The translations under genes and the position numbers were made by a program. Positions 1 through 64,000 of a stretch of 64,000 nucleotides of DNA are shown piece by piece (position 1 is the stretch's first letter; each line of letters opens with the position of its first letter). Origin of the DNA: a virus (lineage: Duplodnaviria > Heunggongvirae > Uroviricota > Caudoviricetes). The DNA lies in the IMG/VR virus record IMGVR_UViG_3300028048_001599. One strand, written 5' to 3'. The notes beneath the pieces are model-generated. The model had not been told where the DNA came from and did not search any database. It worked only from the letters and a program-made list of their open reading frames with translations.

Positions 1-1791
1 GTTTCTGATGCTGACTTTACCGATAATACATATTATGCTATCGTAACTGATAAAAATAATAATATTGTATCAAAGAAGATGGTATCAACACAGAATACTG
101 GTAGTGCTAATATTAAGGTAAACGGTGAGACCAAAACATTCTTTAAGGTATCAACACTTCAGGCACAGGGACCGGAACTCAAGCGTATGAATAATAACAC
201 TGGTTATGTTAAGAATGGTGACTTTATGAAGTACTCTTTCAGTATTAAGGGAACTTCTGCAAAGTATGATTTAAGCACAATGAAGATTTACGTTAAGTAT
301 AATGGTGAATCAGATTATACAGCTTTGAGTGCATCAGATATTGGTACAGTTAAAAATGATACAGCATTTAAGAATCTTTCAGCAGGTGATAAACTTGCAA
401 AGAAGGCATTTATTACTGAGGATAAGAAGTACATCTACTTCAGAGCTACTGATTACAGTGATGCTAATGTTGCAGTTGGTGTGTGTAAAGAGGGTACAAC
501 AACAGATTACATGTCTAATAACTTACAGCAGTATACAGGTATAGCTTCTTCCTTTGCAAATACAGCAACAATAAAAGTAAACGGGGTAGCTGTTCCAAGC
601 ACTGAGGATAGTACGCATAAGAGGGCATCAACTACTGGCGGTCAGGCTGGTACAAACTGTAAAGTTCTGAAGGCTTCTGTTCCGGTAATCGGTAGTTCTT
701 CATCTTCTGAATTGAAACTCAGTATTGATGCTAAGGATACATACACACAGAATGGCGAAGCTCCTATTTGGGCAGCTTATGAATTGTATAAATACAGTGG
801 TACAGCTGATAATGGTACATACTTAGATACAGGGGTAGCTACAGCTGCTTCCGCTGATGATTCAGTTACAGGTGGTAAACAGTTACCTAATATGGTTACT
901 AATAAGACTAAGAGTACCACTAAGGTATTACTTACTGCTTATAGTTTGGATAGCTTCAAGAAGAATTTACAGTCTACAATTGATACATATGGTGAAGGTA
1001 ACTACTTGATTGTATTCAGAAAATCACTTATGAATAATCAAGGTAAACATGCTTTCAATAATATAACTCACCATAAAGCGTTCCCATTCAAGATTGTGAA
1101 TGCTTCTGCTAAACCTACAATATCCGCTTCGTCCATCTCTTCCTACAGTGCATCAGCTAAGACAACTGTAAAGATAACAAAGCTTGGTGGACAGGCTATA
1201 AAGGTACCGGTTGTGGAGTTAAAAACATGGCTTAACGCTCATAAAATGGTAGCAAAGATTTATGATGATAACAATGTTGTTGTTAGTACTAAGAATATTG
1301 ATGCTGCTATGTGTATCTCTAACGGTTCACCTAATGAAAATTATGTAATTTTGGATTCTTCTGGTGATTACGTTACAGGTTTCAAATACACATTTGCTCC
1401 TGTATACACATCAGAGAAACGTAAGTTCAATGTTGTTGTAACTAATACAGAAGGTACTAGAATGGCTACTTCTACAAATGTGAACTTCTCAGTAGTAGCT
1501 AATCCGTCTTTGAAAGCACTTGAGAATACAAGTACTTGTACTGAAACAATGAAGTTGGGACAAAGTTTCGTGATGAAGGGTAGTAGTACAGGTGGTTCTG
1601 GTAGTGTTAAGTATAAGTACGAATATAGACTTTTGTCTAGTTCAACATTTATTTTGAAGAGTGATTATTCGACAAGCACTTCTGCTTCTGTTCAACCGAC
1701 ATCAGAGGGTGAGTTTATCTGTAGAATAACAGTTAAAGACGCGTCCAACAAAGAAGTTTATAAAGAGTTCCATGTAGTTTGTACGAAGTAA
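1..1791 (+). CDS. Ig-like repeat surface/structural protein, 5'-partial. The reading frame is open back to the window start.
   Basis: Long ORF with no stop in frame upstream of the M at 79. It contains repeated beta-rich Ig-like segments (S/T-rich, VKNxT motifs). It is followed by a hairpin terminator. Confidence 0.6.
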   Translation, partial: VSDADFTDNTYYAIVTDKNNNIVSKKMVSTQNTGSANIKVNGETKTFFKVSTLQAQGPELKRMNNNTGYVKNGDFMKYSFSIKGTSAKYDLSTMKIYVKYNGESDYTALSASDIGTVKNDTAFKNLSAGDKLAKKAFITEDKKYIYFRATDYSDANVAVGVCKEGTTTDYMSNNLQQYTGIASSFANTATIKVNGVAVPSTEDSTHKRASTTGGQAGTNCKVLKASVPVIGSSSSSELKLSIDAKDTYTQNGEAPIWAAYELYKYSGTADNGTYLDTGVATAASADDSVTGGKQLPNMVTNKTKSTTKVLLTAYSLDSFKKNLQSTIDTYGEGNYLIVFRKSLMNNQGKHAFNNITHHKAFPFKIVNASAKPTISASSISSYSASAKTTVKITKLGGQAIKVPVVELKTWLNAHKMVAKIYDDNNVVVSTKNIDAAMCISNGSPNENYVILDSSGDYVTGFKYTFAPVYTSEKRKFNVVVTNTEGTRMATSTNVNFSVVANPSLKALENTSTCTETMKLGQSFVMKGSSTGGSGSVKYKYEYRLLSSSTFILKSDYSTSTSASVQPTSEGEFICRITVKDASNKEVYKEFHVVCTK

Positions 1792-1814
1792 TAGTACAAA
1801 CAATTGAGTAGGTT

Positions 1815-1848
1815 AGGGGTACATGTTTAATATGTACCCCTAATTTTA
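1815..1848 (+). terminator. Rho-independent terminator
   Basis: Perfect hairpin aggggtacat...atgtacccct followed by AATTTT. Confidence 0.65.
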
Positions 1849-1867
1849 AGAAAAAGGAGGGGTTCTT

Positions 1868-4800
1868 ATGGACAAAAAGCAAATACAAAAAGCTTTAGTG
1901 TGTACACTTGCGTCTGCTATGTTTGTTGGCGGTGGAGCTGTTGTGGCACAGCAGATTGTCTTTGATAATGGTATTGCTGTTAGTGCTGCTACTTTAACAA
2001 AAGGTGACTACATCTACACTGAATTGTCAGATGGCGGGGTAAGATTTTTGGGCTATGCACCAACAACTTATGATTCTAAGACAGACAAAGAAATTGTTCA
2101 TACACCTAAAAGCGCAACAATGACAATCCCTAGTAGCATCAATAATAAACCAGTAAGAGAAATTGGGGTACTTCAGAACGTTGATGACTATAAGGATATG
2201 TGTAAGAAAATAGTTATTCCGAATACTGTAAAAATAATTAAGGCTAACGCTTTTACTGATTGGTCTAATGTAACAACAATAGAATTTTCTGGTACATTTT
2301 CAAATGATTTTAAAATCGAGTCAAACGCATTTAGAGATTTGGCTATAACATCACTTACATTGCCAGAAAAAACCGTAAGTATTGGTTCAAACGCATTTGC
2401 TGATTGCGATAATTTACAGACACTAACAGTAAAGAATACTTCAAGTCTTACTATTGGTGCAAATGCTTTTATGAGTCAGTACAAGCTTAAGACTGTAACA
2501 TTTGGTTCAGCGGGGGTAAAAATTGGAGAAAAAGCATTTTCTGATTGTAGTAACTTAGGTACTGTTACTTTTGGAAACTCTACAAGTGTTGTAACAATAG
2601 GTAAGGATGCATTTAGAGATTCTAATATTTCAAAGGTTGTATTTTCTAAAGGTACAACTTCCATTGGTGACGGGGCATTTGCGGATTGTGTGAACTTGAA
2701 GTCTGCTAATATTAATAACCTTACAAGTTTAAAAGCTATATCTGAAAATGCTTTTTATAACACTAAACTTTCTTCTATTGAAATTCCCGCAAATGTATTA
2801 ACAATTGGTGCTAATGCATTTGCTGATATTGAAAGTGAAGCTGATGATTATGGTGATTCATCACCTATTTCAATAAAGTTTAATACTCCGAGTAATGTTA
2901 AGATTAAGATTGATAAAACTGCATTTGATGGTACACGTTTAACTTCTGTCACTGTTCCTAAATTGGCATATAATACAATAGAGGGTACAATCAGTGCATT
3001 AACATTTGAGTACGCTAATAAGCTTACTGTTACAAATGCAACTCAGCGTGTTACTAATCTTGATGATACGTCAATAAAGAATGTTGTAGCACCTTATGGT
3101 TCTTACATATGGGCTGGGGTATATAAGGCATCTGTTGAGGATAATTCAAGCAATGCACTTTCATTCGTAACATTGAAGGGTAATAACATAGAATCTATTT
3201 ACGAATATAGTTCTTCCAAAGGTAACATCGGTTTCTCAGCAATCAAGGTTACTGAGGGTTCTAACTTCACAGTAGCATATGACTCAAAAATAGCACTAAC
3301 TGATAAAGGTGCGAAGAATGTAGTATTAACGGCAAAGTTAGGGTATGCAAATATTACATTGAAAAATACTACTCAATACAATAGGTTCTTCGTGTTTACA
3401 GATAAAAAGTCTGACAGTTATAATGGTTCATTTAAGCTTACAAATAAGACAGATTCTAAAGGTAAACTTACAAGTTTTTTACAGTTAACAAGTGATATTA
3501 CAAAGAAGTATACTGCACAGGCTGAAAGGTTCTCAGACGGGGTATTGTCATTTGATTACGCCAAGGATGCAAGTAGTGGTATCTATAATAGCACCTATAA
3601 AACTTACGTATCTAAATCAGACAATGTGGCAATTAAACCTACAGTTATCATTAAATTGAATGGTAAGGTTGTTCCGAGTAAATACTATACTTTAAAATAC
3701 GCTGATAATGTGGGTATTACAGGTAAAGCATCTGTAACTGCAACACTAAACTCAGAGGGTTCAAAGATTTACTCGAGTGGTTCAATCAAAATGTCATTTC
3801 CTGTTAAGCGTAACATTTCTCAGGTTGCTATATATGCAACTGATACGATAGCAAACGGTAAATCAGATAAGGGCACAAATAGACTTTATGATGATGCTTA
3901 CAAATCTGCATTTTTACCTGTTACAGATACAAATTATAAGATTGGTGAAGGTAACTACAGAGTTAACTTGACAATAAATGGTGCTAACAAGTCAGTAACT
4001 AAGGGTTCTGACACATTTTCAGTAGTTTATGATTCTTCATGTTTTGCAGAATATAATGGAATAGATATCCCAGGGGTAGCACTTGGTGAAGTTACTTGTA
4101 CACTTAAAGCACCCTCCAGTAGTATCTATTTCTTTGGTCAGTGCGATGTAAGATATTTTACAAGATGTAATATATCTAAGCTTAATTCAGTCACCTTAAT
4201 AAATGGTGAAGATACATGTACTGTAAAATCAACAAAAGATACTGCAAATAAATATATGCTATATGCAAAAGAGTTTACTTATAAAGCTGCCGATTATAAG
4301 CCTTTGTTAGAGATATCACAGGGTGGTAGTCAGAGTGAACCAGTTGAACAGAACTACTTGAATTATTCGTATGTAAATAATAAAAATGTATCTGTTGATG
4401 GTTCTATGGCTAAATTGGCGTCAGTCAAAGCCACTGTTAAGATGAATGACTGTACTTATCTTTACGGTTCAAAAACAGTATATTTTAAGATAACTAAAAA
4501 GAAAATAACGGATGGTATGTTTAATTACACTAAGGTATTTGATTATACAGCCGGTGCTATTACACCCACAGTAAAAGGAAAATTCAATGGGGTAGATTTA
4601 GTACAAGGTAATGCCACTAGTAATAAGGATTTTCTTGTTAAATACTCAGATAATGTCCTTGCTGGTACTGGTAAAATAACAGTAACGGGGTATGGTAATT
4701 ATTATGGTTCTGTAGACCTTAAATTTGTAATTAACAAGATTAGTCTTACAAATCCTAAATGTAAGGTTACATATTATTATAGTAGCAATAATACAGTAAG

Positions 4801-7800
4801 TTATCGTTTCGGTCTTGAAATTAGACCTAATATTTCTTTATGGTACAATGGTAAGGCATTTAGTGCTAGCGATGATTATACTGTAACTTATATAGGTGAA
4901 AAAGTAGATGGTAAGTATACAGGTATTGCACCGTGGTCGACAGGAAAAACGGGGTATCTTGTAATCACTCCAAAATCTTCATCTAAAAAGCTTTATTCCG
5001 TAGGAAACGATGCCGCATTAAAAACTTACAAGTATAAAGATGGGGAGACAGTTAAGACGGTAACTGGTGTATTGTTTAGTTATCAAACTGGTGCATTAAC
5101 CTTAGACCACTTACATTTGGTATTTAATCCAACAATTGAGGCTACTGATTTAAATACATTCCGTAAGTCAATAGCTCCAAGAATATTGATTAATGGTCAA
5201 GTTCTTGCACCTTATAATCCTGCTACACTACGTAATGAATTGACTGCAGCTATTCTTAAAAGTAATCATTCAAAAACTGCTAACGAATGTAGGTCATTGG
5301 CAAACTCTCGTATTCCTTTGACTGCTAAGAATAGGAAAAATAAATCAGCTGAGGTACGTGCTTATTATGGTTATTACACTAATAATAAGACTAACTTTAA
5401 AATAGTTGGTATTCTTGTAAATAATACGGACAATCCTAGTGTTAGTGGTAACTATTGGGATATTAAAGACGATTTTTATATTCAAAATACACGTGAAAAA
5501 AGTGGTAGATGGCTTATCGGAACATTCTGTTATGCTACTGAGGCTGGTGAGACCACGAACTCATATAAAGGTCTTAAGCTTCAAAGTAAAATAACGACAG
5601 TTAATGGTAGGACTACGACATCTTGGATTGTAAAACCTGGTTTACATCATATTTATACAATGAACACCTATATTACGGGGTATACGGCAGGCATTGATAC
5701 GAGTAAGACTTGGGACTTTAACGTATCACCAAGTAAGTCGTCTATTACAATGACTGATTATAAGATTGAAAAGGTTCCGGGTACGGCTTCAGTTTCATTT
5801 GCACCTTCTGTTTCTGATAAGTATGATGGTAAAACATATTATACTTTGAAATTCTATAAGACAATCGAGGATGCAAAAAATGATAAGAATGTTGCTACAT
5901 CTGTTGTTTTGAAGTATAGTAAAAATTCAGCGTCTATAACAACTGCTGGACTTGCACTTATTTCTTCCGCAAATGGTGTTGATAAGTATTCTTACACAAT
6001 GAAGGGACTTGACTATGGTCGTTCTTACTTTGTAACTGTTACTGCTACTGATTCTGAGAATGAAATCAGTTCGACTCGTTCAGCAGCTACCGCATTTATG
6101 ACAAGTACTACAATAGGTACTATTGATACGATTTCATATACTCAGAGTGGTGCTAACTTTAATGCAGTAGCAAAGATAACTCAACCTAGTCACAAGTTAA
6201 ATGAATCTGGTAACATTGCTCATATTTATTATATAATGAAGATATATACCAATGGGGGTACACTCCTTAAGACTTATTATATTGATGAGCATGATACAAG
6301 TGGTTATAAACAGATATCTAAGGCCGACCATAAGACAGTTGATCTTGGTGCTGTACCGGGTATGAAGGCTTCTGAGGAATATTATGCTACTCTTGAAACA
6401 TATCTTGCATATAACACTGGTGTATTTACAAATACAACATATCCAGTTAAATGTACGTATTGTAAAGTAGCTAATTCTAACACAATTTATCCTATGTCAA
6501 GTAAAACCTATAAGTTAACAAATACGGATAAGTTCTCATCTTCTGTATCAGTTGATAAAACGAGAGTTAATGCTGGTCAACCTATTAAGATAACTGCGGC
6601 TACTGGTCAGACTGGTACTAAGAAAGGTACTGCACCTTACATTTATAAGTATGAAATTCTTAATAGTAGTGGTTCTTTGGTTGGTACTGCTGTAACACAT
6701 TCTAATGTTTCTGCACTTTCTGACACTTACATATATACTCCTACTTCTACTGGTACATTTAATGTAAGGGTTACGATTAAGGATAAAAATAATATTACGT
6801 CAATTTCTGTTCAGAACTTTACTGTTCTTACTGCACTTAGCAACACTTCTTCGTTGTCAGCTTCGGAAGTACCGATAAACAAAGGGTTGACTGTAAACCT
6901 GAGTAAATCTGGTGGTGATACATCAAGTTTTGTTAAGTATACAGTTAAGTTGACAAAACCAGATGGCACAACTTCAACTTTGCTTTCCGATTCTACTCAG
7001 AGTTCTTACATTATTGACTATTCTAAGAACTCAATTGAGGGCAAATATAAAGTAACAGTAATCGTTACAGATGCTACTGGAAATGCTGTAGCTAAGACAT
7101 TAGAATATACCGTTTCTAACTCTTTTGTTAATACAGGTAAGATTTCCACAACATCTCCATATGTTAATGCTCCGTTTACGCTAACATTATCAAGTGCAGG
7201 GGTATCTTCCAATGTAAGTTATACTGTATCTTATGCTAAGTATGATACGTCCAAAAAGAGTTACGGCTCATTTACGATATGTAATGATGTAGATGGTAAT
7301 AAACTTAGTGCGGTATCACTAGCAGCAGGGGTATCTAAAAATAAGAACATTCGTATATCATCTACTGGTAAGTATAAGGTTCGTATCACTGCAAAGAACG
7401 GTAATTCTACAAAGATTGTCGATACTATAGTAAACGTATCCTATGCCGATTTAGTAAATGAATCCATTGTTCAATCTGAGGTTATTACTGTTGCTGACAC
7501 ACTTAAATTAAAGGCGATGTCTTTCGGTGGTGTTGGTAATGTTAAATATCGAGCTATGTACGCTAATATTAACGATATAAACAATATGCATGAGATAACA
7601 TTAGATAGTAACGGTAATGGTACTCTTGTAGGTGCAGGTGTTAAAAATGGTACTTTGAAAGCAGGTAATTACATAATCAAAGTTACCGCTACAGACTCCA
7701 AAAATACAGTGGTAAATAAGGATATCTATGTATCTGTAAAATCTCTTAGTAGTTTCTATACTTCAGCACCTACATTGAGTGTTGGTAACACAACATTAAA

Positions 7801-8338
7801 AACGGATGATGGTATAGTACTAGGTTCTAAACTTTCACTGAAGGGTAGTCCAGCCGCAAATGTAACTGTCATTTATGAATATAAACAGGTAAATAATTCA
7901 TCGTATAAAAAGATGACAGTAGGCGACAATGGGGTAGCCACAATGACACCTCAGAGTGCAACTGATTACAACCTCAGAGTGACGTATATTTCTGGAGATG
8001 GTTTGACTGTTTCAAGGACATGGACTATTCATGTTGTAAATGGAACAACTCTACGTAAGAGTGTTACCTTATATAATGGGTCTACAAAGTTAGGTACTAA
8101 TCCTGAAATAGCACTTAACGAAAAGATTAAGATTGTAACTGATAAGATTTCTAATTGTACCGTAAGTTATGATTTCAAGAACACTAAATCTTCTACATGG
8201 TACACTATGGATACGGCTTCTGATGGTAAAACAGCAACAGGCAAACCTAGTGCTGCAGGTAAATACGAAATACGTATTAAGTACACATTCAACAGTAAAG
8301 TTTACTATGAATATGTCACATTTAATGTTAAGATATAA
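1868..8338 (+). CDS. Giant secreted protein (2156 aa). It has an N-terminal signal peptide, BspA-type leucine-rich repeats and many Ig-like/Big-like domains. It is a candidate adhesin or receptor-binding/tail-fibre-like protein.
   Basis: Strong RBS AAAAAGGAGGGGTT 7 nt before the ATG. The N-terminus (MDKKQIQKALVCTLASAMFVGGGAVVAQQ) is signal-peptide-like. Repeated IPNTVKIIKANAFTD / SNAFRD / IGSNAFADCDNL units are typical of BspA/LRR_5. It contains long beta-rich repeats. Confidence 0.8.
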   Translation: MDKKQIQKALVCTLASAMFVGGGAVVAQQIVFDNGIAVSAATLTKGDYIYTELSDGGVRFLGYAPTTYDSKTDKEIVHTPKSATMTIPSSINNKPVREIGVLQNVDDYKDMCKKIVIPNTVKIIKANAFTDWSNVTTIEFSGTFSNDFKIESNAFRDLAITSLTLPEKTVSIGSNAFADCDNLQTLTVKNTSSLTIGANAFMSQYKLKTVTFGSAGVKIGEKAFSDCSNLGTVTFGNSTSVVTIGKDAFRDSNISKVVFSKGTTSIGDGAFADCVNLKSANINNLTSLKAISENAFYNTKLSSIEIPANVLTIGANAFADIESEADDYGDSSPISIKFNTPSNVKIKIDKTAFDGTRLTSVTVPKLAYNTIEGTISALTFEYANKLTVTNATQRVTNLDDTSIKNVVAPYGSYIWAGVYKASVEDNSSNALSFVTLKGNNIESIYEYSSSKGNIGFSAIKVTEGSNFTVAYDSKIALTDKGAKNVVLTAKLGYANITLKNTTQYNRFFVFTDKKSDSYNGSFKLTNKTDSKGKLTSFLQLTSDITKKYTAQAERFSDGVLSFDYAKDASSGIYNSTYKTYVSKSDNVAIKPTVIIKLNGKVVPSKYYTLKYADNVGITGKASVTATLNSEGSKIYSSGSIKMSFPVKRNISQVAIYATDTIANGKSDKGTNRLYDDAYKSAFLPVTDTNYKIGEGNYRVNLTINGANKSVTKGSDTFSVVYDSSCFAEYNGIDIPGVALGEVTCTLKAPSSSIYFFGQCDVRYFTRCNISKLNSVTLINGEDTCTVKSTKDTANKYMLYAKEFTYKAADYKPLLEISQGGSQSEPVEQNYLNYSYVNNKNVSVDGSMAKLASVKATVKMNDCTYLYGSKTVYFKITKKKITDGMFNYTKVFDYTAGAITPTVKGKFNGVDLVQGNATSNKDFLVKYSDNVLAGTGKITVTGYGNYYGSVDLKFVINKISLTNPKCKVTYYYSSNNTVSYRFGLEIRPNISLWYNGKAFSASDDYTVTYIGEKVDGKYTGIAPWSTGKTGYLVITPKSSSKKLYSVGNDAALKTYKYKDGETVKTVTGVLFSYQTGALTLDHLHLVFNPTIEATDLNTFRKSIAPRILINGQVLAPYNPATLRNELTAAILKSNHSKTANECRSLANSRIPLTAKNRKNKSAEVRAYYGYYTNNKTNFKIVGILVNNTDNPSVSGNYWDIKDDFYIQNTREKSGRWLIGTFCYATEAGETTNSYKGLKLQSKITTVNGRTTTSWIVKPGLHHIYTMNTYITGYTAGIDTSKTWDFNVSPSKSSITMTDYKIEKVPGTASVSFAPSVSDKYDGKTYYTLKFYKTIEDAKNDKNVATSVVLKYSKNSASITTAGLALISSANGVDKYSYTMKGLDYGRSYFVTVTATDSENEISSTRSAATAFMTSTTIGTIDTISYTQSGANFNAVAKITQPSHKLNESGNIAHIYYIMKIYTNGGTLLKTYYIDEHDTSGYKQISKADHKTVDLGAVPGMKASEEYYATLETYLAYNTGVFTNTTYPVKCTYCKVANSNTIYPMSSKTYKLTNTDKFSSSVSVDKTRVNAGQPIKITAATGQTGTKKGTAPYIYKYEILNSSGSLVGTAVTHSNVSALSDTYIYTPTSTGTFNVRVTIKDKNNITSISVQNFTVLTALSNTSSLSASEVPINKGLTVNLSKSGGDTSSFVKYTVKLTKPDGTTSTLLSDSTQSSYIIDYSKNSIEGKYKVTVIVTDATGNAVAKTLEYTVSNSFVNTGKISTTSPYVNAPFTLTLSSAGVSSNVSYTVSYAKYDTSKKSYGSFTICNDVDGNKLSAVSLAAGVSKNKNIRISSTGKYKVRITAKNGNSTKIVDTIVNVSYADLVNESIVQSEVITVADTLKLKAMSFGGVGNVKYRAMYANINDINNMHEITLDSNGNGTLVGAGVKNGTLKAGNYIIKVTATDSKNTVVNKDIYVSVKSLSSFYTSAPTLSVGNTTLKTDDGIVLGSKLSLKGSPAANVTVIYEYKQVNNSSYKKMTVGDNGVATMTPQSATDYNLRVTYISGDGLTVSRTWTIHVVNGTTLRKSVTLYNGSTKLGTNPEIALNEKIKIVTDKISNCTVSYDFKNTKSSTWYTMDTASDGKTATGKPSAAGKYEIRIKYTFNSKVYYEYVTFNVKI

Positions 8339-8366
8339 GTAGTAAACGTCATTTACAAAGCGAAAC

Positions 8367-8391
8367 TGGGGGTAGTTTAATGCTACCCCCA
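8367..8391 (+). terminator. Stem-loop or terminator after the giant gene
   Basis: A 9-bp perfect stem tgggggtag/ctaccccca. There is no clear T-tract. Confidence 0.45.
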
Positions 8392-8448
8392 TGATAATAT
8401 AACGTGAAATAAGACTTTTATTTTTAATAGTTAAGGACGGTGATAATT

Positions 8449-9582
8449 ATGCAAAGTTTCATCTCATTCAATAGAACTTTCGGGAAGAAAACAGTCGAAG
8501 AAAAAATAGAAAAACCGTTATCTGGTTTAGGGTCACTTAAGACAGATGATACTAAAAATGAAAAATCTGTACTTAAAAACGCAGAATTAAGTTCTGAGGG
8601 TGCTAAATCGGTTACGGTTGAATCAGATGTAAAAAATAGTGAAATTTCAAGTACAGTAGTAAAAATTGAGGAAACTTCTTCTCAAAAACCTATCAACAAT
8701 GATGGAACAAAGAAGGACGCCACGGATGCAAATTTAAAGGATGAAATCAATGACTCTGAATCTCAGGAGTACATTGATATTCAGAATAATGCTGTGGTTG
8801 AAGTTAAAGAAAAAGTAAGCGGTGTAGCAGAGAATGTAGACCATAACCCAGATGTTATTGAAGAAATGTCAGAGGGGGTAGTCACTGAGGATTGCGATAT
8901 TGATACTTTTAATCTTAATAAACTTAAGGATTTATTTGAAGCATCTTCTGATTTTACTAAACAGTGTTTTATAATGTATTTACATTCATCTTATTCTGAG
9001 TTACTTTCAACTCCCGTTGATGACATGACTGTAGATTCTGAAACAGTGATTGTATCTGATGTTAAGACCTCAGAAAAGGAAATAGGGGATAAAGAGAAAC
9101 AGGTTGAAGATGAGAACAATACAGTTACAGATGAAGTAAAATCTGACTCTGCTGAAAGTCAAATAACAGATATTGCTGAAACAGACAGTAGCAATGTTGA
9201 CATTGATGATATATCTACATCCGAAGTCACAGACACCGATGGTAATTCTCTTGAAAAGGTGGAACAAGTAATTGACCCGGACGAATTAACATTAAAGGAT
9301 GTATTTTGTCAGACACCTGTTTTTGAACGTAGAGCTTTCTTGATAGGTTTAATTGAGCAGATTACAGAGTTGATAGAGTACCTTTCAGGTTTTAATATTA
9401 AGGTTGATAATAAAATTGATATACTTGATAAAAAGAAAGGTGAATTGTTCGATAGAGTTGAGTTTAGCACAGAGGAAGATTCCATTAAACTTATTATGGA
9501 TATCAAATCACTGTTGAAAAAACGTAGAGAGCTTGAAGAACTTAAAAAGACAGTTGATAAAGTGGTAGAGACATATAGATAA
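8449..9582 (+). CDS. Highly acidic hypothetical protein
   Basis: ORF with RBS AAGGACGGTGA before ATG 8449. It is D/E/S/T-rich low-complexity with a conserved-looking C-terminal helical region. Confidence 0.6.
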   Translation: MQSFISFNRTFGKKTVEEKIEKPLSGLGSLKTDDTKNEKSVLKNAELSSEGAKSVTVESDVKNSEISSTVVKIEETSSQKPINNDGTKKDATDANLKDEINDSESQEYIDIQNNAVVEVKEKVSGVAENVDHNPDVIEEMSEGVVTEDCDIDTFNLNKLKDLFEASSDFTKQCFIMYLHSSYSELLSTPVDDMTVDSETVIVSDVKTSEKEIGDKEKQVEDENNTVTDEVKSDSAESQITDIAETDSSNVDIDDISTSEVTDTDGNSLEKVEQVIDPDELTLKDVFCQTPVFERRAFLIGLIEQITELIEYLSGFNIKVDNKIDILDKKKGELFDRVEFSTEEDSIKLIMDIKSLLKKRRELEELKKTVDKVVETYR

Positions 9583-9593
9583 GGTGGTTTACA

Positions 9594-10436
9594 ATGAAGA
9601 AAGAAAATAGTGTGGTAGATAAAAAGAAAGAAAACAATGGCTCAGTAGGTAAAACTGTGATTAAATGGTGTACCATTGTGTTAGCAGTTCTCACAGGGGT
9701 AGCATTAATTGCTTACGGTGTTTACTTGTTCTTTCCAAAGGATACAAATACAGACGAGGAATTGAGTAGTAATGTTGAAATTACTTACGGTAATAAGGTA
9801 GAAACTTGTGTAAAGGGTATAAAATTCAATGTTAAAAAGAATTGGGTTGTTGATAAACAGCCTGCTGCTTCACAGGCTATTCTTTATCATAACCTTGCTG
9901 ATTATAATGGCGACGGTATAAATGCTATTAGTATTACGTCATCTTGGGTAGAAAAAAATTTTGATATTTCTGATTATGCTCAGACTTTCTGTACTGCACT
10001 TCAGCAGAGTGATACTATAGCAAGTGCCGATTTATCATCTTTTTCGGTTGGCGATTATCAGGTCTACAACATCAATATGGTGAATAATGGTGCGTTCGGT
10101 GGTTATGCTTACCTAATGAAAGGAAACGTAATCGTAGAAATTCTGTATGGTACACAGGATGTTGACAACCTTGACACCTATAGAAATGATGTTAATGATA
10201 TTATTGCGAGCATGGTATTTACAGGTGATGCTAAGAAAGAGGACTTCCCTGAACCGTCAGAGGACGAGAGTTCGACCGAAAGTTCTAAGGAAAGTTCTAA
10301 GGAAAGTTCTAAGGAAAGTTCATTTAATGCAAAGACAGACTTTGGAGATGAAAGTACATCTGAGACTGCTGATGTAGAGGAAAATTCAAAAGTAGAAACA
10401 AGTGCTGAAGTATCTCAGAAAGAGTCTGATAACTAA
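9594..10436 (+). CDS. Membrane-anchored protein with an acidic C-terminal tail containing SKE repeats
   Basis: RBS AAGGTGGT. It has an N-terminal TM helix (IVLAVLTGVALIAYGVYLFF). The tail is SSKESSKESSKESS. Confidence 0.6.
   Translation: MKKENSVVDKKKENNGSVGKTVIKWCTIVLAVLTGVALIAYGVYLFFPKDTNTDEELSSNVEITYGNKVETCVKGIKFNVKKNWVVDKQPAASQAILYHNLADYNGDGINAISITSSWVEKNFDISDYAQTFCTALQQSDTIASADLSSFSVGDYQVYNINMVNNGAFGGYAYLMKGNVIVEILYGTQDVDNLDTYRNDVNDIIASMVFTGDAKKEDFPEPSEDESSTESSKESSKESSKESSFNAKTDFGDESTSETADVEENSKVETSAEVSQKESDN
10268..10322 (+). repeat. 12-bp tandem repeat (agttctaaggaa, about 4 copies) encoding SKES repeats
   Basis: Directly visible tandem copies inside the CDS 9594..10436. Confidence 0.8.
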
Positions 10437-10573
10437 ATCTACAGTATTGAACTTAGTTCAAAAAATAGCTACAAATAACAAGTAATATTACAAGTTATTT
10501 GTAGCTAATATAAAAAATAAAAGGGGTACATCTATTTATAATTCATAGTTAAAAATTTGGGGAGGTTTCTCTT

Positions 10574-11272
10574 ATGGACAATATTGATAGACAACTGGAA
10601 CAATTGATTGAGCGTAACGCAAATAAAATCAGTCATGGTGGTCAGGTAATGTTTATGACTTGTGTAAATTCTTTTACATTTGGTTGTAATTGGGGCTTTA
10701 TTAAAAAAGATACTCAAGCATTCAAAGACACTGTTGAGGCTCTTAAGGAAGAAAAGCAGAACATTCACTTTTATCGTGTAAATAATGGTATTATGATTGA
10801 ATGTAACGAACGTTATTTGTATCATGTTATAGACACTATATTTGAAGGCAAGTGTCCTGTAAATTATCAGCAACTCGCTGAGCGTAGGAAGTCTGAACCT
10901 GAGACATTTGCAAAGTGGATGAAGCGTGTCCGTAAAGACATTGCAAAACTTCCTTATGTAAAACCTGCTAAGCTTGCTGGTGGTTATGAAATCACTTGTG
11001 CAGTATGTGGGGTAAATGATAGTCATGAGATAAGAGTAGGTGGGGTGTCATATCCTGCTTTCAAGCTTAGTTTGAATGAGATGTTGACAATGTTCAGTTC
11101 AAATCCTGATTTTGCTAACACACATATTGGGGTAATGACTGAGAGTGGTGGTTTCACTTATGCACCTATTTCTCAGATTTATGGAAATACTGAATATACA
11201 AAGGCTGTTTATAGAGCCGCTACAATTTCAGAGTCGAACACTGGTCTGTTTATTAAACTGTGGGTACAATAA
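10574..11272 (+). CDS. Hypothetical protein
   Basis: ORF with RBS GGGGAGGT. It is followed by a perfect 12-bp hairpin terminator. Confidence 0.6.
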   Translation: MDNIDRQLEQLIERNANKISHGGQVMFMTCVNSFTFGCNWGFIKKDTQAFKDTVEALKEEKQNIHFYRVNNGIMIECNERYLYHVIDTIFEGKCPVNYQQLAERRKSEPETFAKWMKRVRKDIAKLPYVKPAKLAGGYEITCAVCGVNDSHEIRVGGVSYPAFKLSLNEMLTMFSSNPDFANTHIGVMTESGGFTYAPISQIYGNTEYTKAVYRAATISESNTGLFIKLWVQ

Positions 11273-11283
11273 TGAATTTTAGT

Positions 11284-11321
11284 AAATGGGTTAATACTAA
11301 ACATTAACCCATTTAACTTTT
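11284..11321 (+). terminator. Rho-independent terminator
   Basis: Arms aaatgggttaat / attaacccattt (12 bp perfect) followed by AACTTTT. Confidence 0.65.
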
Positions 11322-11337
11322 AAGAGGTGTAAGTGGT

Positions 11338-11826
11338 ATGAATATAACTTGGTATGACTTGTATCATTCGTTATTACAAAAACCTATAGATTTAGAGATT
11401 AGGGAAGCACTTGAAGATGGTTCATTCCCTACAAAGTTTATATCTCTATCTCGTAAGGTGGATTTAACAGGACTAAAAGGTTTTAGTGATAAAGTCACTT
11501 CTATAGCAGAGCAAGTGATAAAACAAAGGGGTATTAAGATACCGTCTGGAACAGGTAAACAAAAGATTATTTCTTATGCATACTCTAATGGTTGGTTAAC
11601 TCCTGCATACCCAAGGATAGTGGGGTACGTTTCAGAATTTTTAGCACATAAGGTAACACCTTATGATATGCCCTCGTGTCATTGGCTTGAGATTTTCTGT
11701 AGAACATATGACCTTAAGTCTGGTACAAATATTTGGCAAAATTACGTTGATTTTAAGGATATGGTTGGTGCTGATAATCTTGTTGTTCTTCAGCAAGAGG
11801 TTGACGAATTGGCAGAATACATGTAA
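11338..11826 (+). CDS. Hypothetical protein
   Basis: ORF with RBS AGAGGTG. Confidence 0.55.
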   Translation: MNITWYDLYHSLLQKPIDLEIREALEDGSFPTKFISLSRKVDLTGLKGFSDKVTSIAEQVIKQRGIKIPSGTGKQKIISYAYSNGWLTPAYPRIVGYVSEFLAHKVTPYDMPSCHWLEIFCRTYDLKSGTNIWQNYVDFKDMVGADNLVVLQQEVDELAEYM

Positions 11827-12017
11827 CGGTTGTGCTAATATGAAAATTAAAAGAGTTATAGCTATAATATTAGTTTCATTAACTATTGCAGGAACTGCTT
11901 CAGTTGGTATAGTTGCAGGAGTACTACCGCAAATGCAGTAGTCTATAGTAATTCTACTAATGTTACTTAGAAAAAAGTAGTAATAGTTTACTCAGAATAC
12001 AAAAGGTTGGGGTATAA

Positions 12018-12581
12018 GTGATAAAGAAGTCAGAAATAGTAAGACTTGCAGAGAGTAAGGTTGACCTGATAGAATATTTCAATACTTACGTTGTCGGTGA
12101 GGTAAAGATAGGTAATCATAGACAAGTAGTAAAACCTATCCAAAAAGGTGGTTCAACAATATGTCCTCTTCATGCTGAAACAGACGCTTCATTTAAGGTG
12201 TTTCAGAAAAACGGTTTAACATTGTTTCATTGTTTTGGTTGTAATACTGGTGGTTCTGTTGTTGACTTGTATAGACGCATAGAGGGGCAAAAGAAGGGGG
12301 TATCAATGTCGAAAGATGATGCCGCAAAAAGTTTATTGTCCTTATACGGTTTTGAGGAGATAGCACAGGAGGCATTACAAGACGTAAATCCTTTAAAGTT
12401 GGCACTTGAAAAAATAAGGGGTTTCAAGAAAGTTGAAATCAACCAAACATTCAATATTATCACATTTAATCAGCAAAATAATAAAATAAGGTTGCAAACT
12501 GATACAGAAAGAAAAATTAAACAGTTTGGTCAACTTGATAGAATGTTAAGTGCATATGTCGAAACAATGAATGAAACGTAG
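12018..12581 (+). CDS. DnaG-type primase CHC2 zinc-finger domain protein. It is stand-alone, with no TOPRIM domain.
   Basis: CPLHAETDASFKVF...FHCFGCNTGGSVVDLY matches the CHC2 zinc-binding motif of bacterial/phage primases. It has a GTG start with RBS AAAGGTTGGGGTA. Confidence 0.65.
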   Translation: MIKKSEIVRLAESKVDLIEYFNTYVVGEVKIGNHRQVVKPIQKGGSTICPLHAETDASFKVFQKNGLTLFHCFGCNTGGSVVDLYRRIEGQKKGVSMSKDDAAKSLLSLYGFEEIAQEALQDVNPLKLALEKIRGFKKVEINQTFNIITFNQQNNKIRLQTDTERKIKQFGQLDRMLSAYVETMNET

Positions 12582-12592
12582 TAGGTGATATT

Positions 12593-13024
12593 ATGGCAAA
12601 AGAGAGAATTTTGTATGATACTAATGATTATACTGATGACTACGAATTAATGTATGATGATTTGATGTTTTTGAGAAGGACAGCTGATAAAAATGTGTTA
12701 ATTGAGTCTTGCGTAGCAATAGCACGTTTAGGCTTGTGGAATGGTACAGTTTGGGGGTATTCACTCAGAAGGTCACTTGGCGACTGTTTTAAGGTAGAAA
12801 ATGATTGTGCTATATTTAAATGGTATATTGACGGACGAAATAATTTACGTTCATCGCAAACACATCATGATGGTACACATAATATTCTTTATAGAATGTG
12901 GAAACCTAATATATCAGACAGTTCACGTCAGACATTTTTGAATAAAATAACAAATCAGACTGTAACATCAAATGATATATCAAGATACACTGTAGGTCTT
13001 GGTAAATATTTCGTAAAGGAGTAA
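12593..13024 (+). CDS. Hypothetical protein
   Basis: ORF with RBS AGGTGAT. Confidence 0.5.
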   Translation: MAKERILYDTNDYTDDYELMYDDLMFLRRTADKNVLIESCVAIARLGLWNGTVWGYSLRRSLGDCFKVENDCAIFKWYIDGRNNLRSSQTHHDGTHNILYRMWKPNISDSSRQTFLNKITNQTVTSNDISRYTVGLGKYFVKE

Positions 13025-13029
13025 TAAAT

Positions 13030-13827
13030 ATGAAAGGTTTAGTAAAAAGAGTATGTACGTCAGCACTTGCATTAGCAATGTTAATAGGTGTAGGATCAGG
13101 GGTAACCCCAACTGCTTATGCAGCATCTTCAGGTTCTACAGCTTCGGCTTCTGCAAATGTGCCTACTATCAAAGCACAACGAATCTCTTCAATGGAGCTT
13201 TATGTTGGAACAACTTTTAGTGTTGATGCAGCTTATTGGGTTTATGCTACCACTGGTTTCCTTCCTGAATACGGAAATCTTGGAAAATATCAGGTTGTAA
13301 GTGCAAAATCTTCTAAATATAGTGGACTACAGGTTAAATGGTTATGTACTGAGAAAGTCGGCAAAACTGTACTTGGTTGTTCTAATCAGGTAAAGGCAAT
13401 TAAAGCTGGTAAGTACACAATCAAAGTAAGAATCATGGACAAATCTAATAAAAATAAGCAGACAGACTACACTATAAAAGTGACTGTTATGAATAAACCT
13501 AAGACTGCACAGGTAATTAAGAAGACATATACTGTTTCAACAGCAGATAAAACTAATATGACATATTATAATACTTATAGTACACTTCTTCAACGTGGAG
13601 TGTCTGCAAATTGTTTTCTTCCTGTAGTATACGGCGACTTCAAGCGTGTGATATCTGTATCTAATAAGAATGTGGCAGATGTAAAAATTGTATCAATGAA
13701 TGTCAATAGTGCTGGTTATAAAGAACCTGCACTAAAGGTTACAGTCAAGAAAACTGGTAAGACAGTAGTAAAAGTCGAAACAACATCGGGTAGAATAATT
13801 CAAATGACATTGAATTGTAAGAAATAA
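13030..13827 (+). CDS. Secreted protein with a signal peptide
   Basis: RBS AAGGAGT. The N-terminus MKGLVKRVCTSALALAMLIGVGSGVTPTAYA is a signal peptide with an AYA cleavage site. Confidence 0.6.
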   Translation: MKGLVKRVCTSALALAMLIGVGSGVTPTAYAASSGSTASASANVPTIKAQRISSMELYVGTTFSVDAAYWVYATTGFLPEYGNLGKYQVVSAKSSKYSGLQVKWLCTEKVGKTVLGCSNQVKAIKAGKYTIKVRIMDKSNKNKQTDYTIKVTVMNKPKTAQVIKKTYTVSTADKTNMTYYNTYSTLLQRGVSANCFLPVVYGDFKRVISVSNKNVADVKIVSMNVNSAGYKEPALKVTVKKTGKTVVKVETTSGRIIQMTLNCKK

Positions 13828-13887
13828 GCTATGACAATGGCGATGTGTGTTGATACATGCATCGCCATTATAAGGAGATGTTTTAAA

Positions 13888-14229
13888 ATGATTCGTTGTT
13901 ATAAGAATGGTAATATTGACATAAGAATTGACAAAGATACATTAAAAGAGTTAAGAAACAAATGTGGTAATGACAGACTTACATATTATAATCAAATTTA
14001 TTATATTGTATGTACTGAGCTTGACTCTTATGATACGTGCGTTGTAGGTGATCCTTTTTGTATGGGAAATGACTGTATAGCATATAAATTATACTGTTAT
14101 CGTACAGACAAAAGTGGAATACTTTTAGATAGGGATATTTATAAACTAATGTCTGGTAGTTGTATTAAGATAACAATGTCAACGCCTGATAAGTATGAAC
14201 GTGAACAATTAAAAGAATTGTTAAATTGA
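13888..14229 (+). CDS. Hypothetical Cys-rich protein
   Basis: ATG 13888 is preceded by AAGGAGA. The longer ORF from 13831 lacks an RBS. Confidence 0.5.
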   Translation: MIRCYKNGNIDIRIDKDTLKELRNKCGNDRLTYYNQIYYIVCTELDSYDTCVVGDPFCMGNDCIAYKLYCYRTDKSGILLDRDIYKLMSGSCIKITMSTPDKYEREQLKELLN

Positions 14230-14236
14230 GGTAATT

Positions 14237-14683
14237 ATGAAACGTCAGGACAAATATCCAAATACTGATACATTTAGGTTTTACAATGCTAATCCTTTAG
14301 GAAAATATACTGGTGATTGTGTAGCACGTGCAATAAGTGCTGTAACTGGTATGTCTTGGGAGACTGTTATTGTTGAGATAACAAATTTTGGAATACCATT
14401 AGGTTTACCTTATGATGTTCCCGATTGTTACTCAAAATATATCGAACATTTAGGTATGGTTAAGTTTTCACAACCACGTGTTGGTAAAAAGAGATTGACA
14501 GGTAAACAATTTTTGAAACAATTCAAGGGTGCATGTGTACTACATATTGGTGGACTTCATATTGTATGTGCAAACAAAGGGGTAATTTTTGATACTTGGG
14601 ATTGCACAGATAATTGTGTTGGTAATTTTTGGGTTGTACCTAAGGACGTAGATTTAGTACCTGAACAATGGAGGTTGTTATGA
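14237..14683 (+). CDS. Hypothetical protein (Cys/His-containing, possible peptidase-like)
   Basis: ORF with RBS TGAGGTAAT. Confidence 0.5.
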   Translation: MKRQDKYPNTDTFRFYNANPLGKYTGDCVARAISAVTGMSWETVIVEITNFGIPLGLPYDVPDCYSKYIEHLGMVKFSQPRVGKKRLTGKQFLKQFKGACVLHIGGLHIVCANKGVIFDTWDCTDNCVGNFWVVPKDVDLVPEQWRLL

Positions 14684-14958
14684 TAAAAGAAGGTTACTTT
14701 GTGTGTGTTTTTAATCATTATTACTTCTTAGAAACACCAAATAAGCATAAATCAAAAGCAATGGCTCAATTTGTTGGTTACCGTATAGGTAAGACATCGG
14801 AATCAGAGATACAGATTATTAATGAATTATTATATAAGGTAGATTTGGAGATGTACCAATCAAATGGTGTCAACCGTGTTCGGATATACGGTAGAAAAAT
14901 AAATATGGATATTCCTCAAAATGAATTGACCTATGTTGGTAAATATGAATGGAGATGA
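14668..14958 (+). CDS. Hypothetical protein
   Basis: ORF with RBS GGAGGT. It overlaps the upstream stop. Confidence 0.5.
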   Translation: MEVVMIKEGYFVCVFNHYYFLETPNKHKSKAMAQFVGYRIGKTSESEIQIINELLYKVDLEMYQSNGVNRVRIYGRKINMDIPQNELTYVGKYEWR

Positions 14959-14963
14959 TTTAA

Positions 14964-15173
14964 TTGGCTACAAAGCTTATATCGGACGCAGAGTTCAAAA
15001 GAGATGTTGACCTTTGTAATACAGTATTAGCACAGAGGTTTGGCAGAACAGTTATGGTGTCAAGGGGTAAACCGACCATTTGGGTGAATGGACGTAAGAT
15101 TGCTTCTTGTGATAATCGTGATGAAGCTCAGAAGGTACTTTGGGCATTAACTGAATTTGCAAAAGCACTTTAA
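14964..15173 (+). CDS. Hypothetical small protein (TTG start)
   Basis: ORF followed by a strong terminator. Confidence 0.4.
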   Translation: MATKLISDAEFKRDVDLCNTVLAQRFGRTVMVSRGKPTIWVNGRKIASCDNRDEAQKVLWALTEFAKAL

Positions 15174-15177
15174 TTTT

Positions 15178-15221
15178 ATTGATGTGGTGTAGATAAAACA
15201 TACCACATCAATATTTTTATA
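15178..15221 (+). terminator. Rho-independent terminator
   Basis: attgatgtggt...accacatcaat hairpin followed by ATTTTTAT. Confidence 0.65.
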
Positions 15222-15265
15222 AACATTTACTTACACTTAATGATTATAAGAAATGAGGTGTTAAT

Positions 15266-15871
15266 ATGGCAGATATTAGCTTTTTGACTTATGTTTTAAC
15301 AATATGTAATACGATTGAAACTTGTAATAACAATCGAACTGATTTAAATATAAATAACTTTATTGATATTTACGTTGACTCAAAGGAAGGATTTGCATAT
15401 ATAGTCTTATCATCAAGGGGTAACACGAATTTAGAAATCCTACAAGGTATATGTCAGCAAATGAGATTAGATATTCCTGTATATGTTGGGGAAGTACGTG
15501 GTTACATTATAGTTTCCTTAAACTCGGATAAGGGTTTTACCAAATTCAAGACAAGAGGTAAACATGCGGTTGGTGATACTTATGGTATATTCCTAATTCT
15601 GTATGAAATCGTAAATCGAATAACATCAGCTAATTTTTATAACTACGATTACTGCTTGATAAATACAGCAAATCAGAAAATTACATTATCCTCGGATGTT
15701 TGTGCATTAGATAATTCTGATAAAGATAGAACAATAGAAATTGTTACTAAGACAATACGGTATGCAAGTAGGTTTCCTATTTATGCACCGGCTAAAAATT
15801 TTTCTATAAGTATTAGAAGTGAAAAAGGTACAAGTAGTATTGTTATTTATGTACCTGTACTAAGGAAGTGA
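15266..15871 (+). CDS. Hypothetical protein
   Basis: ORF with RBS TGAGGTG. Confidence 0.55.
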   Translation: MADISFLTYVLTICNTIETCNNNRTDLNINNFIDIYVDSKEGFAYIVLSSRGNTNLEILQGICQQMRLDIPVYVGEVRGYIIVSLNSDKGFTKFKTRGKHAVGDTYGIFLILYEIVNRITSANFYNYDYCLINTANQKITLSSDVCALDNSDKDRTIEIVTKTIRYASRFPIYAPAKNFSISIRSEKGTSSIVIYVPVLRK

Positions 15872-15875
15872 TAGA

Positions 15876-16238
15876 ATGTTTAAGTTATTTATGGGTTGCT
15901 TTGGTAACGGCACTTTGATATGTAATTCAGCAGTAAGGGAAAATGGTGACTATAAGAAAATAGCCCATATATCAAATGGGGGTAACATTACATGGTATGT
16001 TCCTGAAAATGAAATTCCTCCTGACGACCTAACAATTATAAAAGATACCGCAAAAAATGCTAAGTCTAAGTTTAAAAAGGATTTTGAGCAACATGATAAA
16101 ACTTGGCAGTATTACTATATGTTAAATTCTTTTAATATTGATCGTGTGCAATATTACTTGTCTGATGAATACAAAAATTCAAAGGACTTTGACCATCGAC
16201 TTTCCGAAATGCGAAATTATTTTTATAGTATAGCATAG
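15876..16238 (+). CDS. Hypothetical protein
   Basis: ORF with RBS AAGGAAGTGA. Confidence 0.5.
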   Translation: MFKLFMGCFGNGTLICNSAVRENGDYKKIAHISNGGNITWYVPENEIPPDDLTIIKDTAKNAKSKFKKDFEQHDKTWQYYYMLNSFNIDRVQYYLSDEYKNSKDFDHRLSEMRNYFYSIA

Positions 16239-16248
16239 GAGACTGATT

Positions 16249-16464
16249 ATGAGAATTACACTAGCGAGTTGTAAAGACATGTTAAAGAAAATCAATGCAA
16301 TAACAGTACCTCATGGTGTTACATATGATATGCAACGTATCTATGGTTCGTACATTATTGTAGCAAGTGATGATGAACAGGGTGTAGAATTTGGTGACAT
16401 GAAGGTTTGTTATTACGTATTAGTTGGTATTTATAATACATTGCAAAAGTATTATAGGGGGTAA
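16249..16464 (+). CDS. Hypothetical protein
   Basis: ORF with RBS AGGAGA. Confidence 0.5.
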   Translation: MRITLASCKDMLKKINAITVPHGVTYDMQRIYGSYIIVASDDEQGVEFGDMKVCYYVLVGIYNTLQKYYRG

Positions 16465-16469
16465 TCAAG

Positions 16470-16691
16470 ATGGGAATTTTTGAGTTAAAAAAGAAATGTG
16501 AGATAATCAATGAACGTGGTGTGACCAGAAGTTTACATGTAACATTCTCTGTGAAAGAAGAGCCAATAGAAGTATTTACCTTTTATTGTAACGATAACCC
16601 AATCTTCACAGGCTCAGAACATCAGCTGAGAGACCGGATGGAATTTTTAAGTGCTGTATTTTATTCTATTGCACAGTCAAAGGCGAGGTAA
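16470..16691 (+). CDS. Hypothetical protein
   Basis: ORF with RBS AGGGGGTAAT. Confidence 0.5.
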   Translation: MGIFELKKKCEIINERGVTRSLHVTFSVKEEPIEVFTFYCNDNPIFTGSEHQLRDRMEFLSAVFYSIAQSKAR

Positions 16692-16697
16692 GTATGT

Positions 16698-17150
16698 ATG
16701 AAGAAATTTAAAGTAAAATTTTGGCGAGGTAATTCACAGTTACCGAAGGGTGGTTACGAAACTACAAGAATAATTGTTGCACGAACCATGGCATCTGCTA
16801 AGAAAAAGGCTATTGAACAGTCTGAACAGATTTATAGTAATATGATTTTCTTAGACATTGAAGAGATGTTATTTGAAACGTTGAATTATAAGGAATTACT
16901 CAATAAAAGATTAACAGGTGTATACATAGCATATGGTAGTGGTACATTTATTATTCAGGAAAAACCATCAATAAATAAAGCACTTGTAAGTAAATTGACG
17001 AACTATTTGAAGTTGGACGAAGACTTTTTAGCATCTCACATGTTCAAGTACACTAACATTTCCACTGATGGGGATTTTTTATACATTCCAACAAATAATG
17101 AAACAATAAAAATTTGGTGTCAAGCTACAAAATTTCTGAAGGAGGTATAA
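16698..17150 (+). CDS. Hypothetical protein
   Basis: ORF with RBS GAGGTAA. Confidence 0.55.
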   Translation: MKKFKVKFWRGNSQLPKGGYETTRIIVARTMASAKKKAIEQSEQIYSNMIFLDIEEMLFETLNYKELLNKRLTGVYIAYGSGTFIIQEKPSINKALVSKLTNYLKLDEDFLASHMFKYTNISTDGDFLYIPTNNETIKIWCQATKFLKEV

Positions 17151-17151
17151 T

Positions 17152-17553
17152 ATGTCAGCAATTGATTTTTGGAAATATCAGACGATGGATATAATATTTC
17201 CATACATCATGAATTTCAGAACTAACTGTCATACATTGTTTGGAGCATCTAAATTAACACTGAAATACGATGCTAAAATAAGTGATGATGGTATAAGTGT
17301 GTTGAGAAAAATATCGAACCTACGTATTATATTGACACATGACGGTGTATATTCTGAGAATATTTATGTATCACATGCAGCATATATGACTGACATATGT
17401 AATAGGGTGTTAGACAATCGAAATGTGCAAAATGTGATTGTTAAGATATTACCTCTTGAAAATGCGTATGGGATATGTACATATAGTGTAGCAATAGTTC
17501 AAGGTAATAGACAGGCATATCTGGAATCGGTTCACCGATTTATAATAGAGTGA
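17152..17553 (+). CDS. Hypothetical protein
   Basis: ORF with RBS GGAGGT. Confidence 0.5.
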   Translation: MSAIDFWKYQTMDIIFPYIMNFRTNCHTLFGASKLTLKYDAKISDDGISVLRKISNLRIILTHDGVYSENIYVSHAAYMTDICNRVLDNRNVQNVIVKILPLENAYGICTYSVAIVQGNRQAYLESVHRFIIE

Positions 17554-17597
17554 TACTCGAAAAGTCACCTTTGTTTTTAATGACAGAGGTGATTTTT

Positions 17598-18395
17598 ATG
17601 TCGATAGGAAAATATTTTTACAAGATGTGGTTAGCAGTATTAATAATAGCTTTAAGTATAGCATTATTGATATCTTCTTTTATGCTAAACTCATTTAATC
17701 AAGCAAGGAAACTATCATTATCAGATGTTACAAATAAGGATAAAATAGAAGTTGTAAAGACAGTGAACACTGAGGTAAATCAAGGAGGGGTACTTTATTC
17801 AGAACTTGTAGGTAATCTTAGTTTAGATAATTATACAATTGTTGTAAGAAGTACCCGTGACCACATTGATTCAAATGATAATTACGTAATAAAACCATAT
17901 GATTTGGTTTATACATATACAAATAATGGTACTAACGAGTATTGGACACAGATATCGTATAAAAATGATAAATATGGGGTAAATAAGTACCTAAGTAAGA
18001 TTTCAGTAACAAAAAGAGCAAATGGGGTATATACTTACTCAAATTTTATAAAGAAATCGGAATATTCATCAAAAAACCCTTATAAGTTAGGTACATTTGT
18101 AGAAAAAGATTATATTGGTGAAATTTCAAACAAAGAAATGAAATATATAAGTGATATACTTTTTCAAGTTATTGTTGACACTTCTCCACTTATTTATAAA
18201 ATAAGTGATTTTAATGAAAATTGTAAAATAATTAATAAATCTGATAATTATGAAATGTACCAATATTCTAAAAATGATACTATTTCAAATATTGAAGTAT
18301 ATAAGGCGAATGATTTTTGGGTCTATAGAGTTGTACCGACTTATAATTCTGTTAGCGATTTGACATATCAGTATCAAATAAAGTTTGAAATATAA
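17598..18395 (+). CDS. Membrane-anchored hypothetical protein
   Basis: ATG 17598 after AGAGGTGA. It has an N-terminal TM helix (WLAVLIIALSIALLISSFML). Confidence 0.55.
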   Translation: MSIGKYFYKMWLAVLIIALSIALLISSFMLNSFNQARKLSLSDVTNKDKIEVVKTVNTEVNQGGVLYSELVGNLSLDNYTIVVRSTRDHIDSNDNYVIKPYDLVYTYTNNGTNEYWTQISYKNDKYGVNKYLSKISVTKRANGVYTYSNFIKKSEYSSKNPYKLGTFVEKDYIGEISNKEMKYISDILFQVIVDTSPLIYKISDFNENCKIINKSDNYEMYQYSKNDTISNIEVYKANDFWVYRVVPTYNSVSDLTYQYQIKFEI

Positions 18396-18657
18396 CTTTT
18401 TGATTTAATTAAAACCTTTTTATATTTTTATTAAGTCTTGTACGATTTTTCGTATTATTTCCGAAAATTTCAGAAGTTGTAAAAATTAGTAAAAATACAA
18501 GGACTAAAATTTGGGTACTTTTAAGGATTATGAATAGTAAAAATGTAGGACTTATTTCGACATTATTGTTATAATAAAATTCAAGAAATTTTCGTAATTG
18601 CAAAAGTCGGAATAGGGTATTGTGAAAATTTAACACATTTTGCAAGATAAAAAATTA

Positions 18658-18686
18658 TTGACATTTTCTGATAAATGTGTTATAAT
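18658..18686 (+). promoter_or_regulatory. Consensus sigma-A (sigma70-type) promoter
   Basis: TTGACA, a 17-nt spacer, then TGTTATAAT (extended -10). It lies in the 360-bp AT-rich intergenic region upstream of 18756. Confidence 0.7.
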
Positions 18687-18755
18687 TATTTAGTAAATTA
18701 ACCCTCACGGGTTTAATTTAATATACATTTTAATTATGAAAGGACGTAGTTAATT

Positions 18756-20945
18756 ATGGCTAAGAAACATAAGAAACTTCAAACTATTACTGCTTGTATT
18801 CTTTCGGCAATGCTTGTATCGAGTATGTCTGCAATGACTGCATTTGCGGCAGAAGACGATGCTGAAGGTATTACTGACTGGGACGATGGTGCAGTCGATG
18901 CTGGTACAGATGATACCGCATGGGGTGACGATGATAATACTTATGACAATGGTACTACTGAAGACTTTGTAGACACAGATACAGATTCGGAAGGAACGGA
19001 TGAAGATTTCGGTGGTGACGGTTGGGAAGACCCAGTATATGACGGTGGAACAGATGGAGGTTTTGGCGACGAAGATTGGGAAGACCCAACATATGACGAT
19101 GGAACAGATGATTCTCAGGAAGATGTAGACTGGGGTACAGGCACTGGCGAAGTCGAAGGTGGTCTTGAAGAAGGTGACCTTGGAGAAGGCGATTTCGACA
19201 CAGACGGGGGTGACGAAGACGCTCCTATTGACTGGGACTTAGGCGACGATGATGACGAAGACGCCCCTATTGACTGGGACTTAGGTGACGATGATGACGG
19301 TACTGAAGAAACACCTGATTGGGACTTAGGTGACGATGATGACGGTACTGAAGAAACACCTGATTGGGACTTAGGCGAAGGTGAAGACGGTGGAGAAGAT
19401 ACACCTATTGACTGGGACTTAGACGAAGATGATATTGACAAAACACTTGACTGCGACGGTGATGACGGTAATGAAGAAACACCTGTAGATGATACACCCA
19501 CTGACGACAATCCAGTAGACGACCCTGTAGATGATACACCTACTGACGACAATCCAGTAGACGACCCTGTAGATGATACACCTACTGACGACAATCCAGT
19601 AGACGACCCTGTAGATGATACACCTACTGACGACAATCCAGTAGACAACCCAGTAGACGACCCTGTAGATGATACACCTACAGACGGGGGTGAGGGTGAA
19701 AGTGGTGAAGAAACACCTGTAGACGATCCTACTGATGATAACCCTGTAGACGATACACCTACTGATGGTGGTGAGGGTGAAGATGGCGAAGAAACACCTG
19801 TAGACGATCCTACTGATGATAACCCTGTAGACGATACACCTACTGACGACACACCTACTGATGATAACCCTGTAGATGATACACCTACTGATGATAACCC
19901 GGTAGATGACACACCTACTGATGATAACCCTGTAGATGATAACCCTGTAGATGACACACCTACTGATGATAACCCGGTAGATGACAACCCGGTAGATGAC
20001 ACACCTACTGATGATAACCCGGTAGATGACAACCCGGTAGATGACACACCTGTAGACGATAATCCCACTGACGGTGGCGAAGACGAGAAGCCTGTTGACG
20101 GTGGTGACGATGAGACACCTGTAGAGGGTGATGATACACCTACTGATGATACACCTATCGACGGGGGTGAAGACACACCTGCTGATGATACACCTGTTGA
20201 CGGTGGTGACGATGAGACACCTGTAGAGGGTGATGATACACCTACTGATGATACACCTACTGATGATACACCTACTGATGATACACCTACTGATGATACA
20301 CCCGTTGACGGTGGTGATAGCGAGACACCTGTAGAGGGTGATGACACTCCCACGGACGACAATCCGACAGACGGTGAAGACACACCTGCTGATGATACAC
20401 CCGTAGATGGTGATGAAACACCTACTGACGGTGGTGACGATGAAACACCTGTAGAGAGTGATGACACACCTACTGACAGTGGTGAAGACACACCTTCCGA
20501 TGAAACACCTGACGATGGTGATGCTAAAACACCTGTTGACGGTTCTGAAGACGGCGAAGGTGAGGATAAAACTCCTTCCGATGAAACACCTGCCGATGAA
20601 ACACCTATAGATGGTGCTGGTTCTGAAGATGGTTCTGAAGATGGTTCTGAGGACGGTTCTGAAGACGGTTCTGAATACGGTTCTGAAGACGGTTCTGAAG
20701 ACGGTGATTCCGATAGCGAATACGTTGACGCAGTAGCTCCTATTTCTGATAACACGAATACACCTTCCAGTGGTTCTTATACTGGTGACAGTGATTACAC
20801 ACCTTCCTACTCTTACACAGATGGTGGTTCTGTAGACACTGTTAAGACTGGTGATACAATGCCGATTATGGCAATGGTTGGGGTAGCAATTGCTTCAGCA
20901 CTTGCTGGTATTGCAGCTTTCTTTAAGAGAAAGAGAGAAGACTAA
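18756..20945 (+). CDS. Secreted, extremely acidic repeat protein with a candidate sortase sorting signal. It is a putative cell-wall-anchored surface protein.
   Basis: Signal peptide MAKKHKKLQTITACILSAMLVSSMSAMTAFA. About 600 aa are D/E/T/P repeats (PVDDTPTDDN and similar). The C-terminus is VKTG-DT, then 22 hydrophobic residues, then KRKRED. This is the tripartite cell-wall sorting signal architecture, with KTG resembling sortase B motifs (NPKTG/SPKTG). Confidence 0.75.
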   Translation: MAKKHKKLQTITACILSAMLVSSMSAMTAFAAEDDAEGITDWDDGAVDAGTDDTAWGDDDNTYDNGTTEDFVDTDTDSEGTDEDFGGDGWEDPVYDGGTDGGFGDEDWEDPTYDDGTDDSQEDVDWGTGTGEVEGGLEEGDLGEGDFDTDGGDEDAPIDWDLGDDDDEDAPIDWDLGDDDDGTEETPDWDLGDDDDGTEETPDWDLGEGEDGGEDTPIDWDLDEDDIDKTLDCDGDDGNEETPVDDTPTDDNPVDDPVDDTPTDDNPVDDPVDDTPTDDNPVDDPVDDTPTDDNPVDNPVDDPVDDTPTDGGEGESGEETPVDDPTDDNPVDDTPTDGGEGEDGEETPVDDPTDDNPVDDTPTDDTPTDDNPVDDTPTDDNPVDDTPTDDNPVDDNPVDDTPTDDNPVDDNPVDDTPTDDNPVDDNPVDDTPVDDNPTDGGEDEKPVDGGDDETPVEGDDTPTDDTPIDGGEDTPADDTPVDGGDDETPVEGDDTPTDDTPTDDTPTDDTPTDDTPVDGGDSETPVEGDDTPTDDNPTDGEDTPADDTPVDGDETPTDGGDDETPVESDDTPTDSGEDTPSDETPDDGDAKTPVDGSEDGEGEDKTPSDETPADETPIDGAGSEDGSEDGSEDGSEDGSEYGSEDGSEDGDSDSEYVDAVAPISDNTNTPSSGSYTGDSDYTPSYSYTDGGSVDTVKTGDTMPIMAMVGVAIASALAGIAAFFKRKRED
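19200..20720 (+). repeat. Composite array of imperfect tandem repeats (30-45-bp units, plus a 12-bp gatggttctgaa unit at about 20618..20703)
   Basis: Visible periodic repetition encoding DAPIDWDLGDDDD, PVDDTPTDDNPVDDP, TPTDD and SEDG units. Confidence 0.85.
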
Positions 20946-20975
20946 TTAGTTAGTTTTTATTACCTTTGAATAGAT

Positions 20976-21014
20976 TGGGGGCAACTCACTTATTGTGGGT
21001 TGTCCTTTTTCTTT
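20976..21014 (+). terminator. Probable terminator (imperfect hairpin plus T-tract)
   Basis: gggggcaactcac...gtgggttgtcc followed by TTTTTCTTT. Confidence 0.5.
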
Positions 21015-21124
21015 ACTGTATTACGTCAATGGTTTAATTTAATAATAAAAAAATTATAAATTGTAGTAAAAAATAATAACTAAGGTTTATAATAAATATA
21101 TTGTAATAAAGGTGGTTTTTAGCA

Positions 21125-21865
21125 ATGGTATCTAATACAGGTAATTGTCCATATTGCACAAGGGATATTGATGGTTCTGTACAATTAGAAACAATATCTC
21201 TTGATGGTATTGAGGGTTTAAAAGTTGTGGTTGATGCTCAAGATGGGGTACTATCAATAGGCATTATTACTGAACAAAATACAAAGGCACGTGAATTATT
21301 TCATAAGCACTCTGTTGCTTTTAAGACTGATGCTAAATTTTGTCCATACTGTGGTAAACAGTTAATAAGAACTGACGCATCAGATAAATCGTATGATTAT
21401 ATAATTGATGACATTGAAGATGAATTTTCAGACGACGGTAGTGACAGTCAGACATGTGAAGAAGAGGATATAGACGGAATAGGGGGTGACTTTGATGTTA
21501 TTGAAGATATTGAAGATATTAATGGTTTTGATACTACTGGTAGTAATACTGATTCCGATGATATTGATAACTTCGATTATATTGACTACACCGATGATAC
21601 TAGTTATGCCGATGACATCGACACCTTTGTTGACGATGACACTGGTATAGATGATGGTATATATTCTGAATTTATACCCGAATCAGATGAAGACGACTCA
21701 GGTGATATAGACGACTTCGACGATTCTAATACTAAACATACAGCAGTAGCAAACATGCCGGTTCATTTTGATGTTGACAGTGCTGTTGACGAGGCTTTGT
21801 TTATGATGGGTATAAACCCATATGAAGATTATGGTGTAGATGTGGTGATAGATGATGACATATAA
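21125..21865 (+). CDS. Zinc-ribbon protein with an acidic Asp-rich C-terminal region
   Basis: CPYCTRD...CPYCGKQ zinc ribbon followed by D/E-rich low complexity. RBS AAGGTGGT. Confidence 0.6.
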   Translation: MVSNTGNCPYCTRDIDGSVQLETISLDGIEGLKVVVDAQDGVLSIGIITEQNTKARELFHKHSVAFKTDAKFCPYCGKQLIRTDASDKSYDYIIDDIEDEFSDDGSDSQTCEEEDIDGIGGDFDVIEDIEDINGFDTTGSNTDSDDIDNFDYIDYTDDTSYADDIDTFVDDDTGIDDGIYSEFIPESDEDDSGDIDDFDDSNTKHTAVANMPVHFDVDSAVDEALFMMGINPYEDYGVDVVIDDDI

Positions 21866-22694
21866 AGATATTTTTAACACTATGTCATTTGTATCATTTG
21901 ACATATCAGTAAGAAGCACAGGTTGGTGTAAATATCAGAATGGGGTATTAACCTATGGTTCATTTAGTTTAACATCGAAGGATGAGTTACACCGTAGAAT
22001 GGAGTTTAGGAATAAAGCAATAGAACTTATAGACAATAAGTCATACGATTTTATAGCTATTGAGGACGTTATAGCTGGTTGTAACTTTGAAACAACAAAG
22101 GCACTTGTTCAGTTAAATTCAATAGTTGATGACTTGATTTATCTTCATGTTGTTCCTGAAAACAAAGTATGTCGTATAGGTAACATGATATGGAAAAAGT
22201 ACCTAAAAGATGTTACAAATTATAGGGGTGTCAAGGCAGCGTATGGTAAAGATGAGATAAAGGAGTCTATACAAAAATTAGGATTTGTCGAGGACACTGT
22301 TCAGGACGTATATGATAGCGTAGGAATAGCAATAGGGGTAGTATCACAACTAACGAATCCTACTGACATTCATAAAGCAAAAGCAAAAATACGAACTGAT
22401 TTAACAAAAAGTTATAACTTTTATAGTTACTCTGATGATAAACTTATATATTTTACTAATTCAACAGGTCTTGACGAACTTGATATATCTTTCGATGGTA
22501 CTTGTAGAGATATGCTTGCACAGTTCAAAAAGACAACTATGGATTTAGGTGACGATTACATTTTTGTATTGGATGCTCCAAGGGAGAAATATGGGGTACT
22601 TGCGTTAACAGGTAAATTACCCATGCAAAATAATGATGATAGAATAATAGCTGTTAAAAAGACAGTTAAGATAAAACAAACAAAAGAGGGTTGA
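21852..22694 (+). CDS. Putative RuvC-like Holliday junction resolvase
   Basis: VSFDISVRSTGWC (compare the RuvC GIDPGxxxTGY motif), FIAIEDV (catalytic Glu motif) and a C-terminal DVYDSVGIAIG (D..D.A.A motif). The start is uncertain (21852 or 21882). Confidence 0.5.
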   Translation: MMTYKDIFNTMSFVSFDISVRSTGWCKYQNGVLTYGSFSLTSKDELHRRMEFRNKAIELIDNKSYDFIAIEDVIAGCNFETTKALVQLNSIVDDLIYLHVVPENKVCRIGNMIWKKYLKDVTNYRGVKAAYGKDEIKESIQKLGFVEDTVQDVYDSVGIAIGVVSQLTNPTDIHKAKAKIRTDLTKSYNFYSYSDDKLIYFTNSTGLDELDISFDGTCRDMLAQFKKTTMDLGDDYIFVLDAPREKYGVLALTGKLPMQNNDDRIIAVKKTVKIKQTKEG

Positions 22695-22698
22695 TTTT

Positions 22699-22911
22699 AT
22701 GGAAAAAGTAAATGCTATGATTCACAGTTTAGGTAGGCAGGATACAGTTTCAATTGTAGTTCATATCAACAATAACAACGTACTTGCAAAGTATAAAGGT
22801 AACTACTATACAGCAATTTTTAATCCTTTTGTATGTTTATACTACGTAGATGACAAATACGGTAAGCTATCAAAAGAGGACGCTGAAATAAGATACGGTG
22901 TAAAGCTATAA
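22699..22911 (+). CDS. Hypothetical protein
   Basis: ORF with RBS AGAGGGT. Confidence 0.5.
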   Translation: MEKVNAMIHSLGRQDTVSIVVHINNNNVLAKYKGNYYTAIFNPFVCLYYVDDKYGKLSKEDAEIRYGVKL

Positions 22912-22923
22912 GGGGGTACTTAT

Positions 22924-23274
22924 ATGTTAAATATTAAGGACTTAGATTTATGCTGTGAGAACAATTTGGATTATCTTAAATTAGGTATTTCACCTATTGT
23001 GTTAAATGCTTACTACAATTCAAAAATAGCAAATTGTAGATATATTGATTTTGGTATATCTGGTGCTCCTGTATTTGAGAAGGATATACCTGAAATAGTA
23101 GCTACTTTACGGAAGTATAAGATTAATTCTATAACCTTATCTTCGTCTTATTCAAGTTACTTGAATCTGGTAAATATATTTGCTCAATTCGGGTATACAC
23201 CAAAGGCTTTGGATTATTTACCTAATGGTGTTCCGACTTTACTTCTACAATATGGCTCAAAAGGTAATATCTGA
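22924..23274 (+). CDS. Hypothetical protein
   Basis: ORF with RBS AGGGGGTA. Confidence 0.5.
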   Translation: MLNIKDLDLCCENNLDYLKLGISPIVLNAYYNSKIANCRYIDFGISGAPVFEKDIPEIVATLRKYKINSITLSSSYSSYLNLVNIFAQFGYTPKALDYLPNGVPTLLLQYGSKGNI

Positions 23275-23292
23275 ATATTATTATATTAGGAG

Positions 23293-23586
23293 GTGTTACT
23301 AATGGTAGCTTTGCCGGTAAGTGAGTTGTTGAAAGAACTATTTTCTAAATTATCTACAAGTCAAATAAAGTCATTACTTGTTAATTCTGATATATCAGCT
23401 AGGATAACCCAGGAAAGAGTAAATCGGGGTATGTCACAGGGTGAATTTGCAGAGTTACTTGGGGTAAGTGTACCTAAGTTAAACGAATACGAACATGGGT
23501 ATGATTTCAAGATTTCAGAGTTATCGTCTATACTTGATAAACTAGATATGGACTATAGCATAAATATAACACATGATAGGAGTTAA
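23293..23586 (+). CDS. XRE-family helix-turn-helix transcriptional regulator
   Basis: QERVNRGMSQGEFAELLGVSVPKLNEYEHG is a canonical HTH_XRE signature. RBS GGAGGTG. Confidence 0.7.
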   Translation: MLLMVALPVSELLKELFSKLSTSQIKSLLVNSDISARITQERVNRGMSQGEFAELLGVSVPKLNEYEHGYDFKISELSSILDKLDMDYSINITHDRS

Positions 23587-23588
23587 TT

Positions 23589-23978
23589 ATGATTACACAA
23601 GAAGAGATATTAATGACCGAAAGAAAAAGATTAGGATTTTTTGGACTTCCATGGACATTTACAAAATATTCTATTACACCAAAGAAATTGATTATTGAAT
23701 CAGGTTTCTTTACAAGTTCTGAAAATGAAATACTAATGTATAGAATCACTGACGTATCATATACAAGAACACTTTTTCAGAAAATGTTTGGACTTGGTAC
23801 ATTGACTATATATTCACATGATAAGACAAATCCCTCATTAATAATAAAGAACATAAAAAATTCAAGAGACTTTAAGGAGAAGTTATCTGAAATTGTAGAG
23901 AAGGATAGACAGCGTATGCGTATGCGCCAGACAGAGTTGCTTGAATCTGACAGTATTGATTATGATGACAACTTTTAA
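23589..23978 (+). CDS. Bacterial PH-domain (YdbT/DUF304-like) protein
   Basis: SGFF...E.lmYRItDV...F.GLGTLTIY pattern typical of bPH_2. Confidence 0.45.
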   Translation: MITQEEILMTERKRLGFFGLPWTFTKYSITPKKLIIESGFFTSSENEILMYRITDVSYTRTLFQKMFGLGTLTIYSHDKTNPSLIIKNIKNSRDFKEKLSEIVEKDRQRMRMRQTELLESDSIDYDDNF

Positions 23979-23994
23979 GATTGGAGTGATTTGA

Positions 23995-24444
23995 GTGTAT
24001 AATAAATACCTTGAAGATTTAGGATTAACACGAGATGATTACGATTATACAACTTGGACTGAGGGTAAGAAATTAAAGAAGATTCGTAAGAAGACAGGTC
24101 TTGATTTTCGTGCTTGTTATAATTTTGATAATACAATAGCTTTTTATCTTTACTCCATGTTGAAGTTATACTCAAAGTATACAATAACAGCACTTGATTA
24201 TGAAAAATGTCAATACGGTGATTTTTACGGTACATTGGGTGAAGCTATCAGACAGGTACGTAAAGGTCTGAAACTGTATATTAAATACGGTTTTTCTATG
24301 ATTTCACTGACTGACAAGCAAAAAGGTAAGGTAGCTAAATACCTAGGTGTTTCTATTGATGACTTAAAAGAAGATGCCTTGATATCTGTATATAAAAAGG
24401 CTATGCACTTGTATGCCGATATTGCACCGTATATTTGGGATTGA
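23995..24444 (+). CDS. Hypothetical protein (GTG start)
   Basis: ORF with RBS GGAGTGA. Confidence 0.5.
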   Translation: MYNKYLEDLGLTRDDYDYTTWTEGKKLKKIRKKTGLDFRACYNFDNTIAFYLYSMLKLYSKYTITALDYEKCQYGDFYGTLGEAIRQVRKGLKLYIKYGFSMISLTDKQKGKVAKYLGVSIDDLKEDALISVYKKAMHLYADIAPYIWD

Positions 24445-24454
24445 GGTGAATGAA

Positions 24455-24748
24455 ATGGTAGTAACAAAAAGAATGGTAGAGGATATGTTCTTACAGAATG
24501 TACCCGATGCTAAAATTGAGGTACTTACAGAAGAACCTCAGAGGGAATGGAAACATTGTTGTTGTAATGGTGGTGTAAGTGTAATGTCACCGCAGGTTAT
24601 AAATCAAATGGGGGTACTTGTGAAGTATGCACTTTGTCCATATTGTCATAAGATTATTTATATAGCGGATTATTCAGGTGCTATTCCATTTAAGATGTCA
24701 CCAGATGGGTTTATACTTCCGTCTGACCAACAGCAGATGTTCTTTTAG
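24455..24748 (+). CDS. Hypothetical Cys-rich small protein
   Basis: ATG after TGAGGTGAATGAA. It has CCCNGG...CPYCHK motifs. Confidence 0.5.
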   Translation: MVVTKRMVEDMFLQNVPDAKIEVLTEEPQREWKHCCCNGGVSVMSPQVINQMGVLVKYALCPYCHKIIYIADYSGAIPFKMSPDGFILPSDQQQMFF

Positions 24749-24824
24749 TTTAGCACATCGAATAATTAATAAGTAGAAAACTGTAAAAATTTAGCACATT
24801 TTTGAAATATTTGGAAATAAACTC

Positions 24825-24853
24825 TTGACATTTTATGACATTCATGGTATAAT
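24825..24853 (+). promoter_or_regulatory. Consensus sigma-A promoter
   Basis: TTGACA, a 17-nt spacer, then TGGTATAAT. It lies inside the over-long ORF call 24825..25529, so the true start is 24888. Confidence 0.7.
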
Positions 24854-24887
24854 ATTAGTATATTCAAAAAGTGTCGGAGGTTATAAT

Positions 24888-25529
24888 ATGGCAGATGTGT
24901 TTAAAACCGAAGTATCGGGGCTATCTGAATCAGATGTAACACCGTACTTCTCTATTAATTGTGTTGAAGAAAATATACTTGACCTTAATAAAATTATGAA
25001 AATACCTAATTCAACCTATTCGGTAGAGAAGGATTTGTGCATAACAAACGGTGAATTTGAGTGGATATGTAAAAATTGGGGTTGTTCTTCAAATGTATTC
25101 AATTTGAGTTGTGAAAACAATAAGGTCATATTTTCAACATTAAGTGGTTCACCTATACCCGTATTAAGAAAATTATCATCAATGTTAAACAAATCCCTTA
25201 TTGTAAAATTTGCGTCTGAGTCACCCGGTGAAGCATCAGGAATGTATAAAATAGAAAACGGGGTAGTTACAAGTGAATACATACCTGAAAATTTTTCCAA
25301 TGAATCAATGGATATTTATATGTATTTGTTTGAGGATTATGAATACTTTTATCAGGACGAGGACGGAAATTGGCACGAGAAAACTGAGGAAGATTATGAA
25401 CAGGGTTTGGGTTCAGAAGCTATTGATTACAATTATTATAGTAATTACGATGATGATTATGACTCAGATTATGACGATGAGGACTTGGACTCTTTAGGTT
25501 TTACTGAAGATACAGATATGTATGAATAA
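24888..25529 (+). CDS. Hypothetical protein with an acidic Tyr/Asp-rich C-terminus
   Basis: ATG preceded by GGAGGTTATAAT. C-terminal YDDDYDSDYDDEDLD. Confidence 0.6.
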   Translation: MADVFKTEVSGLSESDVTPYFSINCVEENILDLNKIMKIPNSTYSVEKDLCITNGEFEWICKNWGCSSNVFNLSCENNKVIFSTLSGSPIPVLRKLSSMLNKSLIVKFASESPGEASGMYKIENGVVTSEYIPENFSNESMDIYMYLFEDYEYFYQDEDGNWHEKTEEDYEQGLGSEAIDYNYYSNYDDDYDSDYDDEDLDSLGFTEDTDMYE

Positions 25530-25535
25530 AAATAT

Positions 25536-25570
25536 TAAGTAGCACTTAAAGTGCTACTTTTATTTTATAT
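25536..25570 (+). terminator. Rho-independent terminator
   Basis: agtagcac-ttaaa-gtgctact followed by TTTATTTTAT. Confidence 0.65.
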
Positions 25571-25601
25571 ATTAAAAATAAAATAAAGGAGACCAAATTT
25601 T

Positions 25602-26300
25602 ATGGTAGTAATATGTAGAGATGATTTTATAAGAATATTAAAACAGGGTTCTGCTTATGTTCTTGGGACTTCTACTTGTAATAGTGGACTTCTGACAAAT
25701 CAGGGTTCAACTAATAGAAGATATATAAGAACACAAAAGTACAGACAAACACTTGTTGATAGTATTAGGTCAGCTATCAAAAATAGGGTGTTTAATATGA
25801 ATCTTGAAACGGATATTAAACTGTACACACCAACATTTGTCGACACTAATCCATATGCGGTAATGAGAAACCCTCTCAGTGATGTCCGTAACGAAGAGTT
25901 GGTTATAAAGACCGATTGTATTGAGATTCAGACTCGTGATAAAGATGACTCAATTTCAGTAGTTACAAGAGCACTTCGTGGTACATCATACAAATCTGAT
26001 AAGTGTTATCGTACCTCGTATTATTTTGGGGGTAATGTGAAGGTTGGTCAGTCTAATTATGTATATATTGCGGAAACAATTGAACTACCAAGCACTTCGG
26101 CATACTCCAGTGTGATAACTTATTCTCCCGCATTTTTTGTAATATATGCAGTAAAGACCGATAAAGAGGTGCCAATACCTTGTCATTCAACGCCTATCGG
26201 TGCTAAGGCAGATGAAATACTTCGTGACGAGGAGGAAAAATCGAGTGCAAAGAATAAGTCAAATGCACGAAAAAGGAAGGCGATTAAAAATGAGTTTTAA
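25602..26300 (+). CDS. Hypothetical protein
   Basis: ORF with RBS AAGGAGA. Confidence 0.55.
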   Translation: MVVICRDDFIRILKQGSAYVLGTSTCNSGLLTNQGSTNRRYIRTQKYRQTLVDSIRSAIKNRVFNMNLETDIKLYTPTFVDTNPYAVMRNPLSDVRNEELVIKTDCIEIQTRDKDDSISVVTRALRGTSYKSDKCYRTSYYFGGNVKVGQSNYVYIAETIELPSTSAYSSVITYSPAFFVIYAVKTDKEVPIPCHSTPIGAKADEILRDEEEKSSAKNKSNARKRKAIKNEF

Positions 26301-27495
26301 GTTAATATTAGACATGCATGAAAGTCTTGAAGAAACAGGTATCACCGATGAATACATTGAAGCTCTTGAGGAATTTATTATTGAATGTAACGAGGCTGAG
26401 GCTCGTGGTGAAGAACTTGTAGACGATTCTGTTTATGACACTGTTAAAACTTGGTTACAGGATGCAAGTCCGGATAGTGACGTGCTTAAGCATGTATGGT
26501 CAACAGATGTCAGTGACTTGACTGATTTGGATATATACCAGCAGAAATTCCCTATGGTATCTATTCAGACAATTAAGGATATCAATGATAAAGAAGTTAA
26601 CGACTTTATATCAAAGATGACTGGTTCTATGCGATTTTTAGCATCTATGAAATTGAATGGTCACGGTATTAGAGTAGTATTTAATAATGGGGTACTTGTA
26701 AAAGCACATACAAGGGGTCGTTCTTCAAATGGTAGGGATATAACACGTCAGGCAAAAAACTTCATTGGTGATAAACCAGAACTTGACGGTTTCGGGTTAG
26801 TCGAGGTAAGGGGTGAAGTACTTATACCATTTGAAAATTTATCCGCAGCTAAACAGTTCAACCCAGCAATAAAAAGTGCCTTTTCAGGGGTATCCTCACT
26901 TATAAAGGAAAGTTCAACAAAGGAAGAAAACGAGTTACTTCGATTTGTTGCTTATAACGTATTTTTCGATGGTTCTGAAGAATTTGTAGCACTTTCTGAT
27001 AAATTCAATTTTCTTGATGAGCATGGGTTTGAAACTCCTTACGGTCAGACATTTATGGTGGGACCGTCTAAAGCAAAAATGGCATTTGAAAAGATTGTTG
27101 AGATGTTTGCTACTGTTCAGGAGACATATTCTTATTATACTGACGGTGTTGTAGTTTCAGTAGACCTATTTGATGAATTTGAATCATTCGGTAGTGAGGA
27201 GCATCATCACAATGGTAATCTTGCATTGAAGATAGGTTTTTGGAAACAGGACATGTATTCTGCGGTAATTGAGGATATAAAGTGGAAACGGGGTAAAAAT
27301 AAACTTTCACCTGTAGCTGTTGTAGAACCTACTTTGACTGTTACGGGTAACACAGTGAGACATGTTCCGTTATATAATCCTTATAACATTCTTATACTTG
27401 ATGCATACCCTGGTGAGGTAATTCACTTTAGGTATGGTGGTGAAGCTGGTGTTAAGCCTTGTTTTGCAGACGGTAGGAATGTTACGGAAATTTAA
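26290..27495 (+). CDS. NAD-dependent (LigA-type) DNA ligase, N-terminal catalytic fragment (domain Ia, adenylation, OB-fold)
   Basis: Motif I MKLNGHG (KxDG-like, the adenylated Lys). TRGRSSNGRDIT resembles LigA TRGDGxxGEDVT. Motif IV is DGVVVSVD and motif V is LALKIGFW. The OB-like C-terminal end is VTGNTVRHVPLYNPYNILILDAYPGEVIHFRYGGEAGVKP. The ORF ends directly after the OB fold. The start was chosen at ATG 26290 after AAGGAAGG. Confidence 0.75.
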   Translation: MSFKLILDMHESLEETGITDEYIEALEEFIIECNEAEARGEELVDDSVYDTVKTWLQDASPDSDVLKHVWSTDVSDLTDLDIYQQKFPMVSIQTIKDINDKEVNDFISKMTGSMRFLASMKLNGHGIRVVFNNGVLVKAHTRGRSSNGRDITRQAKNFIGDKPELDGFGLVEVRGEVLIPFENLSAAKQFNPAIKSAFSGVSSLIKESSTKEENELLRFVAYNVFFDGSEEFVALSDKFNFLDEHGFETPYGQTFMVGPSKAKMAFEKIVEMFATVQETYSYYTDGVVVSVDLFDEFESFGSEEHHHNGNLALKIGFWKQDMYSAVIEDIKWKRGKNKLSPVAVVEPTLTVTGNTVRHVPLYNPYNILILDAYPGEVIHFRYGGEAGVKPCFADGRNVTEI

Positions 27496-27545
27496 TAAAA
27501 AAATAATAACCAATTATTAGTATATAGTAAAAAGGAGGGTTAAAA

Positions 27546-27968
27546 ATGAAAAAATATCTATTAATGACACTGGTTGTATTAGCTATGGTGGGTACTTCTG
27601 CCTGTAATAATGGTAACGATAAACAAAAGCAGCAAACATTAGCTGATGATAGTTCCGCAAGTCAGGCATCTATTTCACATGTTGAATCTGTAGTAGCTTC
27701 AAAGGTTGATGAAAGTAAACCTGACTTATTTGAACGTGAGGAACAAAGTTTAGAGCCTGTTACATCGGATAATATTATAGACAGCACGACACTTCCGGGC
27801 TCAACAAGTTCAGAAACTGAGGAATCATTGAATGGTGGCGAGACATCTGAGCAAGTGTCTGAACAGGTATCAAGGCAGACATCAGGTGATGTTTCAGGTC
27901 AGGAATCGACAACATCAGGTGAAACTGAACAGGAATCAAGTTCACATGACATAGGTGGCTTGTCATAA
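27546..27968 (+). CDS. Lipoprotein (lipobox TSAC) with an acidic S/T/E-rich mature region
   Basis: RBS AGGAGGGT. Signal peptide plus lipobox VGTSAC. Confidence 0.6.
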   Translation: MKKYLLMTLVVLAMVGTSACNNGNDKQKQQTLADDSSASQASISHVESVVASKVDESKPDLFEREEQSLEPVTSDNIIDSTTLPGSTSSETEESLNGGETSEQVSEQVSRQTSGDVSGQESTTSGETEQESSSHDIGGLS

Positions 27969-28007
27969 TACATAGTTAGTAGGTGTCACACAAGGGGTGT
28001 GATATAA

Positions 28008-28286
28008 ATGCGTACAAGAAATGGTTACTTTATAGAGTTAAATGGTAAAAACCTTTTTATAATTCAAGAGTCTTACTATCTCAAGGATAAACTGATAAAG
28101 ATTTTATTGTTAAGATTTGGCTGTAATTATGACCCTGAGTCAATAAAGAAAACACGGTCAAATGCAAAAAGAGCCAAGTTAGGGGTAGACAACCTTGGAA
28201 ATTACATAGTTAAACTAAAGGGTGGAACATTTACTCATATAGAGAATATTGTGATATTAAACTCAAATTCTTTTAACTTAGATTAA
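28008..28286 (+). CDS. Hypothetical protein
   Basis: ORF with RBS AGGGGTG. Confidence 0.45.
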   Translation: MRTRNGYFIELNGKNLFIIQESYYLKDKLIKILLLRFGCNYDPESIKKTRSNAKRAKLGVDNLGNYIVKLKGGTFTHIENIVILNSNSFNLD

Positions 28287-28297
28287 GAGGTGATTAC

Positions 28298-28621
28298 TTG
28301 ACTTTATGGAAATTCAAGGTGTTTGAACAATATTTCTTAGATGTTATGCAAAGACATGAAACAGAGTTCAACTTGAATATTAGTAATATACTTGTAAGTT
28401 TTGACGGTATAATCAAACTAAATGGGGTTTTAACTAATATTCAAAATACACCTTATGAATTAAGAAAAATATATAAAAATATTTTATCTTCTGTATGTAA
28501 TAATTATAATACAGACATACGGTATAATAACATACACGGTGACATTATCAATCCAGTCATAAATGTATGTTTAACCAAAAATAGGGGTATTTATGACTTC
28601 GTATTTGAAATAAAAGTTTAA
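28298..28621 (+). CDS. Hypothetical protein (TTG start)
   Basis: ORF with RBS AGAGGTGA. Confidence 0.45.
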   Translation: MTLWKFKVFEQYFLDVMQRHETEFNLNISNILVSFDGIIKLNGVLTNIQNTPYELRKIYKNILSSVCNNYNTDIRYNNIHGDIINPVINVCLTKNRGIYDFVFEIKV

Positions 28622-28641
28622 AAGGTATAGGTGGTAACAAA

Positions 28642-29607
28642 ATGAAATTAAAAAGACTTTTAGCGGTTCTCCTTGCATCGGTTGTATTTGTCGTACCGAT
28701 GTCAGCTTGTAATAATTCTTGTTGCAAAGATGGTGAATGTCAGTGTAGTTGTTGTAATCAGAACAAGGAAAGTTCTGTTGAATCTTCGGATGAATCTGAA
28801 TCACTTCCTGATGAAAATACCAACTCTGAATCGTATTCAGAACCATCAGACGAAGTAAAGGCAACAAAGGTTTATAAATACTTTGATAAAGTAAACACGG
28901 ATAAGGATACAAAAGTTACAGTCACATCTGATAATACCACATATAAGTATTTTGTAAGTGACGGCGAGATGGTTCAGTATGTTAACGTAACGGGTGATAA
29001 CCCTCAGGAGGGGGTACAATATAGTAAGGGTGATAAAGCTTATATTGTTGATATTACAAATAAGCAATACCGGACTTACGATTTGACGAATGACGAGAAG
29101 GCAATGAAATCTACGTACCTCTCAAATATCGTAAAAACAATGTTTACAAGTATAGAATTTGTGGATGAAAAAGACGGATACGAGGTATTTAAGTTTATAA
29201 CAACAGATTCAGAGGAGAAGAACGGGGTAGACTCAACTGAGAAATCAGTTGTTGATGATATTGAACCATCAAAGAAGTCAACATCGAGTGGTGCTACCGC
29301 GAGTTCCGCAAGTACTGACAGTTCTGAGGTTTCTGATGATGCTTCTGAAATAGTAACTCCAGAATATCTTTACATGAAAGTTGAAAAAGACGGAGTACTT
29401 GTAGAATCACGTGATTCTAAAGGCGAGATTTTGGACTCATCAAAATACTCAGTTTCAAAGGTAACAGAAAGTGATAAAAAAGTTTGTTCAATAGAGGGGT
29501 GTAAGGAAATAAAGGGTGAAGATGTTTCAAATCTTCCTAACGTTCCTGATGTTTCTGAGGATACTTCAAAAGTTGAATCAGCTGTTGAGTCTAATAGCTC
29601 AAATTAA
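28642..29607 (+). CDS. Lipoprotein, paralog family member 1
   Basis: Lipobox MSAC. It shares the KDGxxY...KTY.IxD and EKDGYEVFKF...DKK motifs with 35114..35890 and 38730..39623. Confidence 0.65.
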   Translation: MKLKRLLAVLLASVVFVVPMSACNNSCCKDGECQCSCCNQNKESSVESSDESESLPDENTNSESYSEPSDEVKATKVYKYFDKVNTDKDTKVTVTSDNTTYKYFVSDGEMVQYVNVTGDNPQEGVQYSKGDKAYIVDITNKQYRTYDLTNDEKAMKSTYLSNIVKTMFTSIEFVDEKDGYEVFKFITTDSEEKNGVDSTEKSVVDDIEPSKKSTSSGATASSASTDSSEVSDDASEIVTPEYLYMKVEKDGVLVESRDSKGEILDSSKYSVSKVTESDKKVCSIEGCKEIKGEDVSNLPNVPDVSEDTSKVESAVESNSSN

Positions 29608-29771
29608 TAAAGTGTAGCAAGTATGTGTTAGTATACTAATATTGTATATAATACTTGGTGCATTAATAGCAATATTAGCATACATATACTCATTATATTA
29701 CTTTGTATCGATGTTGTTATTGATGCTGTCAGTTTTTGAGAAAGATAACCAACAAAGAGAGAAGGAACACA

Positions 29772-30245
29772 ATGAAGAGTATACGTGCAATTTTGAAGCA
29801 GAATGACAAACATGAAATAAAACTGAATTTTAGTGTGGATAATAGGTACAAATCAGCTATTGTAACGTCTATAATAAAAGCTATATCAATTATAATTTTA
29901 GGTATTATTGCACAGGTAAACGTTGGAGGCTCAGCTGGTTTATTTACGTTGTTTTCAACGATAGGAATAGGGGTAGTAATGATAGCACTAGGGATTCGGG
30001 TGTCTACAACAAAAGAGTTGTTAGATGTGCTTAGGTTAATCTTGATATATTTTATAACGGGGGTATTATACATTATATGTTTTGTATTAATTATTACGTT
30101 AGATATGTTTAAGGTTACGAGTGATTTTAAGTGGTTATCTTTAGTATCAGTAATAAATGTGGTAGTTAATTTCTGTTGTTATTATGTTTCATTGTTTGCA
30201 TTGGATATGCATTTACAGTATTCAAATAATTCAGATAAATTTTAA
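29772..30245 (+). CDS. Integral membrane protein (about 4 TM helices)
   Basis: ATG after AGAGAAGGAACACA. Hydrophobic helices are visible. Confidence 0.55.
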   Translation: MKSIRAILKQNDKHEIKLNFSVDNRYKSAIVTSIIKAISIIILGIIAQVNVGGSAGLFTLFSTIGIGVVMIALGIRVSTTKELLDVLRLILIYFITGVLYIICFVLIITLDMFKVTSDFKWLSLVSVINVVVNFCCYYVSLFALDMHLQYSNNSDKF

Positions 30246-30332
30246 ACCACAAGGTAGCACGACAGTGTTACCTTGTTCAATTTGTACTTTAATGTTGACC
30301 TTTTTGGTTTAAGGTCAAGGGGGACTTGAAGA

Positions 30333-31169
30333 ATGAAAAAGAATATATTAATTTTACTTGTAGCATGTTTGGTTTTGTTATGTTCAGGTTGTACTAATTG
30401 GGTTCATGCAGAGAGTGAGGATGACGTTTCTACAGCTTCAGAGGCAAGTATGTTAGAAAAAGCAACTGCATCCACTGATAATAAGGCTCAACTTAAAGAG
30501 GAAAACAGTAAACAAGAAGTTATCACGTTGACTACGGAATTTAAGTCAAAAATTAAAAAATTATATGAAAAAGACTCAGATATGACTATAACATGTAAGA
30601 TAAAGAATCATTACGGTGAGTGTTCTTTTTCTTGGGATTACATTGTAAGAAAACATTCTGATTATGCATATCGTGTATATATTGAGAATATTAAATGTAC
30701 AAGTTGTAATTTTAAATCTATAACTTCTGAGGATGTTACTAACTACATGAATAGAGTATTAAGTTGTACCACCTTAGAGGGAATAAGAGGGGTAGATGAA
30801 TGTGCTTATGATTTGTATATTTTTAATGCACGTGTGCGGGAAAAAATAGACGCATCAGATTTTCAGAGACTTGTATTTGATAAATTAAATGACAACGATG
30901 AAATAATATATGATTCGTATGATGGTGAATGTTTACGTGCATCACATGAGGCATTAGGTTGTATAGCTTCAAAAATAACAGACATATATGGTGGGGACAT
31001 TACTTCGGTATTATCAGCTGATATAAATTTCGATGCTAAACAATCAGATAAAACTCAGCATTTCATAAGGGGTAATTACACATATGATGTTTCCTTGAGT
31101 AAAGACGAACTCAAATTAAATTCAGTAGTAAATGACGTAAAAACCGAAATGACAATCAAGATTAAATAA
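30333..31169 (+). CDS. Lipoprotein (lipobox CSGC)
   Basis: RBS AGGGGGA. Signal peptide MKKNILILLVACLVLLCSGC. Confidence 0.6.
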   Translation: MKKNILILLVACLVLLCSGCTNWVHAESEDDVSTASEASMLEKATASTDNKAQLKEENSKQEVITLTTEFKSKIKKLYEKDSDMTITCKIKNHYGECSFSWDYIVRKHSDYAYRVYIENIKCTSCNFKSITSEDVTNYMNRVLSCTTLEGIRGVDECAYDLYIFNARVREKIDASDFQRLVFDKLNDNDEIIYDSYDGECLRASHEALGCIASKITDIYGGDITSVLSADINFDAKQSDKTQHFIRGNYTYDVSLSKDELKLNSVVNDVKTEMTIKIK

Positions 31170-31220
31170 GGTAAGCACACTTATGTGTTTATAATAAATT
31201 ATGAAAAATGAGGTATGAAC

Positions 31221-32792
31221 ATGGAAATCGAGTTTATTCCAATCATTATTGGAGTGGTTGTAGTCATAGCATTAATTATATTTATGTGTATGATTTATCG
31301 TGTTGCAGACATCGACAAGGCACTAATTGTAACAGGCGGTAAGAAACCAATAGTCAAGGTATCAGGGGGTAGTTTTGTAATTCCGATATTCCGAAAAGCT
31401 CAGTACTTTGACCTTTGTATGCTTACTGTTACTGCTGACAGGGATGAGGTAAAGACAGTAACAGCGGTACCAATTATCATTGACTGGACAGCACAGATTA
31501 GACCTGATACATCTGATGTAGAAGGTAAACTTATGAAAGCTATTGTATCATTTAAAGAGAGGGGTAAAGACGGCATTGTAAATGACGTAAGACTTACACT
31601 GACTGGTGCAGTACGTGATATAGTTGCTTCAATGACACCTGAAGAGGTACTGAAGGATAAACAGACATTTACTGAAAAAGTAATACATATCGTGTCTGAT
31701 GAAATGGCAAAAATGGGTATGGAACTTGTTTCATTAAACATTCAGGACATAACTGATAAAAATGGTTACTATGATAACATGGCAGCACCTGATATGCAAG
31801 CCAAAAGGCAAGAGGCTGAAGTCACAAAGGCGAAAGTTGACCAAGCTATCAGAGAGCAGAAGGCAGAGTCTGAGAAGAAGGCACAACAGGCAGAACTTAC
31901 ATCACAGTTGGAAGTAGCTGAAAAGAAAAAGGATAACGACCTAAAACTTGCAGACTTCAAAACACAGACAGACGTAGCTAACGCTAACGCTGAGATTGCT
32001 GGTGAACTTCAAAAGACAAAAAGACAGCAAGAGATAGCCGTAGAACAAGGTCGTATTAAAGTTGTAGAACAGGAACAGGCTAACCTTGCCGCTCAGAAAG
32101 AAAAAGAGGTAATTGCCACAAAAGCGGAAGCAAACAAGCAGAAAAAGATGATTGACGCTGAGGGTGACGCAAACGTAAAGAGAATAGCAGCCGAGATGGG
32201 GGTAGAAGTTGCAAAACAGGATGCCGAGGCTGTAAGAACCACTGCTAAGGCTCAGGCTGATAGAGTAACTGCTGAAGGTAACGCTGAAGCAGAGGTTGTA
32301 AGACAAAAAGGTATTGCAGCTGCGGACGTTCAGAAAGCACAGGGTACTGCTGAGGCTGACGTTGATAGAGCAAAGCGTATGGCAGAGGCAGATGGTACAA
32401 AAGCACAGCTTATAGCACAAGCTGAAGGTGAACAGGCACTTGCTGATGCTCGTGCTTCACACGATAAAGTCAATTTTGAACTTGCGAAGGTTGAAATTGA
32501 GAATCGTACAAAAGTTGAGATTGCAACTAATGTAGCTACAATAATGGCAGAGGTTGGAAAGAACGCTCAGTTCGTAAATATTGGCGGTTCAGTAGGTAAT
32601 GGTTCAACAGGAAATGTACTTCTCGACACCCTGAGAGGTATACCGGAACTTATGAAGGTTCTTGACGTTGAAAATCAGGCACTTAACGGAAAGCCGTTCA
32701 ATGAAGAGGTTGAAGGACTTGTAAAGAGTGTAGCAGGACCTGTAAAGGGTATTTTGTCAAGTAACACACCTGAGGCTACTGATAAGAAATAA
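31221..32792 (+). CDS. Flotillin / SPFH (band 7) domain protein
   Basis: N-terminal TM helix, then LIVTGGKKP...SPFH core, then a long Ala/Glu/Lys/Gln-rich coiled-coil region typical of flotillins (FloT-like). The start is probably ATG 31221 (9 nt from GAGGTA). Confidence 0.8.
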   Translation: MEIEFIPIIIGVVVVIALIIFMCMIYRVADIDKALIVTGGKKPIVKVSGGSFVIPIFRKAQYFDLCMLTVTADRDEVKTVTAVPIIIDWTAQIRPDTSDVEGKLMKAIVSFKERGKDGIVNDVRLTLTGAVRDIVASMTPEEVLKDKQTFTEKVIHIVSDEMAKMGMELVSLNIQDITDKNGYYDNMAAPDMQAKRQEAEVTKAKVDQAIREQKAESEKKAQQAELTSQLEVAEKKKDNDLKLADFKTQTDVANANAEIAGELQKTKRQQEIAVEQGRIKVVEQEQANLAAQKEKEVIATKAEANKQKKMIDAEGDANVKRIAAEMGVEVAKQDAEAVRTTAKAQADRVTAEGNAEAEVVRQKGIAAADVQKAQGTAEADVDRAKRMAEADGTKAQLIAQAEGEQALADARASHDKVNFELAKVEIENRTKVEIATNVATIMAEVGKNAQFVNIGGSVGNGSTGNVLLDTLRGIPELMKVLDVENQALNGKPFNEEVEGLVKSVAGPVKGILSSNTPEATDKK

Positions 32793-32810
32793 TTACATAA
32801 TATAACATTA

Positions 32811-32882
32811 ATACACGTATCATATAATAAATACATAATAATTTGTTATGGCATTTATTGCTGATACGTGTATATTTTTATG
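32811..32882 (+). terminator. Long-range inverted repeat plus T-tract (possible terminator)
   Basis: atacacgtatca ... tgatacgtgtat (12 bp perfect, about 40-nt loop) followed by ATTTTTATG. Confidence 0.35.
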
Positions 32883-33080
32883 CTTAGTGAACATTTATTT
32901 ATTATGAAATAGTAATGGTTTTGCATATCTTGATGACGTTATAAAAGACGTCTATAAATACATTCATTGATTTATTCTGTCGAAATTTGTAGAAGATTAG
33001 AGTAATTTGTTGTACATTAGAAAGTTGATAAGAAATCATTAGTTAGTTTTTATATTCAGTTAGAGGATGGGTGTAATACT

Positions 33081-33476
33081 ATGATTATTGGTTATAGAAC
33101 ACAAAATTCAAGTTTTAACTCAATAGTAGTACCCTTTAAAGATGTACTTGAGTTTGAAACAAAGGAGTTAGGAAATGTAGATATTTACCTAACAATGCGT
33201 GAACGTTATGGTTTGAAAATAGACCTACGTTGGAAAAAAGACAAATGTAACGCTATAATACTTGAATATTTTAAAAAGAAATACAAAGGGGTAGTTCCAC
33301 TTTGTGTTTGGCTTTGTGACTCACCTTATTCTGTTAAACAACTTTACTCACACGGTAATGAACCAATAATAAAGGTAATATTACCTGATAGTACCATTAT
33401 TGCATCAGATTTGGGATATGACGGTAGGTTATATGTGATACATTCAGGTCAAACTTACTCTTGGGAATATGTATAA
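33081..33476 (+). CDS. Hypothetical protein
   Basis: ORF followed by an imperfect hairpin at 33489..33520. Confidence 0.5.
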   Translation: MIIGYRTQNSSFNSIVVPFKDVLEFETKELGNVDIYLTMRERYGLKIDLRWKKDKCNAIILEYFKKKYKGVVPLCVWLCDSPYSVKQLYSHGNEPIIKVILPDSTIIASDLGYDGRLYVIHSGQTYSWEYV

Positions 33477-33621
33477 GATTTATAATTATTACCTGTTGGT
33501 TAAGTATTACCGACAGGTAAAAATTAATAACATATTTCCATTATTAATAAATAAGTGATAGTGTCTGAGTGGATTGAAGGGGAGTTTAAGGACACAAACT
33601 AATAGAAAAGGGGTAATACAT

Positions 33622-34611
33622 ATGAGAAGTGTTAAAAAACGCATTTTGAGTGTTGCTTTATCATTGACTATGGTCTTAGGTGTTTCAATTTTACCTGCTT
33701 CAATTTCTGTTGATGCCGCTAACTTGAATAGTTTAAGTAATGGTTATAAGAAGAATGGTAACATTGAATCTAAATATTATAGACAGTTAAAGAACACGGT
33801 AAATGATATCAACGCAAATAATAAGACAAATTCGACAATTTATATGAACGCTACAGCACGTATCGCAGAATCCCAAGTGGGGTATTCTTGTTATGCAACA
33901 TTCGGTGATTCAAGTGCTGTTCGTTGGAATGGTATATCTGCACGTATGAATGGCTATTACACGGGGAATACTGAATATACACGTTGGTTCTTCACTGATG
34001 TAATTAAAGATGCTAAAAACAGGTCTAATAGATATGCAGACCTCGATTGGTGTGCAATATTTGCATCGTGGTGTATGTATCATTCGGGGTATCATGCTAA
34101 TACCTCTGATAAATATATAGTATACTCATCGTGTGCCGATCCACGTAAGGATTTAGCAAAGGGTGAACGTTGGACTGCATTTAATGGTGCAGAGAGCAAA
34201 TGTTGGTATACAAAGACTGGTACCATTGCACTTAATGAGCAATCTTGGGTTTATCATGCATGGTCGGGGTTCAACGGTTATAAAGATTTCAAGACTTGGA
34301 ATAAAAATGTTACATCCAATCATAGAAATCGTAGTGCACTGTATAAATACACAAGCAACGGAAAGACAGTAAATGCAAATGGTATACCTTATAAGCGTGG
34401 TGGTTTGGTATTTTTCGACTGGGAACAGGACGGTAAATTTAACCATGTTGCTATTGTGAAGAAGGTTAGTGGTAATACATTAACAATCATAGAAGGTAAC
34501 GCAAGAGCAGGTGGAATAGGGGGTACACATTCGGGAAATTCTAGTGTACGCATAACCACTGTAAACTTGAAAACTCAAGGCAAATTTATTGCCGCATATA
34601 TGGAATATTAA
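33622..34611 (+). CDS. Secreted CHAP-domain peptidoglycan hydrolase (putative endolysin or virion lysin)
   Basis: ATG after AAAGGGGTAATACAT. Signal peptide MRSVKKRILSVALSLTMVLGVSILPASISVDA. CHAP signature Cys (LDWCAIFASWCMYH) and His (FNHVAIVKKVSGNTLTIIEGNA). Confidence 0.7.
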   Translation: MRSVKKRILSVALSLTMVLGVSILPASISVDAANLNSLSNGYKKNGNIESKYYRQLKNTVNDINANNKTNSTIYMNATARIAESQVGYSCYATFGDSSAVRWNGISARMNGYYTGNTEYTRWFFTDVIKDAKNRSNRYADLDWCAIFASWCMYHSGYHANTSDKYIVYSSCADPRKDLAKGERWTAFNGAESKCWYTKTGTIALNEQSWVYHAWSGFNGYKDFKTWNKNVTSNHRNRSALYKYTSNGKTVNANGIPYKRGGLVFFDWEQDGKFNHVAIVKKVSGNTLTIIEGNARAGGIGGTHSGNSSVRITTVNLKTQGKFIAAYMEY

Positions 34612-34625
34612 TATAACCTAACATA

Positions 34626-34665
34626 ATATGTCTATACTTCGGTATAGGCATATTTTTTATTTTAT
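34626..34665 (+). terminator. Rho-independent terminator
   Basis: atatgtctatac-ttcg-gtataggcatat followed by TTTTTTATTTT. Confidence 0.6.
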
Positions 34666-34799
34666 TTTTAATGTAAATTTGAGACATTTATTAATACTTT
34701 TATCTATAATAAATAAGTTTAAAAAGCGGAAAAATCATAGGAAAGGGGCAAAACTATGATACTTACTACTATCTTACAAAATAATAAGGAATGATAGTT

Positions 34800-35099
34800 A
34801 TGAAATTAAGAATAAAGCCTATTTCGGTTGATTTAAAATGTAAGAAGACCATTGAACAGGCAGCAAGACAACTGGGTATTTTACCATATTTTACAAAATA
34901 TAATGGTAGATATATAGCAATTCTTACTAACAGGAAAATAAATATAGATGACACAATTGTAGTCAAGGAGGAACATGCCTCAAGTGGAGATGTAGTTTTA
35001 TTAAATGGGGTATCGACTGTATGGGGAAATTTTTTGTTTAAGAAATTGCAGTTTAATGAATTAATGACGAAAAACTTTATTACATATGCAGAGGTTTAA
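34800..35099 (+). CDS. Hypothetical protein
   Basis: ATG after AAGGAATGA. Confidence 0.4.
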   Translation: MKLRIKPISVDLKCKKTIEQAARQLGILPYFTKYNGRYIAILTNRKINIDDTIVVKEEHASSGDVVLLNGVSTVWGNFLFKKLQFNELMTKNFITYAEV

Positions 35100-35113
35100 T
35101 AGGGGGAGCAAAA

Positions 35114-35890
35114 ATGAAAATTTCGAGGGTATTAGCGGTTAGCATGTGTTGTGTTATATGTTCAGCACTTGTAGGTTGTGATAATAAAAGTAATAATGAG
35201 GTTTCAGAATCCGCTGAATTAAGTATAGTAGTAAGTACTGAGACCTCAAATGATAGTAGTGATACTTCAAAAAATCCTATGCAACATGAATCATCAAATG
35301 ATGCAGAAAGTTCATTAACAAAACCTACTGTATCTAACGATTCTAATTATATCTCTATTAATGACTTAGATAAAACAAAGTCTTACGGATATTATAAAAA
35401 TTTCAAATCAATGGGTTCAGCGACATTGTCTGGTGAAATTGTAGAAATACTAAACGATTCAGAAAATGTATCGACTTTTAAGATGTGTAAGGACGGTAAG
35501 AAAATATACATCGAAATGTTTTCGGGGGATTTTGGTTTAGCCGAATACTTTGATGGAAAGCAATATTACACATTAAATAAAACTGACAAAACCTACAGTG
35601 TAATTGATGGTTTATCCTATAATTTTGACGGTGAAATAAACGGTTTATTTACTGGTATGGCAAGTGTAGTAGAAAAAGATGGTATAGAAATATTTACATT
35701 ATCGGATGTGCAATACGCAGCGAATGGTGATGTTGAATTATTAGCTGAAACAACAGATGATGGTGTAACATTAAGTATTCGCAAAGCAGGGGGTACTGAA
35801 ATTAAGCGAAAAATTCGTTTTAGAATAAGTACACTTTCAGAAGATGATAAACAAAATTTCGGTATCAATGGTTATAAGAAGGTTGAGTAG
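35114..35890 (+). CDS. Lipoprotein, paralog family member 2
   Basis: Lipobox LVGC. C-terminal EKDGIEIFTLSD...FRISTLSEDDKQNFGINGYKKV parallels 38730 FKLSKVSDNDKKLFDISGYNEI. Confidence 0.65.
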   Translation: MKISRVLAVSMCCVICSALVGCDNKSNNEVSESAELSIVVSTETSNDSSDTSKNPMQHESSNDAESSLTKPTVSNDSNYISINDLDKTKSYGYYKNFKSMGSATLSGEIVEILNDSENVSTFKMCKDGKKIYIEMFSGDFGLAEYFDGKQYYTLNKTDKTYSVIDGLSYNFDGEINGLFTGMASVVEKDGIEIFTLSDVQYAANGDVELLAETTDDGVTLSIRKAGGTEIKRKIRFRISTLSEDDKQNFGINGYKKVE

Positions 35891-35901
35891 TGAGGTTACA
35901 T

Positions 35902-36120
35902 ATGAAAAGATTATCTAAGAGAAATTCAAGAAACAATAAGATGTTTGTTTCAATACTGTTATGTATTTCGATAGTTCTTATAGCTTTAATGGTAACAATA
36001 ATAGTTATATCAATGCCTATGTTATCATTTCAAGAAACCTGTTTTGCATTTGGTATTTTATTTATAGCAATGTTAGCATGGTGGTTATTTTATAGGAGAA
36101 TCCGGAAGAAATTAAAATAA
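35902..36120 (+). CDS. Small two-TM membrane protein (holin-like candidate)
   Basis: ATG after GTGAGGT. It has two hydrophobic helices and a basic C-terminus. Confidence 0.45.
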   Translation: MKRLSKRNSRNNKMFVSILLCISIVLIALMVTIIVISMPMLSFQETCFAFGILFIAMLAWWLFYRRIRKKLK

Positions 36121-36131
36121 GAGGTGACAGT

Positions 36132-36413
36132 ATGATAGAAATAACGGTAGATAATGCAAGACAGGGTTGCTACGATGGTAATTACCTACGTGGTATGTTT
36201 CCTGTGATAGCATTCACAAAATACAGGGGTAACTTTATAGCAATACCAGGTGTAACTTTGAATAAGAATGAAAAAATCATTATTCATGATGTCCCTGATA
36301 CGAGCAAATGGGGGTTTTGGACAAGAAGTAAACTACCAATAGAAATAACATACTCTTCTGTTTCAGAAAAACAATTAGGTTCAAAGGATTTTGTATTATT
36401 TACAGTAGTATAA
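36132..36413 (+). CDS. Hypothetical protein
   Basis: ORF with RBS AGAGGTGA. Confidence 0.5.
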   Translation: MIEITVDNARQGCYDGNYLRGMFPVIAFTKYRGNFIAIPGVTLNKNEKIIIHDVPDTSKWGFWTRSKLPIEITYSSVSEKQLGSKDFVLFTVV

Positions 36414-36427
36414 TGTGAGGTGTTTGG

Positions 36428-36991
36428 ATGAATACATATTTTATTTCAGATTTACATTTTGGTCACGCTAACGTCATTAAGTATGACAATAGACCTTTCG
36501 TAAATATAGAACAAAACGATTCGGTGTTAATAGACAATTGGAATAGTCGTGTTACAGATAAAGATGAAGTGTACATTCTTGGTGACTTTAGTTGGTATAA
36601 TGCAGCAAAGACACTTGAAATTTTCAGTAAACTCAAGGGAAAAAAGTATCTAATTCGAGGTAATCATGACAGCAAGTTATTGAAAAACTCAAAAATTAGA
36701 GGTCTGTTTGAAGAAATTGTAGACTATAAGGAAATCAAACTAACAAAGGATTTTGGTTTGGTGTTATCACATTATCCCATCCCTTGTTTCAATCATCACA
36801 TTCAGGGCTGGGTTCATTTGTATGGGCATGTTCATAACACACTTGAATGGAATGTAATGTTACTAACAAAGGAAACATTAGAGAGAACATTCAACGCACC
36901 GTGTCGTATGTATAACATCGGTTGTATGATGGATTATATGGGATATACTCCAAGGACATTGGAAGAAATATTGAGTACTTGTGAAAATTAA
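36428..36991 (+). CDS. Calcineurin-like metallophosphoesterase
   Basis: The N-terminal ISDLHFGH, GDFS and GNHD motifs are the conserved phosphoesterase metal-binding blocks. Confidence 0.75.
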   Translation: MNTYFISDLHFGHANVIKYDNRPFVNIEQNDSVLIDNWNSRVTDKDEVYILGDFSWYNAAKTLEIFSKLKGKKYLIRGNHDSKLLKNSKIRGLFEEIVDYKEIKLTKDFGLVLSHYPIPCFNHHIQGWVHLYGHVHNTLEWNVMLLTKETLERTFNAPCRMYNIGCMMDYMGYTPRTLEEILSTCEN

Positions 36992-37006
36992 TTAGGGGGA
37001 ATTTAA

Positions 37007-38353
37007 GTGGCACTTACAGATGAATATGAAGTGGATGAAAGAGAGGATGAAACCTTAGACGATGAATATGACGATGCTTTTGATGGTGCTGAAAAACTGC
37101 AACATGAGCTACTGTCAATAAAATCAGAGGTAACATTAAAAGAACAGGACATTGAAATAGATGATATTCTAACATCTGATTTCAAAAAGGTATCTCGTGG
37201 TAAAACAATAACAGGTCTTTCAAATCTAATAGCCGACTGGGGTATCGTAACACCAATCCATGTTTTAAAACTTGAGGATGATGATACATACTTACTACTT
37301 GATGGTTTACGTAGAATATATGCAGCACTTCGTAAAGGTGAATCTAAAGTCAGGGCGATAATTTGGGAGTTCAGTGATATTGATGAGGGTAAAGATATTG
37401 CTCCTATTGTTTCTTTAATGGTAAATAGGTCACAACCTTATGCTAATAAGGAACAGTGGAATATAATGCAATTATTACTTGAACGTTCAACATCACCTGG
37501 ACTTATAGAGTTCCTACTTCAACTTCCTGCTGGTGACGCTATGCGATTACAAGATATAATGACAGCAGACGTTGATGGTTTTCAGGAGTTTCGTGATAAA
37601 TTTCTTGCTGACGAGCTAAATATTGATGCAGCATATAAGAAACTGCAGAAATGTAGAAAAGACGAGGACAAACTTGAAAAGGAAGACCGTACTATCATAA
37701 CTGATTCAGAAGACGGTGGTAAAGATACAGCACAGGGTGACGAGAGAAGACTACTTGAACAGGATGAAGTTCTCGACCTTCTGGATATGTCATCTGATGG
37801 TGATGTCGATGACATGGATGTTGAGGATTTGGACATGACATCAGAGGTCAACAAAGCCAAAGTTCAAGATAAAGACGATAGACATCCTGTAGACCCACTT
37901 ATAAAACAAGAAACATTCCGTAGAGATAACTTCACTTGTCAGTGCTGTGGTCTTAACGGTGAAGCAAATATAGCTGTATTGATATTCCATCATATAGTGG
38001 GGGTAGCTTGTGGAGGACCCGACTCAGTTGACAACGGTTTAACATTGTGTCAAAATTGCCACATGCTTCTTCATTTATATGTATTCGGTAAAGTCCATAT
38101 CCACTGGAACGAACTTGATGAGGCACAGACGAAAAAATTTAAGCGTATCTGTAAATACGGTAATGTGCAAATCAAAGCTTGGAAAAAAGTGGGGGTATCT
38201 AAAGAGGAAGCTTATAAAAAGGACGCAGACTCTCGTAGACACTTATACCCTGGTGAGGGACTTGACGTAATCAATCAGGCATATGATAGAGCAAAAAGGG
38301 ACGGAACTTTTGATAATACATCAAAGGAACAAGAAAATACAGATGAGGGTTGA
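37007..38353 (+). CDS. ParB/Srx-like N-terminal domain fused to an HNH endonuclease
   Basis: LLDGLRRIYAALRKG (ParB GxRRxxA box). C-terminal CQCCG...HHIV...NGLTLCQNCHMLLH (HNH). Acidic linker. GTG start after AGGGGGA. Confidence 0.75.
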   Translation: MALTDEYEVDEREDETLDDEYDDAFDGAEKLQHELLSIKSEVTLKEQDIEIDDILTSDFKKVSRGKTITGLSNLIADWGIVTPIHVLKLEDDDTYLLLDGLRRIYAALRKGESKVRAIIWEFSDIDEGKDIAPIVSLMVNRSQPYANKEQWNIMQLLLERSTSPGLIEFLLQLPAGDAMRLQDIMTADVDGFQEFRDKFLADELNIDAAYKKLQKCRKDEDKLEKEDRTIITDSEDGGKDTAQGDERRLLEQDEVLDLLDMSSDGDVDDMDVEDLDMTSEVNKAKVQDKDDRHPVDPLIKQETFRRDNFTCQCCGLNGEANIAVLIFHHIVGVACGGPDSVDNGLTLCQNCHMLLHLYVFGKVHIHWNELDEAQTKKFKRICKYGNVQIKAWKKVGVSKEEAYKKDADSRRHLYPGEGLDVINQAYDRAKRDGTFDNTSKEQENTDEG

Positions 38354-38358
38354 TATTT

Positions 38359-38718
38359 ATGAATAGTAAAGTTGTAAAGCAGTTCACAGTTTCGGTACTA
38401 GAGGTAATGGATACTGTTCACGTTTATGAGAAGTTCAAATTATCCTTTAATGGGAACCTTGATAGATTCATGAAAGACAGTAATGGTATTGATATACTCG
38501 AGGTTCGTAAATTTGGTTCAAGATTGTTATTCATTGTTGTGGAGAAGAAATCAGGTGTCACTCCGGATTCAGCATATAGATACTTATTTGAGCGTTTTGG
38601 TGCAATTTTTGATGTGAATAGTAATATTCCGGCATGTATTGTTAGAATAAGTGGTACTAAAACTCAAAGTTATAAACTCTTTATAGATGACGAGATATGT
38701 GAGAAATCAAGTATCTAG
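38359..38718 (+). CDS. Hypothetical protein
   Basis: ATG after GAGGGTTGA. Confidence 0.5.
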   Translation: MNSKVVKQFTVSVLEVMDTVHVYEKFKLSFNGNLDRFMKDSNGIDILEVRKFGSRLLFIVVEKKSGVTPDSAYRYLFERFGAIFDVNSNIPACIVRISGTKTQSYKLFIDDEICEKSSI

Positions 38719-38729
38719 GGGGTGATAAA

Positions 38730-39623
38730 ATGAACAAGAAACTCATAATTGGGGTAATTACATTAGCAATTGTAGGTTCAAGTGTGGTTTGTATGTCAGC
38801 ATGTTCAAAGGAATCCAATGACACCCAAAGTTCAGTTACATCAAGTAAAATTGAAAAAGACGTGTCAAAGGATACTTCAAATGACACTTCCAATGACACT
38901 TCAAATGACACCTCAAATGACACCTCAAAGGTTGAAAAAAGTTCCTCAAAAAGTGGTGAAAACACCGTAGATGTTGATGAACCATCGTCAGTGGTATCAA
39001 AATCAAGTGAACCAATTGAGCACCTAATAGCTGCGGAAGCATCTGAGGAATCTTCAGAGTCATCTGAGAGAAAGATTAGTTCTGAGGTTAGAAATTCAAA
39101 CTTTGGCAAATTTATGTTAAACATAGGCAAAAGAATAGCAAGCGGAGCTACACTTAATGTTTCACGTGATATAAATTCAATAAAACTTGTTACTGTTGAT
39201 GACTCTATAGCTTTGGTTATTAAAGACACAAATGATGAAATAACATATTATAATGTTGTAAAGGACGGTAAATCTTTCGTTATTGACCCTAAGAATAAAA
39301 CTTATGTTATATCAGATGATTCATCACGTGCTAAGGATTTAGTAAGCACGTCAAATGATGAAATTAATAGTGGCTTAGATTACTTAAAACTTGATAAAGT
39401 CGAGGATGGCTATGAGTACTTTTCATTTGATGCTGAAGCATCATCACAAGGGGTAAATGATATTTTAATAGTCAAAGCTACCGAAGATGAATGTACGATT
39501 TATGCAAATACTCTTGACTCAACACCATATATGACATTCAAACTGTCGAAAGTATCAGACAATGATAAAAAGTTATTTGATATATCAGGTTATAATGAAA
39601 TAGACGCAGCGTCAGTAAACTAA
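38730..39623 (+). CDS. Lipoprotein, paralog family member 3
   Basis: Lipobox MSAC. DTSN repeats (12-bp tandem at about 38871..38930). Shared C-terminal domain as described above. Confidence 0.65.
   Translation: MNKKLIIGVITLAIVGSSVVCMSACSKESNDTQSSVTSSKIEKDVSKDTSNDTSNDTSNDTSNDTSKVEKSSSKSGENTVDVDEPSSVVSKSSEPIEHLIAAEASEESSESSERKISSEVRNSNFGKFMLNIGKRIASGATLNVSRDINSIKLVTVDDSIALVIKDTNDEITYYNVVKDGKSFVIDPKNKTYVISDDSSRAKDLVSTSNDEINSGLDYLKLDKVEDGYEYFSFDAEASSQGVNDILIVKATEDECTIYANTLDSTPYMTFKLSKVSDNDKKLFDISGYNEIDAASVN
38871..38930 (+). repeat. 12-bp tandem repeat (gacacttcaaat-like, about 5 copies) encoding DTSN repeats
   Basis: Visible tandem copies. Confidence 0.8.
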
Positions 39624-39630
39624 TATATAG

Positions 39631-39668
39631 TAAGTGATGGTTTTCCATCACTTATTTTTATATTTTTA
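39631..39668 (+). terminator. Rho-independent terminator
   Basis: aagtgatgg-tttt-ccatcactt followed by ATTTTTATATTTTT. Confidence 0.7.
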
Positions 39669-39678
39669 AGACTTCCTA

Positions 39679-39707
39679 TTGACATTTTAGGAATAATATG
39701 TTATAAT
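39679..39707 (+). promoter_or_regulatory. Consensus sigma-A promoter
   Basis: TTGACA, a 17-nt spacer, then TGTTATAAT. Confidence 0.7.
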
Positions 39708-39743
39708 ATAGTAAATAATAATTTTATAAAAGGGGGTAAATAT

Positions 39744-40139
39744 ATGTCATATCAGAAAAAGTACTGGCTCGAACATAAATTACCTGATAGTAATATTTGG
39801 AAAGGCTGGATAAATTTATACAGTACGTGTATAACGGATTTACCAAAAGAAATATTTGGTACATATTGGTTTGAAAAGACATCAGTAGGTTGGCGGGGTT
39901 ACTTTTGGTTAAACAATCAGACCGAACAAGACGCTGTAAACAATAACCAATTTGTAGTCACAGCAGGTATTTGGAGACCTGAAGTAACATTCAAAACACC
40001 GCCTATGTCTATGCAAGAAGCTGAAGCAAGATTACGGTACTTAGAGGAAATATCAAGCAATTACACAGTCATTCCGAGGATAATATGTAGAATTGAAGAT
40101 AGTGTGATATTGTCAAAGTGTCATGTTATGGAATATTGA
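39744..40139 (+). CDS. Hypothetical protein
   Basis: ORF with RBS AGGGGGTAA. Confidence 0.5.
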   Translation: MSYQKKYWLEHKLPDSNIWKGWINLYSTCITDLPKEIFGTYWFEKTSVGWRGYFWLNNQTEQDAVNNNQFVVTAGIWRPEVTFKTPPMSMQEAEARLRYLEEISSNYTVIPRIICRIEDSVILSKCHVMEY

Positions 40140-40171
40140 CTGTAATAAATTAGGTCAAGGGGGTAATCAAA

Positions 40172-40582
40172 ATGAAGGTAATTACAAATAAGGAATTATT
40201 ACAATTTATTCGTAGAACAACAATATCTGAACAACTAAGTCCGGTTACAGATGATATCGTGAAATTTACTGCTGTACTTAATAATTTCATGGGACCTCTT
40301 AATTCAATCGGTGTTGCTAATAAGGTTAATAAATTACTTATGTCTGCAACTGACTCTGAGGATTTGAGGCATATTTTTCAGGTTGTCAAAGTTGCAGAAA
40401 GTAGACCTGTAAATTTGGACAGATTAAATATTCAGGAATTAAGACTTTACTGTAATGCTTTTGACTATAAATATAATGAATGTCTGACAAACTCATTTGA
40501 CATGTGGTCTGAGGTATTTGGCACTGAGTTCAATAACTGCGTACGTAAGGAGATAGTGGCATACATAGAAAATTGTGATTAA
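40172..40582 (+). CDS. Hypothetical protein
   Basis: ORF with RBS AGGGGGTAAT. Confidence 0.5.
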   Translation: MKVITNKELLQFIRRTTISEQLSPVTDDIVKFTAVLNNFMGPLNSIGVANKVNKLLMSATDSEDLRHIFQVVKVAESRPVNLDRLNIQELRLYCNAFDYKYNECLTNSFDMWSEVFGTEFNNCVRKEIVAYIENCD

Positions 40583-40594
40583 TGGGGGATTCTT

Positions 40595-41048
40595 ATGTTA
40601 CATTTATACATTGGTAGAAGAAAGGGCTACTTCTTATCTGGAGATGGAGTATTCGACTTTAACTTTGACTGTTCTTATTTATTAACTGACTTCTCCAAAA
40701 AAGTAATCAAGGCAATTGATAAAAGTGAAGTAGTGGATAAGAATGTAATAGTATCTCCAATATTAGGGGGGTATTGCACCTTCATTTTTGGCAGGTAGTA
40801 CTAAGACTTTGTTAATGTTGATGTATACAGATTATAAATTTTATCTTGAGGCTATGGGTGATAATTGTTTACCCTTTTTAAAGTATATAAGCGACCAAAA
40901 AGATATTTTTATGTGTACGACAACTATACGTCCTCTGTTTATTGCTGGGTTTACTAAATTCTATGTAGAAAACACAAATGAAATTGTAACCGACGTCGAT
41001 AGATATATAGAACTTGAGATTGAATATGGTGGTGACAGAGCATGTTAG
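40595..41048 (+). pseudogene. Two overlapping ORFs (40595..40798 and 40788..41048) in frames differing by +1. This is a possible frameshifted single gene at a G6/T5 homopolymer, or a sequencing error.
   Basis: Both frames are open across 40767..40798, which contains the GGGGGG and TTTTT runs. The second ORF has only a TTG start and no RBS. Confidence 0.3.
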
Positions 41049-41458
41049 GGAAGCATACAATAAAAGCAGTGTCCAAAAACGAAACATATTTAAATGTTAA
41101 AACATTTAGGTTAGGTGGTATCAGAAAAATGGAATGTAAATATTGTGGTAACACAGACGCACATAACTTTGTACTAAGACGAAAAGGTTCTCAGACAGGT
41201 TTATATTGTGTCAACTGTGGAAAATGGCTCAAATGGGTAGGTAAAGTGGAACTAAGGGCAATAAAATCATTAGGGGTAAAAGAGGAAGTCGACCAAGAAC
41301 AGAATCAAGTACCCAACACTTTGACAAAGCAACACGACAAGTTCATCTGTACTTACTGTGGCTCAACCGAATATGAAAAACGTCAGGTCAGTATTCACAC
41401 TGGAATTTACTGTAAGACTTGTGGGAAGTGGCACTCATGGGTCAAGAAAAGTCGATAA
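41042..41458 (+). CDS. Tandem zinc-ribbon protein
   Basis: Two copies of the CxxCG...CxxCGKW module (CKYCGNT...CVNCGKW and CTYCGST...CKTCGKW). Confidence 0.55.
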   Translation: MLGKHTIKAVSKNETYLNVKTFRLGGIRKMECKYCGNTDAHNFVLRRKGSQTGLYCVNCGKWLKWVGKVELRAIKSLGVKEEVDQEQNQVPNTLTKQHDKFICTYCGSTEYEKRQVSIHTGIYCKTCGKWHSWVKKSR

Positions 41459-41465
41459 AAGACGA

Positions 41466-41499
41466 ATTGACGGTGATTCATAATCACCGTCAATTTTTA
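41466..41499 (+). terminator. Rho-independent terminator
   Basis: ttgacggtgatt-cat-aatcaccgtcaa followed by TTTTTAT. Confidence 0.75.
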
Positions 41500-41818
41500 T
41501 GGTATTTTATGGTAAAATTTGTAGAAAGCTCTACGGCTCGATTTAAGGGGATTTTCATAGCCGAGGGGTAGTTTCTCAAATATCAATAAAAAATCGCTCA
41601 CAGGGCTTCACAGGGCAAAATAGAGCTATTCTGAGGTTCAGTTGTCAGGTGGTCGGTTGATATTTGGTTGTAGTTGGTCATTATTGTTAAGTCGGTGGAA
41701 TGACAGATTTTTCCAATGTTGTATTATTTTTCGAGGACATAGAATAATTAAATACTACTTGAATTAGTACCAAAAAATTCATATGTAGCAATAATAAATT
41801 GCAAAGGAGTTGTTAAAA

Positions 41819-42700
41819 TTGTTAGTAAAAGAACTAAGGGATAATTCTGAATTACCTGAAAAATTTATAGATACTTTGCTCGAGACTTGTCCTGATTGTG
41901 GTTCGGACATGCAAATTAACGATTCACTTAGGGAATTAAGCTGTAGCAATCCTTATTGTAAAGGTAAGGTAGCACAGAGAATGGTTTCTTTACTTGCAGA
42001 TATGGGGGTAAAGAACATGGGTGAATCTCGTTGTTTGAAGTTTATTGAAGAAACAGGGTTGAAATATCCGGCATCTATTCTTCAATGGGAACCTTCAGAT
42101 GGTGACATAGGAGACTTATCCTCAGACTTCCTAAATGGTATCAAGGAACAGATAGACAGTCATCGTTCAATGATGTTGTGGGAGTATATAAAATATTCAA
42201 ATATTCCATACTTGAGGGATACGGCAAGAGAATTGTTTAAGGGGTATAATGACCTTAAACAATTTTATGCTATACTTGAATCGTATGGTGACCATGGGGT
42301 ATTTTTTATTCAGGATATACTGAAAATTAAGGATGAGGGTGTAGTATCCATAAGGGCACTGAATATTTATACTTCTCTTGTTACCTACAAGGAAGAGTTA
42401 CTCTACGGAATAAATTTCGTAAATATCATAGTTCCTCAGTCAACATTGAATGTTTGTATTTCGACTTCTGTAGGAAATGGTTACTCGTCCAAAGCAGATT
42501 TTGTAAACCAAATGAATCAGAGATATGGTGATATTTGTCACATCAACTTCTTATCTTCGGTGACTAAAAACTGTGATTATCTGATATGGTCAAAACAGGG
42601 TGCGCCCACATCAAAGGTTAATAAAGCTACGAAGTATGATATCTCAATACTGACTGGTGAGGAGTTTGAAAGAATGTTGAGGGATAAATACAATGGCTAG
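41819..42700 (+). CDS. LigA-type DNA ligase C-terminal fragment (Cys4 zinc finger plus helix-hairpin-helix region)
   Basis: CPDCGSDMQINDSLRELSCSNPYCKGK matches the LigA zinc-finger pattern CPvCGS...L.C.NP.C. It is followed by HhH-like GVKNMGESRCLKFIE. The start is TTG 41810 or 41819. Confidence 0.6.
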   Translation: MLVKELRDNSELPEKFIDTLLETCPDCGSDMQINDSLRELSCSNPYCKGKVAQRMVSLLADMGVKNMGESRCLKFIEETGLKYPASILQWEPSDGDIGDLSSDFLNGIKEQIDSHRSMMLWEYIKYSNIPYLRDTARELFKGYNDLKQFYAILESYGDHGVFFIQDILKIKDEGVVSIRALNIYTSLVTYKEELLYGINFVNIIVPQSTLNVCISTSVGNGYSSKADFVNQMNQRYGDICHINFLSSVTKNCDYLIWSKQGAPTSKVNKATKYDISILTGEEFERMLRDKYNG

Positions 42701-43253
42701 AAAGAGTAAAACATTGGATTATAGATTAAGACATGCGGCAGTTTCTTATATTACTTCATATTATCGGGACAACTTGCGTGAAATAAGGAGTTCGGAACTT
42801 TATAGTTATGTTCAAACACATAAGGAATTATCAAACTTTGATTATGTAGTTTCTGTGGACACAAAGTCGAATAGTTACTTTTCATATTTACAGAAACTAT
42901 TGAAAGAAATATGTGGTGATGGTGAGCGTGCTGCTGAAAGATATAAATACTATTACGTCAAGTCTTTATACAAGGCTTACGAGGATATAATAGGATATAG
43001 TGTAGGTGGTAGTTGGTCACAGTTGTCTTTACTGATTGCGATGTGTGCATCGTTGGATATTGATTTCAAAGACACAGGGGTATCAATAGATGTACATGTA
43101 GTAAATCTTATACATCGATTGACTAATTACATAATATCCTTGTTTATATTGTACCAGAAGTCTGAGGGGTACGGTGACTTGCTTGTTGCATGTATTGAAG
43201 GTGTGGATATAGACGATATTGTTTCCGATATCATAGAACATAGTAAAGAGTGA
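42693..43253 (+). CDS. Hypothetical protein
   Basis: ORF overlapping the upstream stop. Confidence 0.5.
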   Translation: MARKSKTLDYRLRHAAVSYITSYYRDNLREIRSSELYSYVQTHKELSNFDYVVSVDTKSNSYFSYLQKLLKEICGDGERAAERYKYYYVKSLYKAYEDIIGYSVGGSWSQLSLLIAMCASLDIDFKDTGVSIDVHVVNLIHRLTNYIISLFILYQKSEGYGDLLVACIEGVDIDDIVSDIIEHSKE

Positions 43254-43254
43254 G

Positions 43255-43632
43255 GTGATACTGTTGTCAGAGTTAGACGAGAATGTAGAAACAGAGGGTG
43301 TAGGTGTCACACCAGAAAAAGACATAACACCGATAAAGACTAAGATTATACATACTATTATTTGGTGTTCTTATTTTGTGCTTGGTATAATTATTACAAT
43401 AGTAGCAATGCTTGTACAAAAAGAAATAACGATTAACTACAGTTCTTCGCAAATACCTTTAATAGTACTAATGTTTTTATCAGTAAGTGCTCAAAAGTAT
43501 ATAGGTCTTATGGGAGCAGTAGGGGTATTTTTTGCGATTAAGCGGAAAAGTTTCCCTAAATACTTTGCATTTATTTTTGGATTTTATACAGTCCTTTTAA
43601 TATTTGCTATAATAGGAGTGGTAATACTATAA
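43255..43632 (+). CDS. Small integral membrane protein (3-4 TM helices)
   Basis: GTG start. Hydrophobic helices. Confidence 0.5.
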   Translation: MILLSELDENVETEGVGVTPEKDITPIKTKIIHTIIWCSYFVLGIIITIVAMLVQKEITINYSSSQIPLIVLMFLSVSAQKYIGLMGAVGVFFAIKRKSFPKYFAFIFGFYTVLLIFAIIGVVIL

Positions 43633-45422
43633 TGGAAAAGAAACATCGTGATATAGTGATTAAGTACATGGAGTACTTCACTGAAACAACAGGAAAATCA
43701 GTTGATGACTTTTTTGCAGAGTTGTCAGGGTCGCCATCATGGCTGACATCTAATATTGTATCAACACTGAATAATAAGGGTATAAGTAAAGATAACCTTT
43801 TTGAGTACAAGGACTTAATTCATAGGTACGATAAAAGAGTATCAAAGACTGAGGGTGAGTTTTACACACCTGCTGTATGGTGTAGAGAAGCCCATAAGTA
43901 TATCAAAGACCTTTGTGGTTCAGACTGGGGTAGAGTGAATATTTGGGATGCATCTTGTGGTACTGGAAATCTACTTGCAGAAATTGATTATCCACACGAT
44001 AAGTTGTTCTGTTCAACTTTGAATGGTGAGGACATTGATATTGTTAAGACAAGACTTCCTGATGTTGAATCCTTTAAGCTTGATTTTCTCAATGAACGTG
44101 ATTATGACGATATGAACGAGTTCTTCTCTGAAAATTTACCTAATAGTCTTAGGGAGAAACTTCGTAACAATGAACCGTTCTTGTTCTTTATGAACCCACC
44201 GTATAGTGGAAATACACAGTCAGAGGTAGCAGAAATAATGCGACAGGAAAATCTTCCCAACGCATCTGAGGCATTTTGTCAGTTCTATCATAGGATTGAC
44301 ATGCTTTGTGATTACTATAACCTCACAAATGTTTACATTGCTTTCTTCCATCCGCTTTCAAAATATAAGTACCTGTTTAACAAAACAAGTCAATACAAGT
44401 TTGAGCGTGGTTTTTGTTTTGATAGGAAGGAGTTCAAGGGGACTTCAAACTTTGATACAACATGGTATGTTGGTCTTTACTTATGGAAGTCCACTGAAGC
44501 ACCTGTAAAGATGGATTCTTTTCCATTTATAAGAAAAGAGAATCATGATGGTACTATTGTAGATTGTGAAGAAATATATGTTGGTAACGATACTGACTAT
44601 AAAAAATCGCTCAGGGGTAGTTCCTCGGTGGGGTACATGTTCCTACCTGAATGTAACGGAAATGCAATCGACACTTCAAAGTCTGTAAAGGTTAAGAAAA
44701 ATGCAATAGGCTACTTTTCAAATCCATTTATCGACAAATCATCAGCTATGACAAGTAGTTGGTTTGATACTGTACCTTATTGTGACAACTATTCAATTAC
44801 TCCTGATGTATTTTTCAAGTTTGTACCGTTTGTACTTCTTAATGGTATGCGTAGTTCTGGTGCAATTCAGAACAGTAACTTTACAATTCATAGTCCTGAC
44901 GAGGGACTGGGTTACAAGGATTGGTTAATGGATAACCTCCCTCTGTTTTTGTTCTCACGTCATGCAAGATTCAGGTCAGTAAGGGGTATTGAATACGGTG
45001 GTTCAAAAATTGACATTGCAAACTCGATGTTTCCTGCTAAAAAGACCGATGTTCAGCAGATTATTACAGACGAGGTTCTTCTTGAGGACATCAATAATTC
45101 TGAAGCTAAGAATGATTTCATTGTTCAACTTATAAAATCAAATTATAATAGTTTCAGTGCTCCTGCACGTGACTTTTTCGATTTCTGTATGGTTAATGTT
45201 CTTGACAGTCTTACAGAAAATAAGCGTAAGAGTGACAGTTATGCTGGTGGTACTCAGTGTTGGGATGCTGGTATATTCCAAGTTAGAAAGTTACCTACAT
45301 TCTGGACACCGGATAAAGAAAAGAAGTATTTTGAATTACAGAATGACCTTGTAAGCTCACTCTCAGATGGGGTATATGATTTCGGACTTGTAGACAAGGG
45401 TTGGAAAAAAGAAGTATTTTGA
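43632..45422 (+). CDS. Gamma-class N6-adenine DNA methyltransferase with a long C-terminal (target-recognition-like) region
   Basis: Motif I IWDASCGTGNLL (D/E-x-xCGxGxFL) lies upstream of motif IV FFMNPPYSGN (NPPY). This order is that of the gamma class (Type IIG / HsdM / PglX-like). It is 596 aa with no nuclease motif seen. The 3' end is modified by an 88-bp tandem duplication. Confidence 0.7.
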   Translation: MEKKHRDIVIKYMEYFTETTGKSVDDFFAELSGSPSWLTSNIVSTLNNKGISKDNLFEYKDLIHRYDKRVSKTEGEFYTPAVWCREAHKYIKDLCGSDWGRVNIWDASCGTGNLLAEIDYPHDKLFCSTLNGEDIDIVKTRLPDVESFKLDFLNERDYDDMNEFFSENLPNSLREKLRNNEPFLFFMNPPYSGNTQSEVAEIMRQENLPNASEAFCQFYHRIDMLCDYYNLTNVYIAFFHPLSKYKYLFNKTSQYKFERGFCFDRKEFKGTSNFDTTWYVGLYLWKSTEAPVKMDSFPFIRKENHDGTIVDCEEIYVGNDTDYKKSLRGSSSVGYMFLPECNGNAIDTSKSVKVKKNAIGYFSNPFIDKSSAMTSSWFDTVPYCDNYSITPDVFFKFVPFVLLNGMRSSGAIQNSNFTIHSPDEGLGYKDWLMDNLPLFLFSRHARFRSVRGIEYGGSKIDIANSMFPAKKTDVQQIITDEVLLEDINNSEAKNDFIVQLIKSNYNSFSAPARDFFDFCMVNVLDSLTENKRKSDSYAGGTQCWDAGIFQVRKLPTFWTPDKEKKYFELQNDLVSSLSDGVYDFGLVDKGWKKEVF

Positions 45423-45502
45423 ATTACAGAATGACCTTGTAAGCTCACTCTCAGATGGGGTATATGATTTCGGACTTGTAGACAAGGGTTGGAAAAAAGA
45501 AG
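45319..45502 (+). repeat. Perfect 88-bp tandem duplication (two copies: 45327..45414 and 45415..45502, plus 8 shared flanking bases)
   Basis: Identical 88-mers TATTTTGAATTACAGAATGACC...GGTTGGAAAAAAGAAG are directly adjacent. 88 is not a multiple of 3, so copy 2 puts a TGA in frame and ends the MTase ORF. Confidence 0.9.
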
Positions 45503-45514
45503 GGGGTAATTAAA

Positions 45515-46144
45515 ATGAGACATTTAGATAGTGACACTAAAACAGCGATAAATCGTCTGCGTAGTGTTCTTCAGCATAAAACAATCAAATTCGGGGTATT
45601 TAATAATGTACTCGATATCGAAAAGACTGGTTCTGTTGTTTCTTCAAGTGTGAGCGAGGCTTGTGCTGACGGTCTTTATTCTGAGACAGACTCAAACATA
45701 GCTTTGGATATTACATATGTTACAGCAAAAACAAACATGGTAAATCAGCCTGAATGTCCTCAGCAGTCAATGCACCTGTTACTTCTTCCTACTACAGCGG
45801 ACAAAACATTCCCTGAAATGGTAGAAGTAAAGATGTTTGGCTCTTGTGGTAAACCGTCTACGGTGGGGGTAAATAAAGATACTGGCGATGTTTATCTTGT
45901 TTACGTCTTTGATAAGGAAATACAATTTTTACATTTCGGTACTCTATCTCAGATGGATAAAGAATTTGTCGTATCTGATGACAACATGACAACACCTTAT
46001 GAGTTTGGTATTTTCAAAGCAGCACTTTATAGATTTATCACACGTGACAATGGTTGGGATAATTTAAGAAATAGTATGTATATTCAGTTTAATCTGTCGC
46101 CTATTGTTCGTATGGCAGTTGGTAACGAGCCTGACGACAATTAA
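45515..46144 (+). CDS. Hypothetical protein
   Basis: ORF with RBS AGGGGGTAAT. Confidence 0.55.
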   Translation: MRHLDSDTKTAINRLRSVLQHKTIKFGVFNNVLDIEKTGSVVSSSVSEACADGLYSETDSNIALDITYVTAKTNMVNQPECPQQSMHLLLLPTTADKTFPEMVEVKMFGSCGKPSTVGVNKDTGDVYLVYVFDKEIQFLHFGTLSQMDKEFVVSDDNMTTPYEFGIFKAALYRFITRDNGWDNLRNSMYIQFNLSPIVRMAVGNEPDDN

Positions 46145-46158
46145 GTAAGGAGTCTGTT

Positions 46159-47187
46159 ATGCTTGAACAGATAAAATCATTACCTGATTCTATATGTAAT
46201 ATAATCGAATATTCAAACTGTAGTTCTGTTGAATATATAGCACAGCAGTTAATTATGGATAGATACATCATATCTCCTAATTACACAAACAATGTAGCAT
46301 CTGCTAAATTATTGAAAGACTGCATTAGTGAATCAAACACACTACCACTTCAAGGTAATCGTTGGTTAATAATTGTGGACGTAGATAAATTGGGGGTATC
46401 TGAAAGTTTAAAATCCATGGATTCTGTTGTTGCTACATCTGTTGTGATTTATCTTACGCACAATTATCGAACATTCAGAACGTTGATTGATAGTAGACAA
46501 TACAAACAGCAAGGTAGCACAAACTTTGCAACTCAGTTATACCTTGGTAAGTTGACTGATGCTTCGATTGATTTATTGTATGAATATTATATGAGAGGTA
46601 AAACTCAGGTAGAGCGTGATGTATTCTCAAGTAAGTTAATGAGATACATTAAGAAAAACTATAAATTTAACGCTGACCTTGTATGTGAATTATTCAGTAA
46701 AATCAAGGACGGTGCAAAACCTGTAAGTGAGAAGGAGATTATCGAATTAGTAGGTGTAGGGGGTAACACGCCACAGGCACTAACGATATCCTTATTAACC
46801 ACAACAACAAAATCAGTCGAGGGTAAAAAGCGGTTTTTGAAGAAAAATCTTATGTTGTTTAATGACTTGTCAATAAAATATAGTTATGAAACAACGTATA
46901 GTTATATGATAGCAACACTTAAAGGTATTATAGATATCAAGGAACTTCAGATAAGTGGAAAATATTTTGAGTTTTTCAAAAATATACCTGATAGTTACCC
47001 CGAAAAACGTCTAAAAAGAATAAACAGACTGCATAGATTTGAATATATAATACTTAATAGAATTTCATTGAGACGTGCTTTGGTTCTTCTTAAATGTATG
47101 CAGTCTAATGATTTTGACAAGGAACAAGTAATACTCAGAGGAATTTACGAATATACTAATAGGTTGGGATGTGGCGACAGTGAATAA
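46159..47187 (+). CDS. Hypothetical protein (342 aa)
   Basis: ORF with RBS AAGGAGT. Confidence 0.55.
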   Translation: MLEQIKSLPDSICNIIEYSNCSSVEYIAQQLIMDRYIISPNYTNNVASAKLLKDCISESNTLPLQGNRWLIIVDVDKLGVSESLKSMDSVVATSVVIYLTHNYRTFRTLIDSRQYKQQGSTNFATQLYLGKLTDASIDLLYEYYMRGKTQVERDVFSSKLMRYIKKNYKFNADLVCELFSKIKDGAKPVSEKEIIELVGVGGNTPQALTISLLTTTTKSVEGKKRFLKKNLMLFNDLSIKYSYETTYSYMIATLKGIIDIKELQISGKYFEFFKNIPDSYPEKRLKRINRLHRFEYIILNRISLRRALVLLKCMQSNDFDKEQVILRGIYEYTNRLGCGDSE

Positions 47188-47833
47188 AACAAATGCAACT
47201 TCACCTAATGAATTTTATTCTAAGGTGAAAGGTAAGTACCTTGATGATTGCGACCTTGACTCATTGTCAAGTGAGTTGAAAGGCTTAGTAAATAAATCAA
47301 GGGGTGCAAGGGATGCAAAGCGTAAGGCTGGTTTCACAGATATAGACAAAAACATTGAGACATTTAAGTCTGATATAACTGACATTGATGAAACTGTCAA
47401 TGGTTCAGATTTTGAGGACGTTGACGACTTTGAAGAATCCGAATATTCTGACAGCACTATAGAAAGTGAAAACGAGGATGATATAATTATAGACGAAACC
47501 GATGACGTTGATGACATTGACGAAATGGACGGTATTGGAGTCGATCCAGTACCTGAACCAAAGAAGAAAACTTTAATTAGTGACGCAAGGAACAATGAAG
47601 ATGCTATGGTAAAGGTTGGAATGATAACTTGTATAATTATCTTCTTGGTTATACAGGCATGCTTTGTAATACTATGGGGTATTGACGGTTTTCCACAGGA
47701 AAGAACATTTGGTGTATTTATTCCTACAATAGTTATTGTAGTTCTATACGGTATCATAACAATAGTTGACCTTATAAGGTTTATTAGATATACTATTAAA
47801 ACAAACAAGTCGAAAGGTGGTAAAGACAAATGA
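47171..47833 (+). CDS. Acidic protein with C-terminal TM helices
   Basis: GTG start. D/E-rich middle region. C-terminal hydrophobic helices and a basic tail. Confidence 0.5.
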   Translation: MATVNKTNATSPNEFYSKVKGKYLDDCDLDSLSSELKGLVNKSRGARDAKRKAGFTDIDKNIETFKSDITDIDETVNGSDFEDVDDFEESEYSDSTIESENEDDIIIDETDDVDDIDEMDGIGVDPVPEPKKKTLISDARNNEDAMVKVGMITCIIIFLVIQACFVILWGIDGFPQERTFGVFIPTIVIVVLYGIITIVDLIRFIRYTIKTNKSKGGKDK

Positions 47834-48468
47834 TAGTAAAGATGGCATCTAATGAGTGTGTCGGTAAATTTACATCAAAGCGTAAGATACAGACGGTAGT
47901 TGAGGTAGAAACCATAGAGGATTTAAGGAGTAACTTTAATAATATTAAGACTGCCGACGTTGTTGTTTATAAGGGTGATATTGACACATTTATTGATTCA
48001 TTCACACCGGACAATGTACTTAATGTAGATATTATGTACTCAGTAAACCCTGATATTGTAAATCTATCACTGCTTGACAAGTTAAAGGGGTATAATGTAC
48101 TCTGTAAAGTTCCTGATGGTTATCATAACATGGAACAGCTTCATAGTATCAGTTCAATGTATGGTAACATTAGATTTTGTGGGGGTCATTTACTGGCACT
48201 TGATGGTATAAACATCGGCTTGTTTGATGTTGAAAAAGAAAAGAGATATGTATTTAAGGATGAATATAGCTGTCAGGAAGATATTAAGACACTTGCAGAC
48301 CTTGATGAACTTGGTATAACTTACGCTTTCACCTCACCTAAGGAAAATGTACCTAAGATACCTAAGATTAAAGCACCGAAAGTTCTAAAAGATACAACTA
48401 AAAAACCAAAAGTTTCTAAACCCAAGAAACAACCTAAATTCAACGTAGGTGGTATGGGTGCTTTTTAA
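47830..48468 (+). CDS. Hypothetical protein with a Lys/Pro-rich C-terminal tail
   Basis: RBS AAGGTGGTAAAGACA. The tail is KIKAPKVLKDTTKKPKVSKPKKQPK. Confidence 0.5.
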   Translation: MIVKMASNECVGKFTSKRKIQTVVEVETIEDLRSNFNNIKTADVVVYKGDIDTFIDSFTPDNVLNVDIMYSVNPDIVNLSLLDKLKGYNVLCKVPDGYHNMEQLHSISSMYGNIRFCGGHLLALDGINIGLFDVEKEKRYVFKDEYSCQEDIKTLADLDELGITYAFTSPKENVPKIPKIKAPKVLKDTTKKPKVSKPKKQPKFNVGGMGAF

Positions 48469-48485
48469 GTTAGGGGTTGAACATT

Positions 48486-49460
48486 ATGAAAAAGTTAATC
48501 ACTAATTTAACAGAGCAATATATCAAGATGGAGGCTAAAGGTAAACAGGGTTTGAGATATAAACTTTACGGTTTTATAATAAGGTGTTATAAACGGCACG
48601 AAGGTAAAACAGTATCTCGAAAGTGGTTCTGGTTTTGGGGTCGATTTCACTTGCCTCCTTTTTGGTGGCGAACTAAAACATTTAAGATTATCACTTCATG
48701 TATGGTTATTTTGACTGTTGGTATTGTGGTTTTATACCTTTTATCAAATCAAAATGCGGAAAAAATTGTTTCTGATATAAGTTTAACTCCAATAGAGCGT
48801 TCAAGTAATGGAAGTAGAGAAAATACTAATTCTGTTGAGTCATCAGATGACCGTCCTAAGATGTATGAGGGTTCACTTGATATAGAAGAAACAGAGAACT
48901 ATGATTTCTTACGCTATGACTTATCTGATGCAGTAGCAAAGAATAGTGATACTGTGGGTTGGTTGACGGTTGATTATTGTGGCATAAACTACCCTGTTGT
49001 TCAAGGTACTGATAATGACTTCTATCTTAAACATGATTTTTACAAGAATTATAATTCTCATGGTTGGATTTTTCGGGATTGTAGATTTAATGATACAACA
49101 TATCATAATACAGTACTTTATGGTCACAATCTAATGGTTGGGGGTATGTTTTCAAATTTATCGTCTATATTTGATAGCAAGGAGCCTGTTTATGTAAAAT
49201 TTCAATCTACTTCAAGCACTTATATTTATAAGGTTGTTTCAGTGTATACAACTGAACCTGTTTTGGAGTACATTGAAATGAATTTTGATTCTATTGAAAA
49301 GTTAAGAAAATTTCACAAGGATATATTGGCAAGTAACCAGTGGAAATATGCTCCAAAAGAGGACTTAAAAGATGATGACAGAATATTAACATTATCTACT
49401 TGTTATGGTGATAATAGATTAGCTGTTCATTGTAAACTTCTTGCTAGTGAGATACTTTAA
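48486..49460 (+). CDS. Class B sortase (transpeptidase)
   Basis: N-terminal TM anchor. His motif LYGHN. Catalytic Cys motif TLSTCYGD (TLxTC). About 37 kDa, typical of SrtB. ATG 48486 lies 9 nt after GGGG. Confidence 0.75.
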   Translation: MKKLITNLTEQYIKMEAKGKQGLRYKLYGFIIRCYKRHEGKTVSRKWFWFWGRFHLPPFWWRTKTFKIITSCMVILTVGIVVLYLLSNQNAEKIVSDISLTPIERSSNGSRENTNSVESSDDRPKMYEGSLDIEETENYDFLRYDLSDAVAKNSDTVGWLTVDYCGINYPVVQGTDNDFYLKHDFYKNYNSHGWIFRDCRFNDTTYHNTVLYGHNLMVGGMFSNLSSIFDSKEPVYVKFQSTSSTYIYKVVSVYTTEPVLEYIEMNFDSIEKLRKFHKDILASNQWKYAPKEDLKDDDRILTLSTCYGDNRLAVHCKLLASEIL

Positions 49461-49484
49461 TAAAAAGTTAATAAAATCAAAGGG

Positions 49485-49521
49485 GTAGCACATCTAAATG
49501 GTGTGCTATTTACATTTTTTC
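49485..49521 (+). terminator. Rho-independent terminator
   Basis: tagcacatc-taaatg-gtgtgcta followed by TTTACATTTTTT. Confidence 0.6.
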
Positions 49522-49573
49522 ACACTTAAACTTTATATGATAATAAGAAAAATTAAGTGTAGGAGTTGATTTT

Positions 49574-50680
49574 ATGCATATTTCGGAAGATTACAGAATC
49601 CAGATTCAGGCAGAAATTGACCGACTTCAAAATCATGAGGGCAAGTCAAAAATTCAGCCACAGGATATTGCAGTTATAAGGATATTGCAGAATATTCTTG
49701 ATGACGACCAATTACCTTGGGAAAAGTCTTTTATAGCACCGGCAATTAACTACATCACTAAAACTCAGTATTCAGGTGTTAATCGTTGGATACTTCCTGG
49801 TGGTGAGTATGTAACCTTTAAACAGTTGGTGGAGTACAACAAAAAGAACAATACAAACTTTAGAATTAGCCCTGTTACAGATGAGGACAGGGGTATGACT
49901 CGATTGCTGAAGGGTTCTTTTCCTGTTGTTCATTATAATGTAAGACCACCAAGGGAGGCTACTGAGGAGGAAATCAAGAGGCATCAGGAAGGTAAAAAAG
50001 TATACGGTATATATCAAGATCAAGATACTGGTAAGTTTATGATACAACCACATGCAACTTGTAGTTACTTTAAGGTGTTCAATACTATTTATATTGTAGA
50101 CCCCGATACTGGGGAGGCATTTCCGAGGTTAAATATTGAGAAACATAATACTCTATTTACAGGTGAAAAAATAGTATCAGAGTATCAGAAATTATCAGGG
50201 GTAAAAATAATGTATGACACTCCTGGTAGATGTTTCTACTCACGTAATGAAGATGCAATTCATATGTCACCGCTTAATACATTTAGGAGTACTAAGAAAA
50301 ATCTTGACCCTGTTGTAGAATATTATAGTACTACATTCCATGAGATGGGACACAGTACAGGGGTAGAAAAACGTTGTAACAGGGAATGTTTTAAAGAATG
50401 GGATGGCTTTGGTTCTTTGAATTACTCGATGGAGGAATGTGTGGCTGAAATGACTGCAACATTATTACTCTCTGAGTTAAAAGTCGACCATAATACAATA
50501 GACCGTACTATTGATAATAGTGCATCATACATAGCAGGTTGGCTTGACTTTGTGTTAAAGCGTGATAAAAATGATAAGTACGGTAAAGGTGCAGAAAAAC
50601 TGATATACGCTGTACGAAGGGCAGAAAAAGCAAGGAACTATATCATGAGTTGGTTTAACGAATGTAAATCATCTTCTTAA
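49574..50680 (+). CDS. ArdC-like anti-restriction protein (ArdC-N ssDNA-binding domain plus zincin-like HExxH metallopeptidase domain)
   Basis: N-terminus LPWEKSF...NYITKTQYSGVNRWIL (ArdC_N signature lPW...N.tg..Y.G.N..L). C-terminus FHEMGHSTG..KRCNRE...EECVAEMTATLL.SEL (HExxH...EEL.AE motif of ArdC/DUF1738). Confidence 0.65.
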   Translation: MHISEDYRIQIQAEIDRLQNHEGKSKIQPQDIAVIRILQNILDDDQLPWEKSFIAPAINYITKTQYSGVNRWILPGGEYVTFKQLVEYNKKNNTNFRISPVTDEDRGMTRLLKGSFPVVHYNVRPPREATEEEIKRHQEGKKVYGIYQDQDTGKFMIQPHATCSYFKVFNTIYIVDPDTGEAFPRLNIEKHNTLFTGEKIVSEYQKLSGVKIMYDTPGRCFYSRNEDAIHMSPLNTFRSTKKNLDPVVEYYSTTFHEMGHSTGVEKRCNRECFKEWDGFGSLNYSMEECVAEMTATLLLSELKVDHNTIDRTIDNSASYIAGWLDFVLKRDKNDKYGKGAEKLIYAVRRAEKARNYIMSWFNECKSSS

Positions 50681-50795
50681 AATTGACATTTGTACTAAAT
50701 CAACACTTAATTGAAATAAAACTGATGTTTATTGTAAAAAGTTGTTTATTTTGTAAAAAATAGGCAACTTTTTTCAAATTTTTGGGAAAAAAGGG

Positions 50796-50824
50796 TTGAT
50801 TTTTGGGAAATTTCATGGTATAAT
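50796..50824 (+). promoter_or_regulatory. Near-consensus sigma-A promoter
   Basis: TTGATT, a 17-nt spacer, then TGGTATAAT. Confidence 0.65.
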
Positions 50825-50940
50825 ATGTATATAAATTAAAAATCTGTCAAAAAGGAGGATGTAGTCGGGTTTTGACCTGCAGGATATGTCAAAGTTTAAT
50901 TAAATGTTGTATAAAATGATAAATTGTAGAATGACAGAGA

Positions 50941-51582
50941 TTGTTAAAATATATTTTGATTTTTAAAGCACATGAATTAAATAGGCATAAGGAAAATCAC
51001 TCGATTACAAAGACGAATATGTTATCTTTTTCTGTTAATGCACAAGTTACTTGTGATGTACCAGCACAAATGCGTAGGCTTATTCAGGGTAGTATTGCAA
51101 GTGGTGAAACGCACTTTCTTTTAGAGGATATAGGCGACTTATATCTTGGTATTGCTGACCCTCACAGAAAGAATCATGTATCTGAGGACGTTAACACGTT
51201 CAGTTATATGAAAAAATGTAAATGGACAAAACAAGCACGTAAAAACAAGTACGAAAGTAACATTATATCGCAGGAAGAAGAGGACGATGAAAACGTAACA
51301 GGTGGGGTAGCCGAAAGAGTACTTGCCTATGTCGAAACAGACCTCGATAGAATTGCTGACAGTTCCGAATTTAAGTATTGTCTGGAACAGCTTTATGATA
51401 TGGCTGATTTGATAGAGATTGAATATGATATAAACATTATCACAGCTATGCTTCAGGCAGCAAAAGGAAATATAGTATCGATCGGTCTTATTAAGAGTGT
51501 TAAGGACAAGTATATTGGTTTATCTGACTTGTTATTTAAAGTTATGACACATGAGGGCTGGGCTGAGGCTCTTGCTCATTAA
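50941..51582 (+). CDS. Hypothetical protein. The start is uncertain (TTG 50941 or ATG 51019 giving MLSFSVN...).
   Basis: ORF downstream of promoter 50796. No strong RBS at either start. Confidence 0.4.
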   Translation: MLKYILIFKAHELNRHKENHSITKTNMLSFSVNAQVTCDVPAQMRRLIQGSIASGETHFLLEDIGDLYLGIADPHRKNHVSEDVNTFSYMKKCKWTKQARKNKYESNIISQEEEDDENVTGGVAERVLAYVETDLDRIADSSEFKYCLEQLYDMADLIEIEYDINIITAMLQAAKGNIVSIGLIKSVKDKYIGLSDLLFKVMTHEGWAEALAH

Positions 51583-51614
51583 GACTTAAAATTATAAAGG
51601 ACGGTATTTAATCA

Positions 51615-52877
51615 ATGTTATCATTTTCAGTAAATTCAACTATAGAGTTAAATTTAACAGCCCTCCTTTGGCGTTATGTAGAGAAAAATGTAGGTATGAT
51701 ACGTAAGGCAGTATCACTGAATGTACCTGGATATGTTCAGGATAGAAAAGGGGTAATTGATGCTCAGGTTGATGTTCTTAAAGAAGAGATATGGTTTAAG
51801 ACCGTAACCAACTTTAGGGTTAGTCTAGCTAACCCTAATTTTGATTACGATGAACAAGTAGAGCACTACGTTAAGTCAACAATTAAGAACACCTTAAAAG
51901 ATTTGAATGACTCAAAGAAAAAAGGTGCTGTTCCTGTTGACTTAGATTTACTCGATGGACACAATAACACATCGGATGATGAAAATGTGGGTGATGCAAG
52001 AGCACTGTATCAATTATTCCACACTGTTGCAAATAATCCGGAGCACCTTGAATCTTTGGAACATTCCATTAAACTTGAGGAGTTTCGTAAACTGGTGGTG
52101 GAAATTTATCTGACAGATAAAAAGTTATACGATACTCTGGATGAATTAGTTCAGATTTGTTGTGATAACAGTATTTCACGAATCCGAATAGATAACAAAA
52201 TAAAGTACATCAGGGGTAAAAAGGAAGAAAAATTGATTTTAAGGTTTTTTGACTACTTTGCTCATGCAAGTTTACCTGAGATTGAAAATACTTTTAACGA
52301 ATTTAGAAAGGTAGCTCCAGCACCTATGTCTAAATCAAAAGAAATCGTAATAAAGGATTATCCATTTTATCAGTATGCAGAACCCGATGAAATTTATAGA
52401 GGGGTAGTCAAACAAGGAAGTAAACTTGCAAAATTTGATTTTACCAATTGTAGATTTGACAACAACGTTGAATTGGAGACTTCTCTATTTAACATAGTAA
52501 ACTCTAAAACAAATAAGATATATCGTATTCGTATTGAGGATTACTTAGATTATGCAAGTTATAATACAAACGTGGAAGAAGGGGTAGAAACCGAGTTACT
52601 TCATTGGTTTAAGGATTTTTACATATACTCACTCCCCTCTGGAAAACGTGTCGGTTTCTGTAACGACCCTTCTGAATATATGATAATGGTTAAACAGGAA
52701 CTTCTCGCAAACTTGCTAAAAAGTGGCATTACAAACATATTTGCAATGACTGACTCTTATGTTTATTTCTCACCTAAAACTAAACCAAAATATTCCTGTG
52801 TATATAGTAAGCTTTTCAATGGAAAGGTTATAAAAATGAATGTGCAGGAGGTTTACAATGTTAGTAGTAAAGGTTGA
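51615..52877 (+). CDS. Hypothetical protein (420 aa), immediately upstream of the DNA polymerase
   Basis: ORF with RBS AAGGACGG. The N-terminus MLSFSVN is identical to the internal start of the preceding ORF. Confidence 0.55.
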   Translation: MLSFSVNSTIELNLTALLWRYVEKNVGMIRKAVSLNVPGYVQDRKGVIDAQVDVLKEEIWFKTVTNFRVSLANPNFDYDEQVEHYVKSTIKNTLKDLNDSKKKGAVPVDLDLLDGHNNTSDDENVGDARALYQLFHTVANNPEHLESLEHSIKLEEFRKLVVEIYLTDKKLYDTLDELVQICCDNSISRIRIDNKIKYIRGKKEEKLILRFFDYFAHASLPEIENTFNEFRKVAPAPMSKSKEIVIKDYPFYQYAEPDEIYRGVVKQGSKLAKFDFTNCRFDNNVELETSLFNIVNSKTNKIYRIRIEDYLDYASYNTNVEEGVETELLHWFKDFYIYSLPSGKRVGFCNDPSEYMIMVKQELLANLLKSGITNIFAMTDSYVYFSPKTKPKYSCVYSKLFNGKVIKMNVQEVYNVSSKG

Positions 52878-53322
52878 CCGAAATGAATATACCGAGAACG
52901 GTAGTAAACGGGAAATATGGGGGTATCAGTTCCTTTTAGATGGACATTTACTGAAGCAGGAGGTTATAAAAGCGAGGGTAAATTCTGATGACACACGATT
53001 GATGCGTTACATCAGATGTTATCAGTGGGCTTTTGAGAAGATAAGTGGTTATATCAATACCAATAGTATTGGTAGAGATACTCTTAATATTTATTTTACC
53101 AATAGTACCATAAATACGTGGTTGCATAATGGTAAGGTGTATAAGGATTATCGTATAGCCTTTGATAAAGTAATGGGGGTACTTGACAATATTCCTATGA
53201 CCTTGAAATTTATTAAGGTTGACCGTAATTGGTCTTTTAGAAAACTGTTGGTGAACGATAATATAACAAGGGAGCGTTATTCAAACCTTGCATCATTTCT
53301 TAATTCAATGGAGGGGGACTAA
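52858..53322 (+). CDS. Hypothetical protein
   Basis: ATG after GCAGGAGGTTTACA. Confidence 0.5.
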   Translation: MLVVKVDRNEYTENGSKREIWGYQFLLDGHLLKQEVIKARVNSDDTRLMRYIRCYQWAFEKISGYINTNSIGRDTLNIYFTNSTINTWLHNGKVYKDYRIAFDKVMGVLDNIPMTLKFIKVDRNWSFRKLLVNDNITRERYSNLASFLNSMEGD

Positions 53323-56300
53323 TGCTAACAGGTGTATTAAAATATAGAGATTTAAGTAGTAAAGACTACGATGGAACAAATATGGATTATACCTTTAATG
53401 TTAAGGCTGCGGAGTTTCCTGATGTTCTTTGGTTGTCACTTGTAACGACTGAGACTGATGTTTTTAAACTTGTCGATATCAATAAGATGATTCACAAGTG
53501 TGTAAAACCGGAAAAGTTTGATAAAGACGTGAGTGATATCGCTACAGGTTCTTGTCGAATTGACGTTGGTAGTTCAGTAAAAACAAATGCAGTAAATACA
53601 ATCTTCGCTGCACGTATAGGTTCAGCAGTAAGGTACGCTTTGAGTGTCCCTGGTAGGACAGTATTGAATGAAAACGGTGACTTGTTAGCCACTGACAAAA
53701 TAGGGGGTAATGAGTTCAAGGTCAAATATTTCTGTAGTGTCCCTGTTGAAGTCTACATTAAAACTAAGTTTTTGGAACTTAGTGTAACAAAGGTTGATTC
53801 ATGCGAGGTATTCCCTAAACTTCAGGAAAAGAATAAATACGGTGATATTGTATCAATTACTCCTATTTCAAACATCGCCGTAAAGAAAAATGAAGAATTT
53901 TTAGGTTTTAAACCTCCTATGAAGGAAGTCGATGATGTTCCTGAATGGGGGTTAAGACAGACAATAGAAGAAGTAATCGAAGCAAATCCGAATAAGAACA
54001 CATCATGGATTTTGGATAGACATTACGTCATTGTTGATAAAAACAACGTTGATGAAATTATTGAAAAATTCCTAAATTATGACGGGCTTATAGCGTTCGA
54101 TACTGAAACAACAGGTCTTGATATTACATTTCGCTCAGCACAGGGCAATGGTGATACGATTGTAGGACTTTCATTATCTTATAAAGCAGGAGAGGGTTAT
54201 TACTTCCCACTTGCTCATAAGAAATTTGAGAACCTTACAGATGATATCGTCTACTTCATGCAAACAAAAATTCGTCCTATTCTTGAAGGTAAAAAGATAA
54301 TCTGTCATAACACAGCGTTCGACTGGAAGGTAGGCTATCTTTACGGTATCAACACGAATGTAGTGTTTGATACACTTGTTGCTTTCAATTGTACATTCCG
54401 TTATCAGTACGGTAAGGGTTACGAAACAGGATTGAAAGCGTTGGCAAAGAATATTCTTGGGTTAGACATGTTCGACCTTGAGGACTTTGTAATAGGAGAA
54501 TGGGGTAGTACTGAAATAAACTTTTCTGACCTACCTTACGAACTTGTTCGTAGATACGCAACTGCTGATGCTGATATGACATTGTCGTTGTATGATTGGC
54601 TTGTTAAGAATGATATACTCAATCGGTTTAATGCTGTACGTGTTCATGATTTAGAGGTACAATTTGCAAAGGTTGTAGCTTATTCTGAATATTGGGGGTA
54701 TCGTGTTGATATGGCGAAACTTCCTGATATGGTAACGAAAAATACTGAACAGTTAAAAACAGCTGAGCAGGAGATGTACCGACTTGCAGGTCATGAATTT
54801 AACCCTAATTCTCCGAAGCAGTTAAAGCAGATAATGTACGAGGAGTTAGGTATTGAGCAAATCAACGGTCAGGATAGTACCAAAGCGGAAATTTTGAAGG
54901 AACTTGATAAAATTCAAAATGCTGATGGTACTCGTAAATATCCTTTTGTTCATGCACTGCTTGAATATCGTAACAAAGAAGGTACGAATAAGAACTTCAT
55001 TAAAAAGCGTGACGAGTTTATAACTCCTGACGGGTTTATTTTCCCTCATGTATTCCAATTTGGTACTGATACTGGTCGTGTATCAATTAAAGAGCCGAAC
55101 TATCAGTCATATGATAAACTTGTAAAGCATTATATAGTACCAAGAGAGGGATATGTTCACTTTGACTGTGACTACTCTCAGATTGAATATCGTGTTCTTG
55201 CGTCAATGGCACAACAGACAAACCTTTGTGATGCTCTTGCCGACCCTGACATGGACTATCATACATACCAAGCAGCGAGAATGTTTAATGTTCCTTACGC
55301 ATCTGTAACATCTGCACTTAGAAAACAGTCAAAAGGTATCAACTTTGGACTTCCGTATGGTATGGAAGATAAGTCATTGGGTAAACGTATATTTGGACAG
55401 GTAACACCTGAGAATACTGCCAAGGCTGCTTTACTTCGTAAGAAGTACTTTCAGGGTCAGGAAAAGATACAGCAGTTCTTTGAAGTTGTGCGAGCACAGG
55501 GTGTAGCAGAGGGGTATACTGAAACCTGGCTTGGACGTCGTAGATACTATGATAAACAGCGTTTTGACGTTGGTTCAATTCGTAGACAGGCGGGCAATCA
55601 TGTTATACAGGGTTGTGTTGATGGTGATACTTTGATTCAGACGAAAGAACTTGGTATTGTTAAAATTAAGGACATAGTTGGGACAAGTCTGAATATATGG
55701 AATGGTGAGGTTTGGACTCATGGAGATGTGATGTACTCCGGTGAAAAACAGAAGTGCATTGTAAGATTCAAAGGCGGACAGGAGTTTATTTGTAGTCCAA
55801 TACATAAATTTCTTGTTATAGATGAAAACAATGAAGGACATTGGGTTGAATGTAAGGACTTGGTTAATGGGTTAAGTATACGTGTTAATGCCAATTATTC
55901 AAATTCAAATACACTGATTTGTTCATATTATGACGTAGAACATGTATTTGGTACTACTGATAGTATAAAAATAGGAAAGAAAATTGGTGGTATGGTATCA
56001 GTCGGGGTAATCAATGACACAGGTTTTCATAGATTATGTTGTTCAGATTATCAGAGATATATTGTTGAGGGTATATTCAATGATATGTTTAAAGATTGTG
56101 CTGTAGTGCGTGGTTTTGTAGCTGGACTGTTCTCTAAATATTTCAAGGACAATGGTTTCGATGGTGACACTGTAGAACTTACATTTATGGATAATGAATG
56201 GTATCATACATTATGTAAGAACGTACAAAAAGCATTATTGATGCACGGTATTAAAAGCACGGTGTCTAATAGTTCTATCGTAGTAAATGGGGTAGATGTT

Positions 56301-57377
56301 GAGAGACTTAAAAAGTTAGTAAAACTACCTGCTTGTAGTTTAGATGACTATGCTGGTGGGGTAGAGATAGAGTCTGTAGAAATCACTGATGAATATATTG
56401 ACATGTATGACGTATGTAACACAGATAATGGTTTTTACATGGCAGATGGGGTAATCACTCATAACACTGCGGCAGACATCTACAAGATGGGTGTCGTATC
56501 GATGTTTGATATGATATGTCGAAATGGTTGGCTTGGTAAGGTACTTATTAATGCATTTGTACATGATGAAATCCTTATTGAAATACATAATTCGATAAAT
56601 CCTTATGAGTTCCTTAAGTACTGGCGTGATGAATATCAGGTAAAAATAAAGGGGTTCTGTCAACTTTACGCAGGTGCTGGGTTCGGTGAGAATTGGTACG
56701 TGGCTAAATCTCAGGATTTACCTCCGGGATTCATTCAGGAATGTATTGATAAAGCTGATACAATGGAATGGGACGGTGACCTTGAAAAATTTCTCAAACA
56801 GTGTAATGATGATTACTTTGATTATAAGGTAAGACGTGTTCGTGATTATATCACTGACAGTGAGAACGATAATCAGGTAATTAAACCGCTTATAAATGCA
56901 CTTCTATTAGAGGTTACGTCAGATGCTCTTAACATTAGTGAAAAGGGGCTTACAAATCAGTATAAGGCACTTAATGAAATAATCGAAAAATTTCATGAGG
57001 TTTATCCGACTTACTTTAATAATGAGATGCAGATATATAAGATACTACCACCTGATGCAGTAACGTCTAACAGTAGTCAACAGCAGGTCAGTGTGAATAT
57101 AGCACCTATTGATAAGGAAAAATCAATGGTAGAAAGGTGCAAAAATTATGGGGTAGCTGTAGACGTTGATAATATGACAATATATTTGTTATTTGTACAG
57201 AATCAGCAGGTAATGAGTGTAATAAAGGGGTATTGTAATAACGATACGGGGTACAAATTAAGATTTGTAGTACCGAAGGGTGAAAAAGACGTTACTCTTA
57301 TGCAAACTCCTTACTTCATTAAAGGTGGCGATGCTTTAAGTCTGCAATCAATGTATAAAGGACTGATGACAGTATGA
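53322..57377 (+). CDS. Family A DNA polymerase (Pol I-like) with 3'-5' exonuclease, interrupted by an intein
   Basis: Exo I LIAFDTETTGLD. Motif A HFDCDYSQIEYRVLA. Motif B RKQSKGINFGLPYG. Motif C VHDEILIE. The QG...TAADI block is split by a Cys...HN element. Confidence 0.85.
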   Translation: MLTGVLKYRDLSSKDYDGTNMDYTFNVKAAEFPDVLWLSLVTTETDVFKLVDINKMIHKCVKPEKFDKDVSDIATGSCRIDVGSSVKTNAVNTIFAARIGSAVRYALSVPGRTVLNENGDLLATDKIGGNEFKVKYFCSVPVEVYIKTKFLELSVTKVDSCEVFPKLQEKNKYGDIVSITPISNIAVKKNEEFLGFKPPMKEVDDVPEWGLRQTIEEVIEANPNKNTSWILDRHYVIVDKNNVDEIIEKFLNYDGLIAFDTETTGLDITFRSAQGNGDTIVGLSLSYKAGEGYYFPLAHKKFENLTDDIVYFMQTKIRPILEGKKIICHNTAFDWKVGYLYGINTNVVFDTLVAFNCTFRYQYGKGYETGLKALAKNILGLDMFDLEDFVIGEWGSTEINFSDLPYELVRRYATADADMTLSLYDWLVKNDILNRFNAVRVHDLEVQFAKVVAYSEYWGYRVDMAKLPDMVTKNTEQLKTAEQEMYRLAGHEFNPNSPKQLKQIMYEELGIEQINGQDSTKAEILKELDKIQNADGTRKYPFVHALLEYRNKEGTNKNFIKKRDEFITPDGFIFPHVFQFGTDTGRVSIKEPNYQSYDKLVKHYIVPREGYVHFDCDYSQIEYRVLASMAQQTNLCDALADPDMDYHTYQAARMFNVPYASVTSALRKQSKGINFGLPYGMEDKSLGKRIFGQVTPENTAKAALLRKKYFQGQEKIQQFFEVVRAQGVAEGYTETWLGRRRYYDKQRFDVGSIRRQAGNHVIQGCVDGDTLIQTKELGIVKIKDIVGTSLNIWNGEVWTHGDVMYSGEKQKCIVRFKGGQEFICSPIHKFLVIDENNEGHWVECKDLVNGLSIRVNANYSNSNTLICSYYDVEHVFGTTDSIKIGKKIGGMVSVGVINDTGFHRLCCSDYQRYIVEGIFNDMFKDCAVVRGFVAGLFSKYFKDNGFDGDTVELTFMDNEWYHTLCKNVQKALLMHGIKSTVSNSSIVVNGVDVERLKKLVKLPACSLDDYAGGVEIESVEITDEYIDMYDVCNTDNGFYMADGVITHNTAADIYKMGVVSMFDMICRNGWLGKVLINAFVHDEILIEIHNSINPYEFLKYWRDEYQVKIKGFCQLYAGAGFGENWYVAKSQDLPPGFIQECIDKADTMEWDGDLEKFLKQCNDDYFDYKVRRVRDYITDSENDNQVIKPLINALLLEVTSDALNISEKGLTNQYKALNEIIEKFHEVYPTYFNNEMQIYKILPPDAVTSNSSQQQVSVNIAPIDKEKSMVERCKNYGVAVDVDNMTIYLLFVQNQQVMSVIKGYCNNDTGYKLRFVVPKGEKDVTLMQTPYFIKGGDALSLQSMYKGLMTV
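55614..56465 (+). other. Intein (284 aa) inserted between NHVIQG and TAADIYKMG of the polymerase. It probably contains a homing-endonuclease-like insert.
   Basis: Block A CVDGDTLIQ. Block B SPIHKFLV (TxxH). C-terminal VCNTDNGFYMADGVITHN followed by Thr (+1). The middle has a LAGLIDADG-like segment RGFVAGLFSKYFKDNGFDGD. Confidence 0.7.
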
Positions 57378-57961
57378 CATTTAACGCTACTACAGTAATA
57401 AAAAGTTTATGTGGTGATGTGATACGGTTCAAACGGAAGAATAGTTATATAGACATAAGTGCATCGGTATTTAAACAATTAGCAGTTTTAGACGGTAGTG
57501 TTGCGGTGTTTAGTACTCAGTTCCAAACAGATAAAGTAATTTTAAAATGGAACACGCGTAAAAAGTTGAGTGTATCTAAAGGTGTTTATTATAATGGTAT
57601 CCTGTGTTTACCACAGGATACTGTTTATTTTGAATCAAACCGAATAACAACTGTTCGTGTAGCTGATAATATTATAATATGTACTAAGGTAATAATGACA
57701 TCGACTCTTCAAGATAATATAGTAGAAATAATCCGAACAAATATGGGGGTATCAGCATTTAAGATGACTGATTCTGATAATTCTTCTAACTCTGTATCAT
57801 TTAGGTGTAGGATCAGTGGTAACAAAGCTGAATTTGAGTCAAGCTTAAGAAACATGTTAAATGTGCAATTAAAACGTTGTGATTTGCGTGTAAAAACTAT
57901 AAGTAGTCAGCAGATGGGGATTAATTCGGTATATAAGATAACATTCGAAGTAGGCGATTAA
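57374..57961 (+). CDS. Hypothetical protein
   Basis: The ORF's ATG overlaps the polymerase stop (ATGA). Confidence 0.5.
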   Translation: MTFNATTVIKSLCGDVIRFKRKNSYIDISASVFKQLAVLDGSVAVFSTQFQTDKVILKWNTRKKLSVSKGVYYNGILCLPQDTVYFESNRITTVRVADNIIICTKVIMTSTLQDNIVEIIRTNMGVSAFKMTDSDNSSNSVSFRCRISGNKAEFESSLRNMLNVQLKRCDLRVKTISSQQMGINSVYKITFEVGD

Positions 57962-57962
57962 G

Positions 57963-58640
57963 TTGGTGGATTTAAGTTGTAACAAGTGTGGTGCGGTATT
58001 AACAGTAGATATAAAAGATATACGTGTAGTGTGTCCATATTGTAGGGCTAACTATCTTGTAGAACAACTAATCACTGAAAAACGGCTCAATAATATTGAC
58101 GAAATCAATCGTCTAACTCCTATTGCAGAGAACGCATACAAAATATTTGATTATGCACATGCTTTAGAATGTTATACTACACTAATAAAGTATGACCCGT
58201 CTGAAACAAATATAGCGAGGTATAATATATGTAGACTTGCTGTTGACAATTTAAAACCATCAAATGAAGTTTACGACACATTAGGGTGTATTGCTGATGA
58301 GGAGCGGTACACTCATCTTGAAAAAATAAAGGCAAGGGCTCATAGTACAGTTTTTAAACGAATACGGTATTCAATAAAAACGAATAGGGGTATTTATAAG
58401 TTACTTGAGATTATAAAATTGTTATTGTGGTATAGAAAATATAAATGGCTTGATTTAATGGTTAGACCTATTAATTGCGTTTGTGGTAGGACAGTTGATA
58501 AGGGGGAAACAACTTGTAGTTGTAGTCGTCCACGTTCAGAGATAGTTAAAAACTACATAACAAGACGTCGTAATCTTAAATTAATAGTGGTATTACTTTT
58601 GATTTTAACTATTTTGTTTATAATAAAAGGTAGCTTATAG
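57963..58640 (+). CDS. Zinc-ribbon protein with a C-terminal TM helix
   Basis: CNKCG...CPYCRANY at the N-terminus. C-terminus LIVVLLLILTILFII. Confidence 0.5.
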   Translation: MVDLSCNKCGAVLTVDIKDIRVVCPYCRANYLVEQLITEKRLNNIDEINRLTPIAENAYKIFDYAHALECYTTLIKYDPSETNIARYNICRLAVDNLKPSNEVYDTLGCIADEERYTHLEKIKARAHSTVFKRIRYSIKTNRGIYKLLEIIKLLLWYRKYKWLDLMVRPINCVCGRTVDKGETTCSCSRPRSEIVKNYITRRRNLKLIVVLLLILTILFIIKGSL

Positions 58641-58652
58641 GTGGTGTTTAAA

Positions 58653-59153
58653 ATGGTAGGTGTAAGTAATTTATGGAATGGTATTGTAGCTTCTGTACGT
58701 TCTCAAGTTGAGGGTGCGTATGTTATATCTTTACCTGTAATAAGTTTTCGTAATTCTAATACGATTCATTGTTTTATATGTCCTATAAAAAAGAATGAAA
58801 CCTTATTAGGTAATTCACTTTGTTTAGGCCGTCCATCACATTGGGTGAAGGCAAACATTGAAACTGGTTCTATTATCATATATGATTGTAGTATGAATGA
58901 TTTTTGTTTTAATGTTGGTATGTCAGCATACTTTACACCCTTCTTGTGCAAAACAGGGGGTATCGAGGCACTAAACGAATGTTTAACTGCTCTTACTAAT
59001 TTAATGGCGGAGCAAGTTTCCGATGACGATGACATATTCAGTGAAACAAAAGTAAATATCAGTAATGAACAGATAAATACATATAATGATAAAGTTCTTT
59101 CCTTGTCGGAGGGCTTTACACACAAGATATATGAATATCTAATAAAAGGATAG
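58653..59153 (+). CDS. Hypothetical protein
   Basis: ATG after AGGTGGTG. Confidence 0.5.
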   Translation: MVGVSNLWNGIVASVRSQVEGAYVISLPVISFRNSNTIHCFICPIKKNETLLGNSLCLGRPSHWVKANIETGSIIIYDCSMNDFCFNVGMSAYFTPFLCKTGGIEALNECLTALTNLMAEQVSDDDDIFSETKVNISNEQINTYNDKVLSLSEGFTHKIYEYLIKG

Positions 59154-59164
59154 GAGTGATACTT

Positions 59165-59485
59165 ATGTCTAATCTTCCTGAAGCTGTTCCAAAATCCTTA
59201 TCAGCTTTTTATTACTTTATGAAAGAAAAAGGATTTCCAATTGTATCTGGTGCTTACGAGCATGGTGATGATGGGTTTGTTTGCATTGTATTTTTTGACC
59301 TCTCTGTTACGATTGATAAACTTTGGAAATTTCTCAATTTACCAAAAGTAATGTCCAAGACATCAGATAAAATAATGTCAATGGATAATAGTTGGTTCAT
59401 ATCAAAGGATGATGGTATTGTATCGTTATCATTGGACGAACCGCATCACGTTGGGGTAATGTGTTATATAATGGCGAATAGATAA
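59165..59485 (+). CDS. Hypothetical protein
   Basis: ATG after AGGAGTGATACTT. A terminator-like hairpin follows at 59484..59515. Confidence 0.5.
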   Translation: MSNLPEAVPKSLSAFYYFMKEKGFPIVSGAYEHGDDGFVCIVFFDLSVTIDKLWKFLNLPKVMSKTSDKIMSMDNSWFISKDDGIVSLSLDEPHHVGVMCYIMANR

Positions 59486-59557
59486 AGGGGTGTGAAAACA
59501 TCCCTTTTATCTTTACCTATTTTATTACTTAATATTTTATAATCAGGTGGTGATATT

Positions 59558-59914
59558 ATGGATATTCAAGAGTTAAATGATTATAAAACTACGAATACAA
59601 GTCTGCAAAAATCAGAGTCAGGTGAGGTATTAGCTTATAAAATAGGTCATAGTAGAACATACCCTTGTGTAATCCTCAGCAATAAGAATAATGAATTTAA
59701 GAAATATAAGTTAGACGTAATCAAAGGTTTAATTCGTAACGAGGGGTATATGGTATATTTACGTTCACCCAAAGGTGACATCAAGGTGGGGTATATTGAC
59801 ACTAATGGTTTGCGGGTACTTAAGGATAGTGACGTATTTTCTGATTATGATTTTACTGTATATCTTGATGTTACTACAGAAGTAACAGGTGACCTAATAT
59901 ATGCACTGATGTAA
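59558..59914 (+). CDS. Hypothetical protein
   Basis: ORF with RBS AGGTGGTGAT. Confidence 0.5.
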   Translation: MDIQELNDYKTTNTSLQKSESGEVLAYKIGHSRTYPCVILSNKNNEFKKYKLDVIKGLIRNEGYMVYLRSPKGDIKVGYIDTNGLRVLKDSDVFSDYDFTVYLDVTTEVTGDLIYALM

Positions 59915-59927
59915 TAGGGGTAATGAA

Positions 59928-60644
59928 ATGCAATTATTTAATGACGATGCAATTAAAATTTTGAAGTCACTTCCTGATGAATCAATAGATTTGATAGTGA
60001 CCGACCCACCTTATAGAACAACCCCACATGGTAATTGTGGGAACGCAGGTGGAATGTTAAAAACGAAATTAAGTAGGCAAGGTAAGATATTTGAGCATAA
60101 TGACGTGAAGATTACTGATTATGCACCAGAGTTTTTTCGTATACTTAAGGATGGTACTCATTGTTATGTAATGACAAACCACTATAATTTGCTTGAAATG
60201 CTAACTGTATTCACGGATGTTGGTTTTCATTTTGTCAAATCACTTATATGGGACAAAACAAACAAGATAATGGGTAAATATTATATGTCACAGTTTGAAT
60301 ATATACTATTTTTCAGAAAAGGCACAGACCGTTCGATAAATAATGCAGGCACACCTGATATTTTGCGTATACCAAACAAGAAGTCAAAATACAATGGTAC
60401 AAATGCTCATGACACAGAAAAGCCTGTTGAACTTATGAGAATACTTATTGAAAATAGTAGTAATGAGGGTGATTTAGTATGTGACCCGTTTTTAGGCATC
60501 GGAGCTACAGGGGTAGCTGCTATTGAAACTGGTCGTGACTTTGTGGGTTCTGAAATAGACGAGGGGTATTTTAAAATAGCACAGCAAAGAATTGAGGATG
60601 CAGAAAATAGTGCTGATTTACTTGACTTTAGTAATTTGGAATAA
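59928..60644 (+). CDS. Beta-class DNA methyltransferase (N6A/N4C; DPPY motif precedes the FxGxG motif)
   Basis: LIVTDPPY near the N-terminus. VCDPFLGIGATGVAAIETGRDFVGSEID (AdoMet-binding motif I) near the C-terminus. Confidence 0.75.
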   Translation: MQLFNDDAIKILKSLPDESIDLIVTDPPYRTTPHGNCGNAGGMLKTKLSRQGKIFEHNDVKITDYAPEFFRILKDGTHCYVMTNHYNLLEMLTVFTDVGFHFVKSLIWDKTNKIMGKYYMSQFEYILFFRKGTDRSINNAGTPDILRIPNKKSKYNGTNAHDTEKPVELMRILIENSSNEGDLVCDPFLGIGATGVAAIETGRDFVGSEIDEGYFKIAQQRIEDAENSADLLDFSNLE

Positions 60645-60667
60645 TTTCAAAAAAATGTAACTTAGTA

Positions 60668-60696
60668 TTGACAAATTAGGAAATTTTTGTTATAAT
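60668..60696 (+). promoter_or_regulatory. Consensus sigma-A promoter
   Basis: TTGACA, a 17-nt spacer, then TGTTATAAT. Confidence 0.7.
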
Positions 60697-60740
60697 AGTT
60701 AATGTAGATTATTCAGGTAAAAACATAAGGAGGTAAAATC

Positions 60741-61241
60741 ATGAAAAAATCTGCTGTTAATTACACTGAGGACATAAAGGTTGAGTTTATTCGTGCTATC
60801 AAGTTGTTCATCTCAGAGTTTGCAATAGACGGTGACGGTAAGATAGAGATTGATAACAGTAACGAGGACAATCCGCTAGAACCTAACATCGTCCTTATCT
60901 TCACAAACGAAGGCACTGACTTTGACCTTTTAATTAATGAATACGTTATGCTTACGAATGTATACAATTCAGAAGTTGGAAAGACATTTGATAGTTTTGA
61001 AGCACTTATAAGAGCCTATAATCACATTGACGAAGAGGTTGTTGGTCTTATGTATTTGCTTAAAAACAGTGTTAAATATAGTATTACTAATGAGTCAAAA
61101 CTTACTGTAGTATTCGATGTAGACGACATTCCATATTTTGTACTGAATATGTACTATCTCGAATGGGGTAAAAAGCACCTTTCTATTTCTGAAGACGATA
61201 GTATCGAACTGTTTAAGACTATATGTGCTAAATACCTTTAA
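60741..61241 (+). CDS. Hypothetical acidic protein
   Basis: ORF with RBS AAGGAGGTAAAA. Confidence 0.55.
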   Translation: MKKSAVNYTEDIKVEFIRAIKLFISEFAIDGDGKIEIDNSNEDNPLEPNIVLIFTNEGTDFDLLINEYVMLTNVYNSEVGKTFDSFEALIRAYNHIDEEVVGLMYLLKNSVKYSITNESKLTVVFDVDDIPYFVLNMYYLEWGKKHLSISEDDSIELFKTICAKYL

Positions 61242-61255
61242 GGTGGTGTTTTGTT

Positions 61256-62194
61256 ATGAAAACATATGATATAAATACTCCGCACTTATATTTATCAGGT
61301 ACTTCGGACGACATATTTAATAACTGTTCTATCGGTGTTTATATACTTTCTAATGAGCTTGATGCATTTCTTAAAAGCCAAATGGACATGTCTATAATGA
61401 GCCAAAAGTTACGAGTAGATGGTAAAAACAGTGACTCAGTATATATTACATCACGTCAATTGTGGAGCAAAATGGTGAATATGGAAATAACCATAGAGGA
61501 CTATATAAGACCAGCATTAAGTGACTTTGTTATCTTTGAAGACATAGATACGCAATCTATTAAGAATAGTAAGTTATCTAGGTATAATAAGGTATGGTTC
61601 TCAAAAACATATTTGAAATCATTTAAAGTAGTAACCAAGGGTGACGGTGAACTATTGTATATTTATCCATATACAGATATCATAATGAATAATGTATATG
61701 CGATAGCTGGTGTTATACTTAGAGAGTCAGATAAAAAGAGCTGTCTGTTTACGAGTCTATTTTCACATAATAGATTGAATAAAACAATAGAACTTGATTT
61801 AAACAATGATGACTCTTACAAAGAAATCATGGTGTTGACAGTACTTCATTATTCTGCAATTCAGCAAATATTTAAGAATAAACCTGAATTGTTAATAAAT
61901 GCACAAAGTTCAGTAGTTAAAGAAATATCAGGGAAACGCATAGAACACAAAAGCAAAAAGAAAAACAATAAGAAAAACGGTGTCAAAATCGTAAAAAGGG
62001 TGATTATTCATGACGGGGACGTAGTAACACCTAAAGTAAAGGCACATAGAGAGATATTGTGTCCATCTTGGGGTGTCGTAGGGCACTGGAGAACATATAA
62101 AAAGACAGGTAAGAGGGTGTGGGTAGCACCTTATAGGAAAGGTAAGCAAAGAGATAATCCTAATATATACAAGGCTAAGGATTATCATTCTTAA
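61256..62194 (+). CDS. Hypothetical protein with a strongly basic C-terminal region
   Basis: ORF with RBS AAGGTGGTG. C-terminus KHKSKKKNNKKNGVKIVKR...KKTGKRVWVAPYRKGKQRD. Confidence 0.55.
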   Translation: MKTYDINTPHLYLSGTSDDIFNNCSIGVYILSNELDAFLKSQMDMSIMSQKLRVDGKNSDSVYITSRQLWSKMVNMEITIEDYIRPALSDFVIFEDIDTQSIKNSKLSRYNKVWFSKTYLKSFKVVTKGDGELLYIYPYTDIIMNNVYAIAGVILRESDKKSCLFTSLFSHNRLNKTIELDLNNDDSYKEIMVLTVLHYSAIQQIFKNKPELLINAQSSVVKEISGKRIEHKSKKKNNKKNGVKIVKRVIIHDGDVVTPKVKAHREILCPSWGVVGHWRTYKKTGKRVWVAPYRKGKQRDNPNIYKAKDYHS

Positions 62195-62414
62195 GTAATT
62201 ACAGGGAGTTATTTTCCGAAAAAGAAATAAGATTATTTTTGAGGTTGTAATCAAGTTTCGTTTCGGAAATAGTTCTCTTTTTGTCACAGATTGGCTGTAA
62301 GGTGTGGAAGGTCAAAAATTAATAAAGTTAGTCTTTGGGTAAAAAAGTCGCTTAAAAAGGCTCACAGGCAATTTCCGATAGATGGTAATAAATGGTAAGA
62401 AATGAGGTCATAAC

Positions 62415-63560
62415 ATGGCAAAGAGTAAGGAAGTCAAAGAATCGAAAGAATCAGGGGTATTAGAGACCGCTGACGTTAAGAAGTCAAAAACAAAGGCAAA
62501 GAAAAGCACATCAAAATCAAAGGTTGACACCAATGAAAAATCAAAGGTTGACACCAATGAAAAATCAAAGGTTGACACCAAAAAGATAAAGACTACAAAA
62601 ACATCAAGTCCAAAGAAGCCAAAGAAACCTGTTGACCCATATAAATTAAATCTATCACATGCAAGAGTTGCTCAGACTTGTTATAAAGTGCGTAACGAAG
62701 AAAAGAATTGGGTAACGGAATATGGTGATAGTTACAGTATAACACTATTTAGAAAGCGTATCTTCAAAGTAATACTGTCCGAAATAATGTTAGCAAAGGG
62801 GTATAAGTCAGTGGACGCACGACTCAGGGCTGAAGCAATTCTTCCGGGTATCAATCTTAAGAGTTACTCAACAATTCTAACATTTATGTACGCTTATATC
62901 TATGATATTGAGTTTCGTGATATGTTTAATTACAATATAGACCGAAATATACATAAAGTATTAAATGCTATTCAATTTTACACGGTTGACTACAAGCCAA
63001 AAATCACGATGCTTGAGTCCAATTATTCAAAGGTCAGCGAAATGAAGGTTGTACTCACATATCTATTTGAGGTATTGTTTATAATTCGTAAATATGGTTT
63101 AATGACTGGTAAGCAGTTGATAATCACAAGGGGTACTAATTCAGTTCTGAAGGATATCTGTTGTAAGGAGTTTAAGGAACATTATTATTTCTTTCATAGA
63201 GGTTCAAAGTTGTCAATAGTACCTTGTAGAAAGATGGATATAACACAGTATACTGATACTGGTAACATATATAGTTGTGTTGACATTGTTAATCAAATAA
63301 ACTATAACACACTTATTCGTCTACTAACATTAAAAAAGATGTGTAAGGATGCTTATGATGACACAATAAAACTTTCGGAGTTGCACATGATTGATTATCT
63401 TGTAGGTAATAAAATCAACACACCATTTTCTCTTTATGACATGTCAATAACCACAGTTGTAAATGAGTTCGGTAACACTTGTAAATTTGATAAAGAAATA
63501 GCATTTTATAGGGGTAATGAGTACACAAACTTAGATTGGTGGTACAAGAAGGATGTTTGA
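62415..63560 (+). CDS. Hypothetical protein with a Lys-rich, histone-H1-like N-terminus carrying KSKVDTNE repeats
   Basis: ORF with RBS TGAGGTCA. 24-bp tandem repeats at about 62510..62585. Confidence 0.55.
   Translation: MAKSKEVKESKESGVLETADVKKSKTKAKKSTSKSKVDTNEKSKVDTNEKSKVDTKKIKTTKTSSPKKPKKPVDPYKLNLSHARVAQTCYKVRNEEKNWVTEYGDSYSITLFRKRIFKVILSEIMLAKGYKSVDARLRAEAILPGINLKSYSTILTFMYAYIYDIEFRDMFNYNIDRNIHKVLNAIQFYTVDYKPKITMLESNYSKVSEMKVVLTYLFEVLFIIRKYGLMTGKQLIITRGTNSVLKDICCKEFKEHYYFFHRGSKLSIVPCRKMDITQYTDTGNIYSCVDIVNQINYNTLIRLLTLKKMCKDAYDDTIKLSELHMIDYLVGNKINTPFSLYDMSITTVVNEFGNTCKFDKEIAFYRGNEYTNLDWWYKKDV
62510..62585 (+). repeat. 24-bp tandem repeat, 3 copies (aaatcaaaggttgacaccaatgaa)
   Basis: Visible perfect copies encoding KSKVDTNE. 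Confidence 0.85.
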
Positions 63561-63882
63561 TAAGATAAATAAGTTAGCTATTATTGTTGGTTCACTTTTG
63601 TTAGGTAGTATGATAGCTGTGGTTGTATGTGTCACTTGTTTATTTTCTGCTGACATTGAGTCACTAAGTGCCCCAAAGATTGAATCGGGTGTAATAGTTG
63701 ATAAGTATGATTACATATCCTTAGATCCTGGTAATACTTCTGAGGTTTACATGATAGTGTATGAAAAAGTCGTAGATGGTAAAAAGGTTCAAAGGAAGGA
63801 CAGAGTGACTTCGGTCACCTATTCAAGTTATAAAGTAGGTGACACCTTTGAGCGTAAGAACCACATAAATAAAGGAAATTAA
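63553..63882 (+). CDS. Small membrane protein with an N-terminal TM helix
   Basis: ORF overlapping the upstream stop. N-terminus LAIIVGSLLLGSMIAVVVCVTCLF. Confidence 0.5.
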   Translation: MFDKINKLAIIVGSLLLGSMIAVVVCVTCLFSADIESLSAPKIESGVIVDKYDYISLDPGNTSEVYMIVYEKVVDGKKVQRKDRVTSVTYSSYKVGDTFERKNHINKGN

Positions 63883-64000
63883 ACTTGGGGTGATATTAAA
63901 ATGATTGATATTTATAATAGGCATAGAAAGGAAATGAAGTAATGAATAAAGAAGTCAATTATACAGTTTGTTATTTTGAAGATAATAATAGAATATATGT

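Follow-up and report, generated by a model that had tools for sequence, protein, structure and literature searches.

One DNA strand of a ∼324-kb jumbo phage is strongly selected for the exact hexamer GGGGTA, and related phages throughout a large clade follow the same rule of density and spacing, written in lineage-specific words. In the window analyzed here, a 64,000-nt stretch of a metagenomic jumbo-phage contig of 323.7 kb, the + strand contains 137 exact GGGGTA sites (1..64000; 2.14 per kb, mean gap 463 nt) and three copies of the reverse complement, TACCCC. These features are best read as a strand-specific DNA signal that is used by a directional machine, and we tentatively favor the proposal that the sites are recognition or start sites of the phage's own lagging-strand primase. 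No published description of such a motif, or of a virus-wide code of this type, was found.

GGGGTA is enriched beyond composition and codon usage

The zero-order expectation for GGGGTA in the window is 12.3, so the observed number of sites represents an 11-fold excess. When both strands were scored, dinucleotide-preserving shuffles predicted 18.2 ± 4.5 copies compared with the 140 observed. Within genes, 125 copies were present; synonymous-codon shuffling left 25.2 ± 4.4 (z = 22.7), and permutation of the codons left 14.5 ± 3.6. All 18 one-mismatch neighbors of GGGGTA were at background (0 to 2 times expectation), and the bases that flank the word are nearly random, with almost no information. 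The top hexamers of two control phages, T7 and Bacillus phage Mgbh1, have z values of ∼11–12, compared with z = 35 here. GGG accounts for 166 of the 1166 Gly codons, and only 72 of these GGG codons lie outside the motif.

A first-pass annotation of this DNA had reported the over-representation of GGGGTA on one strand. This over-representation is far above all shuffle nulls, and the local counts given in the annotation were recovered (15 sites at 1.9–8.4 kb, or 16 if the one at 1816 is included; 10 at 40–43.6 kb; and 11 in the polymerase gene). The near-absence of TACCCC had been reported as well. Its count is indeed low, but base composition predicts 2.6 copies compared with the three observed, and the in-gene comparison (1 versus 2.4 ± 1.5 after synonymous shuffling) is one of low statistical power; TACCCC is thus merely not enriched, rather than depleted.

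An excess of this type could be a by-product of composition, codon-pair, or dipeptide preferences. The background for GGGGTA is raised by the G > C skew and by preferences for GTA and GGT codons, and the maximal-order Markov ratio for the hexamer is just 1.44, a value that is low because its sub-words themselves consist of motif. However, the codon-shuffled and dinucleotide-shuffled nulls that the annotation had suggested do not produce similar counts (14–25 versus 125–140), neighboring words show no such excess, and in motif-less relatives, which are alike in GC and gene content, GGGGTA is present at just 0.2–3.4 times expectation. The by-product explanation is therefore refuted by the shuffles, and we assign it a negligible probability.

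Sites fill all reading frames and are evenly spaced

Of the 137 sites, 123 are purely intragenic and use all three frames; a further 8 precede a start codon at SD distance, and the remaining 6 are elsewhere between genes. Each frame is enriched relative to the synonymous-codon null (71, 31, and 23 sites observed compared with 10.9, 11.4, and 2.9 expected), which bears out the earlier statement that the motif is not an amino-acid effect. The occupancy of synonymous opportunities to encode the word is 47–57%, or about half in each frame, and the G-V dipeptide is in excess.

The spacing of the sites is more even than random, with a gap CV of 0.68 compared with 0.99 for random placement (P < 2e-4). 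In addition, the nearest-neighbor distance is 273 nt for occupied sites and 137 nt for unoccupied potential sites (P = 1e-7). The longest motif-free gap on the + strand, 1748 nt (19133..20879, P = 0.02), coincides with the 15-nt-repeat core of a repeat-rich gene (18756-20945). The density of GGGGTA is independent of gene length and of position within genes.

Related phages keep the density and alter the word

Approximately 50 relatives, located by using DNA polymerase as a marker, were compared (40–78% polymerase identity, GC 30–48%). Across these relatives, GGGGTA or a similar + strand word persists at 1.1–4 per kb, with an observed/expected ratio (O/E) of 6–26. There are eight word variants overall (including GGGGTA, GGGGGTA, GGGGTAG, GGGTATT, GGGTAYG, and GGGTATC), and these lineage-specific words have a GGGTA core in common. 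The gap CV is 0.5–0.8 whichever word is used. The sites themselves turn over, with 6 shared positions at 74% polymerase identity, 1 at ∼60%, and none at ∼45%. Any such word is absent from four lineages among the ∼50 relatives, and GGGTATT is polyphyletic on the polymerase tree. Members of the clade come from gut and compost, and their hosts probably differ.

The comparison with related phages, which the annotation had also suggested, thus found a density that is kept across the clade in slightly altered words, and this argues for a selected DNA-level signal. From these results, we conclude that selection acts on density and even spacing and that individual positions are not selected. The earlier proposal of a selected, polar nucleic-acid signal is strongly supported by the nulls, the specificity relative to neighboring words, the occupancy, and the clade-wide conservation.

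The polarity of the motif in a minus-strand gene

The sole minus-strand gene found (L074 16852-17526) is 675 bp long and has its own promoter, RBS, and terminator. At its single opportunity, this gene contains ACT-ACC-CCT, which places GGGGTA on the genomic + strand, whereas its single G-V is not encoded by GGGGTA. With a hairpin upstream of the gene and a + strand promoter downstream of it, read-through on the + strand is unlikely. The GC skew of the + strand stays positive across the gene, and the motif strand is the G-rich, leading-strand-like strand. The data, from this one gene only, support the conclusion that polarity follows the DNA strand and not the direction of transcription.

Hairpins, ribosome-binding sites, and a proposed mRNA-level role

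As the annotation had stated for terminator stems, the motif is present in the 5' arm of three gene-end hairpins, all on the + strand. The hairpin at 1810..1846 (−22.1 kcal/mol, z = −5.1) has GGGGTA in its 5' arm (1816) and TACCCC in its 3' arm (1835) and is followed by a U-rich tract. The one at 8367..8391 (GGGGGTAG...CTACCCCC; −18.9 kcal/mol, z = −4.5) contains GGGGTA at 8369 and the complementary word at 8384, and a terminator-like hairpin at 49483..49511 (−15.5 kcal/mol, z = −5.1) opens at the motif (49482), with a run of U after the hairpin. The motif also doubles as an RBS on the + strand at 39731..39746 (GGGGGTAAATATATG), and further sites of this type are at 12009, 16458, 22913, 40160, 40768, 45503, and 59917. 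It had been called the core of the dominant RBS, a description that does not hold, as it is at SD distance in 8 of 78 predicted starts and the rest have GGAGG, GAGGTG, or GGTGGT types.

The word might still function in mRNA, through anti-SD pairing, ribosome pausing or standby, mRNA stabilization, or binding of an RNA-binding protein. All window genes are on the motif strand, so every mRNA contains GGGGTA; one wobble pair lets GGGGU pair with the anti-SD, and an RBS role is seen at the 8 sites above. However, canonical SD words are depleted inside genes (GGAGG 0.67-fold and GAGGTG 0.29-fold), so the anti-SD idea fails. The in-gene ratio of GGGGTG (1.25-fold, not enriched, compared with 5.1-fold for GGGGTA) also counts against it because GGGGTG would pair better with the anti-SD. 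The sister-lineage words GGGTATT, GGGTAYG, and GGGTATC are poor SD mimics, in the minus-strand gene the word is antisense to the gene's mRNA and is missing from the sense strand, and neither gene length nor position in the gene affects density. Based on these results, an mRNA-level role is largely refuted, and we give it very little credence. Overall, the part of the earlier interpretation that invoked a selected DNA-level signal stands, and the parts that invoked an mRNA or anti-SD mechanism and a dominant RBS do not.

Replication and modification genes in the window

A stand-alone DnaG-type CHC2 zinc-binding-domain protein of 187 aa is predicted at 12018..12581 on the + strand (Pfam PF01807, 1.8e-9), and it also matches PDB 1d0q (3.5e-6) and PHROG primase families. 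Because the CHC2 module reads the template in DnaG and T7 primases, this protein is, by analogy, a candidate reader of GGGGTA. Its family is narrow (15 homologues, all 187–211 aa), and homologues were not detected across the wider motif-sharing clade. In the 80 kb examined, no TOPRIM or AEP primase catalytic domain was found. Neither such a domain nor a replicative helicase was identified in the window itself or, in relatives, within 10 kb of the polymerase gene.

Other predicted products of the window, all encoded on the + strand, act on DNA. The family A DNA polymerase (53322..57377), whose gene contains the 11 motif sites mentioned above, has a 3'-5' exonuclease domain and an intein. An NAD-dependent DNA ligase is split into an N-terminal (adenylation) half (26200..27495; phrog_3869 positions 11-371 of 656) and a C-terminal half (41810..42700; phrog_3869 positions 390-653 of 656). 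A RuvC-like resolvase is also phage-encoded. There are two DNA methyltransferases, namely a gamma-class N6-adenine methyltransferase-like protein of 596 aa with a long C-terminal region (43632..45422; Pfam PF02384, 8.4e-5) and a beta-class N6/N4 enzyme of 238 aa (59928..60644; Pfam PF01555, 3.6e-33); a role for either as the cognate enzyme of GGGGTA is a candidate one. In 18 loci, one of them the motif-less L024, a homologue of the 596-aa protein is encoded close to the polymerase gene. A ParB-N + HNH endonuclease protein (37007..38353) is a candidate nickase, and outside close relatives it was detected only in L026. In most relatives, the polymerase gene adjoins a gene for a large RecD-like SF1 helicase whose N-terminal region spans 600 aa, and this helicase is also found in motif-less lineages.

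Discussion

If GGGGTA sites are used by a phage lagging-strand primase, the + strand would be the lagging-strand template and the fork would run in the direction of the genes, an orientation proposed because the + strand is G-rich (leading-strand-like) and derived from GC skew alone. A zinc-finger primase that needs 5'-GGGGTA-3', with the 3' A cryptic, would make the primer pppACCCC. Chance sites for such an enzyme would occur only about once per 5 kb in AT-rich DNA, and for this reason the genome would have been enriched to one site per 0.25–0.7 kb, with long gaps between sites selected against. Shifts in primase specificity would then produce lineage-specific words, and a swap to a less specific primase would produce motif-less lineages.

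We favor this proposal because the word is exact and frame-independent, has an occupancy of ∼50%, and is accompanied by an excess of G-V; because spacing is under-dispersed and density is conserved while positions turn over; and because, as the minus-strand gene indicates, the signal sits at the level of the DNA strand. Also in its favor are the phage's own replication genes, for the family A polymerase, the split NAD ligase, the RuvC-like resolvase, and the stand-alone DnaG-type zinc-binding domain. The proposal is weakened by the failure to find a catalytic primase or replicative helicase and by the narrow CHC2 family. It is also weakened because GGGTATT and GGGTAYG, with specified bases 3' of the TA, would need two or three cryptic bases, and because the polyphyly of GGGTATT fits a host-determined signal, or exchange of reader genes between phages, better.

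One of the closest known systems is T7, in which primase uses the site 5'-(G/T)2GTC-3' to make the primers ACCC, ACCA, and ACAC, and 177 sites are present in an ∼37-kb lagging-strand region (∼4.8 per kb) (PMC12839067). As for T7 gp4, which needs 5'-GGGTC-3' and makes pppACCC, the word found here is a run of G followed by T and one more base, the proposed primer is pppACCC(C), site density is of the same order, and a DnaG/T7-type zinc-binding domain is encoded. By our own count, T7 primase sites are neither enriched nor polar; their density arises by chance, unlike the 6–26-fold enrichment of an exact 6–7-nt word in this clade. Known primases need 3–5 nt only, compared with 6–7 nt here, and we know of no precedent for genome-wide enrichment of primase sites. 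The start triplets of Firmicute DnaG enzymes are reportedly xTA. These enzymes are described as initiating at triplets (PMC2978363).

A polar motif of the Chi or KOPS type is possible. A Chi-like word on the 3'-ended strand, read by host AddAB/RecBCD or by the phage RecD-like helicase-nuclease, would switch the enzyme from degradation to repair, thereby protecting replicating or broken phage DNA, and might mark phage DNA as self during degradation of host DNA. GGGGTA resembles bacterial Chi in being a short, exact, G-rich, over-represented word that is strictly polar, lies on the G-rich strand, occurs in all frames, is lineage-specific, and keeps its density despite turnover of positions. Phages without RecBCD inhibitors over-represent Chi and phages with inhibitors lack it (PMC3784561), and the scattered absence of the motif from four lineages matches this pattern. 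The polyphyly of GGGTATT would be expected if unrelated phages share a host, and the RecD-like helicase next to the polymerase gene is a plausible reader; however, this helicase is kept in lineages without the motif. Chi is ∼10 times sparser in phages and in E. coli (0.2 per kb, compared with 2–4 per kb here), and its O/E is 2–5 compared with 6–26. Even spacing extends over more than 80 kb here, but in phages the Chi sites are clustered between the origin and cos (PMC3784561), and within the 64-kb window the values of 2.1 per kb, O/E 11, and even placement are not those of Chi-bearing phages. The same word is also kept in phages of very different GC (30–48%) from gut and compost, with hosts that probably differ. 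In ∼40 kb of two Ruminococcus chromosomal regions (GC 49–54%), chosen as carriers of the nearest bacterial homologues of a phage CHAP protein, GGGGTA is not enriched on either strand (0.2–0.5 times expectation), although Ruminococcus may not be the host. On balance, we regard a Chi-like role as doubtful. A KOPS/SRS-like guide for a directional dsDNA translocase in packaging, injection, or segregation of a very long genome seems far less probable still. KOPS and SRS, read by FtsK/SpoIIIE, are 8-mers that occur about once per 10 kb. Like these and other architecture-imparting sequences, GGGGTA is a G-rich, skewed, presumably replication-oriented oligomer, and it is strictly polar over at least 80 kb with the G-rich strand. 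However, it occurs at 2 per kb, the inverted orientation that is counter-selected in KOPS/SRS is at expectation here (three TACCCC versus 2.6, a test of low power), no FtsK/SpoIIIE-like gene was seen, and an even spacing of 0.25–0.7 kb has no rationale for a processive motor. The uptake sequences (USS/DUS) of Pasteurellaceae and Neisseriaceae are found at ∼1 per kb, evenly spaced, in all frames and in terminator hairpin arms. The motif shares this scale of density, even spacing, frame independence, and use of hairpin arms, but uptake sequences lie on both strands of competent bacteria, whereas this word lies on one strand of a virus (137 versus 3).

GGGGTA could also be a site at which the + strand is marked or nicked by a strand-specific phage enzyme, either a methyltransferase (the 596-aa N6 enzyme) or a nickase (the ParB-HNH protein), with the marks used for strand discrimination, replication starts from nicks, or self-recognition. 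The window contains two methyltransferases, an HNH protein, and a split NAD ligase, and T5, which also has a split NAD ligase, has DNA with strand-specific nicks. Asymmetric, A-containing words of 6–7 nt that differ by 1–2 flanking bases are typical of MmeI, Type III, and BREX-type methyltransferases. The lineage words resemble such specificities, and the location of 596-aa protein homologues near the polymerase gene fits as well; a methyltransferase target is possible but unproven. However, we know of no case in which recognition sites of modification enzymes are enriched, the benefit of 2 sites per kb is not evident, and motif-less L024 retains the methyltransferase homologue. Like the sites of the T5, phiKMV, and tf type, these would be phage-determined marks on one strand only, but known phage nick sites have a longer consensus and are few (4–15 per genome), compared with hundreds of hexamers here. 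In addition, 137 nicks in 64 kb would cut the strand into ∼470-nt pieces, and the HNH protein is confined to close relatives. We therefore consider marking or nicking unlikely.

The lagging-strand primase remains our leading candidate, and we advance it tentatively, together with the suggestion that genomes of this jumbo-phage clade of gut and compost Firmicutes have co-evolved with a phage-encoded, strand-reading enzyme of 6–7-nt specificity. This enzyme would be of a replication or repair type and, if it is a primase, would make pppACCC(C) primers. If this is true, these phages would write a private priming or self-recognition code into the lagging-strand template about every 0.3–0.7 kb, with 10–50 times fewer sites expected in host DNA, and a switch in specificity from GGGGTA to GGGTATT, GGGTAYG, or GGGGTAG would require hundreds of sites to be rewritten throughout the genome.

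GGGGTA is enriched on one strand and in all reading frames

The window has a GC content of 34.5%, a uniformly positive GC skew (∼+0.2), and predicted genes that all lie on the + strand. GGGGTA is present 137 times on this strand and 3 times on the − strand, compared with 12.3 copies expected from base composition and 18.2 ± 4.5 in dinucleotide-preserving shuffles (both strands), so the massive + strand enrichment described in the first-pass annotation holds. With a z value of 35, it is by far the top hexamer of the window; in the controls, T7 and the unidirectional Bacillus phage Mgbh1, the top hexamers reach z values of only ∼11–12. Within genes, 125 copies were observed versus 25.2 ± 4.4 after synonymous-codon shuffling and 14.5 ± 3.6 after codon permutation. 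The copies in the three frames (71, 31, and 23 versus 10.9, 11.4, and 2.9 expected) all exceed the synonymous-shuffle expectation, which confirms the proposed frame independence, and a compositional artifact is exceedingly unlikely as the source of the excess. The reverse complement, TACCCC, had been described as almost absent, but it is not depleted, as its count matches the compositional expectation.

All 18 single-mismatch neighbors of GGGGTA occur at 0 to 2 times expectation (for example, GGGGTG 15, GGGGTT 10, AGGGTA 18, and GGCGTA 0 copies). The flanks of the motif hold almost no information, and any additional flank specificity is weak and varies between lineages (G is disfavored at +2 in the window). 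The other enriched words of the window, CACCTACTGA, GATACACC, and CCTGTAGA, were set aside as unrelated to GGGGTA, since they derive from one tandem-repeat gene. This gene (18756–20945) encodes 729 amino acids with extensin-like Pro/Thr repeats in 15-nt units, has a higher GC content, and carries a long spurious antisense ORF.

GGGGTA forms the 5′ arm of three gene-end hairpins, in line with its reported presence in terminator stems. It is not the dominant ribosome-binding site core that had been suggested: the motif is used in this way at just 8 of the 78 starts, and the ribosome-binding sites of the window genes are ordinary Firmicute-type Shine–Dalgarno (SD) sequences.

Synonymous choice, amino acid content, and spacing of the motif

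Of the positions at which GGGGTA is synonymously possible, 57% (frame 0), 48% (frame 1), and 47% (frame 2) are occupied. The Gly-Val dipeptide is encoded as GGG-GTA in 71 of 124 cases, even though GGG makes up only ∼7% of Gly codons outside the motif. Gly-Val is itself over-represented 1.41-fold, and amino acid content is thus bent toward the motif.

The GGGGTA sites repel one another. The coefficient of variation (CV) of the gaps is 0.68 versus 0.99 for random placement (P < 2e-4), and the variance/mean ratio in 4-kb bins is 0.51. The median distance to the nearest other site is 273 nt for occupied sites versus ∼135 nt for both unoccupied potential sites and random positions. Short genes have the same motif density as long ones, the density is even along genes, noncoding DNA has a similar density, and the longest motif-free gap (1.75 kb) is the core of the tandem-repeat gene. 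Among near-identical strains, 0 of 144 SNPs fall in motif positions when 2 are expected, a divergence too small to show purifying selection. An exact tandem duplication with a period of 88 bp (45319–45502, with a 96-nt exact repeat from 45319 and 45407) lies at the 3′ end of an N6 methyltransferase gene, directly before the ribosome-binding site of the next gene, and doubles one GGGGTA site (45369 and 45457).

The strand rule is shared by a clade of phages that use different words

The window polymerase has homologs that delimit a large clade of uncultured phages, whose contigs reach 590 kb and come from metagenomes of gut, rumen-like, and compost origin. We sampled ∼60 loci of ∼20 kb from these relatives, all within 10 kb of one marker, the polymerase gene. 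In loci with GC contents of 30–48% and polymerase identities down to ∼40%, a single + strand word stands out as dominant among the k-mers. These lineage words are GGGGTA, AGGGGTA, GGGGGTA, GGGGTAG, GGGTATT, GGGTAYG, GGGTATC, and GGTATT, to all of which GGGTA or GGTA is common. They have observed/expected ratios of 5–26, densities of 1.1–4 per kb, and gap CVs of 0.5–0.8; their reverse complements are present in 0–3 copies, except for 6 and 9 copies in two relatives (loci L057 and L049, respectively).

On the polymerase tree, the words are mostly clade-specific, with GGGTATT found in three places, and four lineages without such a word are nested among the others. In these four, a degenerate search for 5–7-mers returned ordinary codon-driven words only. 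Site positions within the polymerase gene are common to close relatives only (6 at 74% identity, 1 at ∼60%, and 0 at ∼45%) and density is kept, indicating that selection maintains density and spacing rather than particular sites. Over time, the specificity of the word's reader shifts, and occasional lineages lose this reader. None of the genes within 10 kb of the polymerase gene tracks motif type; a methyltransferase, a RecD-like helicase, and an ArdC-like protein are present in motif-less lineages too. One motif-less locus (L017, 1930–4191) encodes a C5-cytosine DNA methyltransferase whose sequence is interrupted by a LAGLIDADG-bearing intein.

The source phage and its genes

One part of a 323,685-bp metagenomic contig (ENA ERZ27252073 k141_446481) is identical to the window, which therefore comes from a jumbo phage. 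Searches of cultured and deposited phages (INPHARED; megablast and tblastn) found no match above 30% polymerase identity, and scans of IMG/VR for related phages gave no useful match. The window encodes a family A DNA polymerase (53322–57377) whose intein (residues ∼809–1048) is absent in some relatives and whose intein region has 4 GGGGTA sites. Two genes, separated by 14 kb, encode the halves of a split NAD-dependent DNA ligase (adenylation half, 26200–27495; C-terminal half, 41810–42700). Also encoded are a sortase (48477–49460), a RuvC-like resolvase, a ParB-HNH protein, two DNA methyltransferases, an ArdC-like metalloprotease, and a CHAP lysin.

A run of giant genes spans the fetched locus L062 (1–9924) and the window (1868–8338), with products of 2844, 1234, and 2156 amino acids, the last a BspA-type LRR protein, and a strong hairpin after each gene; these are probably surface or tail-fibre-like proteins. 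GATC is ∼16-fold under-represented in the window (12 observed versus 196 expected), which suggests that the phage avoids a host restriction system specific for GATC; the fetched Ruminococcus loci are GATC-rich. To the right of the window, the same contig (locus L074) encodes a WGR/PARP-like protein (12985–14196) and a dCTP deaminase/dUTPase-like protein (19039–19620).

One gene indicates that the motif follows the DNA strand rather than the transcript

The first-pass annotation had offered pairing of GGGGTA with the anti-SD sequence in mRNA as one possible role. Inside genes, canonical SD words occur below expectation (GGAGG 0.67-fold, GGAGGT 0.51-fold, and GAGGTG 0.29-fold), and GGGGTG, which pairs better with the anti-SD sequence than GGGGTA does, is at 1.25-fold expectation versus 5.1-fold for GGGGTA. 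These results contradict such pairing.

Strand switches that could separate replication from transcription were absent from the ∼60 loci around the polymerase gene. In ∼1.2 Mb of the clade, we found one convincing and informative minus-strand gene, which encodes 224 amino acids and lies ∼4 kb past the right end of the window (L074 16852–17526, − strand). It has an AAGGAGG ribosome-binding site, its own TTGACA-17-TATACT promoter, and a palindromic hairpin terminator, and it is flanked by a hairpin upstream (in the + direction) and by a consensus + strand promoter downstream. That promoter, a perfect TTGACA-17-TATAAT at 17630–17658, faces the gene, and the region looks like a regulatory or early switch. 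Across the gene, + strand GC skew remains positive and AT skew flips. Its sole synonymous chance for a + strand GGGGTA (Thr-Thr-Pro) is used, as ACT ACC CCT, with ACC a rare codon elsewhere, whereas its sole chance for GGGGTA in its own mRNA (Gly-Val) is unused. As a rough estimate from this single gene, a DNA-strand rule is favored over a transcript rule by ∼15–40 to 1. With the motif on the genomic + strand and not in the mRNA of this gene (n = 1), and with intragenic SD words depleted and GGGGTG at only 1.25-fold, an mRNA-level role is decidedly unlikely.

Proposed lagging-strand priming and alternative readings

Such an exact word, strictly confined to one strand and regular in its spacing, points to a machine that travels in one direction along DNA or reads single-stranded DNA. 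Our first-ranked, tentative proposal is that GGGGTA marks lagging-strand priming sites. The G-rich motif strand would be the template for lagging-strand synthesis at a fork that advances in the direction of transcription, a replication direction predicted for this phage solely from skew. The sequence 5′-GGGGTA-3′ would be read 3′ to 5′, with the A cryptic, to give pppACCCC. A primase that required six or seven exact bases would meet a chance site only every ∼5 kb in this genome, which would create selection for enrichment and avoidance of long gaps, with indifference to the other strand.

T4 primase uses GTT to make pppAC..., and T7 gp4 uses 5′-GGGTC-3′ to make pppACCC, both by the same logic as the proposed priming. 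We know of no precedent for primase-site enrichment. The T7 lagging-strand region has 177 usable pentanucleotide sites, ∼4.8 per kb (PMC12839067). In our counts, T7 sites occur at chance density and are neither enriched nor polar, unlike GGGGTA, and T7 was therefore rejected as a precedent for enrichment.

A stand-alone DnaG-type zinc-binding-domain protein of 187 amino acids (12018–12581) is, from its sequence, a candidate template-reading module of the DnaG/T7 type. It has a conserved helical C-terminal half, and 15 of the 15 homologs found share the same short architecture. In a word-indexed search, this family was too narrow to be the clade-wide reader. The AlphaFold model (pLDDT 82) had no significant PDB fold match, with two T4 primosome entries as the top, nonsignificant ones. 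No catalytic primase domain was found in 80 kb of the window phage.

A Chi-like signal is doubtful but next in probability. GGGGTA has polarity, G-richness, site turnover, and lineage-specific sequence in common with Chi, and its patchy loss among related phages resembles that of Chi in lambdoid phages (PMC3784561). In most relatives, a large RecD-like SF1 helicase of ∼1100–1260 amino acids is kept beside the polymerase gene (for example, L007 15700–19191 and L038 13719–16988), with no recognizable domain in its N-terminal ∼600 amino acids; no such helicase was seen in the examined 80 kb of the window's own phage. However, GGGGTA is ten times as dense as Chi in any phage or host, its sites are spread evenly and do not cluster near ori-cos, and phages that differ widely in GC content keep the word. 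GGGGTA is also under-represented in Ruminococcus DNA, a weak test on the sole candidate host-lineage DNA reached; clues to the host are a Lachnospiraceae MAG bin for one relative and ∼31%-identical Ruminococcus/Lachnoclostridium CHAP-dockerin proteins. GGGGTA could also, at a low probability, be a target for methylation or nicking, given the two methyltransferases, the HNH protein, and the T5-like split ligase, but this would leave enrichment and spacing without a reason, and one motif-less lineage keeps a methyltransferase homolog. KOPS-like guidance is unlikely.

Implications

Only in a few cases, Chi, KOPS, and uptake sequences among them, has a DNA-handling machine visibly shaped a whole genome. 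The phenomenon described here is of the same general kind, functional oligomers that are skewed and over-represented (Chi, KOPS/SRS, AIMS, and uptake sequences), but GGGGTA fits none of them on the features tested. No description of the motif emerged from full-text literature searches that covered GGGGTA in phages, enrichment at primase sites, oligomer skew, nicks in phage DNA, and Clostridial Chi. The case is far stronger than those of Chi, KOPS, and uptake sequences, and it is viral: half of the synonymous chances are used, amino acid content is bent, and the rule persists across deep divergence even as lineages alter the word. The chance that the mechanism is itself new, as a virus-encoded 6–7-nt "priming" or self-recognition code, is substantial.

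The clade offers a natural experiment in which a genome re-codes itself as its reader changes specificity, a simple sequence signature with which to recognize and classify these uncultured jumbo phages in metagenomes, and a possible source of enzymes with unusual 6–7-nt single-strand specificity. It also provides a directly testable hypothesis for how giant phages arrange the synthesis of their lagging strand or distinguish phage DNA from host DNA.

Follow-up and report, generated by a model that had tools for sequence, protein, structure and literature searches.

pXO16 (pBTHD789-1, NC_018516.1) is a 350-kb aggregation-mediated conjugative megaplasmid of Bacillus thuringiensis sv. israelensis. 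Its class A sortase adjoins a 3,526-aa protein with an LPRTG cell-wall sorting signal (CWSS), and both lie far from the replication backbone. Sortase-bearing conjugative megaplasmids of the human gut, the Hodors, are also large and were first mistaken for huge phages; according to a 2026 preprint, viral databases mislabel them (PMC12934698). Hodors have a GC content of 44–47%, carry Rep_3, ParA/B/M and VirB4/VirD4/VirB6, and have the gene for their class B sortase next to those for SecYEG and trigger factor. This sortase and the signal-peptide/CWSS surface proteins of Hodors were read as a conserved surface module, the substrates being folded giants of >2,600 and >7,300 aa (PMC12934698). On the conjugative plasmid pCF10 of E. 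faecalis, the LPXTG-anchored proteins PrgA, PrgB and PrgC tune aggregation and surface exclusion, with PrgA acting partly as a physical barrier (bioRxiv 10.1101/2020.06.18.156562). Known recognition motifs of class B sortases are (S/P)PXTG in C. difficile, NPQTN and NPKTG in S. aureus and B. anthracis, and (E/Q/V)(V/P)PTG for Spy0129 of S. pyogenes.

The stretch of DNA analysed here (64 kb, hereafter the window) has a GC content of 34%, unidirectional coding and a PolA-type backbone. Ten of its genes occur in the same order in pXO16, namely those for a member of a ~200-aa family, a DnaG Zn-ribbon protein, a RuvC-like protein, an NAD ligase, a ParB-HNH protein, a ligase-C-like protein, a 596-aa MTase-like protein, a 342-aa protein, a 212-aa protein and PolA. 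The sortase gene and the gene of a hyper-acidic surface protein are both embedded in this backbone (Table 1). Further features in common with pXO16 are genes that lie nearly all on one strand and are mostly orphans, cytoplasmic hyper-acidic proteins, and an own sortase together with a CWSS surface protein. However, the identities to the window genes are only 25–41%, and pXO16 has neither a sortase at the site between the 212-aa protein and PolA nor an exported polyanion. The habitats differ as well: pXO16 resides in Bacillus from soil and insects, whereas the host of the window is probably an uncultured low-GC member of the Bacillota from animal gut or rumen.

Table 1 Features of the acidic-protein gene, the sortase locus and the shared backbone (positions within the window)
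Feature	Position	Strand	Remarks
Acidic-gene promoter	18658..18686	+	TTGACA, 17-nt spacer, TG-extended TATAAT; 12/12 consensus positions
Acidic-protein gene, putative sortase substrate	18756..20945	+	729 aa, ATG start; exported, hyper-acidic, low-complexity
Sec signal peptide of acidic protein	18756..18848	+	aa 1–31, MAKKHKKLQTITACILSAMLVSSMSAMTAFA/AEDD, AFA/AE cleavage site
N-terminal zone of acidic protein	18873..19433	+	ten D-W-[D/E/G] motifs within acidic residues
Pentad repeat stalk, Asp/Thr/Pro-rich	19473..20555	+	D-D-[T/N]-P-[T/V]; TRF periods 15, 27, 30, 42, 45, 75, 81 nt
GSED tetrapeptide repeats	20616..20711	+	TRF period 12, 7.2 copies
Candidate sortase recognition pentapeptide TVKTG	20838..20852	+	aa 695–699; predicted cleavage T698/G699
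Hydrophobic segment and basic tail KRKRED	20859..20942	+	22 residues, aa 702–723
Intrinsic terminator of acidic gene	20977..21007	+	13-bp stem, 6 GC pairs, then T-run
Operon partner, 220 aa	47171..47833	+	acidic cytoplasmic part, two C-terminal TM helices
Operon partner, 212-aa backbone protein	47830..48468	+	directly upstream of sortase
Class B sortase gene	48486..49460	+	324 aa from ATG; Pfam, TIGR03064, PDB, Foldseek, clade alignment
Clade-specific cytoplasmic N-terminal extension	48486..48680	+	65 aa, Trp-rich motif KWFWFWGRFHLPPFWWRTKTFK; not covered by bacterial homologues
Sortase membrane anchor helix	48681..48743	+	aa 66–86
Sortase catalytic domain	48900..49457	+	His214 49125–49127, Cys306 49401–49403, Arg311 49416–49418
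Terminator-like hairpin closing sortase operon	49483..49511	+	
Ten-gene backbone collinear with pXO16	10574..57377	+	both target genes embedded in it
Backbone gene starts	10574, 12018, 21852, 26200, 37007		12018 DnaG Zn-ribbon, 21852 RuvC-like, 26200 NAD ligase, 37007 ParB-HNH
Backbone gene starts, continued	41810, 43632, 46159, 47830, 53322		53322 PolA

The acidic-protein gene is a monocistronic cassette with a perfect consensus promoter and a terminator of its own, and a ribosome-binding site (AAAGGA) lies upstream of its ATG. The protein consists of 29.2% D, 8.6% E, 13.2% T, 10.3% P and 11.2% G. With 276 acidic and 13 basic residues its net charge is − 263, and only five basic residues fall in the mature part. 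No folded domain was detected with Pfam or NCBIfam. The repeats are also present at the DNA level (24 TRF rows, periods of 12–90 nt), and a minus-strand ORF of 546 aa (19115..20755) was rejected as a gene, being a shadow of these repeats. Staphylococcal Ser-Asp repeat (Clf/Sdr) proteins are sortase-anchored and cross the wall with a long, low-complexity stalk that is strongly acidic. In these chromosomally encoded proteins, which carry LPXTG for SrtA, the stalk lies under a folded ligand-binding domain, whereas in the protein of the window the acidic repeat covers the whole mature length.

At the C-terminus of the acidic protein, TVKTG is followed by DT, a 22-residue hydrophobic stretch and KRKRED. 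In a six-frame scan of the window (ORFs of at least 60 aa), 3 of 138 ORFs ended in a hydrophobic segment with a basic tail; the other two are minus-strand shadow ORFs and were rejected. This agrees with the preliminary description, in which a tripartite sorting signal was ascribed to no protein of the window but the acidic one. Orthologues were found on two contigs, L003, with an identical C-terminus, and the divergent L088. The L088 orthologue shares 20 of the first 25 residues (signal peptide region) and 28 of the last 41 (C-terminal module) with the acidic protein, and the DW motifs recur in it. It also has a promoter of its own (10/12 consensus positions, extended − 10), but its repeats are wholly unlike those in the window. 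Its motif is VVQTG instead of TVKTG, so that V-x-T-G-D-T is invariant between the two, and the hydrophobic segment and the basic tail are kept. A membrane anchor conserved without the motif, considered in the preliminary description, was thus not observed. A signal that is kept while the remainder diverges is characteristic of sorting signals that are processed and not of a plain anchor. Judged by its sequence, this candidate substrate has every feature of a sortase substrate. The agreement of the KTG core with SrtB substrates had been put too strongly before, as only part of the motif fits: the K/Q-T-G end followed by an acidic residue is found in many clostridial substrates, whereas position 2 holds Val in place of the nearly universal Pro, and Pro is also missing from position 3.

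The second gene encodes an intact, genuine class B sortase. A mechanically generated ORF list starts it 9 nt earlier at a TTG, whereas all homologues begin at the ATG. The motifs and the N-terminal anchor named in the preliminary description were recovered, with VLYGHNLM containing His214, TLSTC containing Cys306, Arg311 in addition, and one transmembrane helix preceding the class B fold. The Pfam search and the structure prediction proposed there gave a match to Sortase PF04203 (E = 2e-11) and an AF2 model whose top 18 PDB matches in Foldseek were all of class B (target TM-scores 0.62–0.81). The best NCBIfam model was likewise that of class B (TIGR03064, 113 bits, which is under the equivalog cutoff of 153.75), and SrtB entries of the PDB were matched with E-values down to 2e-23. 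The catalytic triad, whose absence had been contemplated earlier, aligns with H120/C209/R217 of C. difficile SrtB and is invariant in 18 clade members at 43–99% identity. The enzyme is apparently active. It shares with characterised class B sortases the fold, the TLSTC/YGHN/Arg triad and the N-terminal membrane anchor, but the identity is at most 33% and none of them has the Trp-rich cytoplasmic extension.

The sortase gene is flanked by a backbone gene and an ArdC-like gene, a setting different from that in Hodors. It was found at this fixed backbone position in 6/6 relatives that cover the site, with identities that track those of its neighbours. The 212-aa protein is kept in all relatives (31–99% identity) and has a pXO16 homologue at the collinear position, and a counterpart of the 220-aa gene with similar size and architecture occupies the same place in the relatives. 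The sortase belongs to the core of the family and is much more widespread than the lineage-specific acidic protein.

We tentatively favour, at a probability of roughly 45%, that the window belongs to an element of the pXO16 superfamily with a private class B sortase, which anchors the polyanion, likely for the control of mating contacts. The element would be large, extrachromosomal and coded on one strand, with the sortase as a stable core gene, and in this lineage it would also carry a strongly promoted cassette for an exported, intrinsically disordered polyanion of 667 residues. Sec would export the acidic protein, and the hydrophobic segment with the basic tail would hold it in the membrane. 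The element's sortase would then cut between Thr and Gly of [T/V]-V-[K/Q]-T-G and hand the protein to a peptidoglycan precursor, coating the wall with a dense negative brush. Given that Pro is missing from the motif, the pair of enzyme and signal is probably orthogonal and independent of host sortases, which would be useful to an element moving between hosts. As with the Prg proteins of pCF10, the most likely role is the control of cell–cell contact during transfer, either by surface exclusion or by tuning how mating cells aggregate. As side effects, the brush would shield phage receptors and change the surface charge. The superinfection exclusion, receptor masking and altered charge suggested in the preliminary description are plausible, but fit the surface-exclusion and aggregation biology of plasmids at least equally well. 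A sortase with an acidic wall protein would be a known plasmid strategy in an unusual form: the Prg proteins of pCF10 also depend on a sortase for anchoring, but they rely on sortase A of the host with a canonical LPXTG, folded functional domains are present in PrgA and PrgB, and there is no sequence similarity between Prg proteins and the acidic protein. Compared to the folded giants of Hodors, the candidate substrate is a disordered polyanion.

The acidic protein may instead be a type I membrane protein or be processed by the host, with the element's sortase anchoring other proteins such as giant adhesins of the kind found in pXO16 and Hodors; we regard this as rather unlikely. The two genes are 28 kb apart in different transcription units, and their co-occurrence was seen on a single contig, the window. 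Two contigs with sortases of 46–50% identity have no CWSS protein in the 28–35 kb that are readable, which means that the sortase must act on further or different proteins. The element is at least 219 kb in size, of which the window represents about 30%, and in pXO16-like relatives a long distance separates the genes for CWSS giants from the replication backbone. The difference in distribution between the two genes and the non-canonical motif without Pro also fit this reading. For C. difficile SrtB, the closest solved enzyme, two independent studies found that NVQTG is not cleaved (PMC4155245, PMC4371152), and among the genuine substrates adjoining the nearest bacterial SrtBs, position 2 is almost always Pro and in no case Val. 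On the other hand, class B enzymes that take Val at position 2 are known, as Spy0129 accepts EVPTG, QVPTG and VVPTG (PMC3019223), and one bacterial SrtB with 41% identity to the sortase adjoins a substrate with NTKTG. Furthermore, no alternative candidate substrate was found in any readable sequence (window scan and relatives), and both the x-V-x-T-G-D-T spacing directly ahead of the hydrophobic segment and the basic tail were kept while the remainder diverged beyond alignment.

The preliminary description attributed the window to a phage. As a jumbo phage or phage-plasmid, it would use sortase and acidic protein to decorate the wall during infection or lysogeny, for superinfection exclusion or receptor masking. 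The repertoire is indeed phage-like (PolA with an intein, NAD ligase, RuvC-like resolvase, HNH, methylases, a CHAP hydrolase matching PHROG endolysin families, and dUTPase in a relative). Coding is unidirectional and the acidic gene resembles an autonomous moron-like cassette. The backbone gene order was also seen in six contigs of 118–232 kb (L102–L107), which are catalogued in IMG/VR as viral genomes. However, neither terminase, portal, capsid or tail genes nor any other virion gene were found in the window and ~170 kb of relatives' flanks (Pfam, PHROGs), and a comparison with 50,697 phage records revealed no DNA similarity. PolA is 41% identical to that of pXO16, but at most 30% to those of phages. 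The ParB-HNH protein is 36% identical to its counterpart in pXO16, and a search of 72,556 plasmids and 50,697 phages gave no other relative. Of the proteins encoded in the window, four are lipoproteins, one is a secreted LRR giant, and the CHAP hydrolase carries a Sec signal peptide. The family markers (sortase, substrate C-terminus, 342-aa protein) were not found in IMG/VR. The mislabelling of Hodors, and pXO16 as the only characterised relative, experimentally proven to be conjugative (PMC9673590), again point away from a phage. We thus consider the phage attribution improbable; in its gene content and order the element looks like a relative of pXO16. It would probably move by conjugation, although no transfer (tip/T4SS), relaxase, Rep or partition genes were seen in the 64-kb window.

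That the sortase is a pilin polymerase like Spy0129 or SrtB of the S. pneumoniae type II pilus, making mating fibres from the acidic protein or another subunit, is very improbable: the Spy0129-type motif resembles VVQTG and TVKTG (PMC3019223) and the fold matches include both pilus SrtB structures, but among the class B matches the pilus enzymes are the poorest (ranks 16–20, 22–23% identity), the acidic protein has no pilin Ig-like domain or pilin-motif Lys, and no pilin genes adjoin.

The preliminary description had proposed a phage-encoded class B sortase with an N-terminal membrane anchor. An intact enzyme of this kind is present: the motifs VLYGHNLM and TLSTC were found, an arginine follows five residues past the cysteine, and a transmembrane helix spans aa 66–86. 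The open reading frame starts with ATG in every homologue, while the mechanical ORF call begins with a TTG 9 nt upstream. Pfam PF04203 matches with an E-value of 2e-11 and covers profile positions 1–124 of 125, corresponding to a full-length sortase beta-barrel domain. His214 (YGHN), Cys306 (TLSTC) and Arg311 align with the residues of Clostridioides difficile SrtB and are invariant in 18 sequences, so that the loss of the triad envisaged as a counter-argument was not seen in the clade alignment. In the NCBIfam ranking, TIGR03064 (class B, E = 1e-32) lies far ahead of class D (6e-4) and class E (7e-3), with a score of 113.4 bits that is below the SrtB equivalog cutoff of 153.75 bits. The recommended structure prediction was run as an AF2 model from 18 clade sequences and reached a pLDDT of 73, with 80–92 in the catalytic domain. 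A Foldseek search with this model returned class B enzymes at all of ranks 1–18. The best solved relatives are the SrtB enzymes of C. difficile, B. anthracis, L. monocytogenes and S. aureus, with the catalytic His, Cys and Arg aligned. Based on sequence and model, the enzyme is assignable to class B (SrtB, MEROPS C60B) rather than to classes A, C, D, E or F, and peptide cleavage and wall transfer are its predicted activities. By sequence comparison it is a divergent SrtB branch, with best bacterial relatives of at most 42% identity.

The transmembrane helix is preceded by a cytoplasmic N-terminal extension of 65 aa, which is conserved in the clade and absent from ordinary sortases. It contains a Trp-rich motif, KWFWF.GRFHLPPYWWRTKTFK, that is invariant across the clade alignment. 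The extension may dock to neighbouring membrane or backbone proteins. The motif is located just ahead of the helix and is without counterpart in characterised sortases.

In a database of 5.8 billion proteins, the sortase clade comprises 19 clusters, 42–99% identical over the full length, on contigs of up to 219 kb. Beyond the clade, the score falls from 261 to 138 bits and the matches are ordinary bacterial SrtBs, aligned over the catalytic domain only. All six relatives whose sequence reaches the respective site carry the sortase at the same position. The gene order there is an MTase-like gene (~597 aa), genes of ~210 aa and ~341 aa, a small protein with two transmembrane helices, a further ~210-aa gene, the sortase, an ArdC-like gene and, later, PolA. 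The sortase closes its operon, with a terminator-like hairpin behind it. Its identities across relatives parallel those of the neighbouring genes, which, together with the fixed position, indicates a long-standing, selected core gene of the family. The ArdC-like zincin lies directly 3' of the sortase in most relatives. Its MPTase-PolyVal domain is characteristic of proteins that serve conjugative elements and phages against host defences, through delivery or early expression.

The putative substrate, an acidic protein of 729 aa, was confirmed on the forward strand. Its Sec signal peptide consists of MAKKHKKLQ, a hydrophobic core and the cleavage site AFA|AEDD. Reading Cys14 of this peptide as a lipoprotein cysteine was ruled out, since it lies before the hydrophobic core. 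The strong negative charge reported earlier was borne out by the composition (Asp 29.2%, Glu 8.6%, Thr 13.2%, Pro 10.3%), with 276 acidic and 13 basic residues and a net charge of −263. Three repeat zones were distinguished, namely ten DW[D/E/G] motifs, DD[T/N]P[T/V] pentads and GSED tetrads, all of which are tandem repeats at the DNA level. The tripartite C-terminus was likewise recovered as TVKTG-DT, a hydrophobic segment of 22 residues and KRKRED. It is the only such signal in the window, as had been claimed: in a six-frame scan of 138 ORFs, no other real ORF has a hydrophobic-plus-basic C-terminus. On the reverse strand, a 546-aa Ser/Val/Gly-rich ORF (19115..20755) is not a gene but the shadow cast by the acidic repeats. 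The acidic gene is an autonomous cassette. Its promoter, TTGACA-17-TG-TATAAT, agrees with the consensus in 12 of 12 positions, the ribosome-binding site is AAAGGA, and a terminator with a 13-bp stem lies right 3' of the stop codon.

Orthologues of the acidic protein were located through the conserved RuvC-like neighbour, because direct homology searches were swamped by low-complexity matches. A search with the whole protein yielded only low-complexity acidic or Pro-rich proteins that do not share the termini, and an exhaustive HMMER search with the last 88 residues returned low-complexity noise only. Neither the acidic protein nor the 281-aa gene upstream was recovered by exact look-up; either assemblies break in the repeats or start codons differ. 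Scans for the C-terminal module found a single identical fragment of 2.1 kb in JGI and none in IMG/VR. One Logan contig begins within an identical copy of the gene. By way of the RuvC-like neighbour (70% identical), a syntenic orthologue of 600 aa was found on contig L088 (7422..9224). It contains 31% Asp and 15% Glu, its repeats are wholly different and it carries its own extended −10 promoter. The signal peptide is conserved (20 of 25 residues identical), as is the C-terminal module, which reads …DGGAID-VVQTG-DTAPIFALVGTLVISALAGIAAFFKKKKED in L088 and …DGGSVD-TVKTG-DTMPIMAMVGVAIASALAGIAAFFKRKRED in the window (28 of 41 identical). Although the repeats are unalignable, V-x-T-G-D-T is invariant between these two lineages, the only ones available. 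The conservation of both termini despite diverged repeats indicates selection on export, acidic composition and the sorting signal, including V-x-T-G-D-T. The preliminary description had allowed for a transmembrane anchor kept without the motif in relatives; the opposite was found in L088.

Assembly breaks in the acidic repeats were seen repeatedly: contig L003, which has an identical C-terminus, starts within the gene (1..676), L101 is a fragment of 2.1 kb, and the start of contig L005 is a further case. Such genes would therefore be systematically under-detected, and co-occurrence statistics from short-read assemblies would be biased.

A KTG core matching SrtB substrates had been proposed for the sorting signal. 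TVKTG and VVQTG indeed end in x-T-G, but Val occupies the canonical Pro position, and neither is a canonical class B pentapeptide (N/S/P-P-x-T-G/N). Substrates adjoining the nearest bacterial SrtBs carry NP[K/Q/D/E]T[G/N/S], SPKTG, LPKTG or VPKTG, with position 2 nearly always Pro and never Val. An exception, NTKTG, adjoins a bacterial sortase 41% identical to that of the window. NVQTG is not cleaved by CdSrtB (PMC4155245, PMC4371152), whereas the class B sortase Spy0129 accepts EVPTG, QVPTG and VVPTG (PMC3019223), a partial precedent for Val. The two genes are 28 kb apart, and the acidic gene sits in a variable region common only to the window and L088. No protein with a cell-wall sorting signal was found in the 28–35 kb read on two more distant contigs with sortases of 46–50% identity, and both genes were seen together on the window alone. 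Weighing distance, variable region and atypical motif against the Spy0129 precedent, we regard the pairing as a reasonable inference. That the acidic protein is a substrate of the sortase is plausible, although resting on two lineages and a non-canonical motif, and the two may form an orthogonal enzyme–signal pair.

In the proposed mechanism, the polyanion would be exported by Sec and retained in the membrane through its C-terminal hydrophobic segment and basic tail. The SrtB of the element would then cleave it after Thr698, and the product would be joined to lipid II and built into peptidoglycan. Each chain of the resulting brush would be ~670 residues long and carry ~270 negative charges. 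A polyanion at the surface is a firmer conclusion than its processing by the sortase, because the protein, even if uncleaved, would be exposed as a type I membrane protein. By analogy, the likeliest role of such a polyanion would be control of cell–cell contact during transfer, since both the PrgA/PrgB proteins of pCF10 and the aggregation phenotype of the Bacillus thuringiensis sv. israelensis megaplasmid pXO16 are analogues. In pCF10, sortase-anchored PrgA is a steric barrier that gives surface exclusion, while PrgB mediates aggregation (bioRxiv 10.1101/2020.06.18.156562). Receptor shielding and a changed surface charge would be collateral effects.

The assignment of the element to phages is probably wrong. 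No terminase, portal, capsid or tail protein was detected with Pfam and/or PHROGs in the window (every ORF of at least 300 aa, ~50 ORFs in total, in a 64-kb window of a larger element) or in the precomputed Pfam tables of relatives. At the DNA level, the window shows no similarity to 50,697 phage records (megablast) or 72,556 plasmid records. Sortase-like ORFs occur in 21 of the 50,697 phage records, but all are at most 34% identical or cover less than one third of the query, and unannotated fragments make up the majority. No mention of a sortase was found in a set of large-phage papers. At the protein level, PolA is at most 30% identical to phage polymerases and 41% identical, over 85% of its length, to that of pXO16 (pBTHD789-1, 349.6 kb). 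Plasmid matches of ParB-HNH are confined to copies of pXO16 (36% over 83%), and phage matches are absent.

pXO16 is an experimentally established conjugative, aggregation-mediating megaplasmid; it has hardly any homologues in databases, and its tip transfer locus of 25 kb is non-canonical (PMC9673590, PMC6199540). The plasmid was rebuilt as a whole from annotated chunks and searched with the window proteins and family profiles. Ten collinear matches were obtained, which map window positions 10.6–53.3 kb to 169–262 kb of pXO16 in strict order (E-values 4e-7 to 2e-207). The collinear backbone, the very large size and the near-exclusive coding on one strand are all pXO16-like. Neither a T4SS nor a relaxase or Rep was detected in the window, and the tip locus (FtsK-like and AAA ATPases, hydrolase) and ParM of pXO16 have no homologue within it; by collinearity, the tip transfer locus would lie upstream. 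The sortase of pXO16 differs in being class A and adjoins a 3,526-aa protein with a signal peptide and an LPRTG-TM-RRRK signal.

Pointing the other way, six contigs labelled as viral in IMG/VR (118–232 kb) have the same collinear backbone with a PolA of ~40% identity and without a sortase, and the flanks of these relatives hold backbone genes only. In IMG/VR, neither the sortase, as single sequence or as profile, nor the 342-aa backbone protein gave a match, and the scan for the FtsK-like transfer ATPase of pXO16 used single-sequence patterns, which are too specific. It may be that these contigs are megaplasmids with a wrong label, or that the group as a whole has viral ancestry; viral labels are known to be unreliable for elements of this kind. 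On a reading that we consider unlikely, the element is a genuine virus of gut Bacillota, either jumbo phage or phage-plasmid, in line with the IMG/VR labels of the backbone relatives, and its orthogonal pair of sortase and sorting signal, with a Val-type motif foreign to the host, covalently grafts a polyanion onto host peptidoglycan. This reading retains some weight because at least 155 kb of the genome lies out of reach beyond the window (a 99% identical relative sits on a scaffold of 219,087 bp). If true, a sortase encoded by a virus, and a virus rewriting the wall of its host chemically, would each be without precedent.

According to a 2026 preprint, sortases were previously unreported in phages, and conjugative megaplasmids of the human gut, termed Hodors, account for two groups of 'huge phages' that bear sortases; they combine SrtB with giant proteins carrying cell-wall sorting signals (PMC12934698). 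Membership of the window in this group was rejected because GC content (32–40% compared to 44–47%), plasmid markers (Rep_3, ParABM and VirB4/VirD4, absent in the window) and SrtB context (between the 212-aa backbone gene and the ArdC-like gene instead of beside SecYEG and trigger factor) differ.

GTDB representative genomes contain no member of the sortase clade and only ordinary bacterial SrtBs of at most 42% identity; therefore, neither a prophage nor a host could be assigned from GTDB. The nearest bacterial sortases belong to MAGs of uncultured Bacilli, Erysipelotrichaceae and 'Tenericutes' from human, goat, sheep, rabbit and rumen samples, which suggests a low-GC gut Bacillota host.

Taken together, the system is best classed with a kind already known, that of sortases carried by mobile elements together with their own cargo. 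It is distinctive in its Val-type motif, a substrate without a folded domain, and a sortase with a cytoplasmic extension inside a replication backbone. The family of the window is previously unrecognised and related to pXO16. If the pairing is real, the anchoring enzyme and its cargo, which carries a non-proline sorting motif, are both brought in by a mobile element; such a self-contained surface display, independent of the host, could serve as an orthogonal sortase tag. Being a pure polyanion and no adhesin, the cargo would speak for electrostatic or steric control of contact between cells, of mating or of phage adsorption. Through the window, pXO16 (350 kb, 'terra incognita') is tied to gut and rumen elements of 120–220 kb, possibly larger, and to IMG/VR 'virus' contigs. 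This offers a comparative handle on its unexplained biology and is a further warning that sortase-bearing 'huge phages' may be megaplasmids.

The window has a GC content of ~34% (32–40%), 75 of its 76 ORFs are on the forward strand, and no tRNAs were found in it. Recognisable genes encode PolA with an intein, NAD ligase, a RuvC-like resolvase, a DnaG Zn-ribbon protein, ParB-HNH, an N6-methylase-like protein, the ArdC-like zincin, an SPFH protein, a CHAP hydrolase and a BspA-type LRR protein. The window is rich in envelope genes, with four lipoproteins, the secreted CHAP hydrolase, the secreted LRR giant and several membrane proteins; lipoproteins, CHAP hydrolase and SPFH/Band-7 protein form a dense envelope-remodelling gene set.

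Coordinates of the features discussed (nucleotides of the window)
Feature	Coordinates (strand)	Remarks
BspA-type LRR protein and preceding large ORF	1..8338	2,156 aa; preceding ORF runs off the 5' end of the window
Backbone common to pXO16, window family and the six IMG/VR contigs	10574..57377	NAD ligase, ParB-HNH, ligase-C-like, 342-aa, 212-aa, PolA
Acidic protein	18756..20945 (+)	729 aa
Hyper-acidic cytoplasmic proteins	21125..21865, 47171..47833	
RuvC-like resolvase	21852..22694	
NAD-dependent DNA ligase, apparently split	26200..27495 and 41810..42700	two genes 14 kb apart
Four lipoproteins, CHAP hydrolase, SPFH/Band-7 protein	28642..29607, 30333..31169, 35114..35890, 38730..39623, 33574..34611, 31215..32792	lipoproteins predicted by lipobox Cys
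Class B sortase	48486..49460 (+)	324 aa
Cytoplasmic extension of the sortase	48486..48680	
ArdC-like zincin	49574..50680	HEMGH motif
PolA (family A)	53322..57377	intein at ~aa 809–1048 by Pfam Intein_splicing

The CHAP peptidoglycan hydrolase differs from a typical endolysin in its Sec signal peptide. The LRR protein combines a Sec signal peptide with Ig-like domains and lacks a sorting signal, and LRR_5 giants recur in the relatives' contigs L004, L086 and L087. RuvC-like proteins of ~40% identity (P0171 and P0217) are encoded on contigs of 341 kb and 652 kb, which may be far larger related elements or chromosomally integrated ones. Hyper-acidic cytoplasmic proteins without a signal peptide recur in the superfamily; DNA mimicry and anti-restriction are possible functions. 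In the pXO16 record, two such ORFs (73954..74685 and 233777..235210) contain 70% and 47% Asp + Glu; as analogues of the acidic surface protein they were ruled out, since they lack signal peptides. A 246-aa Zn-ribbon protein with an acidic tail is encoded just 3' of the surface-protein gene and is conserved in L088. The PolA orthologue of L005 (1,066 aa) is without an intein, while that of L100 (1,445 aa) contains a LAGLIDADG-type intein. One of the two ligase genes comprises the adenylation and OB domains, the other matches the C-terminal part of a phage NAD-ligase family, and both have collinear homologues in pXO16 and the IMG/VR relatives.

Follow-up and report, generated by a model that had tools for sequence, protein, structure and literature searches.

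The ORFs at 26290..27495 and 41819..42700, both on the + strand of the 64,000-nucleotide stretch of phage DNA analysed here (the window), probably encode two subunits that together make up a single LigA-type DNA ligase and would assemble without a covalent link; the most likely role of the gene pair is as a DNA ligase put together in trans on nicked DNA. An earlier note on this DNA had located both ORFs at these positions and read them as a LigA-type ligase in two separate genes some 14 kb apart, and this was borne out, the gap being 14,323 nt. On the single LigA profile PHROG 3869 (‘NAD-dependent DNA ligase’, 656 positions) the N-terminal half covers positions 11-371 (E 4.6e-43) and the C-terminal half positions 390-653 (E 7.4e-23). 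Since they share out one profile between them with no overlap, a chance resemblance is ruled out. The split falls at a domain boundary, in the linker between the OB fold and the zinc finger, at around residue 400 of E. coli LigA.

The N-terminal half encodes 401 amino acids, comprising LigA domain Ia (residues ~1-70), the nucleotidyltransferase domain (~85-318) and the OB fold with motif VI (~322-392), and ends 11 residues past motif VI. This is the content that had been described from the sequence, and the motifs quoted at that time (KLNG, TRGRSSNGRDIT, DGVVV and LALKIGFW) were all found. The ATG start has AAGGAAGG before it; a longer ORF from a GTG at 26200 was rejected, as the homologues begin at MSFKL. 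Pfam gave PF01653 at E 5.7e-18 and a weak match for the OB fold. E. coli LigA structures were matched at about E 1e-10 with the sequence alone and at 1e-22 with the family profile, which aligns to E. coli LigA residues 25-378. An AF2 model (pLDDT 84) matched LigA structures at E 1e-19 to 1e-24, and also 9i5i_A and 9hu3_A. The catalytic lysine, the motif III glutamate, the motif IV aspartate, the motif V lysine and motif VI are conserved, as they are in single-chain LigA.

The C-terminal half encodes 293 amino acids from a TTG start and consists of a conserved leader of 23 residues, a Cys4 zinc finger (nt 41888-41959), an HhH region (~nt 41960-42430) and a BRCT domain (~nt 42440-42697). The TTG at 41819, the start given previously, is judged correct since a Shine-Dalgarno sequence, AAGGAG, lies 9 nt before it (41804..41809, + strand) and the homologues begin at the equivalent MLVKEL. 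The four cysteines of the finger are invariant in 25 relatives and the family profile aligns with residues 403-511 and 630-668 of E. coli LigA; together with the PHROG match, the invariant cysteines uphold the assignment of this ORF to the zinc finger and HhH of LigA. An AlphaFold model (pLDDT 91.2) gave 9hu3_B, subunit B of the PR1 ligase, as its best PDB match in Foldseek, followed by the Zn-HhH region of E. coli LigA; LigA and the ligase subunit B are thus better matches than any unrelated Zn-ribbon/HhH family, an outcome that the earlier note had left in question. That note was wrong, however, in stating that there is no BRCT domain, as the last ~85 residues form one: there is a weak Pfam BRCT match at residues 222-287, this end aligns with the LigA BRCT of both T. 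filiformis and E. coli, PF00533 is precomputed for two members of the family, and Foldseek matches it to the BRCT domains of PARP4 and RFC1.

The active site of the N-terminal half departs from the canonical one. Motif I (K121-L-N123-G124, 26650..26661, + strand) aligns with E. coli K115-L-D117-G118, which makes K121 the predicted adenylated lysine and places an asparagine where the aspartate of KxDG is expected. The K, N and G do not vary across 25 relatives and KxNG occurs in 120/120 homologues among the matches listed, whereas all the other phage and bacterial LigAs compared, including those of T5, PTm1 and DAC16, have KxDG. The NMN pocket also appears degenerate, with the Tyr-Tyr/His dyad of domain Ia (Tyr22/His23 in E. 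coli) replaced by non-conserved residues; of the two adenine-contacting residues of E. coli, E113 is replaced by Ser and K290 by Ser, Ala or Glu, and TRGDG has become TRGRS. With such an active site, NAD+ use and full nick-sealing competence are not to be assumed. These changes favour the view that the protein is a LigA-derived enzyme of altered chemistry, using another nucleotide donor or acting at RNA-containing or modified DNA nicks, with or without the C-terminal half, the more so as the RNA ligases Trl1-LIG and MthRnl have KxNG as their motif I (PMC6379707, PMC4797309). We nevertheless consider this quite improbable. The fold overall and the remaining motifs all match LigA, and domain Ia retains its D-x-x-Y-D core (D32, Y35 and D36 in E. 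coli) with no or almost no variation, which suggests that the NMN-binding domain is still in use. Further, the asparagine of KxNG is non-essential in MthRnl and the fungal tRNA ligase (PMC4797309), so the position tolerates change, and SP-15, LIS04 and Yoloswag have intact LigAs that likewise lack K290.

Both halves belong to large metagenomic families and the split is universal in the relatives sampled. The N-terminal homologues are 400-474 aa in length (all 120 of the matches listed) and the C-terminal relatives mostly ~280-350 aa (range 127-534). No fused ligase was found among the matches listed, with N-terminal similarity in 0/189 C-terminal relatives and C-terminal similarity in 0/120 N-terminal relatives. 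The two halves co-occur on the same contigs: explicit coordinates for both are available in NODE_58, k141_267235, L007 and L026, and five contigs of matching size, including ones of 324,292 and 323,685 bp, are present in both family clusters. Within a given genome, the N- and C-terminal halves resemble the window to a similar extent (53/53, 54/57 and 54/56% identity). In the synteny check proposed earlier, the halves were adjacent in none of 12 informative contigs or lineages; they lie 9.3, 9.8, 13.5 and 14.3 kb apart in relatives and >10 kb apart in seven loci, and in one lineage (L026) the order is reversed with 4.7 kb between them.

An intein is present inside the family-A DNA polymerase of this phage, and the spacer between the ligase genes contains a gene for an HNH endonuclease. 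Such selfish elements lend some colour to the idea that the split is an artefact or a product of decay, whether through misassembly, as a pseudogene broken by a frameshift or otherwise disrupted, or as exteins joined by a split intein or trans-splicing, but this is refuted for practical purposes. The arrangement is repeated in many independent assemblies, and the 14-kb spacer is filled by ordinary genes that have terminators of their own. Purifying selection acts strongly on both halves; against a relative that is 94-95% identical, dN/dS is 0.053 for the N-terminal half and 0.040 for the C-terminal half. The former value, with the homologue lengths given above, shows that the N-terminal ORF is not a pseudogene, which the earlier note had named as a possible refutation. 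No intein was found by Pfam in either ligase half, and the 11 residues past motif VI and the 23 before the first cysteine of the C-terminal half leave no room for intein fragments.

The spacer (27496..41818) holds about 22 unrelated + strand genes that are no part of the ligase, among them an SPFH/Band7 gene (31215-32792), a CHAP gene (33574-34611), a metallophosphoesterase gene (36428-36991) and the HNH gene (ParB_N+HNH, 37007-38353), which adjoins neither ligase junction. Its content differs among relatives through indels, with sizes from 9.3 to 14.3 kb. At least three strong terminator-like hairpins separate the halves; on the + strand such hairpins lie at 34625..34654 (13 pairs and a T-run), at 39629-39656, which is followed by a perfect extended sigma-70 consensus promoter (TTGACA-17-TGnTATAAT, 39679-39707, + strand), and at 41464..41496, where a 15-bp stem and U-run come directly past the stop of the gene upstream of the C-terminal half. 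This last is likely to be an intrinsic terminator, and if so the C-terminal half heads its own transcription unit. A putative terminator hairpin (25537..25559, + strand) also stands 5′ of the two-gene unit formed by 25602-26300 and the N-terminal half. The hairpins, then, are what suggests that the two ligase genes are transcribed separately.

Single-chain LigAs (E. coli, 2OWO/5TT5; SP-15, LIS04, Yoloswag, Psa21 and Bacteroides phage DAC16) have the same modules in the same order, Ia-NTase-OB-Zn-HhH-BRCT, but in one polypeptide of 620-690 aa with KxDG rather than in two with KxNG. The N-terminal half has its closest cultured relatives in the intact phage LigAs, at 24-27% identity, and the DAC16-type match of the C-terminal half sits within an intact 636-aa ORF. 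The earlier note had regarded a ligase in two pieces as unusual, an impression not sustained by its universality in both large families and by the solved structure of a two-subunit NAD-type ligase (PDB 9HU3/9I5I, the former entitled ‘PR1 phage heterodimeric DNA ligase in complex with nicked DNA’). It had rightly mentioned contiguous split genes in T5-like phages: T5 ligA and ligB (T5.116/T5.117) lie side by side, and their annotation is that of subunits A and B. There too the catalytic subunit stops just after OB motif VI and the second has the Cys4 zinc finger first, then HhH, then BRCT; the end of T5 LigA (...RAGGVIPCIVERVYD) and the start of T5 LigB (MKIEIPTQCPSCG) fall in the same inter-domain linker as here. 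The T5 genes are 200 bp apart, whereas those of the window are 14.3 kb apart and nowhere adjacent in relatives; T5 LigA, with 323 aa, has the canonical KLDG and, within domain Ia, a YY dyad, whereas the window's protein has 401 aa, KxNG and no dyad; and T5-like phages are Demerecviridae of roughly 110 kb, whereas the phages here are large gut-metagenome ones (~324 kb). The N-terminal profile scores 108 bits with LIS04, 97 with SP-15, 82-84 with bacterial LigA and 63 with PR1 subunit A. It is no closer in sequence to T5 than to unsplit LigAs, so fission is at least as likely to have occurred independently as to have been inherited in common.

Phage replication enzymes of several domains may be made as separate polypeptides that reassemble, as in the T4 topoisomerase (genes 39/60/52), and phiKZ-like jumbo phages have a multi-gene split RNA polymerase. 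In Aeromonas phage Aeh1 nrdA is split by a homing endonuclease. Several of these examples have a homing endonuclease right at the split, unlike the HNH gene here. A further lead comes from the cultured jumbo phage PTm1 of Tenacibaculum (AP019524, scanned save for ~75 kb), in which ORF-160 (‘NAD-dependent DNA ligase LigA’, 370 aa) is cut right after motif VI (...SGDIIPYILTDV) and ORF-179 (274 aa), with a BRCT-like end, lies 15.3 kb downstream. A 274-aa PTm1 ‘BRCT domain-containing protein’ in BFVD matches the C-terminal model at E 5.7e-7, and its equal length and the weak BRCT match of ORF-179 suggest that they are the same protein. This pair would then be a likely unlinked split ligase in a sequenced phage, though PTm1 differs from the window in having a canonical KYDG and no Cys4 finger, and similarity between ORF-179 and the C-terminal family was not significant (hhalign probability 2%).

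Unlinked genes, in different putative transcription units and in variable order, are less expected of obligate partners; those of T5 are adjacent. Furthermore, the C-terminal gene sits in a conserved block of its own, with a small Zn-ribbon gene upstream and MTase-like and other genes downstream, and the N-terminal gene lies elsewhere. Stand-alone ligase DNA-binding domains, which might recruit the host ligase, have been described in jumbo phages (PMC7824862). It is conceivable, if unlikely, that the two genes are now independent, the first encoding a minimal ligase that is self-sufficient or works with another DNA-binding partner of phage or host, and the second a free-standing DNA-binding or scaffold factor, acting for example in replisome or repair recruitment through its BRCT. 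Against this, a Zn-HhH-BRCT order of domains is peculiar to LigA, whose linker coincides exactly with the break, the halves co-occur with similar divergence, the HhH is part of the DNA clamp in single-chain LigA (PMC5052709), and both proteins are kept as annotated ligase subunits in T5-like phages, with PR1 titled a heterodimer. The genome of ~324 kb, of which 64 kb was viewed, may encode another ligase elsewhere.

For the two-subunit ligase, which we prefer, the 401-aa Ia-NTase-OB subunit would take AMP onto Lys121, most probably from NAD+, and carry out the chemistry at the nick, and the 293-aa Zn finger-HhH-BRCT subunit would give the half of the clamp that binds DNA, which in single-chain LigA closes the protein ring round nicked duplex DNA. 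The NTase, OB and HhH jointly clamp the DNA there, the Zn finger sets the OB against the HhH, and the BRCT is helpful but dispensable (review PMC5052709). The subunits would associate physically by meeting on DNA, probably with contributions from the unusually conserved C-terminal tail of the first (PC.xDG[RK]L[VI]T[ED], G395 invariant) and the N-terminal leader of the second (F19 invariant; V6, L9, P16 and L23 nearly so), whose equivalents in single-chain LigA are a poorly conserved linker. Their genes are independent units, drifting apart and even swapping order in related phages, so that they are probably expressed from different transcripts. The two-gene ligase would then be of the two-subunit kind familiar from T5-like phages, but with its genes more scattered, in an uncultivated giant gut phage.

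LigA is the textbook example of a single-chain, multi-domain enzyme and is an antibacterial drug target. The one-polypeptide layout is not what is found here; two genes 14.3 kb apart, the N-half (26290-27495, + strand, 401 amino acids) and the C-half (41819-42700, + strand, 293 amino acids), tile one LigA without overlap, the break falling in the linker between the OB fold and the zinc finger, near E. coli residue 400. The earlier note had proposed a LigA-type ligase encoded as two separate, distant genes; that feature is genuine, and the idea holds in its essentials, the exception being the note's statement about the BRCT domain.

The N-half has an ATG start preceded by a good ribosome-binding site and ends 11 residues past motif VI of the OB fold. 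It matches Pfam, PHROG 3869 and E. coli LigA structures. The AlphaFold model (25 relatives in the input; pLDDT 84) contains the helical N-terminal domain, domain Ia, and matches full-length LigA structures at E values of 1e-19 to 1e-24; its match to subunit A of the heterodimeric ligase of PR1 phage has an E value of about 1e-17. K121, the predicted adenylated lysine of motif I, is the counterpart of E. coli K115 in the alignment and does not vary within the N-half family. Motifs III (E173), IV (D285) and V (K314) and the OB motif VI are all present, with E176, D285/G286, K314 and YGGEAGVxP invariant or nearly so.

Several other active-site positions are atypical. Motif I (window 26650-26661) reads KLNG, without the canonical aspartate of KxDG; KxNG was found in 120/120 homologues (the best 120 of 867), whereas all other LigAs aligned have KxDG. 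In the N-half family TRGRS replaces TRGDG, the E. coli R200 position is lysine and the K290 position is serine, alanine, glutamate or threonine, while in domain Ia the equivalents of D32, Y35 and D36 are kept and the position of the Y22/H23 (Tyr-Tyr/His) dyad is occupied by variable residues. D117 and K290 are essential residues of E. coli LigA (PMC5052709). The K290 position is also non-basic in the intact LigAs of phages SP-15, LIS04 and Yoloswag, and the RNA ligases Trl1-LIG and MthRnl have KxNG as motif I, in which the asparagine is dispensable (PMC6379707, PMC4797309). Given this combination of KxNG, TRGRS, a missing Ia dyad and a non-basic K290 position, the use of NAD+ and ordinary nick sealing are predicted as likely only.

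The C-half has a TTG start 9 nt past AAGGAG, at the position equivalent to the MLVKEL with which its relatives start. Of the 656 positions of PHROG 3869 it covers 390-653, and the profile of its family aligns with E. coli LigA at 403-511 (zinc finger and HhH) and 630-668 (BRCT); the four zinc-finger cysteines are invariant among the relatives. In Foldseek searches with the C-half model (pLDDT 91.2) the best PDB match was 9hu3_B, from the entry entitled 'PR1 phage heterodimeric DNA ligase in complex with 21-mer nicked DNA', with LigA structures next, and isolated BRCT domains matched the C-terminus of the model. The PR1 heterodimer (9HU3/9I5I) is known here from PDB titles alone, a literature search having found no paper that describes it. 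Since both the profile alignment and the structural matches place a BRCT domain at the end of the C-half, the earlier statement that this domain is missing was wrong; zinc finger, four-HhH domain and BRCT are all present, but on a second polypeptide.

The exhaustive profile search with the C-half returned 3,575 representatives at E <= 0.001, 136 of them at E <= 1e-30, and the best 150 of the 3,575 are 127-534 amino acids long, most about 280-350. With the C-half protein, tblastn gave no match at E 1e-5 and weak matches only at E 5, and an IMG/VR scan using the C-half alignment found no relatives. The Bacteroides phage DAC16 group was considered as a cultured stand-alone relative and rejected, as the match sits inside an intact 636-aa LigA with KLDG. 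In 42/42 family members listed the C-half is unnamed by any source, and only 2 have Pfam matches.

An origin of the split in which one half is a decayed gene or the break is an artefact of assembly was rejected on dN/dS together with the recurrence of the arrangement across assemblies. In a comparison with the collinear relative k141_267235 (ENA; 84-93% nucleotide identity), the N-half has a dN/dS of 0.053 and the C-half one of 0.040, both near the bottom of the range for the region. The earlier note had raised the possibility that the N-half is a pseudogene; both its dN/dS and the lengths of its homologues favour the split ligase, since the best 120 of the 867 proteins found at E <= 0.001 are all 400-474 amino acids long. 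Both ligase genes are thus predicted to be functional. No fused form was found among the relatives searched: similarity to the N-half was seen in 0/189 C-half relatives (42 from the first listing and 147 from the profile search), and similarity to the C-half in 0/120 N-half relatives (the best 120 of 867). Among cultured phages, the N-half has its closest homologues in SP-15, LIS04, Yoloswag and Psa21; these are intact LigAs of 619-684 amino acids at 24-27% identity.

Alternatively, the two products could be joined by a split intein through trans-splicing. This was rejected, as the stretches after motif VI (11 residues) and before the zinc finger (23 residues) are shorter than intein fragments would need and align as native linker and leader; neither ligase half has an intein match in Pfam. 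The same phage does carry a classical intein in its family-A DNA polymerase (ORF 53322-57377, 1351 aa), and the contrast with the ligase halves is informative. The polymerase intein is 284 amino acids long (aa 765-1048; window 55614-56465) and interrupts the conserved motif NHVIQG/TAADIYK; its junctions, IQG/CVDG...THN/TAAD, show a canonical Cys1 (CVDGDT...) and an end in ...VITHN followed by threonine.

The distance and even the order of the two genes vary among relatives. The N-half precedes the C-half by 14.3 kb in the window, 13.5 kb in k141_267235, 9.3 kb in contig NODE_58 (176.5 kb) and about 9.8 kb in locus L007, and in L026 the order is reversed, with the C-half 4.7 kb ahead of the N-half. 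The partner is absent within 10 kb on either side of six loci anchored on the C-half (L004, L006, L015, L020, L021 and L023) and of one anchored on the N-half (L013). In none of the contigs and loci compared are the halves adjacent. The C-half is accompanied by a conserved block, comprising a small Zn-ribbon gene upstream and, downstream, an MTase-like gene (~600 aa) and others as far as a sortase-domain protein; part of this block adjoins the N-half instead in L013 and L026. The sortase-domain gene, at 48477-49460 in the window and followed by one for an ArdC-like anti-restriction protein (49574-50680), is kept downstream of the C-half in L001, L004, L006 and L030.

The spacer between the halves (14,323 nt) contains about 22 ordinary + strand genes, including those for SPFH, CHAP, metallophosphoesterase and ParB_N-HNH proteins. 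Strong terminator-like hairpins on the + strand lie within it at 34625-34654 and 39629-39656, and a further one with a 15-bp stem (41464-41496, +) stands directly before the 320-nt region that leads to the C-half; from these hairpins, separate transcription of the two halves appears likely. The 360-nt non-coding region ahead of the C-half (41459-41818) opens with the last of these terminators and carries two copies of a short direct repeat, CACAGGGC. Its fold is more stable than that of shuffled sequence (z = -3.4), an effect driven largely by the terminator, and the region has no Rfam match. Perfect extended sigma-70 consensus sites (TTGACA, 17 nt, TGnTATAAT) occur in intergenic positions at 18658-18686, 39679-39707 and 60668-60696; these are probably strong host-polymerase promoters marking the starts of transcription units. 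A search for a phage promoter shared by the regions upstream of both halves gave only generic sigma-70-like sites, with none convincing before the N-half unit.

The ParB_N-HNH endonuclease protein of the spacer (37007-38353, 448 aa) is 99% identical in the close relative, with dN/dS 0.02, and in L001, L004, L007 and L026 its gene is kept, lying either between the two halves or ahead of the C-half. As it never lies at a junction, its role as the agent of the split stays speculation. The otherwise collinear k141_267235 is without segments 33750-34313 and 39739-40156, the first of which removes most of the CHAP-domain gene, and dS between the two is strongly mosaic from gene to gene (0.03-1.17), which indicates frequent recombination. 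The halves have dS values of 0.55 and 0.62, with some spacer genes at 0.14-0.22; the match between the halves was considered as a sign of co-transfer, but in a region where dS is mosaic throughout it is not distinctive.

All called genes of the window lie on the + strand except two short, doubtful ORFs; GC content is ~0.34 and GC skew is strongly positive. No tRNA genes and no matches to Rfam families were found within the window, and the sole match of a 2156-aa ORF at 1868-8338 is a PHROG of unknown function. With blastn, neither ligase ORF had a nucleotide-level match in a set of 50,697 deposited phage records, which means that no genome deposited there is a close relative of this phage. Both ligase ORFs have counterparts with 96-99% protein identity on metagenomic contigs that reach 324,292 and 323,685 bp, and most related loci come from human gut assemblies; the source of the window is on this evidence an uncultivated jumbo phage of ~324 kb.

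To our knowledge, the T5/PR1 heterodimer is the only LigA fission documented before. In T5, ligA (323 aa) and ligB (259 aa), called subunits A and B, lie side by side, and genes resembling T5 ligB are present in 965 phage records. The T5 genes are separated by a 200 bp spacer with two annotated promoters, whereas the halves here are 14.3 kb apart, and in relatives 4.7 kb in reversed order or 9.3 to >10 kb. T5 LigA ends 7 residues past ...GGVIPC and T5 LigB starts 8 residues before its first cysteine; in the alignment, the enzymes of T5 and of the window are broken in the same OB-Zn linker, so that one subunit is catalytic and the other is made up of Zn-HhH-BRCT. With hhalign, the N-half family matches T5 LigA with a probability of 98.5% and the C-half family T5 LigB with 93.7%. 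Intact LigAs obtain higher scores with the profiles of the window families than do the PR1 or T5 subunits, and we lean towards a fission that would be convergent and not shared with T5/PR1.

A further pair was noticed in the cultured jumbo phage PTm1 of Tenacibaculum. Its 370-aa 'LigA' ends right after motif VI (AP019524 117802-118914; L036:17802-18914), and 15.3 kb downstream lies a 274-aa BRCT-ended protein, ORF-179 (AP019524 134218-135042; L036:34218-35042); this candidate pair has a canonical KYDG and no zinc finger. A PTm1 protein of 274 aa in BFVD, taken as ORF-179 by its equal length, matches the C-half model. ORF-179 is annotated as 'hypothetical protein' and the BFVD match is named only 'BRCT domain-containing protein'. 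The sequence support for the pairing is weak, and the pair is a lead towards a probable further split ligase that is unlinked and unrecognised. Fission at the OB-Zn linker appears to have happened to LigA repeatedly.

In the mechanism we propose, the N-half would adenylate itself on K121, the C-half would bind the duplex via its HhH motifs and zinc finger, and the two would close around the nick in the way that the NTase, OB and HhH domains of single-chain LigA do (PMC5052709). The PR1 heterodimer, by its PDB title, likewise closes on nicked DNA. The N-half tail and C-half leader are strongly conserved where intact enzymes have a poorly conserved linker, which would fit a role for these segments in docking.

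The two genes belong to a LigA family that is widespread, occurs always in split form and combines unlinked genes with an unusual active site; it is not a categorical novelty. A stronger reading is that this is a distinct, ancient subfamily, confined up to now to large phages that are uncultivated, and an obligate heterodimer from unlinked, separately regulated genes; with its active site remodelled (KxNG, TRGRS, no Ia tyrosine dyad, no K290), the catalytic subunit would differ from all characterised LigAs in its preference for cofactor or substrate. We consider this improbable; were it true, the timing of the second subunit would set ligase activity or its BRCT/HhH targeting. What is new in the widespread split family is that it is much larger and more diverse than that of T5/PR1 and has wholly lost gene linkage. 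The C-half goes unnamed and the N-half bears the name 'NAD-dependent DNA ligase' as though it were whole, so that ligase function is mis-scored when the gene content of jumbo phages is surveyed. For enzymologists, the invariant KxNG is a natural variant at a position held essential in DNA ligases, and natural fissions of LigA reveal the inter-domain links that the enzyme can do without and the ways in which its clamp can be rebuilt from parts.
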